From contig QPGO01000011.1 in NCBI GenBank assembly GCA_008632985.1, positions 372,001 to 436,000 on the forward strand: a stretch of DNA of 64,000 nt, read 5' to 3'. A program made the position numbers and the translations under genes. The stretch comes from Psammoneis japonica (Eukaryota). The notes under the pieces were generated by a model. It had not been told where the DNA came from, made no database searches, and saw only the letters and a list, made by a program, of their open reading frames with translations. Positions 1 through 64,000 of the stretch are shown one piece after another (positions within the stretch are counted from its first letter, which is position 1; each line of letters begins with the position of its first letter).

Positions 1-309
1 GATAATTTATCGTGAATTCTACACGAAAAAGTCATATTGGGGAAAACATATCGAACAATAAGTGAGTTTGTGCGATGCGCTATTATGGCGATAAATTGGA
101 AAAAAAGAGTGTCCGTGCACCTCGCTACAGCCCCAAAAATGGCATGAGACATCAAATATAACGGTCATCCGCGTCACCGGTGCGGTGGCCACGCCACTCA
201 GCCGCCACAATACCGGCCCCGGCGGTAGGGCCCTACGTACGTACAGGCAATACAGCATGCAACGGCACACATACACCCACACCCACAAAGAAAGACAAGT
301 GGTCAATGC

Positions 310-3300
310 TCCCCGCAGGCCTGGTTTCGTAGAATATCACACGTAGCCATCTACGTGCGCGACATACGGCGCGATCCAAAAAACTATTGATGTCACAGTT
401 CAGCACCACGAGGTCCCACCTAGAGCTGGAACGCGTCTGCTGGACACTTGCCCTTGTTGATTTTTGAGAGACATGTCTTTTTGTGCACCCATTCAAAGTT
501 GACCACAGAAACTCCCAACTGATCCAGAAATGACCTGTCCTCTTCTGATTGATTCTTGACATTTGAAGCCAACCACCATCTTTTGCCTGGAGCCAAATGA
601 ATGGTGATGATGATCAGGGTCCTGCATGCAGTGCGCAAATGCACGGAGCCAATCTTTAACAACTTGCTTGGTCAAAGACTGACACTTTGGTCTGCAAGTG
701 ACAAGATTGACGACATTTTTGTGCAACATGTCAGCCACATGTGGCGGCAACAAGATCCGCTCAAAACATCATGACTTCAGGCATGAGGGATCAATCAGTG
801 ATGTTTTGATGCAGCAACAGCAACTTGCCAATTTTTGTGCAGCAAAACATGCACATTTTTTGCACTGAAGCTCTTGAATTTTAGCCCAAGCAAAAAAAGA
901 AAGAAGGAGGTGGCTTTCAGCACTGCTGCAGATTCTGTGTGCTGATGGCATCACAGTGCAAAATGCATTTCTGCGCAGCACGGTGGTCCCACTCCAGGAG
1001 TGTCATGTGTGGTGCAGCAGCCATTTGAAACCTGGGTGTTGCACACCTGGGTTTGCTGGCACAGGTGTGGCACACTCGTGTGAAAAGAGGGGGTCACATC
1101 CTGCTCATTTTTGTGAGTGTGACACCTGCACCAAAGTTGCAGCTTCCACACCTGGTGGCGCTGTCAGTGCAGTGGGCACATGTGCTCATTTTTTTTTTGC
1201 TTTTTGCCAGCAGCAGTCATTTGACAGAAGCATGATGTGAGCCCCTCCCTTGGCCCCTCCCTTGTCGTCGCACAAAAACAAAAACAAAAAAACGTTTTTT
1301 GTTTTCGTGACACGCGCGACAGCCTTGTCATCAAACAGCAAACAAAAACACCCCTTGCATGCATTTCTGCACCAAACCACGCACGTGCGGAGCCACGTGC
1401 TGTCAACACCGGCTTCAGTCGACAGCAGCAAACAAAGTGGGCAAGACATGCAATGGTGCGCTCGAATCCATTCATGACGGCAATTGTCAATCAATCATGA
1501 CGCAAGTCACTGCAGTCAATGACATTGGTTGAATGTCATCTGCAGCACAAAAGATGAGATGAAATGTGGTGGACCATGCGCAGAATGCTGGTGCAACAGA
1601 TTGGTTGTCAGAAATGCGCTGTTCTCGTGTCATGTCGTCACAAGTGCACATCATGTGAGGCGACTGTAGAGTGATGGCCAAGGCAAAAGTAGAACCTCAC
1701 ATGGCCATTAAAAATGTGGCAAATTGAATGGTCACGTTCTTTCCTCCCTTTGTCGCATCTCATGTGCAGAATGCAGCGGATCGCATTGTCATGCTTTTGT
1801 TGTGTGGTCACAAATGCACGCCACAAGGCATCCACAGTGAAGGACAAGGCCACAGCAGAACTGCACATGACCAATGTCAATGTGGAGAATGAGATGGAAA
1901 AGCTTGTTCCTCCTCATTCTGCCAGAAGGGGCCGCATCACGTCGATGTGTCGATGCATCAGTCATGGTCATCACAGGTGGTGGATTTGTGCATGGAAAGA
2001 CCCACAGCGCTGCGTTTTTGTGAGCTGTTTTGTTTCCACAAAAACCAAAAACATGGTGTCGTTTTTGTTCACGAGCAGCCGTGAACAAAAACCAAAGTCT
2101 CAGTCGATCGAGTCAAAGTGCAGTCGAATGGGTCAAATGCATTTTTGTTTTTGTTTTTGTGTGACGGCAAATCCACTGCCAGCGACGACCATGACTGATG
2201 CATCGACACATCGACGCGATGCGGCCCCTTCCAGTGGAATTGGGAGGGACAAGCTTTTCCATTGAACTCTCCACATTGACATTGGTCATGTGCGGTCCTT
2301 TTTTTTTGCCTTCAACACAGATGCCTTGTGGCTTGTGTTTGTGACCATGCAAGACAAGCATGACAAAACGATCCACTGTGTTCTGCACATGAGATGCATG
2401 GAAGGGAGGCAAAAACAAGACTGTTCAATCCTCCACATTTTTGTCAGCCATGTGAGGTCCTGCTTCTGCCTCAGCCATCACTCTGGTTGCCTTGTGACTC
2501 GCGTTTGTGATGACACAACACAAGAGCAGTGCTTTTTTGACGACCGATCTGTTGTGCTGGCATTCTGCACACAAGCTGACACATTTCACCTTGTCTTTCA
2601 TGCTGTGGATGACATTCAATCAACAATGTTGACTGCATTGACTTGTGTCATGATTGATTGACAATTGCCGTCACAAAATGGATTCGAAGACGCCATTGCG
2701 TGTCTTGCCCCTTTTGTTTGTTGCGGTCATCTGCAGCCGGCATTGTCAGCACGTGGCTCCATGCACCACATGTGGTTTGGCATGCAAATGCATGCAAAGG
2801 GTGTTTTTGTTTTTGTTTGATGACAAGGCCGTCGCGCGTGTCGCGAAAACAAAAAACGTTTTTGTTTTTGTTTTTGTGCGACGTCAAGGGAGGGGCTGAG
2901 TGTGGTGCAAAGTGACAACTGCTGCAAACAAAAACACTTGCAATGGACAATGCAGGGTTGTTGTGCAGTTGACACACATCTTGGGTGTGAGCCATGCTGA
3001 GCCATTCTTTCACTTGAGGCAGCTCTGTCCAATCAGACCTCTGCACTTGTGAGCAAAAAAGTTTGGTGTCATCTCATGCAAGACCAAACAATGCTTCATC
3101 ATGGCAGAGAAAAAACAGCTCTTGTTGCCATGTTTCCCATGGTGGGACACTGCACAATGCATGTGCTTTCCACAAATGGCGCAGCACACATGAGCATTTT
3201 TGCTGCACCAAAAACACAGCACAGAGACTGTGTGCGTGCAGGTGCTTCAAATCCACTTCCAGCCCATCAATGTGTTTCTGCAAGTGTGTCAGGTCACCAC

Positions 3301-3500
3301 ATGAGCAGGACAAATGGCCGCCATGTCCCCCCCTCCCCCTGCACTGTTGTGAGGTGCTGTTCACTCATGGCAGCAGCCACATGTGGGCGACGCTGTCGAC
3401 CAAGCCCTCACAATGTTGTGCTGGCATTGTTGCTTCAATGCTTGCATTGCTGAGTCTCCAGGATGTGTGCATCACTCCGGCTTGTGCTCCAACATTTGCT
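310..3500. mobile_element. Decayed transposon-derived sequence interrupted by the foldback element; left end belongs to a dispersed repeat family (family A)
   Basis: 325-437 aligns in reverse complement with 20110-20224 and 20514-20612. Minus-strand 3010-3222 reads CFWCSKNAHVCCAICGKHMHC...SCFF, then CHDEALFGLA in another frame, resembling the Cys-rich C-terminus of piggyBac-like transposases (tentative). TpA-depleted from ~430 onward. Confidence 0.5.
1241..2896. mobile_element. Foldback-type non-autonomous DNA transposon with ~730-bp inverted arms
   Basis: ~1253-1985 is the reverse complement of ~2178-2896 (ends GCCCCTCCCTTG / CAAGGGAGGGGC). TGA flanks both ends (1238-1240, 2897-2899), a possible 3-bp TSD. 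Internal sequence is also similar to 48180-48770. Confidence 0.8.
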
Positions 3501-3725
3501 CCAAAAGGGCATCTTGAAATGACCAGAGTGACATCGGATTTTCATTCCACCACCCACAAGGATCGCCGAAAACGTTCTGAGCCTGTGGTTGCATTTCCCG
3601 GCGCATTTCGAATGAACAGACAGACACACCGACAATCTAAGCTCGCTCAACAAAAATCCGGCGCGCCGCGAAATAAGCCATGTGCAGGGGTTATGAGTCC
3701 CGAAAAACAGGGTTTGGGCCGATTT

Positions 3726-4167
3726 CTGGTACAAAACTCACGTAGAAAATTCGCGTAGAATATCTTGTTCGTCGTGCTTTTCCCGTGCTTTGCGAAAAAT
3801 AGGCCACGACCTCAAGGAATCGATTTCAGTCATAACGGTTGACACTTTGCGTACTTACTTTTTGATGACAAACACAACGATGTCCACCGTTCGGCAAAAT
3901 TCCATCATTGGAAAATGTTTACCGTGGTGGTACCGTGGTGAAGTGTTGATCGAATTTCTGAAAATGGAATTTTGAAGTGTTCACACACAGAATCGTGTTA
4001 CTTATGTAAAAGTCATCATGTAAAGTGTCAATGGTTTCAGGGGAAAACGATTCCTTGAGGCGTCGGTGGAGCAGAGAAGCACGGTAGAAGCAGGAGAAAA
4101 AAATCGGCCCAAACCCTAATTTTTATAATTTTTTCTACGTAGAATATCTACGTGATTTTTGTACCAG
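3726..4167. mobile_element. MITE-like element with ~35-bp terminal inverted repeats
   Basis: Left CTGGTACAAAACTCACGTAGAAAATTCGCGTAGAA; reverse complement of right end CTGGTACAAAAATCACGTAGATATTCTACGTAGAA. No clear TSD. Confidence 0.65.
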
Positions 4168-4211
4168 TGCACATGGCTTATCACACAAAGATGAAGCACG
4201 CATGATGCACC

Positions 4212-5104
4212 ATGAGCAACAACAACAGCGCTCCGCCACCGTCGTGCTTATCCATACAAGAAGATTGCATTTTAAAGACGTCATTAGCCTTTGTCGTATT
4301 GAGGAATCGAATCAAAAATAGCAAAGACGAATCATCAAGTTCTGTTGTTTCTCCACCACCGCCACTGTCACTCGTTGATTTGAACACTACAACTCCCACA
4401 CTTACGGCAGACGAAAATCACTTGGATCGCATGTTTCAAGTAGCGGTATCGACGGCTCGAGTCTCTTATAGGCAATACGATGGCGTCGTATTGTATCAAA
4501 GTCATGATTTGCAAAACAGCCGTTTGAGCGGTCTCGTGGTTCATTTAGCATCCCAATTTCGTTTGGCGAGTCGCAGCAACAGCGAGTGCCTAAAGGACTT
4601 GGTCAAGAATAGTTTGTTGAGATGCTTTTACTCTCGAGAAACGATATTGGCAACATGTACAGTTTGGAATGGAATTCTCACTCGAGATTGTTGTATGGGA
4701 TTCAACCTTACTGTAGCAATTGGAGCACTACTGCAAGCGTTGGACCAGAATCAATTTGATGGCTTACTGGCAGACAATACGTGCAAGATCAGCAAAAGAA
4801 TACCTCAGACATTTCAATTGACACATATCTCGCTAATGTCTTGGCTGTCAATTTGATTCACTTGTTGGAATCCATGACAATAGCAAGACTCAAGAGTGGC
4901 GTGCAATCTCACGTGATTTTGAACGAACTGCAACACGCCCTGGGCGATTCGCTCTGCTTGCCAGTTCCCATTCATGACTTGGCATACTTTTATCATCACG
5001 CAAGCAAGATGAAAACGAAGCAACTCTTGACACCCGGTGCCAAACTCATGATGCGACAGTGTCTATGGGATTTGATTCAGAAGGTGAGCAACACGAATAA
5101 TTGA
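4212..5104 (+). CDS. Hypothetical protein split into two overlapping ORFs (frameshift or unresolved intron near 4780)
   Basis: ORFs 4212-4856 and 4781-5104 are both protein-like, with normal TpA/CpG content and Tyr present. No family recognised. Confidence 0.45.
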
Positions 5105-5433
5105 AGTGGAAGTAAACGAGCACGAGTCTTTTTCGAAGAGCAAAACTGCACTTGAACACATGAATAGCTGGGGGAACGACTGGGAAAGAGAATCATAGAT
5201 ACAGAAAACTTGCATAAGAATAAATCAATGGGAGACTCCCAAAACGAGAAGAGACGTGGCTATGTTTTGACTTCACTTCTGAGCTCACTCCTCCAAGGTA
5301 TGACGACTCTCTCACTACTTAGCGTATCAATTTCCTCTTCAAATACATAGTATGAAGCACCCATACCAAGAACTCAGTAACGATATGTTATTTCCACGCC
5401 AAAATTGCTCACATCAACGCTTCTCCATAGTCG

Positions 5434-6075
5434 CTACCCTTCTTTCGAAGTCAATACAAACAGCCCCATCATTCCCACCAAAACATACTTCAATACCGGA
5501 TAGTCATTCAATGCAATCGTCACCATTCCGACATAGCGCAAGGTCCCAACCGCCTTGCCTAAAATATCGTCTCGTGACAACCACAATTGCCCCGGAGCAT
5601 ACAAGCCGCGGTCATCGACACGGTTGTTGTCGCCTTTCGTCAAGAGATCGACACGGCCGTCCTCTTTTTCGTGCACCTTTAGAATGCGATGGACAATGGG
5701 AATGTCACGATCCTTGATTTTAAACACAACCACATCGCCTACACCAACTTGTGTTGCAGAATTGTCAAGAAACAAAATGTCACCGCGTTGAAAAGCCGGT
5801 TCCATGGATCCAGACAACACTACCACAACCGGAGATTCAGACTTAGAGTATGTGAAAAGATGAGATGAGAAAATAAGTGATCAATGGAACGATAGAAACG
5901 ATCAATCAATTTATCGATTCATACATACCTTGGTGACAAACATGAGACCCTTCCAAATCATGAGCGCAGAAAACACAATCATGGCGAGATTCAGTACTTG
6001 AAAAAGCAATTGTCGTTTATTTTGCCAGAGCTTTTTCAATTCTAGCACCTGCTTTTCAATCATATCCTTAATCAT
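5434..6075 (-). CDS. SEC11: Signal peptidase complex catalytic subunit SEC11 (peptidase S26B), 184 aa, exons 6075-5929 and 5841-5434
   Basis: [10 protein letters not shown]...WKGLMFVTK, then GT-AG intron 5928-5842, then [27 protein letters not shown] and [15 protein letters not shown] motifs. Confidence 0.97.
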
Positions 6076-6676
6076 GGTTGTAGGTCACAGCGAGTGGGCA
6101 ACGCAATCGGGACGAGTTGATGCTGTTGGCTGCTAGCTGTATGTCGGCAGTCTTTAAGATTGTGCGATCGCTACATCGGCGTGCGAAACAAGTGGTCTCG
6201 CCATGGCGGTCGCTCGTAAAATCCACGTGTTGATTTGTACCGGAGCAGCTCAATAAGCAAATTGAAAATCATTCCACGTGTAAGTTTAACAGTTTTTCAA
6301 TGTTCGGCTGGAATGCTTTACGAATCCGTTCTAGCTATCGATCCTTGGCTTGCGCTTATTGCTTGCTTGCTTCGTCAGCCATAGTAAGTCTACTGTACCG
6401 GTAGTCTAGTTGCTTGTCCTGTTCACCTCTCTACTCTAGTAGTAGGGCCTACTCTCTCCACTCTCTACTAGAGAGCTCTCTCTAGCTAGAGTAGAGAGTA
6501 GAGAGAGAGAGAGACCACAACTCTCTAGAGAGGAAGGTGAATAGTAATTCGACAGAGATGGCCGCTACTGTAATACCACTTGTACGAAACACTGATACTA
6601 TGGTACTCTAATAGTTAACTTTGTCCCACAATACCAGTGAAATGTACTGTAGCGCTGAATCTCCCCCGATTCATTC

Positions 6677-9600
6677 TTATGCAAACCCTTCCGATTTTGC
6701 CTTCTTCACGACAGGCCCCCCACCTAGCAAATCACCCATGTCGTAAAGATCGTCCTCGTCGTCGCCCATCGCCGCCGCTGCCTCAAGGAAATTGGTCTTT
6801 CTCTTTCGACTCTGTTGCTCCTTTCGAGCTTCATCATCTGCAGCTCTGCTAGACTTGACCAAGCGCGCCTTCAGTGACATCCATTCCTTGGCAAATCTCT
6901 CTTGAAACGACGGCGTACCACTGTTCTCAACGTAGTTCGTCATGCAGTCGTGACTCAACGCCTCTACAGCCGAGATGCGCTTCCTCGGATCTAGGTGAAG
7001 CATCTGCGACAACAAATCAATCATGCCTGAATACTTTTCTGCGTCATCCTTCAAAATGTATTCCAATGCTTTCTTCACTCCCCTCTTGTACTTCTTTGAC
7101 GGCTCCACGTAATTGGGAAATTTGGCAGCGTCCGAGTAGTTATCAGCCGACGGAGCACCGACAATCTTGAACATGGATAGCAAAAGTGACGTCTTATCCT
7201 TTCCAACAAAGAATGGCTTTCTCAGCATCAAGTATGCAACCAGGCATCCCACCGACCATACATCGGTTTCCTTTGTGTGTTTCTTGGATCCAAGTAGCAT
7301 CTCTGGAGCAACGTAAATGTCACTGACTGTCGAGCCTTCATCGTTTTTGTCGTCACCCTTATCCTTTGCCCTTAACGCGCACTTCAAGGCATTCGGGCGC
7401 TTTTCACGTTCCTCCAAAGGCAGCACTGTCGCCTTGTACAATGAACCAAGTTTCAGTACCCCACAGTGATCCACAAAAATCTGATCTGGCTGGAAGAATC
7501 GGACAATAACGTTGTTTGTGTGACAGTGCACAAGAGCCGATAGCAAATCGTGAAACCACGAGACAAGTAGGTCCGGACTTAGTGCCACCTCCTCGCCGCC
7601 TCGTTTCTTCTTTGAACGAGAAATGAATCGATGCAGTACGAATGGCGTTGGTGGACACACAAGATGTAACCCCGAGATACCATCCTCAGCACTCTGCTTT
7701 CCTTTTCCTTCGCTCGATTGAAACAGCGAAGAAATGCTATCCTCGATAACCCCCTTGTTCTTTTTCGAGGTCTTGTCTCGTTCACCGGACTCTGAAGACG
7801 CAGCAATGGAGACCGGTAACGCAAAGTTTGGGTGGCCTTTGGGAGAAGGGATGAGAGTATGCAGCTGAGTTAAGAGTTGCATTTCTTGCAACGCCGCGGG
7901 TGAGAAGCCAATCTGCATGGGAGCTCTCCCGCTCTTGCTGGACCTTGGCTGTTCCCGAGCCTCGACCTTCTCAGGCGGCCACCGCTGTAGAGACACGGCA
8001 ACAAAGCGATCGTCATCCTCTTCATCGGCACTGCCGTCAGGTTGAGTAGCAGTGTGTAGCAAGGGGAACAAATTAGACGCCGATTCTTTTCCCATCAAGG
8101 CGTCTGTGAGGTTTCGAAGCCTCCTTACGGAGTCCAAGTCATTGGGAATTTCCGTCCCTCCAGCTCTGCACGACATGTCGCAGATTGAACCTGTCGTGCT
8201 TGCGCCGTATCGAAGCGGGATCCACCATCGTAGCCCAACATCACGCATTTCAGATTGAGGTATCCTAGCTGCTACGCACGATTTCCCACCAATCTTAGCA
8301 TCTGTTGAAACCACAAGAGACGACAGCTTCGGTTGAACTGTCCCTTCCCAGCCTGCGGTTGTTGATAACGAACTCGAAGGCAACAGTCCCGGCTCCGTCT
8401 TTACATGAGACGCCGGAAGTTCTTGATTATCGTTTGACAAATCCGCACTCAAGGGTTCCGCTTTAGCGGGAAAACCCGTGTCTTCACCGACATGAGAAAG
8501 CAACACGTGCTCAGCAACTGCTCTGGCCCTCCAACTGCCCTCCAGTATAATGTCCGACGTTCCGCCCGCCGCGCTCTGCTTCACAGAGATGCTGCATTGA
8601 CTTTCGACGCTGATTTCTTCGATGGCGGGCTCAATCCGGTCTCTCAAAGTCGCGCTGTCGACCCCTTTGAAGAGACTACGACCTTTTTCACGTTGGGCAA
8701 TAAAGTGAAAACGTTTAGCCACATCCGACAAACCTGTTGTCTTCAAAGTGGAAGCTGCTCCCAACGCCTGACTCATTTTTTCCATGCATTGGCCTCTGAT
8801 GTGTGGAACCATTTTTTCAATCTTCCTTTCACCCCCTTCAATAATATCATTAACTGAGCTTCTCTTGAAGTGACCGGTCTTTACGGCTGCCGCAATAAGC
8901 GCTGCACACTGTGATACACGCAACGGCGAAAGCGATAATGCCGTGAAGAGACGGTCGACAGATACAGATAAAAAGCAGGCAGCCGCAGCAAACACGTATT
9001 CGACACCATGCTTGAGCCACAGAGTTGCTCCTGCACCTAGTATCGGGCCGCTAAACACAAACTCCATAATTATTCTGGCCCTTCTCTCGGAGAGCCCACC
9101 GGCTGTCGATGCAGCCGCAAGAACCCAGTCTGATCCTCTCCAAAAAATGTCATAGTCCAGCGTGAGAAGAACCTCGTTTTCCGCAGTGATGACCCGCCTC
9201 TCAAAGTGCTCCGTTTCTTGGCTACTCTTGTCGAACTGAGCACCAGGGAAAAACGTTTGAAATGCGGCCTCCAAAACTGCTTCGGGCTTTTTCCACTTCG
9301 TCATTTTTTGAGCCTTACATGCCAGGAAAACACAGGCTGTGAGTACATCACGTATCTTGAGTTGTGTTCCGGGGTGATCCATTTCTGACGCCAAGCTGAC
9401 AAACCGGTACAGAATTATAGCAGCGTGAGCAGCAACACTTCCATCCATTTCTAGGTTCGACACTGTGTCAACAATTTCCACACAGGCATTCGAGATTGTT
9501 CGAGAATCAAAACCCTTGTTGGACGGACTCGATGGACGCGGCGACCTTACACCCGATCCGGATGTAGCACCAGATCCAGCTGAAGCCGTCGTCAGTGGTT

Positions 9601-12327
9601 CTGTTCTCGCGATTTCTGTCCAATCCCTCCCAAATATCCAATTATGTTTACGCAGATAATTGTCCCGATAAAGTTCAATCTGCAATCGAATGAGCTCCTC
9701 TGCAATAGCTGCAGCATTATTTCTAAGCTCAGTGGGCGGCGACGTCATTTCAGCAACTCCAGTAGCAGCGGCACCGCCATCGATCCGCAAATGATTCCCC
9801 GTCATGGCATCAACGATAACGGATGCACCAGTAATCGATTGGACATACGCCAGGAATGGGTTTCCCGGTTGCATCAAAAGAGGCTGGAACATTTTGTCGT
9901 CACCCAAATGCAGGTATTGGACACCCCGACCAAGATCCGCAAGACGTGCTTGAATAGATCCCCAAAATTTCTCGATATCCTTTGGGTCGCATCCAAGGTA
10001 CACAGTAAACCGCCATTGTCGATGAGCAGCAATCCCCCCATTCTGAACACCTAAGCCCTCTGGCTCGACCCATAGATTGCAACGTTGGGTCGTTTCAAAT
10101 GCAGGATGAAAAGTGGATGAAGCCAAGTCCAACTCTTCCAACTTCGATGACTCGTCCTGCGCTGAACTTGATGGATCTTCGTCAGAAATCTCCGGAGCCC
10201 TGCTAGAACCATTACACAGTAAAATGAGCTCGTCACTAGTCAACGTGCCCCCCGCAAAGCCCAAGTCAGTAAAAATCCCCGTTACACGTGACGCGGGTGC
10301 ATTGATTTCCATACAAATTTGAAGGAGTTGCTTCCAAAGAACATCCATGGCGACGCGTAAATCGGATACTAGCGTAGCCTCCAAAACAAGTCTGCCGCTC
10401 TTGTCGCTTCGGTTCTCACTCGGACCAAAGTTGACCTGTACACATTTACACTTGTCTCTAATCAATGGTAATTTTCGTCTGACGTGATCGACAATCATTC
10501 TAGGGATACTGACTTCTCGCGTTTCACCCGTCGTCTTGTTGGTCGCAGCTATGTCGACGACTTCGCCGTTTGCCACCGCTTGCATAGCATTGAACTTCAA
10601 AACGTTCTTTTCCAAAAATGTATACGCCTTGACTAGAGTCGGACCACTCGAGATCACCAGTTTCCATACGACTCCATCCATGGATGCCCCAAGTGCTTGT
10701 GCAACTTCTTCGTCCTTCGCTGCGTCGTCCTTGGAACATGGGATAATGCTGATTTTGACACGACAATAGGTTTCGCACCGCATAATCAAATGATTTGCAA
10801 TGAGTGCATCCTTGGCAGGCGTTTGAACGTACATGTAGTCCTTGAGCAATTTAGATTGCTCTCGACTAGCGTCATCCACCGGTACAGCACCAGCAGCGAC
10901 AATGAGGACGAGGGAGACGTCGGAATCGCTTTTTTTCTCGAAATGACAAATGCTTCCGCCTCTTGATCTAGCATCATCCAATCTTCCTTGGCCAAATCTT
11001 CCCAACTCTCTTCTCTGTCGTGAGTGTAAATGACCAAATGCTTCTTGGTGCTTGCATCGTACCGGCAAACATCGGCGGGAAAGTACTCGTGGTATTCTTC
11101 GAAAAGCACCTTGATTCTTCGATTGACAATGGACGATCCCGGTGTTTTTGAGACTGGAGCCTTCCAGTGTCCCACCAATTTTCGATCCAATTCCTCTTCT
11201 TCCAGCGATTTTGGCATTTCCAGAGTTCCTCGACAGCTCTCCGACTTGCAATGACACTTGGTGGGAGCCCTTCCCCTCTTTCGATCCCACTTGTAATCAA
11301 AGGACAACTCTTCTCCAACCATGATATCCCTCAGAGCAAACACGCCTGCTCTCACTATCCCCCGAACTCTCCATCTCATGACAATACAGTTGGGTTCACA
11401 AGAGTGATTGATATACCGAGCGTTGCTTCCCTTTTTTCGCGCATCCAGATATGTATTGTTGTCCAACGCCATAATGTAAAGCATTTGCTCGTTCTGATAC
11501 CGCCGAAAAAGTTTATCCAAATACTGCTTGCGAATGGCTTTTCCAACATACTCGATAATAAAGTCATCCTTCTTGATGGCCTCCGTCGCTCGCAATCCCC
11601 GTCCCTTGATCCCGGCTTCAAAGACTTCGAGAGACTTCCACTGCTTGCGTTGAATACGACGGTTCCCACAACTCTCGTGACAATTGCTACCACACTCTTC
11701 TTGACAGGCATACAGCACACAACTCATATCGACACAACACGGTTCGCCTTGATAGGACGGAGTACAGCCACAGGGATCCACCTTTTCGTACCGTGGGCGT
11801 TCTGCCAATTCGTTCGATAGATTCTTGTCTAGTGAATTTTGTGCCCACTCGACTTCATCAATTTCTTCAAAATCGACATCGTCTCGTAAATTCAGCGAAA
11901 GTGGAGTCGTCGTTTGTGGAATTATCGGGGCAGAAGATGTGTTTACTTCTGCTGGTTTACGATAAACTTCTGGTTGCACGCTTGGTTTCGGGATTTCTGG
12001 AGGAGGGCTACTTCCTGAAGAAACCGTAGCTACAAGAGGTGGAGGAGCCAGTGGCGATGGACCCGAGATTGGCGGTGGTGGAAACAACGTAGGATGCGGT
12101 ACTGGTGGCGGAGGCAGTGGTGGTGCAGCAATGTTGGGTGGAAATGGCGGAGGCGGCTTGGGATTGTTTGGAACCGGGGGCGGAGCGATTGCTTTTCGAG
12201 GGTCAACAGCTGTCGGAGAGGCTGCTAAGCGAGGATCCGCTCGAAATCTCGGATCATTGGTCCATCTAGTGGTAGGCTGTTGCTGCTGTTGGGGTAGCGG
12301 TGGGCCTCCATTTCCAAAAGACGACAT
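6677..12327 (-). CDS. Large fusion: Pro-rich N-terminus, AWS-SET-postSET (SETD2/ASH1 class), Tudor-like, KH-like repeats, cyclin box (T/K/L-like), C-terminal CDK-like pseudokinase; one frameshift near 10880-10935
   Basis: SET: GIKGRGL, EYVG, ARYINHSCEPNC, ELSFDY, CHCKSESCRG (~11770-11220). Tudor-like IVNRRIKVLF...YDASTKKHLVIY...EDL. Cyclin: AAIILYRF, ACVFLACKAQ, AENEVLLTLDYDI (~9500-8830). Kinase: GFSPAALQEMQLL, YVAPEMLLG, DVWSVGC, LDPRKRISAVEALSH (~8020-6940). ORFs 10786-12327 and 6677-11290 overlap. Confidence 0.88.
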
Positions 12328-12880
12328 GACTCAAACTCCGTCAACGTATGCTTCAGACACTCGTTTCTGTATTGTCTTTGTTCTCGTTCTCGACAAGGTT
12401 CAAACAGGAATCAGTTCTCTCTTACAAGCGACTTCTAAAGCGATACAAAGGTCTCACTAGAACAGCTGCAATCCATGGCCCGTTGTTAGAGAGATAGGGC
12501 CCTAACTCTACTGTTGCTGCAAATGATTGACAGAGACAGTCGGCAACACCAACACAGTGGCTGAAGCGAAGCGAGATATTTTATGATGTCGTTTTGACAG
12601 ATTGCCAGTACAAACCACGTAGAAATCTACACAAAAATCAATGCATCTTGAAAACAGAGAGATTTATACTTCATACCTGAATACAATCATTTACCTTCCC
12701 GCAAAAATTTGTGCGTGTGTCTTTGTATCCTGTGCTTTGTGCCCGTTCCATTCGGTAGCACGAACGTGCACACGTCATGTCCGATGACGTGTGCACGTGA
12801 ACGACGACGCAAAAACTCCCTCCGACCGCGACCTCCGACCCGACAATGACGCGACGATAGCCAACGAAATATTCGCCGTC

Positions 12881-13789
12881 ATGAAACTATTATTTTCCTA
12901 TCTGGGGGAGACACTGCACTCTTTGAATCCTTTACTATTAGATACTCCACCAGCTCAGGAAGGAAGCCCGCGGGATGTCTGTTACAATGGTGTGCTTTGT
13001 GGCGATCTTCAAGACGGAATTCGCCCTAACGTTGCAACGTGGTATATTTCTCCAGAACAGCACGTAAAGGAGTCACTCTTGGCTCTGGTCCTGTTTGGAA
13101 CGATCTTGTTCCTTGTGAAACCAGTACTGTCAAAGGCTGCTTCTCAGAATGCTCAGAATCAGAATGCTATTCAACATCCATTCTTTATGAAACCGCTTGT
13201 TTTCTTTTGCTTTGGAATGCAAACGTGGTACAAGCTTCAAGGCCACACTGGAAAAATATTCTTCATGATGGTACCCTGTAACATGATTTGGGCTCTTAAC
13301 ATGATTCTATGCTTTGGACCCTCGTCTTGGCAACGGACTTCCCTTGAACTGGTTTACAGCTACATTGGCTTGGCATTTATTGCGGTTGCCTCTCCCGATA
13401 CCAAGGACTGTATTCTGCCGGGGGAGAGCGTATTTTTCTACTTTCATCACACCATGCTACTCTTGATTCCCTTTGTGTACATTTGGAACGGTAGCTGTAC
13501 AATAAAAACGTCCCTTTCCACTCATGTTTGTTGGTGGCTGACGGCGTGCAGCTTTTTCGCCATTTTTTACTTTCCAATCATTACACTATTCAGTGTCAAG
13601 ACGGGTCTCAATCTCAATTATATGATGCACCCGCCACCCACTCAAGATGTTTTGCAAGGCGAGGCATATCGACAAGTTTCGACTGCTTGTTGCGCCATGC
13701 TCTTTGCCGTGTCGCGATTGATTGTGTGGATGGTCGAATTGCTGATTACCAAATCAGCGATTCGAGTAAAGGTCGTAAAGAGAGCTTGA
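12881..13789 (+). CDS. TMEM164-family multi-pass membrane protein
   Basis: Several hydrophobic helices. FFMMVPCN, FYFHHTMLLLIP and GLNLNYMMHPP resemble TMEM164 conserved blocks. First ATG at 12881. Confidence 0.75.
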   Translation: MKLLFSYLGETLHSLNPLLLDTPPAQEGSPRDVCYNGVLCGDLQDGIRPNVATWYISPEQHVKESLLALVLFGTILFLVKPVLSKAASQNAQNQNAIQHPFFMKPLVFFCFGMQTWYKLQGHTGKIFFMMVPCNMIWALNMILCFGPSSWQRTSLELVYSYIGLAFIAVASPDTKDCILPGESVFFYFHHTMLLLIPFVYIWNGSCTIKTSLSTHVCWWLTACSFFAIFYFPIITLFSVKTGLNLNYMMHPPPTQDVLQGEAYRQVSTACCAMLFAVSRLIVWMVELLITKSAIRVKVVKRA

Positions 13790-14128
13790 GAATATTGATT
13801 GGTTTGGAAGATGTCTATTTTTACGGTGAATTGGCAGGAGATACTTCAACTACGCTTTGAACAGCTGTCGCAACAACTGAACTGAACGTGCTCTCTAGAG
13901 AGAGTATTGAATCTTCTTTAGAGGTTCGTTTCCCACAATAGACTAAACTATAGACTCTAGACCAATTGTAATCCCAAGAGAAGCATTTGCTTTTGGGTTA
14001 GAGGAATGGGACTAGGAGGTAGTTGTCTTCAAGGATTTCGCCTCTTTTGTTTGGTGTCCGTCTGTCCACCCTTTTCCCTCCTAAGTTTTCCTCATGATGT
14101 GAGGCCATGACGATGTTGCGTTGGTTGC

Positions 14129-15346
14129 ATGGAAAACAACGCCCCCTTTGAGCCACTGCTTGCTATCGACAATACAACGCCTCCCTCTTACTCACGTATT
14201 CAGATGCACAACATGTTATCACGCCAACCTCTGATCCTGTTGCTGTCGACGCTGCTACTACACCTGCTTTTCACAGCACATGCTCGGCACACTTCGAATC
14301 ATGCTTTGATTGTCTCGTCTTCTCGCTATTGGTTCAACTATCGACACGCCAACAACGCCTTTTTAATGTATGAGAAATGTTTGTCGTATGGAATTCCTAA
14401 GGAAAACATTATTCTTATGGTCGCGGATGATTACGCCACGAATCCTCGAAATCCCGTAAAGAACAGCATGTTGTGGCAAGGCCAATCCCTCTACAATGCA
14501 TCCACTGAAATTCACTATCGCGGTGACGATGTTACAGTTCATAATGTACTCAAGGTCTTATTGGGAAAAGGAGAGAAGAATGTCTTGCAAACCAATCATG
14601 AATCCAACGTTTTGGTATACTGGACAGGCCACGGTGGAGACCAATTCTTCAAGTTTCAAGACTATGAAGAAATCACAGCCAAGGACATTCGAAATGTGTT
14701 TCTACAGATGCATCGCTTACAAAAGTACAATGAACTCTTGTTTCTAGTTGATACGTGCCAAGCCTTTACTCTTGCGAATGAACTGGACGACGTGCCCAAT
14801 GTTTATGCCATTGGAAGTTCGCTCAAGAATGAGAATTCCTATGCACACCACTCGGACAGGCAATTGGGACTCAGTGTCATTGAACGATACACTCATGTGC
14901 TGATTCAACATTTGGACCAGTACGGATTGAATACTCCCCTAAAGCAAACCATGGTGGACCTCATGAATCAACCACAGTATCGACGTGTCTTGGGGTCAAC
15001 TGTTGGTTACAAACAAGGCAAAGATTGTCGTCGAGATGGAAACCAAATACCCTTGTCTGATTTCTTTGGTCGACCTGAGATTCAAAGTGAAACTCAACTG
15101 AGCAAGTCTTCAATGCCATCTTCTGTGTTGGATGCCTTTTCATTCAGCGTGGCGTCTTTCAATGCCACTACTTTTGTTCAAGAGGCAAGTAGTGCCGATG
15201 CGCTGCCACCCTCTGACGACGACAACTCGAAAACGCAGCCCAATCAGAGCGAGCGATTTCATGGTATCGATCCGTCAGATATCCAGTTTGTTACGTTAAT
15301 CTTGGCATTTGTCGCTGCGGTGGTGTGGTGCTCGGAACGTTGGTAA
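14129..15346 (+). CDS. GPI8: GPI-anchor transamidase catalytic subunit (peptidase C13; Gpi8/PIG-K)
   Basis: SSRYWFNYRH, YWTGHGGDQFFKFQD (catalytic His), DTCQA (catalytic Cys), signal peptide and C-terminal TM. True start may be 14204. Confidence 0.95.
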   Translation: MENNAPFEPLLAIDNTTPPSYSRIQMHNMLSRQPLILLLSTLLLHLLFTAHARHTSNHALIVSSSRYWFNYRHANNAFLMYEKCLSYGIPKENIILMVADDYATNPRNPVKNSMLWQGQSLYNASTEIHYRGDDVTVHNVLKVLLGKGEKNVLQTNHESNVLVYWTGHGGDQFFKFQDYEEITAKDIRNVFLQMHRLQKYNELLFLVDTCQAFTLANELDDVPNVYAIGSSLKNENSYAHHSDRQLGLSVIERYTHVLIQHLDQYGLNTPLKQTMVDLMNQPQYRRVLGSTVGYKQGKDCRRDGNQIPLSDFFGRPEIQSETQLSKSSMPSSVLDAFSFSVASFNATTFVQEASSADALPPSDDDNSKTQPNQSERFHGIDPSDIQFVTLILAFVAAVVWCSERW

Positions 15347-15620
15347 TCGAAACAGCAGCGCGCCCGATTCATACTTCAACTCACAGGACGCGTTAATGCT
15401 TATGCAACCTCTATCGATCATATCAGATGGTGGAACCGCATCTGCAGGTGGGGTACAGCAGGTTAGCTCTTCTCCGTCTGCTTCTGAACCCGAGCACTCC
15501 AATCTATTCTGGCCAACATGCGTTCGTCACGCATCTGTATGAGACTACTTCTCTAGCTCTAGAGAGATGCGTCCACGCACGTTATGAAATGTTATCAACT
15601 GTCTTTATTAGACTTATATT

Positions 15621-16235
15621 TCAACCTTGTTTTGATTTTTCCTTTGCCGACACTTGCTCGTCAGCCAGCACAATCTTTGACGAAATTGTAGACATGACGC
15701 GATAATGACGATCCACGAGCAAATCAATTCTGGTCGCCACTTGGTCGGTGCGTGCTTTAATGTCTGCCAATTGAAACGATAGCACATCCAACCGTCGTTC
15801 GTCTTCAAGAGAAATAGTACCACTAGGCAAGGCCACAATGGGTGCTTGTGTTACCTGGTCTTGCCGTAGCTTAGCGTTGTCTGCTTTGGAGGATGAAATT
15901 GACAAGAGACTGCAAATCGTCGAGAGCTGTTCCATGTCACTTTTCATTGAATCACAGGACGCCAAGACTTCTTGGAGTCTCATGAGAAAGGGGGCATTCT
16001 TTTTGGCCTTGTGATAGTGCAGAGTCGAGAGTTGATCCATGGCTGTCGCGGATTCAAGAGCGGAATCATCGGGAGCGAGACTTTTCCATTCGGATAGGAG
16101 GGCATCTAATCGATTAGACACGCTTGAAGAGATGGTTTCATCTGGAGTTCCCACCTTAGACTCCAACGACATGAGTCTCGCCTCCATGGACTGCGATGAA
16201 TGGGATGCAAAGCCGTCGGACATTGTTGCTGTCAT
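15621..16235 (-). CDS. Coiled-coil protein, possibly dynactin p22/DCTN3-like
   Basis: Intact ~204-aa ORF from MTATMSDG. N-terminal EARLMSLESKVG and C-terminal LLVDRHYRVMSTISSKIVLADEQV weakly recall DCTN3. Confidence 0.55.
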   Translation of the reverse strand: MTATMSDGFASHSSQSMEARLMSLESKVGTPDETISSSVSNRLDALLSEWKSLAPDDSALESATAMDQLSTLHYHKAKKNAPFLMRLQEVLASCDSMKSDMEQLSTICSLLSISSSKADNAKLRQDQVTQAPIVALPSGTISLEDERRLDVLSFQLADIKARTDQVATRIDLLVDRHYRVMSTISSKIVLADEQVSAKEKSKQG

Positions 16236-16307
16236 GCCATGGTCTTCTTTCTCTGTGTCGTACCTATCGTCGCGTCGTTCGTCTTCCGGCGGCCTGACTG
16301 TCTGTCT

Positions 16308-17375
16308 GGGACACACGGCATTTTGTCGCATTTGGCGACATTTTCTTAAATGAATTGATGATTTGTCGCGAAAAGACGCGAATTGCGACAAAATGTCCGG
16401 GTTGGCGATAAACGGGACAGAAACATTGTTTAATTAAGTTATGAAATGCTTAATGTCATTTATAACCAACCTGATTTTTGGCGATGTCGTTTCAATAAGT
16501 GGGGTAATTAACAGAATTTGGCGATCGATGTCATCGACGAAAATTCATCCGACAAAATTTGTCGTATACGACAAAATTTGTCGTATCCGACAAATTTTTT
16601 GTCGGATGTCCGACAAAATTTGTCGGCATACGACACGACACGACAAGACACGACACGACACGACAAGACAAGACACGACACGACACGACACGACACGTCA
16701 CGACACGACGACTCACGAACGAAACACCCACGCCCCCCGCACACGCTAACCGCTAACGTCTCCGTTGACACTACCGGTATGTCTCTTTTGCGCGATGATG
16801 CAAAGCGACGATCATGCCGCTCTCGGCGGTCTCCATACTCTCGTCAATACCGGGACAACATCGTACACTTCTACATAGTGCAACGGAATGTACCGGTATG
16901 TATGTATTGCTGTACTGTACCTTTTATCAGTACGACTGGGCACTTCTGAATGTTGGGGAGCGTTGCGTTATCGGTATGTCGCAAACGTCCGTCTGTCGGC
17001 GTTTGTCGGCTCTTGTCGGCTCTTGTCGGCGTTTGTCGTACGTTGTCGGGGTTTGTCGGGGCTTGTCGGGGTTTGTCGGGGCTTGTCGGGGTTTGTCGGG
17101 GTTTGTCTGTCGTATCCGACAAAATTTGTCGTACGTACGACAAAATCGCCAAAACATTAATTAATAAGTACAGTCTTCGCCGAAAGTTAAATTCATCATA
17201 TAGCACTGTAGTTGATATAACGTGTGTGTTTAGGACACGCCATCGCCAATTAAATGATGATTTTGTCTTATTTATCGCCAACGGTTGAAATTTGTCTCAA
17301 AGGGCGTTTTTCACGACAAATCGTCCAATTCATTTATGGGAATGTCGCAATTGGCGACAAAATGCCGTGTGTCCC
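16308..17375. mobile_element. MITE / non-autonomous DNA transposon with ~125-bp imperfect TIRs and internal simple repeats
   Basis: Ends GGGACACACGGCATTTTGTCGC / GCGACAAAATGCCGTGTGTCCC. Internal CGACAAAATTTGTCG palindromes, (ACACG)n at ~16630-16710 and a 10-bp GTCGGGGYTT array at ~17000-17105. Right end abuts the N gap. Confidence 0.85.
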
Positions 17376-18202
17376 NNNNNNNNNNNNNNNNNNNNNNNNN
17401 NNNNNNNNNNNNNNNNNNNNNNNNNNNNNNNNNNNNNNNNNNNNNNNNNNNNNNNNNNNNNNNNNNNNNNNNNNNNNNNNNNNNNNNNNNNNNNNNNNNN
17501 NNNNNNNNNNNNNNNNNNNNNNNNNNNNNNNNNNNNNNNNNNNNNNNNNNNNNNNNNNNNNNNNNNNNNNNNNNNNNNNNNNNNNNNNNNNNNNNNNNNN
17601 NNNNNNNNNNNNNNNNNNNNNNNNNNNNNNNNNNNNNNNNNNNNNNNNNNNNNNNNNNNNNNNNNNNNNNNNNNNNNNNNNNNNNNNNNNNNNNNNNNNN
17701 NNNNNNNNNNNNNNNNNNNNNNNNNNNNNNNNNNNNNNNNNNNNNNNNNNNNNNNNNNNNNNNNNNNNNNNNNNNNNNNNNNNNNNNNNNNNNNNNNNNN
17801 NNNNNNNNNNNNNNNNNNNNNNNNNNNNNNNNNNNNNNNNNNNNNNNNNNNNNNNNNNNNNNNNNNNNNNNNNNNNNNNNNNNNNNNNNNNNNNNNNNNN
17901 NNNNNNNNNNNNNNNNNNNNNNNNNNNNNNNNNNNNNNNNNNNNNNNNNNNNNNNNNNNNNNNNNNNNNNNNNNNNNNNNNNNNNNNNNNNNNNNNNNNN
18001 NNNNNNNNNNNNNNNNNNNNNNNNNNNNNNNNNNNNNNNNNNNNNNNNNNNNNNNNNNNNNNNNNNNNNNNNNNNNNNNNNNNNNNNNNNNNNNNNNNNN
18101 NNNNNNNNNNNNNNNNNNNNNNNNNNNNNNNNNNNNNNNNNNNNNNNNNNNNNNNNNNNNNNNNNNNNNNNNNNNNNNNNNNNNNNNNNNNNNNNNNNNN
18201 NN
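17376..18202. other. Assembly gap (N run)
   Basis: 827 N bases. Confidence 1.
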
Positions 18203-20100
18203 GGTGCTTTGAAATGTCCCTCATGAGCAGAGCTTCTGACTGCACTGCTGTCACTTGTTTTTAGAGTGGATCACATTTTTGTGGTGTGAATTTGCTGGCT
18301 CAGCATGTTGCTGGTTGGGTGACATTGTCATCATGAGGAAGAACTCAGCACGGCTCTTTTTGGAGAGATGCTGGAACAGCTTTTTGTGGAGTCTGGGTGG
18401 TGCTCCTGTGATGTGGAAACATGAGCCACCTGGTGCTCCTGTGTGAACCTGCATAGTTTGAGCACAGTTGCCTCCCACTGACTCAGCATCTGAAATCTTG
18501 TCATCACCCCATGCCCCTTGCATTCCTGCACATGTGTCAACAGGCATTCCTGCGCCCGATCGCACCACTGTCAATTGATTGGTGCATGGCCTGGAGCCTC
18601 CCAATGTTGCGGCACAACCCCCTCCTGCAGACATGCAGCAGTTGTTGACTGTCCCATGGTTGGCGCCCAAACAATGAAGAGGACTTGAGGACATTGGCAT
18701 GGTGTGCGAAGAGCCAAAAGAAATGCATTGGAAGAGAACTGCCGCACTTTGCAAGCTGGGTCAGGCAAGCCACAAGCAGTGGATTCATGTCACTTGCACT
18801 CACTTTGTTCAACCTGATCTTGACATGGGCCAGGTGTCTGACATGCACCATGCTGCTGTCCAATTTTGTCAGAAGGGTGACATCAAATTTGATGTCTGTC
18901 TTCCAAGTCAGAATCACAGCAATGACAGCCTTCACATTGTTGATGAGGGATGCCTCATCCTTGATCAAATGGATTTTATGGCCCTGTCCAAGAAAGCCAG
19001 TGAAAATCCAGCTGATTGTTCCTCCTCTGCTGGCGACATTTGGAGAGCACTGGGCTTGTGCACAGATTGTGGCTGCACTTCTGGTTTTGAAAATTGGGAG
19101 ACGAAAGACATGTCTGCAATCAAGGCAGCAATCAAAGCAGAGGTGGAAGAGGGCCAACAATGAGATTGCGTTGAGTGACGGTTTTTTCATTGCACAAAAA
19201 TTGGAGACTGGCTCTGGAGCACATTGTGAGTGTTGTTGCTTTTGCGAACACAGTGCATGCTTTTTGGTGGGGACCACAGCACAGACATGGTGGTGGAGGG
19301 GGGTGCAGAGTGAATTGAGTGTGTCCGAGCATGGAAGATGTGTGTCACATGATGCGAACTTGTGAACCTGCAAAAATTTTAGATGACTTCGACCAACAGG
19401 AAATCGTGCCAGAATTTTGAGCAGAGGGCGTGGATGTGGAAATGCATGGGGGGAACATGCACGTGTGTGGGCAGGCATGTCAGCACGCCATCGTTGGGCC
19501 TGGCATGTGCTTGATTTGCGACCCAGCCCGTGAACAATGTTGCTTTTTCCCAGAAGAGTTGAGGCAAACACTCCGCCATGCCCAGCCTGACACAGATGGG
19601 AATGGACCATGCCAAAGCCTGCTGCAGCAATGTGAGGTGAGAGATGAGTGAGTGAGATGAGAGGCAATTGAAAAATGCTGGCAGAAGTTGTGGCTTGTTG
19701 TTCCTGATGCAGGGACAAGAGGTGTTGGCTCCAACACAGAACAATGTGCCAGGAACAACCGTGATGCAACACGGAGGTGGGCCAGTTGCAACAGGCGGGG
19801 CTCTTGCCACATTGAGCACAGAAGACTGGATGATGAGTGAAAAAAGAAAGAAGAAGCAGTGCAACAAAAAAATGAACAGCAGGGACAAGATTGTTCTGAA
19901 GAACTGCTGCAAGAACACCTTGTTCAGACAACACAAGTTTCTGAACAAAAAGGACATCAACAACAGCAATGGGAGGGTTGCAAGCACTGTGCTGTTCAAA
20001 ATCAACATGCCCCAAGAAAAGAGAGCTTGATTTTGGGAAACATTGAAGGATGAGGTGTGAAGGCAGATGACAAGAAAGAGGAACAATGCAAGTGGGGAAC
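18203..20100 (+). mobile_element. Decayed repeat family B, unidentified coding remnant
   Basis: ~18640-18840 (MVCEEPKEMHWKRTAALCKLGQASH) matches ~50740-50950 on the minus strand (MVCEEPKQLRWKRASALCKLGQASH). TpA-depleted. Confidence 0.55.
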
Positions 20101-20311
20101 TCAAGAAAGAGATGCGCCCCAGCTCTTGGGTGGCACCTCGTGCTGCTGCACTGTGACATCAAGAGTTTTTTGGATCTCGTGGCATGTCGCGCACGCAGAT
20201 TTCTGCGTGTGACATTCTACGAAATTGTTTCATGCTTGCCACTTTGCGAAGCCAAAGGCTTTCTATTTTCAACATTCATGAGAATGAAAATGCTCTGGGC
20301 ATGTTTTTTAA

Positions 20312-21872
20312 GGATGGATCTACGTGCTGCGGTCTGTTTTTTGGGAGCTCGCAATTTTCATAAAAATGACCCGGATGCATCGCAGCAAATGCACGCGCGT
20401 TCGCAAAAAAAAAATCAGCGATCGGCCGAACTTTGTCCGTTCGCCAGACACCCCAGAATGCTCAAACGACAGGTGTGACCATGCGCAACTTTCACCATGA
20501 CGACTGCAGACATGACGCGTTCCAGGTCCAGGTGGGACCTCGCACCACTGAACTGTGACATCGACAGTTTTTTGAATCGCGTCGCATGTCGCGCACGTGC
20601 ATTTCTACGTGATTTTGGCGAAATTTTGCATCATTTTATGGCACAATCATCAGGCAATCCATTCAACAACTTTTAACATTTTTTTCTTCTACGCCATTCT
20701 CGAGTGTCTTAAGAATGGCGCAGGGCAGGCGCGTTGTCCAAAACTTTGAGTGCGAACAGAGACACATGCACTGCAAACTTGGCCGTTTGTTTTATGTCGA
20801 AGACAAACATGTCCATTGACCAGAGTACAAACTACAGAGCTCGCACGTAGAATTCTACGGGGCAAATGTCACAAAAAGTCCCACCTGGGACTGGAACCCG
20901 TCACATGTCCATGGCCAGTCAAATGCCACTTGTCGGCATTTCCCGGAAAGTCGCCGCCAATCTCCCACAAGAAGCCCGATTTTAGCAAAATTTGGCGGTT
21001 TTTTTGACCTGACAACAGGGCACAGGTCGTCAAGTGGCATTTGAAGCACTGAGTGTGCAGCTCTCACAGCCATCTGACAGCCCCTGTGAGGGTTTGATGA
21101 ACGCGCGAGTGTTCGGGGGTGTTCCGAGGCAGGTCAAAATGACACGATGAAGTGCGGGAAATGCGAGCTATTTTAAATTAGACCGCAGCATGTGGATGCT
21201 GTGAGAGCTGCACATTCAGCACTTCAAATGCCACCCAACGACCCATGCGCTGTTGTCAGGTCAAAAAAACCGCTGATTTTTGCTAAAATCGGGCTTCTTG
21301 TGGGAGATTGGTGGTGACTTTCCGGGAAATGCCGACAAGTGGCATTTGACTGGCCATGGACATGTCTGCAGTCATCAAGGTAAAAGTCTCGCATGGCCAC
21401 ACCTGTGGTTCAAGCATTCTTGACGAACGCGTGAGTGTTCGGGGGTGTTCCGAGGCAGGTCAAAATGACACGGTGAAGTGCGGGAAATGTGAGCCATTTT
21501 AAATTAGACCGCAGCACGTAGATGCCATAAGAGCTGCACATTCAGCGCTTCAAATGCCCTGTTGTCAGGTTGAAAAAACCGCCAATTTTCGCTAAAATCG
21601 GGCTTCTCATGGGAGATTGGCAGTGACTTTCCGGGAAATGCCGACAAGTGGCATTTGACTGGCTGTGGACATGTCTGCAGTCATCAAGGTAAAAGTCGCG
21701 CATGGTCACACCTGTCGTTTGAGCATTCTAGGGTGTCTGGCGAACGGACAAAGTTCGACCGATCGCTGAAATTTTTTGAGCAAATGCACGCGCATTTGCT
21801 GCAACACATCCGGGTTGTTTTTATAAAAATTACGAGCTCCCAAAAAACAGACCACAGCATGTAGATCCATCC
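20312..21872. mobile_element. Non-autonomous DNA transposon, Kolobok-like (TTAA TSD, GG...CC ends), ~200-bp TIRs, internal duplications and a nested family A end
   Basis: TTAA|GGATGGATCTACGTGCTGCGGTCTG... and ...CAGACCACAGCATGTAGATCCATCC|TTGA. 20312-20513 is inverted relative to 21670-21872. Tandem ~320-bp units at ~21100-21420 and ~21425-21720. Confidence 0.75.
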
Positions 21873-21899
21873 TTGATGATGTGCTCCAAGTGTGAAGGA

Positions 21900-24330
21900 G
21901 GAGGTGCGTTCGTAAAATTGCCTCTTTTTCTGTTGGCGATCACTCACATTTTCATTGCTTGCTCTGAATGAGATGCCAGAGGGGAGAGACAACATGAGTG
22001 CACACAGCCATTTCACCCTGCACTTCCTGCCAACAGTGGTGGGAAAGACCATGTGAAAGCACCAGCTCAAGTCAAGACATTGCTTGAACAAGTTGGTGTT
22101 GGCAAGCAACAAGAGATTTGGCCTGCTGGTTTTGGAGAACAGCTGGAACAAATGGGCGCACATCAAAGGAAAAGAGAAGAGCTGAAGGAAGCCAAGAAGG
22201 AGGGGCCAACTCCAGAGGCAAAGGCACCAAAATTGAAAATGAAGCATGTGGGTGTCACTCCCCCCATTGAGTGTGGTGAGACCCCAAATGCAACGAGCCC
22301 AAAATCCACATTAAAAATGAAAGACAGCCCCAAATTTTGTCAAATTGCCCCTGGGTAAATTGTTCCCCCCTCTGATGCGTGTCATTGAAAAATTTCTTGA
22401 CAACACAATGACAAATGCTCAGTGGATGAAAAATGAGCAAGGCTGTCAATTGAACAGAAATTGAGGATGGCTGGGTGAATGAAAACAACAACTCCTCCTC
22501 ACTGCTGTCCAAACAGCAGACGAGCACCTGTGCAGAGACCATTGCAGGAGCCAAAAGACTGGTGTCGTGACATTGGTGCTGCTGTTGTTGTTTTTGTGAG
22601 CCAAATGGCTTGAAAGCAAGCTGCACCATGCATCACGCATGAAACTGAGAGCACACACAATTGTGCACAACAAACTAAAATCTTGTTCAAATCCTGTCAA
22701 ACCCCCCTTGATTGACTTGGGGTGTGTGCCAAGTGCCCTGAGTTTTGAGACTCCAGGCAGTTTGATGCCCATCAGCAACAACACATGCTTTGCATGGTGG
22801 ACTCTGGCTTCCAGGCATTGACTGTCCTTGAAAATGCCAAGAGCATCAGCAAATGACAAGGTGGATCTGGAGGCTCCCTGAAAATGTTGCAAGAGCAAGA
22901 AGAAGAGGTGAGGTGTGTGTCCCAAGTGGTGGCCACATGACCCTGGACACACCCCTGAAACAAAAGTGGGCACAGGCACCAGCTCACAAACTCAGCTGCC
23001 ATGCAAAGCAAATGGCTGAGATGATGGTGGCCCCCCAGCATTTGTCAAGCACACTGTGCATGCCACTCTGCACAAGAAAACAGCATTGAGTGCTCTGCCG
23101 TTCCCCGCTGGTCCACGCCATGAACTTGAGTGCTGCCCTGGAAGGGGGGGGGGGCACCTCTTTCCATTGGTTGAAGCAGCTCATCAAAGCAGGGTTCTTT
23201 CCTGACTTTGTTCTCTGCCCTGGTGGTCATGGCTCTGTGCCAAAACAAATGAGGAGCAAACTCCACACACCGTGCTGCACAGAGATCAAGAGCCCCATGT
23301 GAAATCAAGCCCAAGTCAAATCCACCTGAATGTTGTCCAACATCCTGACAGAAGAAAGCTCAGTTGAAATGCCCCATCTTTGACCTTCATCCACTCACAT
23401 CTTGAAAGGCTCAAAACCTGTCATGACACCCCGCTGCTCCACCTTCTGCATGAGATGATTGATCCAAACAAGTGGCTCAACTCCCAACGGTGCAGTGTGA
23501 CCACCACAATGAAGAACAAAAGAGTTTCGTCAATGTTCCCTGTGAAGCTTGAAATGCCTGCCCAACCAGCAGGACTCCAATGTGCAGATTGAGGCAAGCC
23601 ACGCTCATCTGCTGGCCAGCAAAAATCATGCCTCCCCACTTTGTTTTTGGCTTGGCTCTGCACCAGGTTCAGTTTTTGGGTCAGACAAAATGAGAGCCAA
23701 CACATGGTTGCACCAGAAAAAACTGTTTGAAAATTGAGATGCTGGCTGTGTGTGTTGAGCAGCTGCCAAGTGGAGCATTCATGCGAACGATGTGATCTGG
23801 GCACACAAACCAAAGCCACGCACTGCTTCTCATGACCATGGCCATGAACACTCTGCACAGTCCTGCACTTCTTCTGGCAGTCAGGCAGGACCACAGTGTT
23901 TTGCAAGCTTGCATCAAGAGCACTTTGTTGGTTTTCTTGTTCTGGCTCCACAGCGGGCACAAAGGGTCAGAGCACAATGATGCCATGTCTCACCTGCAGG
24001 GGCAGCTGCGCTGTCTGACCAATGCTGCAAAAGCTGGTGCTCAAGACAAGGCTTCAGCCACCATCACAATGCCGTCGCGGGTTTCATCAACAGCAGACAC
24101 AAGAACATTTTGGTGGAATTGTTCTCTGTGGCAGCAAAAGCGCCAAGAGACAAATGTTTGGTTGAGTGGGGAAGTGTGGCATGTCTCCAGTTTGCACATG
24201 GAGTGCATTGGTTGGGTGCTTTGCTCAACTGCCATCTTGTTTGGCAGCTTCACAGTTTCAGGGGCAGCGCGCAATTTTGAAGAAGGGCCACTGTTCTCTT
24301 CTCCAGTTTGCCTGTTCTCATGAAGAACGC
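21900..24330. other. Heavily mutated (TpA-free) sequence, probably a transposon remnant; family not recognised
   Basis: Near-absence of TpA and CpG; broken, Tyr-free ORFs. Confidence 0.35.
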
Positions 24331-25510
24331 AGCTGCGCTTTTGTGCTTGGCACATCATTGGAGGTGCCCAGACAAGCTGCTTCAAATCACATGATTTTGG
24401 CCTCCTCTGCACTTCCAACTCAAGCTTTGGGAGAAAGCATGCCCGGAAGTCCCGGACATGGGAGAAAAGTCCTCGTCATGTCCCACCCAGCTGCTGAAAG
24501 AAGGTGCCATTCATGCTCACAGTCAGATGGAGATGCGTCATCATGCTGTTTCATTCAGAAGGTGTGTGCATCAAAGCTGCTTCTGAAAATTCTCATCTTT
24601 GACAGCATCTTCATTGTTGATGCTCCTGAGGTCAAGAGCCAACAATCCACCCCAAACTTTGTCCTGCACCATCATTGATTGCACCCAAAAAGCAGCTTGC
24701 AGGAAGAAGACAAAAGAGAGCCTTGCATGCAGACCTGGACAGATGCCAGATTGCACCACTCTTCTTGGGACTTCAACCAATGCATTTGGGCAGGCTGCAA
24801 TGACAGCGTCAAACAGATCTTTGTCCCCCTCTGTCTTGGCATGCAGTGCAGGTGCCAACAGCAGAATGTTGTGAGGGCAAAGAACAAGTTGATTGCTGCT
24901 TGAGATGGATGAAGCAAGGCAGTTGATGTGGCATTGATTTCATGCGTGAGTTCAATCACTGCTTCTGCTGCACTGCTCTTTTCCATGTGGAGAGCTGTCT
25001 CCAATGCCCACTTGGCCTCTTGCAAAAGTGAAGCCAACCGGGGGTCACTTTGTTGCAACAATTCAAAAGCAGGAGACACCCACTCTGCTGCACCAATGCA
25101 CAGGACAATCGAGACAGGAACAAACAGTTGCAAGCATTGCTGAAGCCACAAAAGATAAACGATGATGCAATGCAAACCACCTTGGGGTGGCATGTCATCT
25201 GCAAGTGGCAACATTCAGTCTAAATGGTGCAGGTGCTTCAATTTGGTTTTTTGCGAAGAACAAGTTGATCGCGCTGGAGACAGACACGAGCTGTTTGCAG
25301 CGCCTGCTCGGCCTCTTGCACAAATGAAGCCGACCGGGGGGGTTGTTTTGTGACAATTCAAAAGCAAGAGGCATCCCCTCTACTGTACAGCATTGATGGT
25401 CAGGACAATCGAGACTGGAACAAACAGTTGCAAGCATTGCCAAAGCCACAAAAGAAAAATAATGACAGAAATCAAACCACCATAAGGTGGCATGTCATCT
25501 ACTTCAAATT
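24330..25510 (-). pseudogene. Decayed ankyrin-like or multicopy-family gene fragment with internal ~200-bp duplication
   Basis: ETALHM and DAVIAACPNAL (AYPxAL-like with Y->C). ~25010-25202 is duplicated at ~25310-25502. Confidence 0.4.
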
Positions 25511-25564
25511 TGGTTCTACACGCCCGTCGCCACCAAAACTCACACTAATGTTGCTGACATGATC

Positions 25565-26082
25565 CTAAGGGTATGGCGCGTATGGCGGGTATGGGATGCC
25601 CTTCGACCCCGACATGCCCTTCGACCCCGACTTGGGGCTCTTTGGCGACTTGGGGCTCTTCGGCGACTTGGGGCTCTTTGGCGACTTGGGGCTCTTCGGC
25701 GACTTGGGGCTCTTCGGCGACTTGGGGCTCTTCGGCGACTTGGGGCTCTTCGGCGACTTATAGCTCGTTGGGGGGGGTAATACTGACAAAATGTGCGGCA
25801 ACAGCAGCAGCGTCAGTGGATAGGAAAAGGATTTGACACAAAACCATAGACAAATCCTGCAACAGCCACCCCGCACGCCACTGGTAGTGCGAAATGAAAC
25901 GACGGGGAACGAACCAACAACCACGAGAATCACTAGGCCCAAACAAAGAAACTCACCGGGAGTTTGCGAGCACCTGGAAACTCGGAAGAGGCACCGCGAA
26001 TCTTGGAGACTTCGCGAAGCTCGGCAGAGGCAGAAGCCAGGACGAGGGCGAGGACGGCGAAAATGGCAACGGAGGGCTTCAT
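25565..26082 (-). CDS. Secreted silaffin-like (Lys-Ser-Pro)n protein: signal peptide, RKL processing site, 14 KSP repeats, Tyr/Pro tail
   Basis: Exon 1 26082-25957 MKPSVAIFAVLALVLASASA...GARKLP followed by GTGAGT. Last exon from ~25782 has 7 x 18-bp units whose only variation (CCA/CCG) is synonymous in the KSP frame, ending KSGSKGMSGSKGIPYPPYAPYP*. Splice phase is off by one unless the G8 run at 25770-25777 is mis-sized or a mini-exon exists. Confidence 0.8.
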
Positions 26083-26977
26083 CGTTCTGCAACGTTTGGT
26101 GTGTCGAGCAAAAAACGAAAAATTGTGTGCGAGATTGTGAGTGCATTCAAAAATCGTTTTGAGACATCGTTTTGAGACATGTGGGCCATACACGTGCAAC
26201 TGTACTGAGTTTCACGTGTGCGAAGCAGCGGGGTAAAGAAAAATTGGACCTACTTCTTTTCTGATACTACTTGAGATGTATCAGCGCATAAAGATATATG
26301 AATATGAGAGTCAACTATTTTACAGATTTTCTGTTGGCGCCAGGAAAACAACTCAAATTTTCAAATCCAATCTTGCAATTTTCAAATCTGTAGAAATCAC
26401 AATACAGCTCCCTGCAATCAACCCAAACCTTGATACAAAAAACCACAGTAAAATCGCGAGCAACGTTATAAACAAAATATACTGTAATGTAGTTACTGCA
26501 CTATTTTAATTCCCTGGAAAAAAGTGCATATGAGTTGTTAATGAACATTGAAAAAAATGTGCACACACTTATATTTTAAGGGGGGTCATCCCCGCGTTTA
26601 TCCTAAAATTACCGTTGCATTTGAACAAGGTTTTTTATGGTGTTTATTTTTGGATACAAGAATTATTCATAGTCACACCCGATCGCGCACGAAAACGAGA
26701 ACCATCAGCACCGCGACCGAAGCACGACGATGATGACAATCATCGACATTTCTCAAAAACGCAGTTTGCCGTCTACCAACTTTTCATGTGTGTGCAATCT
26801 TTGTTACATGACAAACATAAAACAAATGAGAGTTGGTGGACGGACCACCTCCGTCACAGACTTATGGCTTGTTGTTTTCACCACGGTGAAGCACGCTGAA
26901 ATTCAGGAAAAATCATGCAAAACACGAGCTGTTCGGCCGAATTCGAGCTAAAAAAAGCAGCAACCAACCACCCTTAA

Positions 26978-29900
26978 AATGTCACAACATTTCAATTGCA
27001 CGTCAATCGTGGGTTCGTACGAGGGACAGATCAGTCACACAGAATTGATCGGATGTTGGAAACTTGTAACCTGCGCACAAATGCGATCGCTTGACGATGT
27101 TGACATCTACGTGTCAATGGCAATCGCACCCGGACAATCTGTTGTCATGAACGTGTTCTCCGAAAGGCCTGTCAGTCTGTGGGAACAGCGCAAAAGCTTC
27201 AGGCCATTGAGAACTCGTTCGGAGAAACCCCCAAAATGATTGAGCAAAATCCAATCTCACGACATTCACTTTTCGCACTTTGCTCTGCTTTCATTTGCAC
27301 TTGTTCTTCAAGCACAGCACATTGTGCACACACACCACAGAAGGTGAAAAGACAAAAATGAAGCTTTCACCTCATGTTGCCAATGCCAAGTCTTCCCCCA
27401 AGCAAAAGAGAAAATTGTTCCACAACCACTGGGATCAATCTCTGAGCCAAAGACACTCAAACCAAGACAACACCTCAAGATGGAGCAGTGCTTTGTCCCA
27501 GGAAAGAAGGACAGCCCACCACACTTCACCATCAATGTTGAACATTGCAAGAAGCAAGGTGTTCCCAAGTGCATTGAATGTCAAAGAACTGTGGTCAACT
27601 CTTGGTGGGTCAGAACATCAAGAAGCAATCGGATGAGTTCCGTCTCATGCTGGCTGTCAGGAAATGCCTGCATGCATTTGAGAGTGGGGCTGCAAATGTT
27701 GAAAATGAAGAGAGCAAAGGAGCCTTCAAAAAATGTCTGCAACACCTCGCCAGACATGTCGTCTTCCCAAAGAACGCACCCCAGATTCAGAAGCGTCATT
27801 TACGACGCAATCTCCAGAAGCCAGAGAGCAGGAAGATCCAAGAAATCACCACTTGGGTGCAAGAAGTCAACAAAGACCTGGTGCCTGACCCTTCCTTTGA
27901 AGAAGTTCAGAAGATCAAGGAGGATGAGCTCAAGGATGTCCTCTGCAATCTTGCTTGCACCTGCAAATGGCAGCAGCACCTGTCGACCCTTCAAGGTTTG
28001 AGAATGCCTTCGACAAGTTGGCCAAGGCTTCAGAGCATCTGGAGGTTGCTGAGGATGTCTTTGACACTGTTCATCATGTCAAGGCTGATGCTGGGGACAA
28101 CCTGGATCAAAAGCCAAAGATGGATCCAACCCTGGTTCCAAAAATGGTCGTCAATCTGGCGCCAAATGATCTGAGTCCAACAAGTGGTGCAACTGTTGCG
28201 AGAAATCCACTCATGACATGGACAAGTGCTGGGACATTGACAGACTTGTAAAAGAATGAATGCACTGGAAATCACAAACGCAACCCAAAAAGGCATCATT
28301 CAAATGGCAACTGCACATGGTCACAAACAAGAGTTGAATGCCATGGTGATCCAGGCAGTTCAAAAAACACTCAAGATGAGTTCTTCAAACAACAATGCAA
28401 AGTGCAAGAGCAAGGAATGCAATTCTGACACCCTCAGTGAAAAGAATTGTCAGTTTGAAAAAATGATGTGCAATGATTCTGAAGAATGACTGGTGCCGCT
28501 GAGAAGTCTTGCATGCCGCTGGGCGCCAGGAAGCCCAGCAAAAGGGTCAAAGTGATGCATGCCACCAGCCCAGCAGTCATTGCTCACATCAGCACCTCTT
28601 TGGGTGAAGCAAAGAACAAGCCTCTGTGTGTTCTCCTTGACAGCAGAACATTGTCAACCACAGCTTTGTGCAAATTCATGTGGAAATTGAGAATGAAGAA
28701 ATCCACCACCAAACTTGGGAAACCAAGGGTGGGCTCTTCACGACTGACAGTCACTGCACAGCACAGTTCTCTTCACCCAAATTTGACAAACATGAGATGC
28801 CCAATGGTGTGTGTTGACAACACCCCTTCTTCTTTGAGTCATTGTGATGTGATCATGGGAACACAACTTGATGTCAAGTCTTGGGATCACATCGAACTTT
28901 GTTGCAAACAAAGAAATCAAATGGGAAGAAGCAGCTGCACCCATGAGCAATGTTGATGCACTCTTCAATGCCAGTGGGCTCAAGCTGATTGCCAACCACA
29001 TTGAGGAATCCCATGCCGTGGTCAGCCTCAATGACAGGGTCAGTTGAATCCTTGACTCAGATTGTCATGCAGCTGACCTCAATGATTGACTGCAGCTGCA
29101 ACTCATCTGACTCCAGAGGAGCAGAAGCAGTTGAACTTCCTCCCAAAAAGATTTGAGGATGGATTGTCCAGATGAGGTCTGTTTGCACGCGAGCTTGCAT
29201 TTTTTTGCAAAAAACCCGGATTTCTTGCACTGGATGCGCGCACTCGCCAACAAAACATTTTCAGCGATGGGTCGAAGTTTGTCCCTTCGAAAGACATCAT
29301 AGAAGGTGTTGGCGATGGTTGTGACCATGCGCGATCTTTAGCTCAACGACTGCAGACATGTCCACAGCCAGTCAAATGCCAGTTGTTGGCATTTCCTGGA
29401 AAGTTGTGGCTTGTCTCCCACAAGCAGTGCGATTTTGGCAAAAAACAGCGCTTCATCGAATGTGACAACTGCACCGAATCCAACAGTTGGCGTTTGAAGG
29501 TTGAAATGTGCAGCTCACACACAGGTCTGACAGCCCTGATGGGGGCAGGATGCACTCATGCCGGCAAGTGTTTGGGAGTGCTCAGAGGCATCGCAAAATG
29601 ACACGGGCGAAGTGCGGGGAAATTGCAAAATCACGAGCCAATTAAAAAAACACCTCATCCAGACGATCCATCCTTGAAAACCTTTTTGACATTTCTCTGA
29701 GCAAATGGACCAGGAAACCTGTGGATCTCAAGTTTAAGTCAGGCACAAATCTGCATCATGCAAAGCCATTTCCCATGCCACAAGCCTTGGAGGCGACTGC
29801 TCAAAAGGAGGTTGAAAGACCATGCAAGTTGAAAGTCTCAAGAAAAACGAGTTGCTCCAAATGGGCAGCTCCAACCTTCATTCAACCAAAGAAAAATGGT

Positions 29901-32592
29901 TGAGTTTGGTTTCTGTCCAACTTTTGTGAGCTGAACAAGAGGTCAATGCATGCTCTGTTTCCTCCACCCAATGTTCAAGACATGCTGCAAAAACTTGAAG
30001 GTTTTGTGCGCCACTTCCCTCTTGTTGATTTGAGCATGGGACACTGCCACGTCAAATTGACTCCATGTGCACATTGCTTGTGCACTGTTGTCATGCCTTG
30101 GGGCAAATGTGAGTGCTGCAGACTGCCTGCAGGAATCTGCGGAGCTCCAGACATTTTCCAACAAGAGCAAATGAGTGAGCTCATGGCAGGTCTGGAGTTT
30201 GTCAGAGCTTGCATTGATGGCACACTGTGCCTTGCAAAAGGTGGTTTTCAAGACCATCTCAAAAAGCCTGAAATGGTGTTCACACACCTGAACAAACTGG
30301 GCTGAAGGTCAGCGCCAAAAAGTCCTTCTTTGCCAAACCTGAAGTGGGCTGTCCAGGCTTTCACATCACCCACAATGATGTCAGCCCAACACCAACAAAA
30401 GCAAAAGCAGCTCACTTGATTGCAACACCCAAAACTTGCAAAGAATTGCGACATTTTGTTGGTGTGATTCATGTGGCCTTGACAGTCTCATGTTCTTGCT
30501 CTGTCAGCCAAACTCACCTCATCCTGGGTGAAGTGGCAATGGACTGAAATGGAGTGAAAAGACTTCAAAAATGTGGTGCAAATTGTTTCCAAAGATGTGT
30601 CATTGTGCACCTGAATTTCAACAAACCCTTTAAGACACACACTGACACAAGCAATTCTCAATTGGGGGTGGTCATTGTGCAGAACAACTGACCTCTTGCC
30701 TTCTGCAGTTGCAAGTTGAGTGGAGTGCAGACATGCCACGCTGCAACAGAAAAAGAGCTTTTGTCCACAATGAAGACATTTGAGGAATTTCAAAATGTGC
30801 TGTTTGGCCAACAGATCAACACGTCATGGATCACAAGAATCTCACCCATGAGAACTTCACAATGGATGGAGTGATGCACTGGCTTGGCAACTGACAATGG
30901 AAGAATGCAGCCCCAAATTAAATTGCCTCAAGAGCAAGGCAAGCATTGTTGCACAGATGCAATCAGCTGACTTGCTGTGAAAAAAATTGGACCTGTGGAA
31001 AACCCAGGCATTGAAGATCTGGCGGAGAAAGTCACACCCAAATCCCACGACAGTGTCTTTCCATCAACTCACAAAGTTCCAGACACTGAGCAAAAGTGGG
31101 GCAAAGACATTCTCTCCAAATTGTTGGTGCAACACATCACACAAAGACTTTTTGTAGAGGCGGGTGAGACCGGTTGCTCATGTGTCATGAGGAAAAAATC
31201 ATTGCACCCAAGGCATTGCAAAAAGTGGTGATGGATTGGTGCCATGCACACCTTCTGCACCCAGGCACAAACAGAGCTGAAGAAACAATCTTGCACCACT
31301 TGTGGTGGTCTGCCTTGCATGAAAACATGCAAAAACATGTGTCGAAATGTGAGGCATGCCAAAAATTTAAAAAGAAACAGGTGAAAGATGGACACTTGCC
31401 CCCCTGAGTGCACAAAAGCAGTGCCATGGGAATGACTGTGTGTGGATCTCATTGGACCATGCATGATGTGTTGCAAGGGAAAAAAGAAACCCCATGATCC
31501 AGCAACAGGATGGTTTGAAGTTGTGGAAATTCCAAACAAGGAATCCACAACCGTTGCTGGATTGTTGGAGTGGATGTGGCCAAGTGGACATCCTTGGCCA
31601 TCATCAATTGCGTGTGACTGTGGAAGTGAGTTCGCTGGACACCAACTCAGAAACATGGTTGAAGAGGACTGTGGCATGAAATGCAAGCCCACAACTGCAT
31701 GAAATCCACAAGCAAACACAGTTGTTGAATGCACACATCAAGCACCAGGCAATGTGCTGCGTGCATTTGACCCGCAAAATGCATCTCTGGACACAGACAA
31801 TCCATTTTTCTGGTGTGCTGTCAGCAGTGGCCTTTCTGTGCATTCTGCACACCGCGCCACTGTGCAAGCTGCACCAGGACAACTGGTCTTCAACAGAGAC
31901 ATGATTTTCAATGTCCAGCACATTGCTGATTGGAGGTTTGTTCAGAAACAAAAACAAGAAATCACAAAAAAAAAACAATGCTCAAGAGAATGCTTGACGT
32001 GCTCCATGCATGTGCAGAGTGGGAGAAAAGACTCCGCTTGAAAGAGACTCTCAGAAATTAGAGCAGCCCTGTGTTGGACCACACGCACAATGACAATGGC
32101 GCACACTGATGGCGCAGCACACAGATCAAACATGGTGACATCATTGATGCTGTCAACATTTGCTGCGTTGTGCCATTTGACGAATGACTCCAACATGCAG
32201 CTGGGGAGGCAAATGCAACATGCACTGTCATGTGCATTTCATGTGTGTGTGCACTTCAATGTTGTTGTGCTTCAATTGCACATCAATTGTGGGTTCATGC
32301 AAAGGACAGATCAGTCACACAGAATTGGTTGGAAGTTGGAAATTGCAAACATGATTGCTTGACAATGTTGACATCTTGCGCGTCAATGGCAATTGCATCC
32401 GGACAATCTGTTGTCACACAAACGTGCATTTTTTGAAAGGCACTTTAGTCTGTGGGAATGGCGCAAAAGCTTTGGGCCATTGAGAGCTCATTCAAAGAAA
32501 CCCAAAATGATTGAGGAAAATCCAATCTCACAATTTTCACTTTTCGCACTTTGCCCCACTTTTGTTTGCACTCGTTCTTTGAGCACAGTGCA
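26978..32592 (+). mobile_element. Ty3/Gypsy LTR retrotransposon, decayed (gag, protease, RT, RNase H, integrase)
   Basis: LTRs at ~26978-27321 and ~32214-32592, PPT GGGGAGG at ~32203. Protease VLLDSR; RT WAAPTFIQPKKNG and FVRACIDG; RNase H TEKELL; integrase HLLHPG, CEACQKFK, GHLPP, DLIGP. Confidence 0.92.
29157..29673. mobile_element. Kolobok-like MITE nested in Gypsy pol, related to 20312-21872
   Basis: TTGA|GGATGGATTGTCCAGATGAGGT ... ACCTCATCCAGACGATCCATCC|TTGA. Removing it plus one TSD restores the Gypsy reading KRFENLFD. Confidence 0.8.
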
Positions 32593-32599
32593 AAAGCAT

Positions 32600-33700
32600 C
32601 TTTTCACCCATGAAAAGCATCCTCACAATGAAGCCCTTGTCAAAATCAATTGCTTTGCAACAGCTTCTAGAGACAAGGCTTCCTGCTTGACCACTCTTGA
32701 GACACATCAGGTTGTGAAAGTGCCGCGCAAGCACAAACGCATCTCATCATGCTTGTCGCGAGAACTTTTGCATCCTGTTGGTCATGAGTGCAGTTGATTG
32801 CATTGACTCTTGTGCCAACTCTCCAAAGTTTTGCTTTCCCCTCTTTTTCGACAAAGGTTGCAAACAACAACACTGTTTTGCGAGTCCCCAAGAATGTTCA
32901 CAATGCCCTCCCCAGCCATTTCTGGACAACACTTTGGCGCTCTGTCAATGGCCATGCCCATTTTGCAACCCATCATTTGCAACAACATCTCTTTGTTGAT
33001 GAAGTCATTGCAAGCAGCCACCAAGTGAAGGAGAGATGTTGACTTGTTGATCTCTCCATCTTTGCCCTTTGTGCCATCCACAGCATTTTCCAGGGTTGTT
33101 GGGGGGTCAATCCATCCTTGCTCATGCAAAATTTTCTACAATCCTTTTGGCTTGTTGACCCATCCGTGCTTCACCTTTTGAATGGGTTTCTTCAACAGGT
33201 GTGTTGTTGCTCCTTGCTGTGTCAATCAACTTGTCTTTTTCTTGCTCCTGATGTTCTTGATGTTTTTTGCAGAAGCTTGTCAAAAATTTCATTGCGCAGG
33301 AGCTTCCTGAGTTTCAGTTTGACCCTCAACAGGTGTGTCACATTTCTCATCTTCTCATTCTTCCGGCCTCATCCACTGTGGTCCCTGGCCTTCCGCCTCA
33401 CTCAATGCCATTGTTTGCACTTGTCCTGCAGACAACATGCCAGCTGCTTTGGCATGAGGACCTGGGGAAGCCCTCTGCCAGAACAACCTCAGTGGGGTCA
33501 TCAGGGACCCAAATCAATGAATCCTCACATTTGCAGATGGCCAGGCTTCAGTCTGCCAAAACACGTGTGAGCACAAGCACGTCAATGTGTTCACAAATGA
33601 ACAAGTCAGATTTGTCATGAATCAAAATCATTTGTGACAAACAAGTGTGATTTGGAAACAAATGAGTGCCCGGCACCTCTGACAAATTTCCATGGCTTCA
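32600..33700 (-). mobile_element. IS630/Tc1-mariner-like DDE transposase remnant
   Basis: PKGL*KILHEQGWIDP and MGMAIDRAPKCCPEMAGEGI, similar to the PKCHPELAGEGIE motif of this group. Confidence 0.6.
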
Positions 33701-33849
33701 AATCAAGGACATGCAAACCAATGAGTTCATTGCATTGCAACAAGTTGACTCCAGCATGACATTCCATTTGATGACTTTTGGCAACTCACTGACAATGGAC
33801 TGGGTGACTGGCATCCCAGCTGGCCATTTTGCGATGCATCCTTCCAGCT

Positions 33850-36800
33850 CACTTGCCAAGTGGCACCCCGGAACCAAGTTTTTCAATTTAGATTTGCTCT
33901 GCAATGTCATTTGCAACAATGTCAGTGCTGCTTTTTGTGTGTTGCATCCACTGAGCTGGTGTCAACTCCAGTTCGCACATCTTGGTGAAGTTTGCCATGT
34001 GGCTGCCCTTGTCCCCTGACTCATCGTTGTCTTCTTCCACCCTCTCATTGTGCCCTGCTGCAAACTTCCTGTGCAAATCTTCCCATTGGCCCAGCTGTTC
34101 ACTTGCTGCATCTTGTTTGATTTCCCTCACCAGTTTCTCAAAGAACTTGTTTGCCCCATGGGACCATCCTTTGCACTTCCTGTGCATCTTGCATCATGTC
34201 CTGGGTGCACCTTCTTCTGCTCCGTTCCTGGATTTCTTTGTGGCAAAGTGCTTCAGGCATCTCAAGCACTTTCTCTTCTTGGCACCTCATTCCCTGTTGG
34301 GCAGGTTCTTGTTGCTTTCCAGCTTGTTTGTGGGCGCTGACCTCTGTCAAAACGGTCAATTGCTCCTGTGTTGTTTGCTCCACTCTCGCCTTCTTGATGC
34401 ATTTGTTGCGGCTCTCAAAGGACTTCTCCCATGCCTCTTTGAATTTGTTCTTCATTTGCTCTGCCGTGCTCAGCTCTGTTGGCTCTTGAGAGTCTTTTTC
34501 CAAAATGGCGAATGAGCTTGATCCATTTGCATCCTCTTGTTTGGCAACGGTCATGTCCGGCATCATTGTCTCACACAAGTCTTCCCTTCCAATGGGGTTT
34601 CCTTGGTCATCAAGCTCCACATTGCAGTCTGACATCAAACAACTGTCCTTGTTGTTGCTCTTGTGCTCCACATGCCACACAACAAAATTGTTCTTCAGAA
34701 GCATGTGGGTGAACACCTCGGCACATGAGACATGCCAACCTTGTGTTGTCGGAGAAGCTTTTCTTCCAACAAACATCTCCCATGACTGGCTGCAACAAAC
34801 AGCTGCAGAACACTGTTTGCAATGTTGGACTCAACAATCGATCCTGGAATTGTTCCGGCAAAGGCAAGATGCAAATTGTGTTTGTCGCAGCATGCACAAA
34901 GCACTGCGTCATCAGCAACAACATGCTCCTGATGTTGGTTTGTCATCTCTCCAGCCACAACAATCCTCAGCGACAGCACTTGCTGTGAAATTTGTCTTGC
35001 TGGGCTTGGCACGCATTTGATTGCTTTGTTGCCAGCCAGCCCTGGCACAACCTGTTTTGTTTCATTTTTCATCCACAGGTGACACAGGTGTGTTTTTTGC
35101 TCTCTGCTTCCAGCAGGTCTGCCAGCTTTCTGTCTGTCAGTGTTGGTCTGCAATTCTGGGCACAGTCTCTGTGCAACATGCCAGTTTCCTCTGAGTGCCT
35201 TGCATCAAAGATGAGTGTGACACTGAGAAACACCTTTTCTTTGACATGGTCTCTCACCTTGACTGTGTCTCTGCCCACCTTCTTGTTGTTGTCCATCCAC
35301 TTGGCTGGATTGACAAGTCTCTGCACCGTGGTTGCCATGACTTCATGTTGTTTTCTGTGGCATTTGTTTTTGTCAGCACTCCTCCCAGCGCCAGTCATGG
35401 TTGTGTGCACATTTCTGCCCAGCCATTTGCCACTGCAATCTGGATTTACAGGCATTTGCAAACATTGTGCCCCAAACAACACATGGCCATGGAACTCATT
35501 TGTTGTCATGTGTTCACTGACACGATTCGAATTTGCTCACCTGAGTTTCAAAAACATTGCATTTGGCCATGACTGAACATTTTAATTGCATGTTTTTTTA
35601 AATTTCCTTGCCCATCATCCCGACATTCGTGTCTGTCCAGCTGCAAGGCATGTGCATTCTCAATCAGCTCACACACCCGCACAACAGCCCGATTTCAAAA
35701 TCAATCAGCTCACTTGCTTCCGATGACTCTCCTTTTGTTTTGGACAATCTCAGCAATCCCCACCCTGCAGTTTGGTCCTTGGTCATGGTTTGTTCCTGCC
35801 ATTGCTGATGCAAGCCTTGCCAAATCAGTTGCGTCAATGTTGCTGCCAGTGATTTGGGCATGCTGTCCCAAGCAACTGTGTTGCTTGTTCGTCAATGCTG
35901 TGACAAGGAGCCCTTGTTGACACCATCCTGCCAATCTTGCTCAAACTCTGAGGGCACCTCTGGAAACACCGCCGACAGCTCGGACATTGGCTCCCCAACA
36001 GGCTCTTCTGCTGCTCCCTCCCTTTTGTCATGTGTCACAACTGCAGGATGCAATGTGGAGTTCAGTGCCAAGTTCAGCGCTGCTGATTCAGATTTTGAGA
36101 ACAGCGCCTCTGTTGAACAAGATGATGAGTCTGCATGCACCAACAGATCTCATTCCAATGGAGATGACAAGGATGAGCTGTGTCTTTTTGAGATGTTTCC
36201 CAGCACCAACTCTGCCAACGATTGTGGCCTCATGTTTTGTCAGCTGACCCCCCTGAGCTGATCACACTGTGCGACAATTCCGGTGCCACACCAGAGGATT
36301 TTGCGATTCGCTGCTCACTCTGCTGCAACTTCTCCATGAGAAAAAGAAGTTCAATGCATCCAGGGCTCTTTGGCACAAACAGTTGCTGAAAAGCGTCAGT
36401 GTGAAGGTGTGCATGCCAAAGCCAGACACACGCATCATTTGTGGGGGTGCCAAGTTGCCCATTTTTGGATGCAGGACATGTCAAGGGACTTGCTTGCCCG
36501 CTCCCTTTTCAATGATTGTCACAATCTGAATGTCAACCAAGCAATGAACAAATGGCACCAAAAGTTTGTTCCCGCAGATGACTGCAACCTCAGAGAAGCA
36601 GTTTGCAACAAATGGCACTCTGACACATGCGATGATCTCCCCAAATGTTTTGATCCAGAGAAGGACCTCCTTCTTCAAATGGGCTTGCACACTGACCAGA
36701 CAGGAACAACTGACGTGTGCCAATGACATCCACTTGAACCCTGGTTGTTCTGTGCCCTCATTGTGAAGAGGAAAGCTTGAGAACACTCTTGCTCCTGGCG

Positions 36801-39100
36801 TCATTTGGGGGTTTCATGCCATGCACTGACACAGGCAGTTTGTCTGGTTGCACCAATGAAAATGGCAACACCATCAAGGATGACCCAGCACCACGTGATT
36901 TGTCCACCAACATGCAAGCACACCACAACATGCTCTTGTTTTTGTTGGAGGACTTGAAGCATCTTCAGAAGCACCCACTCCAGATGATGGCAAACTTGGG
37001 TGGGCAACGTCAGCTCTCATGTGCCTCCTCCTCATGCAAGGTCCAATTTTTGGTGACCAGAAATCACAGGACTGCATGTGTGGTCCAATGGAGGTGGCGC
37101 TGGTTGGGTTCACCTGTTGCACATGTGTTCATTGACAAATGCTTCCAACGTGTTCCTCCCAACAAAAAAAATGGACTGTCTTGCACTCCAACAAATGTGA
37201 AAACAGTGTTGCACCTCAACAAAATGGCCCTTGGCTGTCATGGTGCATCTGCCAAGGAAATCAACTGCAATGGACGAGTGGAAGATTTCCTAAAATGTCA
37301 GCAGAAGCCAGCCACAGCACTGCTTGCCAGACTGCACACGATGCATCCCTTGAGAAATGCCTTTGATGGCATTGATTTTGGCAGCAACCCACAGGGTGTG
37401 TGTGCTGCTGCCACTGACAATCACCTGTGCTTGTCTTGGGAGGCCAGAGGTGGAGAGAATGTGGCCACCATCACATGTCATGGTTGGACACTGAAGGAAA
37501 AAGGAAATTTTGAAATGGAGTTGGTGGCAGCAGTGGCGTCTGCTGGGTCAAGCACATTTGGGAACCATCCTCCAAAAGGCTGTTTGAGCTCTGGTTTCAC
37601 CAGAATGACCCTCATGACCCACTCAGAGAAGATGGGAACCTTGTTTTGCCTGACTGTGGCAATGCAATTCACAGGCACTCATGAGATCATGGAAAAGGAG
37701 GCTTGCTGACGACAAGCAAAGAAGTGCGCCACCTTTCCATCAGCTTCTGAGATGAAGTTGTCACAAAAGGAAAAACAGAGTGCTCCAGCCAACGGCAGCC
37801 AATCGGATGACACCACCTCTGGGAAAAAGCAGTCCCATCAAACAGCATCCAACCAGCATGGAACAAAATGGAGAAGACTGTGCAGCACATCCACTGCCAG
37901 CACTCCCGAGGAAGCTGCTCCAACAAAAGACCCAGCATTGCCGCCAAGTGCCTTTCCTCACAGGAAAGATTTACACTGCACTGCAGACCATGACAACAGC
38001 AAGGCATTTGACAAAAACCTTCTTCAATCCAATTTGTCATCAAGAACCTCAAGCTGCGCAGCTTTGGGTTCTTGTTGCAAGATGACTTTGATGATTTTCA
38101 GATGGACCAGCTCTTTGTTGAATCATGGAAGATTTTGAAGGCAGTTGATGGCAGGCAAGCCATCTCATGCCCCTCCCACAAATGCGCTGGATCCCTTGCA
38201 TGTCCTGTTCTGCAGGACAGGTGCCAAGGGCTGTCAAAACAAATGTTCAGAAGTGTGTCAACAGCAGGTTGAGAAAGACCATCACAAAGAAGAAGGTTGA
38301 TTTGCCTGCACCCAAAACTGCCAACGTCGTGGAAGACCTCAAAACAACCCATGTCAGTTTTTGCACCCAACGCAGAATTGTGTTGAGAAGCCATGTTGCA
38401 AGAAACCCCTTGTGGAGGGCAATGGGCATGTGGGCTTGGCACTGTCTGACATGTCTGCCTTTTCTTTGTTCCTTGAACATGCTCTTTGTCATCACACGCA
38501 TTGCTGCCATTCACACATCTGCTTCCCAAGGACGTGATGCAGCTTGGCACCAAAGCCCTGGGTTTCAGAACAAAGAGAGTGGTGTCATGCATGGACACCA
38601 CAATTCATTGAGGCAACTCTGCTGTTGACAACAATGCTGAGAAGAGTTGTGCACAGCTGTGCACACTGTTCAACCGGCTGTTCATGGGAGGGCCCGTGCA
38701 AATGCGCGCATCCAACATGTGAGAGACTTCTGAAAACAAAAGCCAAAAAATTTCAAAGACAGCCCCCAGAAGCAAGGAGAGGAAACCTTCACATGCCAAA
38801 CTTGCAAAAGGGTGTGTGAGTCTGTGTTTTTGATTGTTGCACTGACACACTTGACCGTGAATCCAAACAAAGCAAAGCCGATGACGACATGGATGACTCG
38901 TTGGCACATTAGTCACCACCACATGCAAGATGCCTCATTTTGTTTTCGAGTGTGATGTCCTGTTGATGGATTGTTTTGGGAAGACAAAAAAAGCAGACAA
39001 GGAATCGGGCAAACCATGCAAGGCTTTCCTCAAAGCAATCCAAGAATTGGAACTGAGCCAGCAAAGACTCGAATTGTGGAATGAATGTTTTCTTGTACGT
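33850..39100. mobile_element. Plavaka-like DNA transposon remnant: plus-strand transposase (~36400-39100) and divergent minus-strand accessory ORF (~33900-35550)
   Basis: FDPEKDLLLQMGLHTDQTGTTD, PLEPWLF, NAFDGIDFGSNPQGV, TCERLLKTKAK. Accessory ORF remnants KGWSHGANKFFEKLVREIKQD and VRDHVKEKVF. Confidence 0.6.
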
Positions 39101-39931
39101 ACAAATTGCACTGGGAAAACCCCCAAACGCACTGGCGATCAGACCGCCTTCGACTCCAAAGACGCACCCAACGATCGAACACGCAAACACACACAGCAAC
39201 GCAGCCGCGCCGCACGCACTCCCAACTGGGAGGTCTGTAAGTGGTACGGAAGAAGACAGAGAAGACCTCCCACGGATCGTAACATATCGCTGTACCAGGC
39301 TAACTGGCACAGCTTAAAAAAATCGCAACGTGCGATTTTTTTGGTTCCTGGTACAAAAACGAAAAATTCTACGCAGAATTTGCGTAGCCACCATGGCGAA
39401 TTTGTTTCGCGTCCACCGTCGTTGTCACATGTTTTCACGAGGTGAGTCACTCAGGATATTGTCGACATTTGTCTATAGCACCATTACGTGTTGGCTGAAT
39501 TTTGACAAGTGCCACTCCGCGCAAGAATATCGATTTCGATTCCTTCGGTGTATGAGTCTGCCGCTGTTGTCGTCGTTCCGGTATGTTTCGTCGAGTTTGT
39601 TATTATTTCCCTCCTCTCATCCCTTTACCTATGCCTCATTCGTTTCATAATAAATATAGATAAAAGGCGCTGATGTGTGGGGCACCTTTGGGGTGTTTGA
39701 GGCGAGCTCTGGAGGTCGCGGCTCGTGGTTGGTGTGTTTCCAACCGACGACAGCGGTCCGGCACTTTTTCTGTTTGTTTCTCGGTCCGCACGCAGATTCT
39801 TCCCCACGAAAGGGCCTCATGATTTACTTTATGGAATATATTGATGATACAAGCAGTGGTGTTTGTGGAGATTGTTCTGTTGTGTGCTGTATTACCGACT
39901 TGGAATATGGGAGACCGCTTTTGACGGTATA

Positions 39932-40150
39932 ATTATGCAGAACTCATTTTTGTTTCGTGATTCTGGAGAGTCGTCGGTTTGTTGGGCTAATTTACTCTAC
40001 TTTCAGTGAGTATACTTTGGAACTTGTCCCACGAGGCATTGAATTATGCAGAACTCATTTTTGCTTTGTGATTCCGGAGAGTCGTCGGTTATTTGGCCTA
40101 ATTTACTCTACTTTCAGTAAGTACATTTTGGAACTTGTCCCACGAGGCAT
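39932..40150. repeat. Two tandem ~110-bp units
   Basis: AATTATGCAGAACTCATTTTTG...GAACTTGTCCCACGAGGCAT occurs twice. Confidence 0.85.
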
Positions 40151-41207
40151 CTAACCGGTACATTGGCATTCCTCTTTTGTCAGTGTTCCACGACATCTCA
40201 ATCTTCTGTCTTTGCGCTCCTGTGTTCTTTGTGGAGGCATCTAGTCGGCAGCGGTATCGAAGAACTTTAGAAACAATCAGCTGAAGCAGTAAAAGTTCAG
40301 CATCTTGTGTTCCGGATGACCTGGTGTTGTGCGCTCGTGGCCATATTGTCTCGGCATTCTCTTTCAGGAGAGTAAGTATTTCATCTTCAGCGTGCCGCAG
40401 GAGCAAGTGCTGGTAATCCCGACTTGCGGCTCCCTGCATGTCCCACAACTCGCATGCACCCACAAATACATGGTAGAAGTGCACTTCCAAGTGATGCCGT
40501 TTTGAAGTCTTGGCATTTGTAACCAACAAGGTAAGTGCGTCGCCCCGCGTCCTGAATTTCTTTACGAAATCGTCCTTGCTCGCGTCTTTGTCTAACAGCG
40601 TTGGCCCGACAATGTTTGCCACCACAGTACATTGTATTGCAGTGTACTTCTGGTTCCCTCTCCAAAATACATGATCTCCGGTTTCTGGTAAACCAAAATC
40701 TGACGGAGAGCAATAGTCGGCCATCCCGACAAGCCAAACGACGTCACCCCCTTTCTTTGCGAACATCTCTTCTACCAGCAGACGTCTCATTTGCTTCGCA
40801 TTCCCATCCACATCAAATGGTGTTGTATGGCTACATTGGCTACCTTGATTGGATGCAGGACTTTCTTGCTGCGATGGCGCTTCCTCAGCAACAATGCTTC
40901 GGGTTTGGCGGCGCTCTGTCTGCTTCGCTCTCTTGGGTCGTCGTTTCTTGATAGCGAAACCATCATTCGCACCAAAGCTAAAGAGCCTTTCCACAGTTTT
41001 ATCATAACAATCTAAGACTAGTCTTAGCTCTTTGTTTGTTTTGTTGTCTTTTGGACCTCCTTTTGAGTTCAATCCTGCGGTGTCGACTCGCACCGAGTTT
41101 CCCGAATCATCACAATTCACAACAGTATCAAGAGAGTAAAAGCTCTGAAAGAGACCTTTCTTGTCTCTTCTGTCAATCAACTTTCCTGTTGAAAGAGATG
41201 GACCCAT
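40098..41207 (-). CDS. Hypothetical protein, 369 aa
   Basis: Uninterrupted ORF with normal Tyr/TpA content. Basic NLS-like KKRRPKRAK. No family recognised. Confidence 0.6.
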   Translation of the reverse strand: MGPSLSTGKLIDRRDKKGLFQSFYSLDTVVNCDDSGNSVRVDTAGLNSKGGPKDNKTNKELRLVLDCYDKTVERLFSFGANDGFAIKKRRPKRAKQTERRQTRSIVAEEAPSQQESPASNQGSQCSHTTPFDVDGNAKQMRRLLVEEMFAKKGGDVVWLVGMADYCSPSDFGLPETGDHVFWRGNQKYTAIQCTVVANIVGPTLLDKDASKDDFVKKFRTRGDALTLLVTNAKTSKRHHLEVHFYHVFVGACELWDMQGAASRDYQHLLLRHAEDEILTLLKENAETIWPRAHNTRSSGTQDAELLLLQLIVSKVLRYRCRLDASTKNTGAQRQKIEMSWNTDKRGMPMYRLDASWDKFQNVLTESRVN

Positions 41208-42929
41208 GTTGTTTTGGATTGGTGGTGAGTGGGCGTGGCGCTAAATGAAGTTCAAAAGCGTATGAAGCGAACCTCTCGGTGGGTGTCCCTTTACGGGATT
41301 GGGGTGGAGGGCACACGTTTTGTACCAGAGGTACGTGATTTGTACGAGGTACGTAGAAATCACGTAGAAATTTTCTGTGCGCCAGTTAAAATATGTTACG
41401 ATCCGGGGGAGTGCGCCGCACGTGACGCGATGTTGGTTCGTTGTTCGTTCGTTGGTGGGCAACGCGGCATTTGTTATCGTTGTGGGTCCGCGATGTTAGT
41501 TAGTTCGCAGCTACAGTATGAGACCCAGGCCTTAAGTAACTTGAAACTGGCATGGCAGGCGCGCTCCGGATGCGCGTACAGACCATCACCGCGGTGACAA
41601 CACGGAGAAATTTTGAAATTGTCAAAAACCCGCCGGAGCCGACGGATGACATTGACGCGGTAGATAAGGTGTCTAAACATTCGTCGTTTCTTGGACCATT
41701 ACAACAGAAGCTCTATTAGACCCTCATCGATATACAGTTGTAATCATCCATTCGGAGACGTGCAGTTTGGCGAGAAATGTTGAAACATGCCGTTTCGCTT
41801 TGTCGTGACGCCATGTTGCATGCAGACGACGCATCAACTCACCATTTGCCGGATTTTCGGCACCCACTGAGTTAAAGTCCGAGTTTATAAAAAGGCAAGC
41901 AAGTTTAAAATCAAAATGGTGTTGTCAATGTATCCGAGGCTAACCACTTGTTGTCTCACTCAACTTTCTTGCCGCCGCAGCCAATTCTCACGGTCTTTCC
42001 TAGCATGAGCACACATCGACGAATCCAACGTCGTCGTCACATCGTCAAGCCCATTTGATCAATGGTATTGACCAGACGAATATTTTTAAGACTTTGACAA
42101 AGCAACTGTAATACATTCAGCCAGGTGTTCTTGAATGGGAGAGAGTCGGGCGGATGAGAGTGAAAATGAAGAATGAAGTTGGCGTACGGTTCAAGAAAAA
42201 AAACAGTCAAACATCGTTGACAATATTATTCTGATGCTGCTATTCTATAGAATGATAAATAGTAGTGAATAGAGCTCCACCCTGGCTCGTATATACTCTA
42301 GATTGATCGCAAAGACACAAACAATGTCAAATCTCAAAATGGAAAAGTGTGGCTTGTAAATGAGTATTCGTGGATTGCTTCACCCATTTATAGCATGAAA
42401 GAGGTCAGATATAGTTGTCACGAGGTCAAAGACAAATTAGAAAGTAGAACATTGCCATAAAATCGGTTTGTGATGATGTTATCATCTAATCTCGGTGTCG
42501 AGAACGAGTCAATTTCACCTCATCGTACAGCGAGTCACGTGTTTTGAATCCCGTATGACCCACTCGACTCAAAATTTTGGTAAAATTAGCTAGACTTTGA
42601 CGCCAGCTAGAGCCACAAATTACACAAGATATGAGCATTATCAGTCTCATACTCTTTAAACAGATGCCTTGCGAGAATGTAATAGGTATGTATTGTTCGT
42701 GGTATCAGGTATTTCAAAATAGAACTAACTTTTCGTGGAGCACCTTTATTACACGGGCAAGTGCGAGAGTCAACATTCAGTGATTGGTTAGTAACTAACG
42801 TTCACCCCCATTCTAGGCCCCCAAAAGTGTGCTGAACTTCGTATCTGGATACTGTTAGTCGATCGAGGTGGGTATTTGGTTAAAAACGGGGGGTTAATTT
42901 TTACACGTGGCATGAAGCTGGGACGGAAA

Positions 42930-43330
42930 GCAGCTGTGTCCGCGATGCTTTTTCATGAAGGCGTGGGTGATGTTTTCAAAGCTGAGAACATTCTCATAAT
43001 TTTCCGTACAAAACGTTTCAAGCGAACAGCGACGCGATCTTCGTTCGTTGGTATGTGTCCGCGATGTTAGTTCTCAGCTGGGTGAGCGATACTTGTTCAC
43101 AAGGTGTGGGTGATGGTTTCAAAGCTGAGAGCATTCTTATAATTTTCCGTACAAAATGCTTCAAACAAACAACGGCGCGATCTTTGTTCGTTAGTGGGTA
43201 GTGGGCACGCGATCTTTGTTCGTTGCCGGGTCTGCGATATTGGTTCGCAGCTGGGAGCGCGATGCTTGTTCAGAGGTGGTGTAGATTGCAAGGACACGGA
43301 TATTCTCATAATTTTACGCACAACACTTTT
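42930..43330. repeat. Degenerate tandem repeat (~145-bp unit, 2-3 copies) upstream of the secreted-protein gene
   Basis: GTGGGTGATG..TTCAAAGCTGAGA..CATTCTYATAATTTTCCGTACAAAA recurs at ~42963 and ~43106, with a partial third copy. Confidence 0.7.
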
Positions 43331-43343
43331 CAAACAACTGACA

Positions 43344-43976
43344 ATGCTCTTGAAATATTTCGCCTTCGCTGCTCTGGCTCCTTTCCTTTTGAAAGGCGGG
43401 GCATCTGCCACCAACCTTCGTACGCCCAGCTCCTTTCTCTCAGAAGACCCTATGCATGATAACCGTGGTAAGTAGTAGCATACTCTGAAACCTGATTATT
43501 TGTCTTTGCATTGTGAAACAAAATGTCCAATTTCATGTTGCTTCTGCTTGTTGAAAGAGGCCCACCGAGCTCTTCTCATGCGCACCTCCGAATGTAAGCG
43601 GATGCTTCTTAGGAAGCCTGACAACGTTCTTTTTGAAATTGCCATTCGTAGAAAGATTGGCAAGTACTGTTTTATCTACGATAACACTGGTAAGTCAGGT
43701 GCATGTGACTACTATGCAAAAGGGCGACCCCGTCCTGGGCGCGGGGATGGAGTTGTCCCAAATACCAACGGCAGCGGAACTGGCTGTGTCAAGGGTGGAA
43801 GGAACTCCTTCTGCTACATGAATACGCTTTCCTTTCTCTCCAAAAAGGAAAGGAGATCCATGTGCACAAGTAATTACAAACGAAATGGAGGAGCGCAGAT
43901 TCGTTGGGCACTTGAGAACGATTATTGCACGGATCCTGGACAGCTGTATACGGTGTGCATCAATCGGAAAGTTTAG
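43344..43976 (+). CDS. Small secreted Cys-rich protein, 180 aa, exons 43344-43467 and 43558-43976
   Basis: Signal peptide MLLKYFAFAALAPFLLKGGASA; in-phase GTAAGT...AAAG intron 43468-43557; HRAL (RxL) motif, then a Cys-containing mature domain. Confidence 0.8.
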
Positions 43977-44648
43977 AACGGGGTGCTAATCGAGATGTGG
44001 ATTTGTTTCATCACCCCATGCATGTCAATCATTAGGTTTATAACGGGGTGCTAATCGAGATGTGGATTTGTTTCAGCACCCCATACATATTAATCGTTAG
44101 GTTTAGAAAGCAATATATTCTACAAATAAATCTATTTTACCGAGCTTCTTTCCCCTTGCTTGAAGACCTAGACTCATTGATGTCAGATGCTTATTTGTTT
44201 GCAGATGGTTCCATCCATGCTGAACTAGATTTGCAGCTCACGACTTTTTCCGGAGATGGGTCGAAAAGTTCCAGCAGGTCCGCGACGGAACATGTGTCTG
44301 AGAAGCTTTGGAATCTTCATCCGAAGTGTCGCTAGGAACATCAGGTTCTGCAAGAACATGGCGTTTCTCTTATGTCAGACAGTCAACTTTACCCGAATCT
44401 TTCCGCGACTCTGTCACGCATCAAATGAACCAGCAGCAATGACGGCAACAATTCGGTGCACCCACGTGGGCCGACAAGCAAGAAAGAGAATGTACAGTAT
44501 AACCGCAAGAAAATGGTATCTCCACATGTGTTGAGAAAAAAGTGGAGTTGGTCAGGTTCCGGGCGATGCGAAAGAGGAAAACAACGATGCTCGCATTTTT
44601 TCTCTAGAAATTCTATAGGACACTTTAGTGGCACCGCAATGCTCTTGG

Positions 44649-45715
44649 TCACAATTGGTCGTCCAGCACAAAACCCGCAGTGAAATTGTGTCGCGACTCT
44701 GTGCTCATTCCTTTGCCAATGACAAAAGTTTCTAGCTTGTTTGCCGCCAAGCCATCATCGCCCGTCAGTGGCAGCACCAGACTTCCAGGTCCAACCAATC
44801 TCAACTCGGTCGCCTTGGCAATGGCCCTGGGCACACAGCTTTCTCGCAAAAGTGAACCCACCAAATGGGGGTCACGCCGCGGTGCAGCAAAACTTGCGCC
44901 GAGCACACTTTGCCAGATGCGGGTGGCACCATGATGGGGATGGGTGAAAAGCATTTGGCAAGAGCATGTGCTGTCAAACCACTTCGAGCAATTGCAACAA
45001 CACAAGCTCTGCTCCCATCTCCCTTGCAGCCACAATGGCACTCTTTGCAAATGCATCGCAAAGCATTCCACATTCTGACGAGACTCCCTTGTTGCTCTTG
45101 GCAGATGCTCCATCATTCGATGCCCCCCTGGCACAAAGCGAACTTGCCACGTCCAGCTCTGCCTCTTTGCAAATCCGCGTCATGACTTGGATGGCTTCGA
45201 TGCTTTCCTGCGGCAGTTTCTCCGGAAAGCATGCAACAATCCACCCCATCAAACATGGCATTGGCAACATCGGAGGCTTCGGAATGCATTGGCCATGGGT
45301 GGTTGATCATGGAATCCAACAGTTCCGTGGCTGCAATGACGGGTTTGCCCACGGCATCACCACAGGATGCCACGAGACATTTTTGGACCAAACAGACGCG
45401 CTCCAGTGGAATCTCCACACCCAAATCACCTGAGAACATCAACAGGGCGGGCAATGTCAACAAGGTTGACATCAAGAAGGAAGCAAAGGATGACTCAAAT
45501 TGCCGGAACATTGAACACATTGGCCTTGCAGAGATGAGCTGCGTTCCAAGCAACAACAATGTCAACGGTCACTCACCTCTTGCCACCATGACACCATTGG
45601 ACACTTGCAGCATGGATTGAAAGTTGTCCAGACCTTCTTGTGATTCAATCTTTGCAATTGTGTGTGCCCCAGCTTCTGCAACACCGGGCAGTTCCCGAAT
45701 CTGATTGGCTCCTGC
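44649..45715 (-). pseudogene. PK: Pyruvate kinase pseudogene (C-terminal half, one intron retained)
   Basis: IAKIESQEGLDNF..VMVARG, intron 45576-45430, [49 protein letters not shown], later RSGLTAHALAKCFSPIPI and LHRGV. Frameshifts present; 5' part replaced by Copia sequence. Confidence 0.9.
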
Positions 45716-47990
45716 ATGGCACAGGCAGGTGACGGAATCATCCTTGGCAATGATGGCAAGGGGTTCCAACGTGATCCCTTCACTCTCCCATTCAAGCATG
45801 ACATTGCAGCTTGAGCCTTTCCAAGAGGGATCATGAGGTTGCAATGGTCCTTTGTGCAGTGCAGTGCATCAGAACTTCCAGAGGGTGGTGTCCTCGTCTT
45901 CTTGCTCAACATGGTGCATGATGTCATTGCAGGCAAGGACTGCCTTGCATTCATCATTGTTGATGGAGCAAATGAACTTGACCAGTTTGGGGTTGTCTCC
46001 GATTTTCCAGTCATGGTCTTCAACGGCTTTGACAATGTGGGCTCTGTGGCGTTGTCCATCCTCTTGTGGCTTCATGAGGAAGGTGCATCCAATGACATCC
46101 TTGAGGTCAAAGACCAGCATTTTGGGCATCCTGATCCCCTCCCCATCTGGTGAATCTGGTGAATCCTTGGAGTCATGGTGGGATTCAATGATGGGTTCAG
46201 CAGATTCCTTGTTGGGAGGATCAAGACACAGGTTGGGGGTGGACGGATCACCATTGAAAGTGCAGGAGTGGGCTGATGTTGGGGGTGGAGCCAGACAGCA
46301 CTTTGGTGGGAGTGTGCCAGTTGAGTTTGGCAGATGCCGTGTGGTTGAGCACAAAGCACATGCACATCAGGGCCAGTGGCCAGGTGCAGGCCGGGGATCC
46401 AAAGCAATCCATGATGGTGTTGGCCATGGTCTTCACAGTTTGGTGGCAATGTTCAGCAAAGTTCTGGTGCTGTTGGCGGGGCTTGCTTTGCCAACCAGAG
46501 ATGAAGAGGGCACAAAGGATGCCAAGCACCTTGTTGCTGATCTCAACCTGAGCACGGTTGCTGATGAGCTTGGGTGGGGCACCATGAAGATGGATGTTGT
46601 CTTCAAGCGTGTTGACAAATTCTTTGTCAGTTTTGGTTCCACACACATCCATGACAGATTCTGTGCCAACAAAGAGCTGGGCACTGGTGCAGCCAGAGTC
46701 AATGGCAGGGGTGTCAGAGTGCACCATGTCAGCGGCAACAAGTTTGTCATGGTGGTGGACATTGAGAGCTCGGTTGGGTGACTTGCACGCCTTTTTCAAG
46801 TGCGTGTTGGCGGGCATGTGGGCACACTGTGTCATGCAATCAAAAGTGCTGCAAACAGTGTTCTTCAGGAGAAAGCCAAAATGAGGGCACAGCAACTCAA
46901 AGTTGGGGTCCTTGGGATGGATCTCATGCTCATGGCATTCGCAGAAGAAATCAGATGTTGGGAGTGGGTGGTCATCAAGGACAGAGTCCACAAGCCACAA
47001 GCATGGCATTGTTGATGACATGATGGTGACGACAGTTGCTGAACTCATCAAAGAGGTTGGCAGTCAGGTTGTCTTGGAGGTCAGACACGGCGTCATGCCA
47101 TGTCTCATTGTTGGTGAACTGGTGGTCAAGGACAGATGGGTCCCAAGAGTTTTCGCCAGTGAGGATGACATGTGGCAGGGTGTCCCATTCTGCATCAGTG
47201 TGCGGGCGCATGGTGATGTGCGGAAGGCCACCTTTGATGTCGATGGGAATGATGTGTCCATCAATGGTGGTGATGTGCTGCAAACCATTGGGAACCTTGA
47301 TGGACCTGTCGTTGACATCACATGCTTGTGCCACTCAAGTTGACTGCAAGAGTGCACAGTCTTCCCTTTTCCAGTGCAGGCGCGCTTGTGAAGAATGGCA
47401 ACGGCAGGTCTGGCTGCGTTGTGTGTGGATGACACCACCAGAAGTGACAATGGGAATGATGTCAACAAGCTGATGGTCATTGACACCTTGGATGTTGACC
47501 TGATGACCAGTGTGGGCAATGACATGAACATCATCACCAGTGATGCCACCGCATGTGCACCACGATCCATGAGAGCACCCTTGCAAGTTGAGGTGTGGGT
47601 CAATGCAGAGCAGACAACATTGTGATTGTTGACATGATGGCATTTGTGACCATCAATCTCAATGTCAGTGTCAGAGCAGGTGGCAGGAGGGCATTCAGGA
47701 GCCAGGAGACATTGCAAGTCACCAGGTGGCAAAGGCTTGCACCTGGTGAGGTGAGCGAGGATGGGGTTGGCATCGGCTGCATTGGCTGCAGTGTCAGATG
47801 TTGTGGGGGCCAATGCAAGATCGTGAGCATTGGCTGACAAGTTGACATTGCCATCACCACCAAGAAATCATGGCAGTTGCCAGTGTGGGCAGTGTGCGAG
47901 CCAAGGATGATGGCCTTGATGGACTCAGTTTGGTTTTGGAAATCGCCATGAATTGCCCTTCGTCACACATGTGCTTGACACATGAATGGA
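45716..47990 (-). mobile_element. Ty1/Copia (diatom CoDi-like) internal fragment: protease and integrase
   Basis: ALMDRGA, LPHVILTG..WDPSVLD, SDTPAIDSG, FVNTLEDNI..GAP.KLIS.RAQVEIS, QQHQNFAE, EPLAIIAKDD. Confidence 0.9.
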
Positions 47991-48179
47991 AAACAATGCA
48001 TTGGCAATTCCCCGTGCTTCCCCTCTCATGCATTTTGGCGCGTTCTGCGTGCCGGCATGGTGCGCAACCACACACCATGCCAGACACGCAACAACCAACC
48101 AATCGACCGACCGCAATGGAAATGGGCAACACGCCATGGAGCATGGAGCGTTCACGTCCCATTCATGTCGGCTCTTGTC

Positions 48180-48770
48180 AAACAACAATGACGCCAGTCA
48201 ATCCAGTGGATGAGATTGCAGACAACAGTGTAAAACAAAAAATGAATGGAAGTGTGACAGATGATGTTGAGCAGACAACTGGGCAAAAGTTGAGCCGTGT
48301 GTGGCCAACAAAAATGTGTTGGATTGAACCGTCATGCCCACTCTTCCAATTTGCACATCTCACGTGCAGAATGAAGTGGATTGTTTGGATCACTCTTTTG
48401 TCGTGCATTCAGAAAGGCGCAAGCCACGAGGCATCTGGTGTGAAGGATGAGGCAAAAGCAAAATCGCGCATGGTTGACAAAAATGTGGCAGATTGATTGA
48501 CAATGTTTGTTCTTCCCTTTGACCCATCTCACGTGCAGAACACAGTGTGTCATTTTTTCCTTCTTGTGTGGTCACAAATGCAAACCACAATGGCTCTGGA
48601 GCAAAGGCTGAGGCAAAAATGGAGCCGCACATGAGCAATGTCAACATGTGTGATTTAATGGCAAAGTTTGTTCTTCCCTTGCTCCACCACAAGGGGCCGC
48701 TTTGTGTCGATTTGTCGAATGCATCTGTCATGGTTGGCGGTGGCAGAGCGTGGCTTTCTGGTCAAATGTG
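48180..48770. repeat. Copy of the foldback-arm repeat family (similar to ~1500-1990)
   Basis: 48482-48650 aligns with 1713-1885 (AATGTGGCA..CATCTCAYGTGCAGAA..TGTGTGGTCACAAATGCA). Confidence 0.7.
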
Positions 48771-48899
48771 TCAAAAAGCACACCCGCTCATGTAAAATGA
48801 GATGGGAATTGCCGCACTGCCACTCATTTTTTGGCAATCGTCCAGCTGCGCAGGCAGCTCTCTACAAAACGTGCAGGATTCACACTGGAACTTCTGTGG

Positions 48900-50720
48900 G
48901 ATTTGACAAGGATGCAATTCCATTTTGATGAGGACAAGCAGAAAGCAACGGTTTTTTTTGGTGCAAATTTGATGAGGATGCCTGAAGAGGAATCCTCTTG
49001 ATTCCCTCCATTCAACGAGCAACGAGCACCATAAAAACAACACACCATGAGGCTCAACCAATGTCTTGATTTTGCCGCTGCACCTTTTCCTGCCAAAAGT
49101 GCCAATGCGCGACATGCCACATGTTTCCTCTGACAAGTGCACCAATGAAAAGAGAGGTGAGAGAAACCCAAAAATGGATGAAAATCCTTGCTTTGGTTTT
49201 TGCTGTTGTTCTCACTCGATTCTCACAACTTGTGCAGCAACAACCGACACTCCATTTTGCCGCCGAACCTTTCCTGTCAAAAATGCACAAGGCGTTTGAG
49301 CAGTGAGCAAGGCAGTGTGGGAGCAGGTGGCATTGTCTTTGATGGGATTGTGCAGAGCTGTCACCTTCCCAATTTGCCCTCTGCACCCTCTGCGCCAGAG
49401 CCAATGTCCACACCTGCACAGCAAATGCCTGACACACAATGCCCTTTTCCTGATGGATCCTGTTCATTCTCCCGGATTCATTCATCTTGCCTGTTGGGAC
49501 AAAAGTTCGCTGCGTTGATGTGCCCTTTGAGCCATTCCCATGCCTTTTGTTCTCACCTGGCACATGGGTTGCCTGCGACACCAACGTGTCCACTCTTTTG
49601 CTGTTTTTGCATGGGGCCAGTCTCCCTTTTTGTAAAAGTGTCTTGCTTGATGCAATCGGCGCTTTTCCTCCAATTCACATTTGTTGAATTGTCCACAATG
49701 AACAGTGCCAGGGTGACAAAGCATGCAATTGTTGTCTCCTCCCCAGAAGAGATGGACAATGTTTTTCCACTCCTTTCCCTGTTTTGTGCAGTCATTGACA
49801 ACTTGTTCTCCATCTTGGTGCTTCAAGAAGATCCTTTTCAATGGCAGCCTGGCCACGTGCATTTTGCAGTTGCACGCACATCCTCGTGTCGTGCACTGCA
49901 GACGGTGAATGGGAATGTGCCTCGTTGCTTCCACATGCCTGCACAGGTCTCCAAATGTCTCCATGCTGCTGCCAACACAAATGGTTTCTTCTTCAGCTGC
50001 GAAATTCAACAGCACGTGTTTCAGCGCACCTTCACAAGGCATTGTCCTGTCTCTTTCTCTGCTGCATTGACAAGCTGTGCCAAGTTTTGTCTTTGCATGT
50101 CCTGCTGGCATCTGCTGCCAGAAAACAGCGTGGCTGTGAAAACGCAACTCCTCAAGTGCAAAAAAGGGAAACAGTGGCAATGAAGGACAGCGAGTGCATC
50201 CAAACTGACTCATTGGCAACATTGACAGATGAGAGCAAATGGCCAAATGGATCAAGGTTGCACTTCATCTTAGGAACATCAAAACCAGGGATGCAATCAT
50301 CAATCAATGAACCACTTCTTGCGTGGTCCAAGCCAACAGATTTGCATGACTCCGGCAGCAAGTTGCAAATGGACCAGACCTTGTCAATGCAAGGTGAGTG
50401 AATGGTTTCAGAGGCAACCTGTTGGTCATGTTCACTGCACGTGTGTCCAACGGCGGCTGTTTGTTGTGGGTCCCCTGCACTGCTGAAGGTTCCCTCAGAA
50501 AGAGATGCAATGAGTGCTTTGGTCATCTCAAGGCCATTGCAACCATCCAAAAGCCTGCCAAGTTTTGTGTCAGCCAAATGCAGCAAAGGAACACAACAGC
50601 CATCCATTGTTTCATTGCCCTTCTTTGTGTTGATGTCTGATGGGTTGTTGTGGTCAAACGAAACTTGTCTGGGGGTGAACCAAGGGATGTCACTAACTTG
50701 CTTGATGCTTTTGGAAACAG
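48900..50720 (-). pseudogene. Decayed coding remnant, possibly an SF1 helicase C-terminus of mobile-element origin
   Basis: QAFAVQVWT..GAEG and TALLTAQT weakly resemble helicase motifs V/VI. TpA-depleted. Confidence 0.25.
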
Positions 50721-50739
50721 CAACAAACCCAGAAATCAC

Positions 50740-52200
50740 AACAGGATGCCTGGCCCCTTTCTAGATTGGGCAGCACAAAGTGAGTGCAAGTGATGCATGT
50801 CCAACGAACGTGGCTGGCCTGCCCAAGCTTGCAAAGTGCGGATGCTCTCTTCCAGCGCAATTGTTTGGGCTCCTCACACACCATGCCAATGTCCTTGAGT
50901 CCTCTCGATTGTCTGGGAATGGAGCACGGGACAGTGGATGGCTGTCAAGTTTTGACAGGAGGGGATGGCACCGCGTTGTCCGGAATTTCCGGGCCAAGCC
51001 CAATCCAATCATTTGCGGTGTCGTCGGTTGAGGGAGTGCTTGTTGATGACATGTCTGATGATGCAGGGGCAAGAGATGAAGAGGTTGCTGCAACATGAGT
51101 GGAGGGGGAGCAGGGTTCAACATGTGAGGGGGAAGCTGCAGGAGACAAACCGGTGTGTTGGTCTACGGATTCAACAAAACCAAGATCGACACCATCACAA
51201 ATGCCACAGGAGGCGGCATCATGACAATCGACCATGCCCAGAATGGGATGGCCTCCAAAAGCTGCACCCCCGCAACAGGCAGGGGCCATGGGATGAACCC
51301 TGGCAGCATGCTCTCCGGCTCACAAGCCGAGAAAGTAAGATCCGGTGGCTGCACCCCCCCCAAAGTGAGGAGGGAGCTGGGGATGCAAACTGACAAAATC
51401 AGTGCAGGGAGCATCCACTGACATTGCTGCACCCCCAATCAGAGTGGTGGGCATGGGATGAACCCTGGCAATGACATCGGATGAGCCTCTGAACAACACA
51501 GGACATCTGGCTGCACCCCCAACAACAATGGGGGCCGCGGGACAAACCCTGGCAGCACATCGGACATCTCTGGTGCCACCCAAGCAAGGCAGCATTGCAT
51601 GAACCCGAGTGGATGAAGAAAATGGTTCTTGATCCAGTGACTTCACTTCCTGATCCTGGGCTGCACTGTTGCGATGCTTTTTTGATGGATGAGAGTGGCG
51701 GATGCCCATCCTTGCCTTTGAGGAGCCTGATCGGGAGGAGCGGCAACCCATGGCACCGGCAAGGATGTGTTGTTGTTTGCATGGCAAAATGAAACTGGAC
51801 AGCAACAACATGGACACCGGAGCAAAAAATTGTGAACAAAAATTTCGTGGCAAGGACACAAGTGAGCAAACAAAAATTTTGGAGCAAACAAACTTGCAGG
51901 TTGAATGGGACATCAACACAATCAAAGGCTGAAGGTTGAAAGTTTTTGAAGTCATTGGAAGATGGCTTCACTGTGGGGAAACAAGAGGTGGGAGATTGCA
52001 CAAAAAATTAGAGCATCAGATGAACAGAGAAGAAGAAATTTGCATGGGCAGTCCATGCAGAGAACATGCAGGAAGGAAGCCCTCTGGGAAACATTGGGTG
52101 ATGTGGTCTGCTTTGAACGGGTGAGACAAATGAAATCAAGCAAATCAATTGAATTCATCTGGGGTGCTTGGGTCAGATGGGTGCCGCTGGAATCATGAGG
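50740..52200 (-). mobile_element. Second copy of repeat family B
   Basis: Shares the MVCEEPK...LCKLGQASH block with 18640-18840. Confidence 0.5.
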
Positions 52201-54199
52201 GGTGGTGTGAAATCAATGAAGACTGTTTGAATTTAATGAGCTTCACCCCTCATTTAAGGAACCAAAACCCAACGGAACAATTTGACCCCCTCGTTAAACC
52301 CACCTCTGATGCACCTGCAATCAGAGTGCACCTGTCTGGTGAACGCCTTTTACAATCATTAAATTTGAGATCTGGGGATCATTTGTGGTCAATGTCACAA
52401 TCACACTCTGCAATTTAAGAGCCCTGTTTTTTTTTTCTCCCCCCTTTCATTGCTTCAACTGACACATCTTTGTTGTCCCACAACTGTCTCCTGTGACACC
52501 ACCAATCAACAATCGTCACCCATGTTTCAGGACAATTTTTCTCACCAGTCATGCACCCACCCCCCCCCTGCCCGCCCAACTGCTTGTCTTGCACCCTGCA
52601 ACACAACCGCCCAGCCCACAAACACCAGTGTTCCTCCCTCCGCACCCATGGTTGCCCAAGTCTGCGCGCAACTTTAAATCTGTTGGCAAATTGCAATGCT
52701 TTGGAGCTTGTGGCATTGTCGGCATTGTTGTTGTGTGCGACAGATTTTTGATGTTTCGTTTCAATCGGAATCATTCAAAAATGTCTCAAGAGTCACAGCT
52801 GGCATTTCACATGAGGAAAAATGCCAAATTGTGCAGAAATGCACACAATGTCATGCAAGAGGGTAATCAGAGCCAGTGACTTTTTGGGAACTCAATTGAA
52901 ATGTCATCTGACCAAAGGTGTTTTGATTTACATTGTGAAGAGCAGCGCCTTTGGTCAGATGACATTTCAATTGATTTCCCGAGAAGTTGACATTTGAGTG
53001 CAGAAGGTCGGACAGACTGACAACAATTGTTTCTGGAGCTCTTCCACACAAGTTCTGTGCAATGACTCTGAAAGCCGCAATGACTCCCATTGTTTGGATT
53101 TTTGTGCAATGTTGGCTTTTCTGCCTTTTACAAACAGGTGCACATCTTTCTGACTGCCTGAACATGCGGCAAGTTGCTGCAGGGCCCCTGCCACTGGCTG
53201 CTAGCCACAGCAGCTGCTGCCACTCTGGCTGGAGCCAGCAGCTCTAGCCACTGCCAGAGAGCGGTCATCCGCACTTGCAAGTGGCGTGATGTCATGTGTG
53301 TGACATTCCTGGCCACGGCAATCCTGGTGCTGATTCTACAAGATGTCACATGAAATGTCACATTTTTGGGTGAAAAACAGTGTGCCGGCGATTGATTTGT
53401 GGCCTGTTCCAGCTCCAGGTGCTCCGCGTGGGTTCGATTCCCATCATTTGGAAATTTGTGCATTTGGCGCAATTGACTTTTTCAAAATCCGTTTTTTGCC
53501 AAATCGAAGGGCAAGTGCACACTTTACATGTATTTTCGGGTGAACACTTGCCTTTCGATTTTCGAAACGATCAAAATTGAAGAAGAATTTTGTTCCAAAG
53601 TCACATTTTAAAACAGAAGAGGAGACACACGCAACAGCAGTGGTCCGTGCACATGAAGAAAAGGTTGCAGATGAAACAAAAAATCAAGTGCATTCTCCAA
53701 TCCACCCATGGTGGTCTGCTGAACTCAAGAGGCACAATCTTGATGGTGACTCAAAGCTTGCGCAATGCCGCAAAGCTCACTGTGCAATCAAGAAACTTGG
53801 AACACTGCCGCATGAGATCAATCTCAAGCAGGCAGAAATCTCATCAAAATGCAGCGAGCTGAAGGCTGAAGCTCAGATTCAAAAACCAGACTGGGAGAAG
53901 CTTGTGGCTGATGAGTGCAACAATCATTCTGCGGGCGACTCGGCAAATCAAGAAAGCCAACAAGCGACTGATGTCCAAAACAGCTTCGCGTTGCTGCTGG
54001 CATGAGAAGTGGCTTTGTGTTGACTGCTGGTGTGAGACTCACATTGTTCATGCAGACTCACATCATTCATGTCAAGACAAAACTGACGACAGTGAAGCAA
54101 AGTGACTGCCTCCAGTTTCAAGACAAGAGTTGCTGCCATCATTTTTTAAAGCCAGTTCGGACAACCACTGGCACCTTGACCGCATTGCGTTGGCTTGTT

Positions 54200-55600
54200 G
54201 TGTGGTGATGGCCAAGGCCATCACAGGCATTTTGGAAAAGAATGGCCAAAACTCAAAAATTTGGTCTTTGTTATCTTCACTTGCAAGACAATTCTGTTCA
54301 TTTCCCTCCGCAACGCACTTGAGCAATTCCACAAGACACTCCCATTGACCAACATTTCAAACAACGGCAATGTTGGCACCACAACAAGAAGCCCCACTGA
54401 GCAGCCCAGCGGCGAATGCTGTGGGACGTGTGTGACAGCCCAGCAGCTTGCAAATGTGCCTCTTGAGCTGCTTGTTCCAAGCAAGACTGGCCACACAAAA
54501 AGGTGCCAGCGGAGCTCGAAACAGCTCGAATGGTCGATTTTCAGGTGTGGACACCGATCGAAAGCTCTCGTCAAGCGCTTTCCAGCCATGCATGTGTTGT
54601 TTGTCAATTCCCATTTCCCAATGAATGAAGGCCGGTCAAACATTTCAATGGTCAAAATGATTTGTTGTAAAATGTGTTTGCACATTTGGAGCTGTTGTTT
54701 GTCACGCGATTGCGTTCTGCGCGCTTTTTCTCAACAAATGTTTTGGGAGCTCGAGAGCGCCTGTCAGCACCTTTTTATGTGGCCAGTCTTAAGTTTGCTC
54801 CAAAATGAAAAAAAATGCTGGAGCACCCGACTTCCTTGTTTCGACTTCACCACGACAATGCCGTTCCTCAAGTGTCCAAGTCACTGGGTTGCATTTCAAG
54901 TTTTTTGGATTGTGACAAATTCGAATGTGGTGCAGATTCCCAATGTTTGTTGCTTTCCTGCCCTTCCAGTTGACAAAAGAAACATTCAAGTGCCAAGGCG
55001 TCCCATCCTTTGGCCAATTTGCAGTCAACGACCCAGGAGGCAGAGTTGTCTTTGACGCCAAAGGACAGTGCTCAGACACATCTGATGCACGTCGAACAAC
55101 AGAGAGCTGGCCAAGTGGCCTCAACCAAATGCGAACCTTTTTCGTTCGAGAAAGGCCTGGAGTTTGTCGCCAGAGCTGATCCCAAGCCTTGGGGGCAGAA
55201 AAACCTTGAGATCAAAAGCTTCAGCATGCACAACATCCTCCTCCTCTTCATGTGATTCCAACACCTTTTTAATCTCAGCAGTGTGATCCAGACCCTTTGA
55301 GTGTGTGAAAACTCAATCAATGCACACGAGAATGAATTGAGCTCAAGTGACATCGTTCCATGCTTCAAACTCCTGCCAACAGGAGCCCCATCTTGCAAGC
55401 ACTTCATGTGAGACAGAGTGGACTTTCTCGCGGTGGCTCCAACTTCTGTCTCATTGGAACAACTGATGGGTTGATGTGAAGATCTTCTGTTTTTTGGAGC
55501 AATCCATTCAGATGCTGTGTGTGTGGATCACTCGGCAATTTTGCCTTCAAAAAGCACTCAAAATTGCTCTGGTGCAACACACAGCTGCTGACAAGAGCCA
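54200..55600 (-). mobile_element. Crypton-like tyrosine recombinase pseudogene
   Basis: RASDVSEHCP (first catalytic Arg region), SHSIRRWAAQWG (HxxR, ~54409-54423), NVGQWE (GRW-like), LLKCVAEG (position of catalytic Tyr), DQIFEFWPF. Confidence 0.7.
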
Positions 55601-56020
55601 ATGCATCACGGCGACGTGTTGCAGCCTTTAAATGTCACAAAGGGCATGACAAAATAACCTTTTGTCTGCATGCATGCTGCACCATGAATTTGCAGCGGAG
55701 TGGTTCATCGCAACCATCAGGCAGGAGGCCAGGGGTTCGAAACCCTGAGTGGGAGTTGTCTGCAGCAACGTTGATCACTGTCGAACGTGTAAAACTCTGT
55801 GCAGTTCTGCACGCTCCTTCGCACGCACCCACACTGTTCCGCCAAAACCATGCAGTGACAGTGCACATTGGTAAAGAGCCGTGTGGACGCGTGACACATG
55901 GGGAGGAGTGCAACATGCAGCCACCAACAAGAGTTGATGCATCACGGCGACGTGTCACAGCCTTTAAATGTCACAAAGGGCGTGACAAAATGACCTTTTG
56001 TCTGCATGCATGCTGCACTG
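55591..56020. repeat. ~94-bp direct repeat pair (55591-55684, 55927-56020)
   Basis: GCATCACGGCGACGTG..GCCTTTAAATGTCACAAAGGG..CCTTTTGTCTGCATGCATGCTGCAC occurs twice. Confidence 0.85.
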
Positions 56021-56379
56021 GGTCATGGCCCGAACCGCGTGTTTCTTGGGCTTGTGCTGGGTGGAGCTCACATGCACCCTCGTTTCTTGAAATGGAGGGT
56101 TTGATGTCTCACATGCTTCGAGCTGAATCCCATTTCTTGTCATTGACATTGTGCAACAGAGTCCCACATGCCCTTTCATCTGCCGCTGTCATTTTGGCAT
56201 CTCCGCACAACTCAATTCAGCTCAATTCAATCCCAAAAATTGCACAGCCTTCTTTGGCTGCAGCCCATGACAAGCTTTTGCAATGTCTGACATGCCTTTC
56301 AATCCACAACCATGGACAGGGGCAGAGCGTGTGCGCATGACAAAACATGCACATTTCCGCATTTGTGGTTGTGGACGGA

Positions 56380-59300
56380 GACACTGCAACAACTGACAGT
56401 CCTTGGAGCATCAGTCAGTGTCCAGAGATGCAATTGCCAGTCTTGCAACTGACGCTGCTTCAAGCCAATGCCTCTTGCAGCCCTGGTCTTCTGCCAGAAC
56501 CTGTTCCACTGGCTGGCCATCTAGATGGATGGTGGTGAGGGACGGGATTGTTGCAGAAGAGGCCGCATTCTTCCTCGACCTTCCTGTCTAAAATGCTGTT
56601 GATCTGCAGCAAAGTTTCCGACATTTCTGATTCATCTGCTTTCTTCCTGTGCCTCCACACATCCCATGCGATGTTCCACAGCTGCGCTGTCAGCCCTGAA
56701 ACCCACCGCAATCCTGTGTTCTTCCTGTCCAAGTGCAAACAGTGGGCTTGTTGAGCTTGTGCCCATTCCACTGCCAGGAATCCTCTTGCAAAGGAACTCT
56801 CGCCCAGAGATTCTTGTGCTGTGCAAGCTGAGCTCAGCAAGGAGTGGTCTGACTGAGGGGCGGTTGCTGGAATTTCGTCATGCCATGAAGACAAGAGATG
56901 AAGCATTCCCTTTTTTGTCTCTGGGTGCGTGCACTGTTTTGTCATCCATTCTTCAAGATCTGACAGTTTTTTGTTCCAAACTTCCTGTGCTGAGAATGCT
57001 TTGCACCTGAGAATGTGGTCTGTGTTGTTCTCTTCCTTGCCACATCTTGGACAAGCACTTGTTTCAATCTTGTGCCAACGGCAAAGGTCGCGCTTTGTCA
57101 GAACAAAGCCCGAGGACCATTTGGGTTGCCAGAGACGCCTGAAGGTGGGGCTTCCATTCATGGCCTTTCCAAGTGCTGCCCAATCAATTTCCTCACAAAC
57201 TGGTTCCGACCCGAGCTTCTTCCTCCAATGTCCATCTGTGGGTGATCCGCAAATGTGGTCCAGCAGGGCCTGCTTGTCCCAATTCGACTGCACTGCTCCG
57301 TTGATGGAGATGTTCCACACTGGTGGTTTTGTTTCATGGCACTTGAAGGTGTCAATCCCATTCAGAGCTTCCCAGCGCACTTTGGCCAGCAGATCCATTT
57401 CCACGTTCAGCACCTCCAGGTGTGTCAATTCTCCCAGGTCAACTTCTCTGTCTCCATGTCCTTGATTTTGGTGGGAACCACAATTGTTGGGAGGTCCTGC
57501 AGCATTTGGTGGATTGGATGAATCAAATCACAGTGTGATTGCCTTTGGTCATCACATTCATTGTAGAAACATGTTCAGAGTGCAGAGCCACAGTCACAGC
57601 CAAGAGTGACTTTTCCCACAGCAATGTTGCAGGCTCTGCACAATTGCAGCAGTTTCTTCAGAATTCCACAGATGCCTCCCAGTTCTCCCCCACAAGCACT
57701 TGGGTCATCCTTGCATCCTGGGGTCTGGTGTGCTCCTCAATGCCTGTGTGGATGTCCTTCTGCTGGCAACAAAATCATTGCTCCCATTGCGATTGAGTCC
57801 TTGAAGGAGCCGTCAGTCACCCCGATCGCCGTTCCTGCTGTGATGCCTTCCACCAATGCTTTCTCTGGTGGTTGGAGTTTGCATGGGATGCACGACCATT
57901 CTGCTTCTTCTGGGTGAGGACCATCCTGAACTGCTGTTTTGCAGCCTGCAGGACTCACTGATGATCTTGAGTGAACTGCTCATGCAGGAAGTGCATCTTC
58001 TGGGCTTCTGGGAGCATTGGAGCTGAGCAAGTTAAATGCAGCATTGCTTCCTTTGACTGCGTCTTTGTGGAAGTCTGGTGCAGCAGTCAATTGCACCTTC
58101 CACTTGCTTGTAGACTCCATCATCCAGCTGGAATGGAGCCACTTGGAGCGAACTGTTGTCCACTTGCCCAGACGTCTTTGCAGTGTTGGGTGTTGATTTC
58201 GTCCTGCACAGAAAGATGACAAGTGTGCAGGTTTCTTGCCAGAGGCACCAGCAAGCTGCTGAAGGGCATCCTTCCCTTGGCCATTCACAGCAGCTGTTGC
58301 ATTGGTTCTTCCCATTCCAGTGGTGTGGCAGAATTCTCCGTCCGCCCCCACTCGCAACATCCGAAATGCACATTGCATGCATCCACATTCTGCAGTTGTC
58401 AATTTTTTGGAGTTGCTCCCCTTTGCATCCGAACTCTGAGAATTGTTCCACAAATCACCGTCCATTGCTGGGTCCAATGCTGGATGCGGAGACCAAAGTT
58501 GAGTGTCATGCTTGCAGCAGAACCTCCAGAGAGACTCAATCCATGGGGTGTTGCCAGTTTCTCACATGTTTTGTAATTTGCCGTGAAGAGCGTTGTCTGA
58601 ATGCCCACCTCCAGTGCTGTAATTCACAGACTGCCTGCATCTCTTTGCCTGTCATGGATGGAGCATCTGCATGTTGCAAGAAGGTTTCCAGTTTCAGCAG
58701 TCCCTGTGCTGCATGAATCTCCATGACTCCAAGTCTGTTGAATTTCTGAGGGGCATGCAACACCTTTTTCAGAAAGAACCAGGGACAGCCGAGTGACGGC
58801 AATGCCATCTCCATCAGCGGTTTTTTGATTTCTTTTCTTGTGAGAGAGGTGGCCGCCAGTGGACATTTGACAGACTTTGACATTCCTCCCACCAATGAGA
58901 GCCACACTTCGCTGCGGTTTAAATGTCTGCTGCACATCTGATCGGCCCAACATGCCACCTTGTCACACAGAGCCTCCACCTGAGCCGCTGCAGAGCCATC
59001 CATGGCAATCCATGCCCCAAGAGTTTCCCTTGCCTCGGTTGCTTCTAGTCTGTCAACCAGCACTTGATCGCCCTGGTGGTCCAATGTCATCATGTTCCCC
59101 GGAGTCTCCTTGATCGATTGGTGGTGCCACCTGTTGTTTTTCCAGACAAAGGAGGCAAGGCACCAAAAACTCTTTTCTGGAACCAGAGCTCCTCCTGTTG
59201 CTTGCATGCCTCCCTCCCAGCAGTCTGTCATTGATTGAAGTCCCAAGACAACTTCTTGGCAGGTTGTGTCCGCATGCTCCGGTAAAATGGAAGATCTGTG

Positions 59301-62300
59301 TCATCCACAAAGGCATGACAAATGTGGTGGAAGACTTGATGAGTGATTGGGGTTGCCGCTTTCACTCCACATCTTTCTGCATGCAGCACATTTGTTGCTT
59401 GTGCGCTGATGAGGAGGAGCCAGATTGCCGGAGCAGCTCCATGACCTTGGAAGATGCCTTGCAGGGGAATTTCTGGTGCAGCGCATGCTGTTTCGGAGTC
59501 TCCGCAGGCCGTTTGGATGCAATGCTGCATTTGTTGCAATGTGCCCAGGTGAAGACCAAGTCCTCTCCTGCTCCATAAAATCTCATGCATGTTGTGGCGA
59601 CAGTGTGCAAGATCCTGTCGCAGCACCATGATTTTGCATCCACGCTGTTTGCAGCACCTGCTTTGTGAAGCAACCGGAACATGTCGTCGGTTGGCACCTT
59701 GTCAAGAGCACAGTGCATGGCTCTGTGTCTTTGCCTGCTGCCGCGTGCTTCCCATGGAATCATCTTGCATGTTTCAGCTTGTCAAGCCAGTGCCCATCTG
59801 CAGCGCTTGTTCATCTGATTGAACACTGCATTGAAGAGGACCACTGTGTGCAATTTCTTCACATGGGACGAATGCAATTTCTTGGGAATCATGACGTCCA
59901 CAGCTTTGGTCCAGCTTGAGGTGCATGCTCATGCTTTTCTGGAATGGCTGCCAACATTGCATCAAAGAGGACCATTGTGTGTAATTTCTTCACATGGGAT
60001 GAATCCAATTTCTTGGGAATCATGACGTCCACAGCTTTGGCCCAGCTTCAAGGTGCATGCCCATGCTTCGCTGGAATGGCTGCCACACATGCATCAAATT
60101 CTGCAATCATTGGATTTTGGGACCCGGCTTTGCAGTCTGAAAAGGACGGTCCAAATGGACTGCTGGATGCTTGTGCTCTCATTTTCTTCCACCTCGAAAT
60201 GTGCTCTTCTGTGGTGCACTGCAGTCCAAGTTATGGTGCTGGAGGATCAGGACATTTCAACTGGTGTGGAAACTTGGCTGCACATTGTCAGTTCCCGGTG
60301 GGGTTTGGCATGTTCCCGCTAGAACCTCTTTGGCTGCAGTTGTGTCTGCAAGATGGCCAAAATCAGACAGCAGTGGTTCCTTCACAAAAGGCACCTTGCA
60401 TCCTTTTTTGAAGGTTTGTCCATGACGGGAGGTGCCCTTGCTGCTGCACACCCTTTCCATGTCATTCTTTGTGAAATGCTCTCGTTTGTTTCCTGAACTG
60501 TCTTGTGCCATGATGAATTGAAGAGCTGGTCTTGCTTTTCCTGTTGCTTGTTTTATCTGTCTGAATGCTTTCTTTTGGCGGCACGCATGACTTGGGATTC
60601 TCTCCTCCTGTTTGACTGAAGCTCCGTTCTGCTCCACTCTTGTTGCACACTTTGTTTGAAACTCTTCTTGTGTAGATCCTTGGCCTTCTTTTTCAGTTTA
60701 CAGCACCTCCTCATTGCCTGGAGATGCTGTTCCTCCAGTTGTTAGGATGAAAAGACAGTGCATCCTTCCTGCCAGTGAATGACATCCTCCTCCTGATCAT
60801 CTTCAGGCATGCCCGGCAGTTGCTATGAAGTTTGTCAACCATTCTCCACAAGTGCATCTCCTTGCGTGCCTCAGACATGACGTCACTTGACTCCACTTCA
60901 TTCATGTGGAGTTTCCTGCATTTTTCTTTAGCCTGAGCTCAGATTTGTGCATCTTCCTGAAATGGGGATTCACACTCCACTTGTTTGCTGTGGTCAAAGG
61001 AGTGTGCATTTTCCAAAGAGATTGCTCTTTCCAAGAAGTTGCCTTCTGTCACAGCGTTCTCCACCCATTTGTTGTGTTTCTTTGTGACCTTGAGTCACCA
61101 AGTTTTCCTGCCAGTCTGTCAATCTGAAGATCTGACAATGGAGGGGATGTGCATCCAAACATGCTTGACTTGACCACATCAATCCACAAAAGTGATGATC
61201 CAAGGAGTGGTCGAATTCTCCAAATCCCGACATTCCAGCTTTTTGCACATTGAGGGCCCGTGAGATTGGAGTCGTGTCCATTTGCACTTCAGACCTGTGT
61301 GGCTGCCGCGCATTCAAATCCGGGTGTGATTGGATCATTGCATCTTGCAATTCAAGAGACGACCCTCTCACATTCTCATTGAAGTCTCCACCAAGAATTG
61401 TCAGATCCCCGGCTTGCTGCCATCTTTTGACATTGTTGGCTGGATCTTCCAGGAGCACTTGTCGTGGGCATCTGAAGTCCTTCTTTGAGAGGAGAAATGT
61501 TTCCTGTTGTGAACAAACTCTTCCGGGGTTGGCACAGCTATCCTTTGTCAGCCGGCAAGTCATGATGATTTGTGTGTGAATTCCTCTGGATCTTGGATCT
61601 TCTTGCGCATCAAACACTCTCACAGAGTTGTCTGCCGTTGTCCTTTCCTGTGGCATTTGTTGTCTAATTTGGCACAAAGCCATGCTCCATCTTCCCAATG
61701 ACTTGATTGCAGAAGAAGTGTTGTCTCTGACAGAGCTCGTCGATGTCTTTTTTAACATCATCCGGAGCGGTTTGCACAGCAGGTGAAGAGCAACATGGCA
61801 CATGCCTCATGGCAAGTCCCAAAACTTTCTTCTTCGTTCCTGCTCTCCAGAGCTTCTCTGCTGTGACTTTTGCTTGGAATGTGTGGCGAGACTCCACGAT
61901 CATGTGCAGCGCTTCTGGGTTGGCTGGGGGGTTCTCACGGTCGAACGTTGGATTTTTCCATTTGGTGTGGCGATCAAATGCCATTGCAGTCCTGGGCATT
62001 CGCGTTTGTGTTCTAAGCCAAGAGCTGTGTGGATTTGGTGGTGGAGGGTCCTCTCATTCACAGTCTTGGTGCTCACACATGACCATCTGACACACTCGGA
62101 GCGGGCAGACTGACAAGGTGTCGGATTGCGGGTGACGGAAAACCTTCCTTCCTCGATGTTGTCAATGGCTCCAAGTGGCCCATTTCCACATTTGCATTGT
62201 TTGGTGGTTGGATCTTCTTCTTCTCCAAAGGTCATGAACCAAATCTGAAGCACATGGTGTGTTTTTTGTTTGGGGGAGGGCTCAAGCAATTTGCGCCAAG

Positions 62301-63700
62301 GAACATGCTCAAGTTCTCACGATCTTGTGCTTTTCCGTCCGGTGCATTGTCTGGAGCAAGCCAAGGTTTGAAGTCATTCTCTGGCTCGGATCCCATGGTC
62401 CAATGGCCACGTTCTTGCTGAGAATCATTTGGATCACTTCCAGAGCTTGTTTGCAACAGTTGCAGCTGTTTTGAGTGGTTTTTCCATGGGAGGGATGGCG
62501 AGGAATGCGTTGCAGCAGATGTCACAATGTTCGACTTCTTGCTCGTCTTCTTTCACAGATTCTGTTTCTTCATTTCCTTTTCTTCCTGCACAGGTTCCGA
62601 CTTGTCCCTGGTGATTTGTGACTTTTCTGTTCCTGTTTCGTCATTGTCAGAGGAGACATCTCCCTCCTCCTGAATTGTTGACGAATCCATGTGGTTTTTG
62701 CTTGTTGGATTTTCGGTCGGATCATCCTCCATGTCCTTGAGCAGTTCTTTGTCATCAGAGGGTTCACCAGTGTCAGAGTCTTCTAAGACTTCTAGTTGAT
62801 GAAAAATGTCTTGAGCAAATCCATCATCCCAGGTCTGCTCTTCTTCATCTTTGTCATCTTTCATGTGTTCTTCATCTTTAAGAATGTCCGTTTCATCTTC
62901 GGAGTGTGTCATTTTTGTCTTGCTTCTGGCGTTGTGGTCATGAATTTGCAGCGCAGCAAGGTTTTCTGTGGCGCATGTTTTTTCTGCAGAATTTGCACCG
63001 GGGTTCTGCGGTGGTTGGAGACCCACCATGTCTCTTGTTCTCGTCATTTGCTGCTTCTGTTGGAGAATTTGCTTGACCATTTTGTCCTTTTCCTCTTTTC
63101 TTGTCGGCACCTTTGTGTGGTGAGTTGTTCTTTTTACTGCCGGAGGTGCGTCGTTTGTTGTTTGCCATGGGGCAATTTTTTTAGCTTGGTGTTTGCACGC
63201 ACGTGCGAGTTGTGGCATCTCCACACATCATTGTGCCGCGTCAGAAACCATGCGGAGTCGATGCTCATGACCAACATGCAAATGCCTTTGCCCATTTTCG
63301 TCATGTGCAGAAGGGGCTCGGGCACCAAACCTTCCCTGGTGCCTCGCCTTTTTCTTCGGGCACACCATTTTCTTGCTCTTTTTGTGATGATGGAGACCTG
63401 TTGGCACACACCGCCCAGCGCACTCAGTCATGCCCCCCCAACAAGCCAGGGGCTGCGAACAATTCCACGAAAACACCTTCGACATTCTCAATGGCAAAGC
63501 CAATGATTTGGGGAGAAGCCAAGCTTGAGCCGAGAAGGCCATTTCTGCCATCAAAACCGTCAAGTGGGCGCACCACAGTTCTCGGCCGGCTTGTTTTCTG
63601 CGTGACCTGGTGCAACCCAAACTTGTGCAGGTTCAGCGCATTTTGCCCTGTGGAACAACTTTTGGGAGTGTTTTCTGGCTCGCGGCTCAAAACAACACGC
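56380..63700 (-). mobile_element. Non-LTR (LINE) retrotransposon, decayed: ORF1, APE endonuclease, RT, RNase H, CCHC
   Basis: GDLTILGGDFNE and LDH (endonuclease, ~61200-61420); SVDAKS..DRILH, QGIFQGHGAAPAIW, HAFVDDTDL, ATGGALVPEKSFW (RT); AIGVTDGSFKD (RNase H); CPRCGKEENNTDHILRC. Confidence 0.9.
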
Positions 63701-64000
63701 AAAATAACACGGACGATGGCGTTTCGCTGATTTCAAAAATGCGGTTGTAGTGTACGGTGCTCTCAATGGAACATCACACGTGGCCGATCAATCAAGAAAA
63801 CTGACGGACAGACTACTCTTTCTTACTCAGTAGCTAACACTGTAGTGTAGAGTAAGGCTAAGTGCCGGTAGACTACTACTACTGCATGCTACCTATGCCC
63901 GCCGGCCTCCCGAAGGAATTCTGCGCGTCGTCGCTCGCTTCACGACGTTGCTCATTGCTCATCGCTGATGATAACGCCGCAACCCGCAACAACATCATCT

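Follow-up and report, generated by a model that had tools for sequence, protein, structure and literature searches.

A single-chain SET, cyclin and CDK-like pseudokinase protein of Psammoneis japonica with relatives in ochrophytes and oomycetes

A stretch of 64,000 nucleotides from Psammoneis japonica (assembly GCA_008632985.1, contig QPGO01000011.1, positions 372,001 to 436,000; hereafter the window) carries on its minus strand a gene in which an AWS-SET-postSET methyltransferase region, a Tudor-like domain, KH-like folds, a cyclin and a CDK-like pseudokinase follow one another from the N- to the C-terminus (Table 1). That this locus is a real gene is confirmed, with corrections, and its reading as a single chain is supported. 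The explanation that best accounts for the sequence features as a whole, and which we hold tentatively, is that the product is an H3K36 methyltransferase bearing a dead P-TEFb-like docking module on one nuclear protein. The colinear arrangement had been proposed in a first-pass annotation made from the sequence alone. Pfam, profile and fold matches bear it out for the AWS-SET-postSET, KH-like, cyclin and CDK-like parts, while the Tudor-like part is supported indirectly, and the motifs quoted in that annotation, including a PITALRE-like helix (SPAALQE), were found in the sequence.

Table 1. Features of the gene, in N- to C-terminal order (window coordinates)
Feature	Position	Strand	Basis or remark
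Whole gene	6677..12327	-	1883 aa reading through the one-base break; apparently intronless
Proline-rich N-terminal region, aa 1-160	11848..12327	-	Poorly conserved (conservation 0.09-0.15)
AWS-like Cys-rich pre-SET region	11647..11775	-	Aligns with ASH1L AWS; PF17907 in homologues
SET domain, H3K36 class	11290..11604	-	PF00856 E 3.5e-24; catalytic NHxC and ELxFDY intact
Post-SET CxCx4C	11218..11256	-	Sequence; conserved among homologues
Tudor-like domain	10963..11130	-	Indirect support via homologue P0223
One-base frame break	10889..10891	-	One additional base in both covering runs
Four KH-like folds	9647..10837	-	About 10837-10571, 10525-10307, 10261-9926, 9919-9647; model pLDDT 84.5
Cyclin, two cyclin folds, T/L/K class	8759..9505	-	Lys at 9316-9314 and Glu at 9181-9179 invariant
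Small alpha/beta domain	8489..8689	-	Secondary structure only
CDK-like pseudokinase, bilobed fold, N-lobe insertions	6848..8404	-	Pfam kinase E 1.6e-20; predicted fold
Pseudokinase beta-3	8002-7976	-	Homologue alignment / predicted fold
Pseudokinase alpha-C	7903-7883	-	Homologue alignment / predicted fold
Pseudokinase catalytic loop	7504-7481	-	Homologue alignment / predicted fold
Pseudokinase DFG site	7444-7436	-	Homologue alignment / predicted fold
C-terminal tail, conserved basic and acidic motifs	6677..6847	-	Homologue consensus

The window itself holds two overlapping frames, 12327-10786 and 11296-6677, which the first-pass annotation passed over in describing one gene. Contigs of the two covering sequencing runs, X1 and X2, both from one sample, each have one more base at the break and yield a single frame. 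Furthermore, the SNPs at 10897, 10930 and 10939 are synonymous in the upstream frame only; of the 28 coding differences listed, the read-through frame makes 23 synonymous and the alternative frame tested makes 2. An intron joining the two frames was rejected because homologues align across the junction and the runs differ by one base. The A7 run near 10930 was likewise dismissed as the site of a slip, since the extra base is located at 10889-10891 and the upstream frame accommodates the SNP at 10897. Many GT-AG pairs would fit an intron between the two frames. A separate matter, independent of function, is whether the sequenced haplotype is truly frameshifted (a null allele) and not mis-assembled. 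X1 and X2 share many substitutions relative to the window, which indicates that the window is a different haplotype, and neither run carries the window's own version. A true frameshift is nevertheless improbable, as the extra base of X1 extends a short homopolymer run, the coding differences favor the read-through frame, and every conserved motif is kept in both halves.

Judging from its sequence, the SET domain very probably methylates H3K36. The catalytic N, H, F and Y are present in all 57 homologues that have residues at these positions, and the AWS-SET-postSET arrangement with intact NHxC and ELxxxY is that of the KMT3 class; the AWS-like region gave no direct match in the Pfam scan of the window ORFs. 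Profile searches rank ASH1L first (1e-37), followed by SETD2 (2e-36), NSD (2e-33) and Set1 (2e-26), although the first three lie close together and their scores do not separate them, so that orthology to Set2 does not follow. In contrast to ASH1L and NSD1-3, the protein has no bromo, PHD, BAH or PWWP match, and the NSD-like PHD gene of the same genome is separate. Set2/SETD2 (KMT3A) has the same core but carries SRI and WW where the window protein has its cyclin and pseudokinase folds, and Pfam found neither SRI (PF08236) nor WW in the window ORFs or the family members scanned. A Fistulifera member is labelled SETD2 in databases. A search of the P. japonica genome for SRI gave no match, and neither did its control. 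A search of the genome gave seven SET matches, of which the best four were examined; two of these four are of AWS type, namely the present gene and an NSD-like gene with PHD-AWS-SET (three SET paralogues were domain-scanned).

The Tudor-like region had no direct Pfam match in the window, and an atlas search gave no usable match for it. Its assignment comes by way of homologue P0223, which matches PF21743 (E 2.6e-4) in the same region that a diatom-built profile finds at 3e-18. Tyr and Trp columns of the region are conserved among homologues. The segments that follow are predicted to adopt type I KH folds, with KH tandems as top Foldseek matches (E 3.9e-4; VIA Z 9.5). The canonical GxxG loop between helices 1 and 2 was found in no row of the four diatom folds (0/59, 0/59, 0/63 and 0/65), and the GxxG present in 51 of 60 rows of the third sits on a strand. 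Because this loop is missing, RNA binding by the diatom folds is doubtful. In the distant members P0223 and P0229 the Tudor-to-cyclin stretch contains a KH with GxxG as well as CCCH, and P0241 has a weak RRM between Tudor and cyclin. The small alpha/beta domain beyond the cyclin is possibly, on secondary-structure grounds, a fifth KH-like fold.

By sequence comparison, the cyclin belongs to the transcriptional T/L/K class, with which a further comparison agrees weakly. The profile ranking is led by cyclin T1 (2.5e-10), followed by T2, L1 (2e-7), K (8e-7) and C (1e-4), with no A, B or E cyclins among the best 60 matches; the Cyclin_N match in the Pfam scan of window ORFs (E 1.8e-4) fell below the cut-off. 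The best structural cyclin match is cyclin L2 (Z 19.6, rmsd 2.9, 206 aligned). This match, the profile scores of L1 and L2, the PITSLRE types in the kinase tree group discussed below, and the RNA-binding-type folds would suit a protein whose substrate is a transcription or splicing factor instead of a histone, with a module resembling cyclin L-CDK11 at the spliceosome. Such a substrate is rather unlikely, since H3K36 enzymes are the best matches of the AWS-SET-postSET region, cyclin T outscores L by three orders, and only one other AWS-type gene, the NSD-like one, is among the SET matches examined.

The C-terminal domain is, from its alignment with homologues, a CDK-like pseudokinase whose catalytic residues have been lost family-wide. 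The HRD Asp and the DFG Asp are each absent from all 63 diatom-type members and from all 43 more distant ones. The first-pass annotation had described the kinase as dead and read the beta-3 VAIK as VAVS; the first point stands, while the register of the second is uncertain. VAIK may instead match VSLQ, as VCVQ of P0161 aligns with VAIK and the profile alignment leaves the register unsettled, and the Lys is absent from both candidate columns in 64 of 64 homologues. The domain keeps its APE and C-lobe motifs and, in 62 of 63 diatom members, an Asp two positions before the catalytic Asn site. These features and the bilobed fold could be taken to indicate atypical catalysis, or at least nucleotide binding, which we regard as very improbable given that the Lys and both Asp residues are missing in all members examined and their replacements differ between lineages. 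In active CDKs, the catalytic-loop Arg and a basic residue after DFG bind the phosphorylated loop. Both positions remain basic here (R 61 and K 2 of 63; R 42 and K 21 of 63), and the N-lobe carries invariant motifs specific to the family. Consistent with this, the cyclin and pseudokinase may act as an internal regulator that keeps the SET domain stable or autoinhibited, with a partner or phosphorylation as its switch, leaving targeting to the Tudor-like reader; an autoinhibitory domain is reported for Set2 (PMC13535259). We consider this regulator unlikely as the main role because it leaves the elongation class of both cyclin and kinase unexplained. It is compatible with docking.

The kinase class was approached by fold, sequence and trees. 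The closest fold match is CDK3 (Z 24.5, rmsd 2.9, 280 aligned), but CDK3, CDK9, CDK7 and CDK11 all fall within Z 23.1-24.5 and CDK2 ties with CDK12/13 in sequence scores, so that neither measure separates CDK classes. In two trees, the family kinase domains form one clade (support 99 with 32 rows; 99 with 18 rows) that groups with PITAIRE/PITSLRE-type CDKs (support 93, and 97 in the second, which includes PITSLRE types); these were quick searches with long branches, in which the references were unnamed proteins from the query's own matches, assigned to classes by their motifs, with no CDK8-type among them. A connection with the CDK9/12-cyclin T/K class, at first guessed from one helix, gained support from these trees and from the cyclin profile.

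A Lys and a Glu of the cyclin and the alpha-C Glu of the kinase are residues of the CDK-cyclin interface. The cyclin pair is kept in 64 of 64 close homologues and aligns with the corresponding conserved residues of cyclin T1; the alpha-C Glu is kept in 63 of 63, within a helix and flanking loops that are almost unchanged; therefore, both halves of the interface are retained. A single-chain model from cyclin to kinase (987 aa) gave cyclin folds and a bilobed kinase at pTM 0.85 and pLDDT 81; pTM measures confidence in the model, and cyclin-CDK pairs are familiar to the predictor. A two-chain prediction run without an alignment (A1; cyclin aa 42-298 versus pseudokinase 390-935) scored 0.26 and 0.02, short of the 0.34 mark, and speaks neither way. 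It is likely that the cyclin pairs with the pseudokinase of its own chain. The invariant CDK-binding residues of the cyclin, and a PITAIRE kinase with intact catalytic residues elsewhere in the genome (L004), would suit a cyclin that binds a real CDK9/12-type kinase in trans and tethers the methyltransferase to an active CTD kinase, the pseudokinase being a placeholder. The nearly unchanged alpha-C region, as expected for an occupied interface, and the high single-chain pTM make such tethering a slim prospect.

The same chain bears both SET and kinase in 56 of 64 close homologues, including the complete transcript-derived ORFs P0044 and P0052, and in 25 of 34 matches of an oomycete query. Homologues thus keep the fusion, as the first-pass annotation expected, and none restores HRD or DFG. 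P0062, a transcript-derived ORF marked complete (1217 aa), is without the SET part. Members occur in diatoms, Triparma, Chrysoparadoxa and oomycetes (downy mildews, Pythiales and Saprolegniales), and the best explanation is inheritance from an ancestor shared by ochrophytes and oomycetes. The suggestion that the protein guards genes against a TpA mutator found no support; the family long predates this genome. The gene model of P0243 is joined to a triosephosphate isomerase, which dominates its PDB matches.

The SET/dead-CDK fusion is not wholly new. A single paragraph from 2010 (Judelson and Ah-Fong, PMC3019232) describes PITG_14137 of Phytophthora infestans as a CDK-like kinase without activity that has a histone-lysine methyltransferase fused to its N-terminus, with orthologues stated only in P. 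ramorum and P. sojae, SET as the sole accessory domain, and CHED/CRK7 as nearest kinases in the supplement. P0258 agrees with the supplement row in length, N-terminus and kinase motifs, and its close relatives P0245-P0247 fall in the clade of the window gene, with which PITG_14137 shares its architecture. The published description of PITG_14137 names none of the cyclin, Tudor and RNA-binding folds found in the window family, and diatom members have four or five additional KH-like folds; the cyclin and the spread beyond Phytophthora are added here. No other description of the fusion was found in a search of the text of mainly open-access papers. The 2010 paper also reports oomycete and alveolate CDKs that carry a cyclin domain at the C-terminus; those of oomycetes are likewise predicted to be inactive. 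In these proteins, as in giant-virus kinase-cyclin fusions, cyclin and CDK-like domains again share a single polypeptide, and both groups form look-alike clusters at 0.84-0.88. The former differ in having the kinase first and one reported Asp-to-Asn change, and neither has SET. P-TEFb (CDK9-cyclin T) and CDK12/13-cyclin K share the cyclin class and PITAIRE-type grouping, whereas the window protein is one chain with the cyclin ahead of a kinase devoid of catalytic residues.

Set2 H3K36 methylation is coupled to Pol II CTD phosphorylation by CDK9/CDK12-cyclin T/K (Bur1/Ctk1), and in yeast and animals the SRI domain couples gene-body H3K36me3 to Pol II. Gene-body H3K36me3 has been mapped in diatoms and Phytophthora. 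For P. sojae, PMC10013772 reports no SRI domain and that about half of H3K36me3 remains after loss of the PHD-type PsKMT3, the one writer tested. In the docking mechanism that we favor, the cyclin would fold back onto the pseudokinase to form a constitutive, catalytically dead P-TEFb/CDK12-like unit, which would anchor the methyltransferase to the elongation complex of Pol II by way of phospho-CTD, Spt5/PAF-type factors or nascent RNA. The Tudor-like domain and the RNA-binding-type folds that separate SET from the cyclin would assist in this. The unit would do the job of the SRI domain in Set2/SETD2, and CTD phosphorylation would be left to the separate intact PITAIRE kinase. From sequence features, such a replacement of SRI for reaching elongating Pol II has a nearly even chance of being correct. 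It is also conceivable, with somewhat less confidence, that an H3K36 methyltransferase in the ancestor of diatoms, other ochrophytes and oomycetes absorbed an entire kinase-cyclin pair of the P-TEFb/CDK12 type, and that this pair, once catalysis was lost, turned into a Pol II-docking reader in place of SRI. The motifs of the C-terminal tail are a possible nuclear localization signal.

The family ties a forgotten remark on one Phytophthora gene to a protein conserved across two major lineages, and provides a concrete candidate for the missing H3K36me3-Pol II coupling. It may represent another means of directing a histone mark to gene bodies and a rare case of a CDK-cyclin pair retained for shape alone. 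If true, the capture of the kinase-cyclin pair as a docking reader would give the whole lineage its own alternative means of coupling H3K36 methylation to transcription, with a natural single-chain pseudo-CDK-cyclin acting as a CTD-binding adaptor.

The first-pass annotation placed a single gene at 6677..12327. The domains and motifs that it cited are found in the window, while a frame break between two overlapping open frames (listed in the table) went unmentioned. Contigs from two sequencing runs, X1 (6485-11691) and X2 (6629-11691), are each unbroken and show a single gap relative to the window, one extra base at 10889-10891. Reading through this break with X gives a stop-free protein of 1883 residues. 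The read-through frame makes 23 of 28 coding substitutions synonymous, versus 2 in the other frame tested; the 28 are drawn from 40 listed difference rows (57 further rows exist). The substitutions at 10897, 10930, and 10939 are synonymous in the upstream frame only, indicating that the frame switch falls after them. The break is very probably an assembly error, but because the two runs have many differences from the window in common, the assembled haplotype could, at low probability, carry a genuine null allele. Both runs come from one sample of one study, possibly related to the source of the assembly; a third run, X3, placed no contig on the window. X2 is listed as DNA by guess, and may be cDNA-derived because an 87-base GT-AG intron of the signal peptidase gene is skipped in its contig.

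Features in and around the SET-cyclin-pseudokinase gene (window coordinates)
Feature	Position	Strand	Basis or remark
SEC11-type signal peptidase	5434-6075	minus	Pfam
Signal peptidase intron	5842-5928	minus	GT-AG
Short AG/CT-rich repeat element	~6450-6530		just downstream of gene
Downstream frame	11296-6677	minus	Pfam: kinase, E 1.6e-20; Cyclin_N, weak, E 1.8e-4, below cut-off
Upstream frame	12327-10786	minus	Pfam: SET, E 3.5e-24
TMEM164 family	12788-13789		Pfam
Peptidase C13	14111-15346		Pfam
Dynactin p22-like ORF, weak	15621-16433		Pfam
Short tandem repeats	16500-17200		
N gap	17330-18220		~900 bases

No functional link to the gene is evident for the four neighboring genes, of which the peptidase C13 gene is presumably GPI8-like. 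In X1, contig depth over the AG/CT-rich element is very high, with numerous loose ends. Three stretches that appear to be non-genic (1-4000, 18001-40000, and 44001-64000) are nearly devoid of TpA, its observed/expected ratio dropping to 0.00-0.1 in most of their 2-kb bins; CpG is low there and CpA/TpG are in excess. This is a strong mutational signature that depends on sequence context. In bins rich in genes (4001-16000 and 40001-44000), the TpA ratio is 0.50-0.68.

A search with the downstream frame returned 64 proteins, 56 of which carry SET and kinase Pfam domains together and 58 of which align with both frames of the window within a single chain. Named members are diatoms (Bacillariaceae, Cyclostephanos), including transcript-derived ORFs, and further diatom members occur in Fistulifera, Skeletonema, and Extubocellulus. 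The remaining eight proteins are each missing one of the two domains and most appear truncated, although P0062 is marked complete and is without the SET part. A wider search recovered distant members from Triparma, Chrysoparadoxa, and Aphanomyces, then from Achlya, Saprolegnia, Globisporangium, Plasmopara, and Nothophytophthora, and many from Phytophthora, Peronospora, Bremia, and Pythium (SET plus kinase in 25 of 34 matches). In the full-length distant members, diatom-built profiles recover an unchanged domain order of SET, cyclin, kinase. The stramenopile orthologue search proposed earlier thus bears out the one-chain fusion, and the gene is real and conserved.

The claim of a dead kinase holds at the sequence level. 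At the canonical motif positions (HRD, DFG, beta-3 Lys, APE), the HRD and DFG Asp are each found in 0/63 homologues and 0/43 distant members, the catalytic-loop Asn in 0/63, and a Lys in 0/64 at either of two candidate beta-3 columns. The alpha-C Glu is present in 63/63, and the APE and C-lobe are retained. The methyltransferase core is intact by sequence: the catalytic-motif Asn, His, Phe, and Tyr occur in all 57 homologues with residues there. Its best solved relatives are ASH1L (1e-37), SETD2 (2e-36), and NSD (2e-33), ahead of Set1 (2e-26) and EZH2 (6e-22), in agreement with the proposed SETD2/ASH1 type. Elsewhere in the genome are an NSD-like PHD-AWS-SET gene and two PHD/bromodomain SET genes (L017, 4963-8370; L018; L019); the latter two lie in overlapping frames, reflecting introns or further assembly indels.

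An elongation-class origin, the basis of the suggested link to CDK9/12-cyclin T/K, has good support on the cyclin side and moderate support on the kinase side. A profile built from 12 cyclin sequences ranks T1 first (2.5e-10), then T2, L1, K, L2, C, and CCL1, with no cell-cycle cyclin in the best 60 of 94 matches. Two cyclin residues that are invariant in 64/64 homologues, a Lys and a Glu, correspond to a conserved Lys/Glu pair in cyclin T1 that serves in CDK binding; this putative interface is conserved. In a first kinase tree (32 family members, 37 active kinases) the family forms one clade (99) that joins 14 PITAIRE-type kinases at 93. In a second, mixture-model tree, with 14 family and 2 reference rows removed, the clade (99) falls within a PITAIRE/PITSLRE group at 97, with oomycetes sister to all other members. 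Both trees are quick searches with long branches, and their references are unnamed query matches labelled by motif; plain scores leave CDK2 and CDK12/13 unseparated. The predicted cyclin-to-C-terminus model (pLDDT 81, pTM 0.85) matches whole CDK chains (CDK3, Z 24.5; CDK9 and CDK7, 23.8; CDK11, 23.1) and cyclin L2 (19.6).

Of the KH-like and Tudor-like segments annotated between SET and cyclin, the former stand as a fold: residues 498-894 are modelled as four KH-type units (pLDDT 84.5), and KH domains top both fold searches. The GxxG loop is absent from these units in the diatom homologue alignment, and the Tudor-like assignment is indirect. This region varies by lineage, as the distant members P0223 and P0229 carry canonical KH plus a CCCH finger, and P0241 a weak RRM (E 0.0013), where diatoms have degenerate KH arrays.

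The SET domain would methylate H3K36, a substrate assigned with good confidence, and the cyclin would probably pair with the pseudokinase of its own chain. As rival readings, such a module might regulate the enzyme internally, or an active CDK could be tethered in trans; the P. japonica genome also encodes an intact kinase of PITAIRE type, along with other CDKs. Pfam detected no SRI or WW domain in any family protein scanned. In the accessible text of PMC4872076, SRI-CTD coupling is stated, and that of PMC10013772 divides oomycete KMT3 into three clades, reports SRI as not found in P. sojae, and gives almost 50% of H3K36me3 as retained in a PsKMT3 mutant. RNA is reported to aid chromatin association of yeast Set2, Ctk1, and Bur1 (PMC5457138). 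The enzyme would, at close to even chance, dock on the elongation complex with its cyclin-pseudokinase module standing in for SRI; a non-histone or splicing role competes with this reading.

A SET/dead-CDK fusion is already in print once. The accessible parts of PMC3019232 describe Phytophthora infestans PITG_14137 as an inactive CDK-like kinase with an N-terminal histone-lysine methyltransferase fused, report the type from three Phytophthora species only, and place CHED/CRK7 closest (supplement); our homologue P0258 agrees with its supplement row. This paper was the sole match to PITG_14137 by name in the literature searched. The cyclin is unmentioned in that description, whereas the present family has one. 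The words kinase and cyclin never appear in the accessible survey of diatom SETD2 homologues (PMC10421102), and the fusion is undescribed in the accessible parts of PMC2872877, PMC3145265, PMC13076208, and two bioRxiv preprints. The literature searched yielded no mention of the cyclin or of its class, nor of the family's spread over diatoms and oomycetes.

Follow-up and report, generated by a model that had tools for sequence, protein, structure and literature searches.

Long parts of the DNA analyzed here, a single window of 64 kb, contain hardly any TpA dinucleotides, and the question raised by this locus is which process could have removed them and left the adjoining genes untouched. An earlier note on the same DNA had proposed a repeat-targeted hypermutation, a kind of reverse RIP, and had placed it in a fungal frame. 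This frame turned out to be wrong, as the eukaryote-named matches of three proteins in the window all come from diatoms (GPI8 with 11 matches, pyruvate kinase and Copia with one each), and the host belongs to the stramenopile algae and is probably a diatom. The protein-atlas clusters matched by GPI8 were of a generic eukaryotic kind and did not narrow down the taxonomy. The explanation that we favor, with a probability of about 0.75, is a TpA-specific process at the DNA level, which acted in place and on both strands, came close to saturation and hit dead mobile elements and a gene copy, leaving a footprint of the type found in Bigelowiella natans.

TpA-depleted blocks and their borders

A recount exactly reproduced the three manual TpA counts on which the proposal had been based, namely 1 in 33001-33600, 0 in 46021-47040 and 27 in 14281-14880 (GPI8). 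In 1-kb bins located fully within repeat blocks the observed/expected ratio (O/E) of TpA is mostly 0.00-0.13, and in most of them CpG O/E is 0.10-0.63 and the mean TG/CA O/E 1.56-2.08, whereas bins fully within gene blocks have a TpA O/E of 0.43-0.87 and a CpG O/E of about 0.8-1.2. A CpG O/E of 1.56 was found in the gene bin 16001-17000. Calculated blockwise, a TpA O/E of 0.00-0.09 is coupled to a TG/CA O/E of 1.5-2.0, and ApT, ApA and TpT show no depletion in the blocks. TpA is mildly under-represented everywhere, with a genic O/E of 0.57-0.62.

Nine depleted blocks with a pooled length of 38,670 bp contain 96 TA, 802 CG, 4310 TG and 4162 CA (2.5, 20.7, 111.5 and 107.6 per kb), and the corresponding numbers for two gene blocks (19,376 bp) are 806, 1100, 1397 and 1425 (41.6, 56.8, 72.1 and 73.5 per kb). 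Added together, the four reach almost the same density, 242.3/kb in depleted blocks versus 244.0/kb in gene blocks, which indicates that TA and CG were turned into TG and CA and that little else was altered. The longest TpA-free runs measure 3,498 bp (44733-48231), 2,480 bp and 1,929 bp, with log10 P values at genic TpA density of -64.5, -45.8 and -35.6. The depletion is confirmed as real and lies far beyond chance.

Table 1. Depleted blocks, spared blocks and identified elements in the 64-kb window.
Feature	Position	Strand	Details
Depleted block, repeat without recognized family	430..3637		5 TpA in 3,208 bp; TpA O/E 0.02, CpG O/E 0.51, TG/CA O/E 1.86/1.91
Inverted duplicate inside 430..3637	1253-1988 vs 2168-2896		79% identity over 742 bp
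Spared gene block: kinase/cyclin ORF, SET-domain gene, TMEM164, GPI8	3638..17375		549 TpA; TpA O/E 0.57, CpG O/E 1.05
N gap	17376-18202		Directly before depleted block 18203..20217
Depleted block, no element recognized	18203..20217		4 TpA; TpA O/E 0.03, CpG O/E 0.28
Tandem/inverted repeat cluster, partly mutated	20218..21913		32 TpA; TpA O/E 0.29, CpG O/E 0.95
Depleted block, no element recognized	21914..25155		3 TpA; TpA O/E 0.01, CpG O/E 0.18; holds the 2,480-bp TpA-free run
Spared island flanked by two depleted blocks	25156..27107		68 TpA; TpA O/E 0.49, CpG O/E 0.99; both borders sharp
Dead Ty3/Gypsy LTR retrotransposon	26991..32588	+	LTRs 26991-27317 and 32271-32588; pol remnants 29646-31972; part 27108-32588: 13 TpA, TpA O/E 0.03
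Depleted block, no element recognized	32589..38910		8 TpA in 6,322 bp; TpA O/E 0.02, CpG O/E 0.25
Spared expressed gene block	39096..44632		Block 39096-44733: 257 TpA; TpA O/E 0.62, CpG O/E 1.04
Pyruvate-kinase pseudogene fragment	44679..45868	-	About residues 244-608 of about 610
Longest stretch without any TpA	44734..48230		Successive TpA at 44733 and 48231, 3,498 bp apart
Truncated Ty1/Copia element	45575..47843	-	Covers roughly residues 456-1267 of a polyprotein with about 1,850 residues
Depleted block, no element recognized	48232-52009		10 TpA; TpA O/E 0.04, CpG O/E 0.40
Depleted block, no element recognized	52010-56522		27 TpA; TpA O/E 0.09, CpG O/E 0.48
Depleted block, no element recognized	56523-63135		26 TpA; TpA O/E 0.06, CpG O/E 0.37

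The borders of the blocks are sharp (Table 1). At 3638 the TpA counts of successive 100-bp bins change from 0, 0, 0 to 4, 5, 4, and comparably sharp borders in 100-bp bins lie at 25156, 27108, about 39000 and about 44633-44733. The signature formerly described for about 430-3500 extends over 430-3637. Some borders match element ends, for example the end of the pyruvate-kinase fragment. The last 117 bp or so of the spared island overlap with the 5' LTR of the Gypsy element. The process is confined to the blocks of dead mobile elements with the embedded copy of a gene fragment, and the adjoining genes, which in 3638..17375 match the Pfam families Pkinase, Cyclin_N, SET, TMEM164 and Peptidase_C13, are untouched.

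The Gypsy element has LTRs with 80% identity, its read-through frames match the Pfam families RT_RNaseH_2, RT_RNaseH and Integrase_H2C2, and 150 reverse transcriptase (RT) relatives map onto its pol remnants. Ten of the RT relatives are free of Tyr. The Copia element, mapped by tblastn, has 245 relatives at E<=1e-5 (best 1.6e-80), most of them with PF07727. For the pyruvate-kinase copy we found 29 relatives with 43-82% identity, all of which contain PF00224, and the copy retains a TpA-free GT-AG intron of 147 nt at 45430-45576 (GTGAGT...CTCAG, flanked by ..VARG and DLGVE..). Consequently, the list of targets in the earlier note holds for the Gypsy element, the Copia element and the pyruvate-kinase copy, and its calls of a Crypton-like recombinase, a LINE and DNA transposons found no confirmation. 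A Pfam search of the 130 ORFs of at least 90 aa in depleted blocks, including the true RT frame, gave no match, and the same is true for 32589-39002 read through in six frames. No element was recognized in about 27 kb of the depleted sequence, and to speak of mobile elements there is an assumption.

A 113-bp repeat copy at 325-437, just outside the first block, is spared (TpA O/E 1.04), and TpA depletion is seen in its relatives at 20110-20224 and 20514-20611. The comparison with 20110-20224 is as it had been described before: the 7 TpA of the spared copy correspond to 3 CA, 1 TG, 1 TA and 2 other dinucleotides. Location or chromatin accounts for the spared copy as well as repetition does. Duplicates were hit, but with this copy spared the homology-dependent targeting implied by a reverse RIP is only a possibility.

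Direction of the substitutions and concurrent CpG decay

The direction of the changes was determined in 582 codon columns which are conserved in the relatives of Copia, Gypsy and the pyruvate-kinase pseudogene. Tyr is kept in none of 21 conserved columns (Copia 0/15, Gypsy 0/4, pyruvate kinase 0/2) and is replaced by His in nine and by Cys in eight of them, with one case each of Trp, Gln, Arg and Phe, as compared with 417 of 523 columns kept for residues other than Tyr and Arg (Fisher p = 1.4e-14). The retention of Lys (22/24), Asn (17/20) and Phe (17/17) indicates that A:T pairs outside TpA were not pushed toward G:C, and A at codon position 2 following a base other than T became G in just 6 of 142 columns. 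The 153 changed columns comprise A:T>G:C changes (32 at TpA versus 12 elsewhere), G:C>A:T changes (46 at CpG versus 12 elsewhere), 21 transversions, 26 multiple changes and 4 ambiguous cases. The direction is TA to TG or CA, that is A:T to G:C, as the earlier note had read it from Tyr codons. TpA loss is no trait of the Copia family, since among 80 metagenomic loci with related Copia elements none has a TpA O/E below 0.4 (median 0.72, minimum 0.45). The loss is also biased by the flanking bases: TpA within RTAY is gone, and TTAA survives best. Back-mutation as the sole source of the residual TpA was considered and rejected (chi-square p = 2.6e-17).

The earlier note knew of no described system with this signature, which no longer holds, as a 2026 preprint measured it in B. 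natans (Mettrop et al., bioRxiv 10.64898/2026.01.13.699255). According to the main text of this preprint, integrated NCLDV and virophage DNA underwent TpA to TpG/CpA hypermutation in mutation-accumulation lines, where A>G or T>C accounted for 230 of the 231 mutations found in two viral regions, each of these 230 on TpA. Clusters across that genome are TpA-depleted and enriched in CpA and TpG, low-TpA coding sequences are enriched in RT and DDE domains, and the mechanism is given as unknown, with an ADAT2-like deaminase proposed by the authors. As far as the preprint's main text goes, B. natans and the window have in common A>G and T>C changes at TpA in both orientations, their confinement to foreign or mobile DNA, and a long-term depletion of TpA with a gain of CpA and TpG. 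In contrast, B. natans is a rhizarian and the host of the window a stramenopile alga; the NCLDV region is reported to retain many TpA (Rho 0.45; 3.3% of dinucleotides), whereas TpA O/E in the window is 0.00-0.09 over tens of kb; and new mutations were measured there, whereas the window holds a footprint alone. The window also shows a concurrent CpG decay, what became of a duplicated host-gene fragment, and a flank bias, three features that the main text of the preprint does not mention. In the literature that we searched, B. natans is the one organism with an A>G counterpart of RIP or APOBEC editing.

CpG is depleted as well, and less completely than TpA, as had been noted before: its O/E is 0.18-0.51 in the blocks versus 1.04-1.05 in genes. 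In line with this, Arg is kept in 12 of 38 conserved columns (Copia 5/21, pyruvate kinase 6/11) and was lost mostly to His, Cys and Trp. Decay of 5-methylcytosine in silenced transposons explains this CpG to TpG/CpA half of the signal, also in the related metagenome Copia loci, several of which have a CpG O/E of 0.13-0.25, but it is unable to remove TpA or to change a TAY codon to TGY or CAY. Methyl-CpG decay is a second, incomplete process in the same blocks, and it is separable because the repeat cluster at 20218-21913 is TpA-poor (O/E 0.29) yet CpG-normal (O/E 0.95).

The common fate of both dinucleotides is also the starting point for the rival explanation that survives best, namely that a modified base mutates. 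Either the adenine of TpA would be N6-methylated in silent chromatin and 6mA deaminated to hypoxanthine, as an adenine equivalent of 5mC decay, or the thymine of TpA would be oxidized by a TET/JBP-type enzyme to 5hmU or 5fU, which mispairs with G. Both TpA and CpG are palindromes, and within the same blocks each of them decays to TG/CA. In addition, 5hmU in dinoflagellate DNA is said to favor TpA, and 5-formyluracil gives A:T>G:C changes. However, the cluster at 20218-21913 lost TpA and not CpG, so that two marks would need independent setting. Furthermore, the mutations of B. natans, as described in the preprint's main text, occurred at a rate about 1000-fold over background in bursts and in only some lines (Mettrop et al.), to which a switched enzyme fits better than slow chemical decay. 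We therefore regard a mutating modified base as rather improbable.

Action in place on chromosomal DNA

Both DNA strands were hit, as the earlier note had claimed. Coding-strand changes at TpA are A>G in 17 and T>C in 15 cases, the balance (TG-CA)/(TG+CA) stays within -0.04 to +0.125 across all nine blocks, and both outcomes are interspersed (runs-test z -1.4 to +1.5). Strand-coordinated, kataegis-like clusters were considered as well, and none was seen in the runs test. Duplicates were mutated independently: the inverted pair in 430..3637 has 24 TG-versus-CA discordances compared with 4.5 expected by CpG decay (P = 1e-10), and the tandem pair 21094-21420/21420-21729 has 7 compared with 0.4 (P = 1.5e-7). 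No excess of discordance was found in the LTR pair of the Gypsy element (6 versus 4.9 expected), for which loss before insertion or concordant outcomes may fit too. Taken together, the balanced and interspersed TG and CA, the independently mutated duplicates and the TpA-free intron indicate that the substrate was chromosomal DNA, attacked in place, and not RNA or cDNA, as had been concluded before.

These data leave little room for A-to-I editing of element transcripts by an ADAR- or ADAT-like enzyme, followed by reverse transcription and renewed insertion. ADAR and ADAT/TadA usually edit an A that is preceded by U, as stated in the B. natans preprint (10.64898/2026.01.13.699255), and the Gypsy LTR pair would be compatible with such a route. 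Nevertheless, T>C on the sense strand is as common as A>G, the DNA copy of a host gene was hit together with its retained intron, the outcomes in duplicates are independent, and the sharp-bordered blocks span nested fragments as well as sequence without a recognized coding remnant, which makes editing at the RNA level highly improbable.

To a still lesser degree can we believe in an artifact that arose in sequencing, polishing or assembly, such as long-read miscalls at modified bases. The window contains an N gap in a scaffolded assembly, and nanopore miscalls at methylated motifs are known. However, contigs which were built independently from a public sequencing run (X1), probably of the window's own sample, match the TpA-free sequence. 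One contig of 556 letters differs from 36187-36744 in 2 letters, and the longest pieces over the blocks have 2-16 differing letters per 412-556, a length which at genic density would carry about 17-23 TpA; their word depth is about 50, which is not equivalent to copy number. Moreover, the broken frames and the Tyr to Cys/His changes agree with a real decay, and borders fall at element ends such as that of the pyruvate-kinase fragment. It is equally hard to believe that no special process was involved and that inherited TpA avoidance or GC-biased gene conversion among repeats, plus CpG decay, sufficed, as the mildly low genic TpA and related Copia loci down to 0.45 might suggest, but the complete loss of Tyr next to retained Lys, Asn and Phe, the undepleted ApT, ApA and TpT and the lack of any TpA-free locus among the 80 relatives speak against it.

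The TpA-specific process in place on DNA, which remains our preferred reading, would convert A:T to G:C at TpA and yield TG or CA according to the strand attacked. Presumably, adenine is deaminated enzymatically to hypoxanthine in DNA at 5'-TA, and a TadA/ADAT2-type or other deaminase is a candidate enzyme, possibly guided by a silent-chromatin state or by small RNA. Because TpA is palindromic, A and T are indistinguishable as the attacked base. The effect would be an irreversible inactivation of invaders, in which all Tyr codons would be destroyed and TAA and TAG stops would become read-through or TGA. Among the genes of the window no deaminase was seen with Pfam, and the long open frames that were scanned include no causative gene, in agreement with the earlier note.

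Ongoing TpA mutation is not shown by the differences between X1 and the window, though few targets remain: the best-supported 40 of 351 differences include 1 TA>TG, 1 that creates TA and about 20 that involve CpG. A second run (X2) behaves like RNA, as it contains GT..AG-spliced joints, for example one in the expressed gene block that skips 43467-43556. Its contigs cover 9 of 30 bins, essentially gene bins, and the missing cover on the blocks is no evidence of silence.

Relation to other mutational systems and implications

To our knowledge, fungal RIP and animal APOBEC editing are the only mutational genome defenses that have been studied in depth, and both cause C>T changes. Like RIP, the process in the window uses transitions at a particular dinucleotide to inactivate mobile or duplicated DNA irreversibly, and leaves a strong dinucleotide footprint. 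In contrast, RIP changes C to T, mostly CpA to TpA, and raises TpA and AT content, whereas the process in the window destroys TpA and creates TG and CA. RIP is also homology-dependent, premeiotic and known only in fungi, whereas the host here is a stramenopile alga, and it is reported to leak into adjoining sequence, whereas the borders in the window are sharp at 100 bp. A Rhizoctonia paper (PMC7884421) contains, in the part consulted, RIP indices only.

With regard to the chemistry, ADAR hyper-editing of repeat-derived dsRNA and the tRNA adenosine deaminases TadA and ADAT2-ADAT3 resemble the process in the window, as they change A to I (read as G) and prefer U or T before the target A; the natural tRNA target of the latter is U33-A34. 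Unlike the process in the window, these are RNA enzymes or, in the case of TadA-derived base editors, engineered, and none is seen among the genes of the window. Early TadA-derived editors favored YAC, which recalls the loss of TpA before Y and the retention of TTAA. We know of no natural enzyme that edits chromosomal dsDNA at TpA.

One may speculate that an editor of chromosomal DNA with specificity for TpA serves as a genome-defense system in the SAR supergroup, either shared by B. natans and this stramenopile alga or evolved twice, although we would bet slightly against it. With the same reservation, such an editor might act on double-stranded silent chromatin and on a random strand, erase RTAY and spare TTAA, operate side by side with cytosine methylation but independently of it, and drive transposons and stray gene copies to the full loss of Tyr codons.

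For genome annotation it is relevant that TpA-free repeats escape Pfam (0 of 130 ORFs) and, with TGA as their sole remaining stop, bear long false ORFs. The TpA O/E of repeats together with their TG/CA O/E offers a simple genome-wide screen, and the extended motif (RTAY/TTAA) can be compared with the published new mutations of B. natans. If the agent is a natural dsDNA deaminase at TA, it would represent a new enzyme class with direct use in base editing. The window represents a second, distant lineage with the TpA hypermutation signature, here saturated on transposons, and this lineage belongs to the ecologically major algae. This opens the comparative question of which genes are common to both hosts and absent from relatives without the footprint.

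Extent and direction of the TpA loss

The 1-kb bins of the window, which contains a single N gap (17376-18202), fall into two composition classes. Bins wholly within the two gene blocks (3638-17375 and 39096-44733) have a TpA observed/expected ratio (O/E) of 0.43-0.87 and a CpG O/E of about 0.8-1.2 (1.56 in bin 16001-17000, which adjoins the N gap), and those wholly within repeat blocks mostly show a TpA O/E of 0.00-0.13, a CpG O/E of 0.10-0.63 and a mean TG/CA O/E of 1.56-2.08. Segmentation of the window, with every TpA-poor stretch delimited by its outermost TpA, yields nine depleted blocks (see table), which together hold 96 TpA in 38,670 bp versus 806 in 19,376 bp of the two gene blocks. 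This contrast confirms the depletion described in the earlier note, whose three hand counts of TpA were all exact on recount. The longest stretch devoid of TpA measures 3,498 bp, which has a log10 probability of -64.5 at genic TpA density. The border at 3638 is sharp, with TpA per 100 bp changing from 0, 0, 0 to 4, 5, 4, 4, and those at 25156, 27108, ~39000 and ~44633-44733 are equally sharp at 100-bp resolution. A spared 2-kb island (25156-27107; TpA O/E 0.49, CpG O/E 0.99) lies between two depleted blocks. A CpG-rich repeat of ~100-115 bp has kept its full TpA content in a copy next to, but not within, a depleted block (325-437; O/E 1.04), and is depleted in the copies at 20110-20224 and 20514-20611, at a block edge.

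Coordinates of depleted blocks, elements, duplicate pairs and supporting contigs (window positions)
Feature	Position	Strand	Details
Depleted block	430-3637		5 TpA, O/E 0.02
Depleted block	18203-20217		4 TpA, O/E 0.03
Depleted block	21914-25155		3 TpA, O/E 0.01
Depleted block	27108-32588		13 TpA, O/E 0.03
Depleted block	32589-38910		8 TpA, O/E 0.02
Depleted block	44734-48231		0 TpA, O/E 0.00
Depleted block	48232-52009		10 TpA, O/E 0.04
Depleted block	52010-56522		27 TpA, O/E 0.09
Depleted block	56523-63135		26 TpA, O/E 0.06
Dead Ty3/Gypsy element	LTRs 26991-27317 and 32271-32588		LTRs 80% identical
Truncated Ty1/Copia element	45575-47843	minus	245 relatives at E<=1e-5, top 1.6e-80
Pyruvate-kinase fragment	44679-45868	minus	29 relatives, 43-82% identity
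Inverted pair	1253-1988 / 2168-2896		TG-vs-CA discordances: 24 observed, 4.5 expected from CpG decay, P = 1e-10
Tandem pair	21094-21420 / 21420-21729		TG-vs-CA discordances: 7 observed, 0.4 expected from CpG decay, P = 1.5e-7
X1 contig	36187-36744		556 letters, 2 other letters
X1 contig	32566-32982		417 letters, 3 other letters
X1 contig	35544-35955		412 letters, 3 other letters

The depleted blocks are reproduced by contigs assembled independently of the window from the public sequencing run X1, which is probably the window's own sample. These contigs span all 30 bins of 27001-47000 with a word depth near 50, and genic density would predict ~17-23 TpA in each of the three listed in the table. 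Of the 351 differences between X1 and the window, the 40 with the best support include ~20 that affect CpG, a single change of a window TA to TG and another that creates a TA. They do not demonstrate present-day TpA activity, but hardly any targets remain. Contigs of a second run, X2, skip 43467-43556 (90 nt, GT..AG) and ~40529-40625 within 39096-44632. Because they join across GT..AG gaps, X2 behaves like an RNA library, though it is not recorded as one, and both gaps probably correspond to short introns in expressed genes. Furthermore, a 1,539-aa open frame on the minus strand (6677-12330) encodes a protein-kinase domain, matches cyclin-N weakly and overlaps a SET-domain frame at the beginning of the latter.

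For the direction of change, relatives were placed on the window by tblastn and columns were retained where a minimum of 15 relatives (8 for pyruvate kinase, PK) were aligned and 70% or more of them shared a residue, which gave 582 conserved codon columns (Copia 325, Gypsy 106, PK 151). Conserved Tyr was retained in none of 21 columns, being replaced by His (CAY) in nine, Cys (TGY) in eight and Trp, Gln, Arg and Phe in one each. Arg was retained in 12 of 38, with His, Cys and Trp as the main replacements, and all other residues in 417 of 523 (Phe 17/17, Lys 22/24, Asn 17/20); both Tyr (Fisher test, p = 1.4e-14) and Arg (p = 1.2e-9) were lost more often than these remaining residues. Sorted by substitution class, the 153 changed columns comprise 32 with A:T>G:C at TpA (read on the coding strand, 17 are A>G and 15 T>C) and 12 away from it, 46 with G:C>A:T at CpG and 12 away from it, 21 transversions, 26 that require more than one change and four ambiguous cases. 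As an A at codon position 2 after a non-T base had also become G in only 6 of 142 conserved columns, the TpA process is specific and runs from TA to TG/CA, which bears out the direction originally proposed; the loss of CpG reflects ordinary decay of methylated CpG. The 28 repeat pairs within the window contain 67 cases in which only one copy has a TpA, and in 46 of them the other copy reads TG or CA. These cases are not independent because copies overlap between pairs.

The counts per kb are 2.5 TA, 20.7 CG, 111.5 TG and 107.6 CA in the blocks (sum 242.3) versus 41.6, 56.8, 72.1 and 73.5 in the genes (sum 244.0). The gain of TG and CA in the blocks thus balances the loss of TA and CG, and G+C is almost constant (0.465-0.52 versus 0.46-0.47 in the genes), as expected for two opposite transitions.

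Affected elements and in-place action on both DNA strands

Three elements could be recognized inside the blocks. The Gypsy element has Pfam matches to RT_RNaseH_2, RT_RNaseH and Integrase_H2C2 on read-through frames, and 150 reverse transcriptase (RT) relatives align to 29646-31972. The relatives of the Copia element are mostly polyproteins of ~1,900 aa with PF07727. The PK fragment retains a canonical 147-nt intron (GTGAGT...CTCAG, 45430-45576) between ..VARG and DLGVE.., which makes it a copy of genomic DNA rather than a retrocopy; this intron contains no TpA. About 27 kb of depleted sequence matched no element. Pfam gave no match for 130 block ORFs of at least 90 aa, nor for the six read-through frames translated from 32589-39002. 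It has little power on these blocks, given that the true RT frame (29904-30302) was one of the 130 and likewise scored nothing. Long false ORFs occur in all six frames throughout the depleted blocks (430-63135), for example one of 559 aa on the minus strand (18537-20216). They arise because TAA and TAG require TpA, so that TGA is the sole remaining stop.

On one strand, TG and CA occur in similar numbers throughout the nine blocks, with (TG-CA)/(TG+CA) between -0.04 and +0.125, and their order along the sequence is random (runs-test z -1.4 to +1.5), so the runs test revealed no strand-coordinated tracts in the blocks. Together with the 17 A>G versus 15 T>C changes, this agrees with the strand symmetry claimed earlier. 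Independent TpA loss in duplicates predicts that half of the ancestral TpA end up discordant, with TG facing CA between the two copies; the discordances expected from CpG decay alone were estimated via the surviving CpG pattern. Both the inverted and the tandem pair exceed this expectation by far, and the inverted pair has six other double-transition mismatches. Its arms, 0.73 kb each, 79% identical and 180 bp apart within a depleted block, may represent a foldback-type element or a head-to-head insertion. The discordant duplicates and the TpA-free PK intron uphold the proposal that the process acts on DNA. The LTRs of the Gypsy element are the lone misfit to simple in-place loss: they differ by 20%, nearly all transitions, and unlike the other duplicate pairs show no significant excess of discordances (6 observed versus 4.9 expected from CpG decay). 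These LTRs may have been TpA-poor beforehand, mutually converted, or copied from an already mutated element.

Separability from CpG decay and flank bias

The block at 20218-21913 has lost most of its TpA (O/E 0.29) with CpG intact (O/E 0.95). An alignment of the window's ORF with 25 relatives was used to retrieve 80 Copia loci from metagenomes. TpA O/E falls below 0.4 at none of these loci (lowest 0.45, median 0.72), where one search pattern contains Arg codons and would miss decayed copies and the other fits the window's own mutated sequence; therefore, TpA loss is not a property of the family. Several of these loci (L009, L025, L008, L007 and L026) combine a CpG O/E of 0.13-0.25 and a TG/CA excess with a TpA O/E of 0.45-0.61, a pattern of methylation decay alone, with the TpA process absent. 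As TpA is normal at such loci, CpG decay alone does not cause TpA loss. Thirteen of the best 150 Gypsy RT representatives in public protein data (P0292, P0298, P0301, P0310, P0315, P0323, P0332, P0381, P0392 and four others) contain no more than 1.2% Tyr, against a median of 4.2%, together with elevated Cys+His. They may represent additional hypermutated copies, whether from the window's organism or from others; a mutated query also favours such matches.

The TpA that survive in the blocks (n=95) are non-random by context (chi-square p = 8.5e-22). TTAA occurs 27 times in blocks and 33 times in genes, ATAT 0 and 47, GTAC 0 and 68, and ATAC/GTAT 1 and 140 times; scaled by length, survival is ~41% for TTAA and <1% for RTAY. 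Random back-mutation of TG/CA fails to account for this pattern (p = 2.6e-17). A model that judges each strand's A by its 3' neighbour alone misfits GTAA/TTAC, of which 21 remain.

Host lineage and precedent

GPI8 has no near-identical match among 385 relatives, and the 120 of these that were listed are 37-60% identical. All 11 named rows among the listed matches are diatoms (Fistulifera, Seminavis, Mayamaea, Nitzschia, Attheya, Cylindrotheca, Thalassiosira). The single named PK relative is Amphora, and the single eukaryote-named Copia relative is Fistulifera, a second named row being labelled a Bacteroidota MAG. From these protein matches, the host belongs to the stramenopile algae and is probably a diatom. 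Nor is it B. natans, whose proteins should be in the public databases and would then have given matches of nearly 100% identity. The host is not a fungus, and a fungal frame is wrong, given that the eukaryote-named relatives of GPI8, PK and Copia are all diatoms, and targeting of repeats in the sense of fungal repeat-induced point mutation is unproven.

The view that such a signature was undescribed is out of date. A full-text literature search found a sole precedent, in Bigelowiella natans (Mettrop et al., 2026, bioRxiv preprint 10.64898/2026.01.13.699255), and none in stramenopiles. According to that preprint, 231 of 302 nuclear point mutations in 15 mutation-accumulation lines lay in integrated viral regions (NCLDV 211, virophage 20); in 230 of these cases the change was A>G or T>C, always on TpA, at rates near 6e-7 per site per generation and in some lines only. 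It also describes 124 clusters in the B. natans genome that are depleted in TpA and enriched in CpA+TpG, an enrichment of RT and DDE domains in low-TpA coding sequences, and an ADAT2-like protein as the proposed enzyme (Mettrop et al., 2026). For the window, we infer that the chemistry would be adenine deamination or involve a modified A or T. The hypermutation is saturating here, where its targets are transposons and one stray copy of a gene; it is accompanied by CpG decay, yet separable from it, and has a flank bias that is testable. The finding is most readily classed as TpA hypermutation of the B. natans type in a second, distant host.

Follow-up and report, generated by a model that had tools for sequence, protein, structure and literature searches.

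Conversion of nearly every TpA to TpG or CpA in dead transposons of the diatom Psammoneis japonica, with a T[A]Y preference on each strand

The window that we analysed, a stretch of 64,000 nucleotides from the 91.4 Mb genome of Psammoneis japonica (contig QPGO01000011.1, positions 372,001 to 436,000), contains a block at 27150-39100 that is depleted of TpA and CpG, and the question is what could have erased the TpA steps and by which rule. An earlier note on this DNA had remarked that few TpA are left, which is correct: there are 20 TA in 27300-38900 where 804 are expected from base composition, and 172 CG where 648 are expected. The block, delimited by segmentation and by its edges, has an observed to expected ratio (o/e) for TA of 0.00-0.06 per kb, and for TA-erased DNA the ratio is 0.02. 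Elsewhere in the window, genic DNA has a TA o/e of about 0.5-0.6 and repeat blocks one of 0.00-0.13; in the latter TG and CA are raised to 1.5-2.3. Nearly every T-A step in the dead transposons has turned into T-G or C-A.

At the left of the block lies a dead Gypsy-type retrotransposon on the plus strand (26990-32592). The aligned part of its 5' LTR (26990-27323) is 80% identical to 32271-32588 and also aligns to a family copy; TCGTACGA in this LTR corresponds to TCATGCAA in the 3' LTR, and a few TA and CG are left at its outer end, while conversion is more complete in the aligned part of the 3' LTR (32266-32592). The internal gag-pol region (27324-32265) carries stops and frameshifts, is 74-77% identical to family copies and matches RT_RNaseH and Integrase_H2C2 when translated with X at the stops; in a related copy the order is RT-RNaseH-integrase. 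It is interrupted at 29157-29673 by an insertion, visible as a gap in the alignment to a family copy, that is kin to the inverted-repeat elements at 20310-21874 (repeats D2, D10 and I2). Then follow three unclassified stretches without a Pfam match, namely a TA-erased dispersed repeat of about 0.9 kb (32592-33502, 84% identical to L066-L068), a dispersed repeat of about 3.3 kb (33499-36807, 81% identical to L052, the matched parts being TA-poor in the copies fetched), and DNA that is TA-erased by its TA counts (36808-39100). Elsewhere in the window are a GPI-transamidase gene (14111-15346), whose best named matches are the pennate diatoms Fistulifera, Seminavis and Mayamaea (41-51%) and which points to a pennate, very probably raphid, diatom as host, a frame of 1539 codons (6677-12330, minus strand) that matches a kinase domain and, weakly, a cyclin and adjoins a SET-domain frame, an 827-base N gap (17376-18202) and an 18-nt tandem repeat (25592-25789).

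The 20 remaining TpA, between 27801 and 37973, start at 27801, 28249, 29300, 29339, 29643, 29735, 30631, 30919, 31155, 31368, 32059, 32446, 32668, 33137, 33889, 35447, 35583, 35599, 37291 and 37972, and their contexts are TTAA (7), TTAG/CTAA (5), TTAC/GTAA (4), CTAC/GTAG (2), CTAG (1) and ATAG (1). The six examples quoted before were all located (27801, 28249, 31155, 32668, 33137 and 35447), and the contexts listed with them, TTTA/TAAA, TCTA/TAGA, TTAA and TTAG, cover 20 of 20 remaining TA, against 274 of the 801 TA that the window has in its TA-normal DNA. RTAY is absent as had been said (0/20 against a background of 254/801, P=5e-4), and it accounts for 1 in 80 TA across the other depleted blocks of the window, while YTAR makes up 13 of the 20 remaining sites against 150/801 (P=7e-6). 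That all these TpA are survivors holds in part: compared with homologues that are only about 70-88% identical, 9 of the 20 are matched by TA in one or more of the homologous copies, 9 are matched in none and 2 are uncovered. TA is common among the homologues at four sites (30919, 32059, 32668 and 33889), and four of the six quoted examples (28249, 31155, 33137 and 35447) belong to the nine without TA in homologues, which may be newer TpA or reflect lineage differences. Some of the 20 are likely newer and persist in poor context, and this would imply repeated action. Two or more homologues have TA at 258 positions, and at these the state of the window copy is TG in 117 cases, CA in 106, CG in 9, another in 22 and TA in 4. 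A contig of a public DNA run, which may be from the source sample, reads TG at 27801, and this fits one allele being still unconverted. Allele-like differences in 27576-36035, of which 37 out of about 110 were classed (40 were listed, 3 of them outside the block), are CG versus TG/CA in 17 of the 37 cases and TA versus TG/CA in 4.

To follow the changes among copies we used 19 full-length members of the related Gypsy family (L050, too diverged, was left out), in which TA o/e ranges from 0.03 to 0.78. The outcomes at TA sites were TG 1421 times, CA 1350 times and CG 18 times, and the young copy L004 differs from one natural copy by 170 changes at 213 TA and by only 4 transversions. In the LTR pairs of 18 copies (6155 positions) there were 328 differences of TA type, 98 of CG type, 14 other transitions and 10 transversions, so that most differences within a pair (328/450) are at TA and the change must follow insertion; the same comparison in young copies indicates recent action. 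The affected tracts, called with a two-state model whose parameters were set by eye, are about 1 kb or longer with sharp edges that differ between copies. Copies that are 93-97% alike differ in the parts affected, and homology alone would therefore not set the tracts. The changes come after insertion, are shared equally between the strands, occur in retroelements as well as DNA elements and stay within bounded tracts, each at least about 1 kb long.

Transversions and non-CpG C>T changes are equally frequent inside and outside the tracts, but C>T at CpG is raised 4.7-fold inside (205/6306 against 17/2393, P=1e-13), and the tracts are thus not simply older. In Phaeodactylum tricornutum, loss of DNMT5a removes methylation and de-represses young TEs, according to the accessible parts of a report that also mentions RIP (PMC9998398). 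By analogy, and from the CpG decay, we infer that the tracts are methylated domains. The tract state at element ends did not correlate with the TA density of the flank (rho -0.25, P=0.16, 34 ends). As a separate observation, all of the Gypsy copies L031-L049 are poor in TA across the gag region in their 5' half, where 250 bp contain 2-7 TA sites compared with 16-28 in the 3' part, and most of them still have long open frames with few tyrosines; this lineage may have been exposed to the mutator and yet gone on transposing. A TA-erased, broken copy of an LmjF365940-type deaminase gene was also seen (L130, G000:C14:369997-373080), with intact-looking relatives at L128 and L129; duplicates of host genes are targets as well.

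A change of TA to TG can be read as a mutated A on the plus strand and TA to CA as a mutated A on the minus strand, and a competing-risk model was fitted on this basis to 284 sites in 19 copies with 3544 in-tract observations (11 of 295 sites were left out, being either inherited in common or outside the tracts in every copy). A 5' T is nearly required, and the order of preference per strand is A>C>G=T at -2, T=C>>G>A at +1 and C>G>T>A at +2. The relative rates were A 1.0, G 0.83, C 0.72 and T 0.69 at -3; A 1.0, C 0.68, G about 0.51-0.52 and T 0.52 at -2; T 1.0, C 0.91, G 0.41 and A 0.30 at +1; and C 1.0, G 0.83, T 0.73 and A 0.60 at +2. Bootstrapping over sites gave 2.3-3.7 for C and 2.8-4.3 for T relative to A at +1, and 0.41-0.60 for G relative to A at -2, where G is the same as T. 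The AIC was 7667 for a flat model, 7648 for R at -2, 7447 for an RTAY site, 7142 for Y at +1, 6992 for A at -2 with Y at +1 and 6961 with -2 and +1 free, and permuting sites at +1 in a first, partly overlapping set gave at most 61 in 40 shuffles against 583 observed. The copies depend in part on one another (same-direction agreement between pairs averages 0.61, with a top value of 0.84), so the AIC gaps and chi-square values are overstated. Judging from these alignments, the target on each strand is 5'-T[A]Y, with C or T at +1 about three times as good as A, and aided by A at -2.

Conversion is strongly dependent on the flanks even after ancestral sites are allowed for, and the refuting condition of the earlier note, a rate independent of the flanks, does not hold: in-tract survival goes from 18/454 at ATAT to 161/273 at TTAA. 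Retention, taken from 500-bp bins of fetched DNA (379 depleted ones compared with 165 normal ones, related copies included), goes from 0.001 at ATAT to 0.227 at TTAA and reaches 0.93 at TTTAAA. TpA survives only with a poor context on both strands, which is why YTAR and A-tract-flanked TA (TTTAAA, TCTAAA, TGTAAA) remain, and sites that offer TAY on both strands are lost first. Melting of the DNA was considered as a cause and rejected, TTAA being resistant and GTAC being converted, the opposite of what stacking energies would give. The earlier note had the preference right but not its motif. It proposed the duplex palindrome RTAY, and no class is indeed more strongly depleted in bulk than the three of RTAY (ATAT 1 against 406, ATAC 13 against 610, GTAC 26 against 334), but we give this target hardly any credence, with G at -2 as poor as T, an AIC of 7447 against 6961, an unequal choice of strand wherever the site is not a palindrome (CTAC 249 against GTAG 78, ATAC 245 against GTAT 135), survival of GTAC (67/359) above that of the non-RTAY class ATAG/CTAT (44/297), and failure on a held-out MITE family (rho -0.17, P=0.44). 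A site with TAY on both strands reads as RTAY, and one with TAY on neither strand is left over as YTAR.

That MITE is 389 bp long, with terminal inverted repeats and an apparent 4-bp target duplication (20514-20902, outside the block), and it has changed in both directions. On 24 of its 25 sites (the one left out was mostly in other states) the strand model correlated with survival (rho -0.56, P=0.005) and with strand choice (rho 0.64, P=0.001). Each of the 29 copies of this MITE that were fetched (L096-L124) has TA-poor surroundings, with at most 8 TA per 500 bp on each side, and itself keeps 2-27 TA, from which it follows that they landed in already converted domains and were changed later.

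The rule at +1 can also be seen away from TA. In the tracts, A>G at non-TA VAY came to 73/9996 against 6/4089 outside, a 5-fold excess (P=5e-6), while VAR was unchanged (40/15048 against 15/5086), and the +1 rule therefore holds without a 5' T, if only as a leak of about 0.7% compared with 38% per strand at TA. There were no strand runs overall (1069/2143 against a null of 0.505), and no long-range strand coordination in 11 of 12 bins of density and distance, with P=0.04 in one. TATA pairs are different: 170 of 247 changed on the same strand against a null of 0.53 (0 of 2000 permutations), and isolated TATA became TGTG 40, CACA 45, TGCA 3 and CATG 22 times against 28, 25, 24 and 33 expected, a result that rests on 11-25 site pairs. 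The same lean was seen in nine other copies (68/108) and in the MITE (20/29), counts that come without a null, and pairs 3 and 4 nt apart were slightly below the null (P 0.003 and 0.015). The few TATA sites suggest short local double hits over many rounds.

We think that a process of the host converts A to G in the DNA of silenced repeat domains, acting on a single strand each time, probably through a putative adenine deaminase, and we would put the probability of this at roughly 60%. The agent would be a zinc-dependent adenine deaminase that acts on briefly opened DNA, the inosine would be read as G, and recruitment would be to CpG-methylated chromatin, the methylation itself being suggested by the CpG decay; many small hits, each with a reach of about 2 nt, would then add up over many cell divisions. 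A more specific claim is that diatoms naturally possess an adenine deaminase for genomic DNA, that it is directed to repeat chromatin methylated at CpG, and that its pocket takes (A)T[A]Y and its reach is about 2 nt. This claim is a tentative one, to which we give somewhat less than even odds.

An error-prone polymerase could give a similar picture if, when it closes repair gaps in methylated repeats, it places G across from a template T wherever the primer ends in T, much as polymerase eta acts at WA. The genome has five Y-family polymerase loci, the tracts coincide with a CpG decay that could trigger mismatch repair, and in somatic hypermutation polymerase eta makes A mutations after T, with WA hotspots during gap filling and a link to the repair of nearby C lesions, as the available parts of PMC6423074 have it. 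However, the hotspots of that enzyme include AA as well as TA, and here AA is nearly spared (47/8980 changed in tracts against 0.38 per strand at TA); transversions are not raised, strand runs beyond 2 nt are absent although long gap-filling patches should leave them, and a quarter of the errors of polymerase eta in vitro are at C/G (PMC6423074, same parts). We regard it as an unlikely source.

Still less probable is a sequence-specific adenine modification, for instance N6-methyladenine at TAY, that marks the repeats and is then deaminated or miscopied. The domain-wise action fits an epigenetic mark, and a near-absolute dinucleotide rule is typical of methyltransferases, but the graded flank effects and the weak VAY leak look more like a loose binding pocket. 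RNA editing, reverse-transcriptase error or assembly errors beside homopolymers are very improbable, even if many leftover TA touch A or T runs and nine of the 20 are without TA in homologues: the changes are equally frequent on both strands, differ between the LTRs of a single copy and extend to a DNA-type MITE, which excludes the RNA-level readings, the same contexts resist in many separate copies, and contigs of the public DNA run, possibly the source sample itself, cover 30 of 30 bins with ordinary allele-like differences.

With regard to a putative adenine deaminase, the deaminases found in the genome are DCTD, a TadA-like and an ADAT2-like gene, two guanine-deaminase-like genes, RibD, an APOBEC-like ORF and the LmjF365940 type; they are the expected housekeeping types or candidates, and none is tied to the process. 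Read by eye, what we take to be the equivalent of position 108 is Asn in the ADAT2-like gene and Asp in the TadA-like gene. Asn is not diagnostic there, since it occurs in about 36% of natural TadA homologues (accessible text of bioRxiv 10.1101/2020.12.24.424366). An Inv-AAD search gave no match. The APOBEC-like frame (L125:1063-2022, minus strand, 320 codons) has an AID/APOBEC-like deaminase domain with SNAD4, NAD1 and APOBEC_N matches, and a genome search with the domain matched only itself and no paralogue. Another frame combines a deaminase domain with a 2OG-Fe(II) oxygenase (L085:313-1785, minus strand).

New in this analysis are the tests by which RTAY and UACG were rejected, the leak at VAY, the link to CpG inside young copies and the paired changes at TATA. 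The strand-resolved motif, the VAY leak and the 2-nt reach together make a precise assay, all of which a candidate enzyme must reproduce, and by them a deaminase can be told apart from a polymerase. If nature does have a deaminase of DNA adenine that all but insists on a 5' T, it would matter for algal genome defence and for base editing; it would be the first dedicated natural editor of DNA adenine and, as an A>G counterpart of RIP, would be common to diatoms and Rhizaria. Tyrosine codons are stripped and no stops are added, so that mutated repeats can resemble intact genes and LTR-based dating in this genome will overestimate ages.

Several known systems invite comparison. Hypermutation by ADAR or reverse transcriptase gives A>G on the sense strand only, whereas here TG and CA are about equal (1421 against 1350) and a MITE is affected too. 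RIP of fungi is triggered by homology between repeats and proceeds in tracts, with dinucleotide-specific transitions tied to cytosine methylation, but it changes C to T and makes TpA; here the direction is opposite, with TpA erased (o/e 0.02) and no new stop codons. TadA and the adenine base editors derived from it also change A to G, favour a 5' T and allow C at +1 (PMC9630288, in part), and the likeness to TadA that the earlier note had suggested stands as regards these two positions. It does not extend to the G of UACG: RNA edits of ABEmax are described as favouring UACGA in the part available of PMC8052359, but here TACG has no bonus (factor 0.95, bootstrap 0.72-1.23) and TAT equals TAC. 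TadA7.10 and 8e mutate dA in any context, as far as the excerpt of PMC10085711 goes, and non-TA sites are here about 50-fold less affected or lower, so the 5' T requirement appears much stricter than reported for them.

The only relevant account of A-to-G genome defence at TpA that we found, in literature outside the subscription journals and with no diatom report among it, is a preprint by Mettrop et al. on the chlorarachniophyte Bigelowiella natans (bioRxiv 10.64898/2026.01.13.699255). In the accessible part of that work the changes are regional, in nuclear DNA, and only TpA>TpG/CpA, they fall on foreign or TE-like sequence, an A-deaminase is proposed, and the ongoing rate in integrated viral DNA is about 1000-fold above background. 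The diatom shares with it that changes are almost only TpA>TpG/CpA and that they are confined to mobile DNA (TA o/e about 0.5 in genic DNA and <0.1 in repeat blocks). It differs in that B. natans offers a live rate, partly on single-copy viral DNA, whereas we see diatom TEs with near-complete conversion, and in that the main text of the preprint is without a flank analysis (its supplements list the mutated sites, with 231 mutations in Table S2), while the flank rule and the CpG link were measured here. By analogy, the process in this diatom seems to work like the TpA hypermutation of B. natans, with T[A]Y as its motif.
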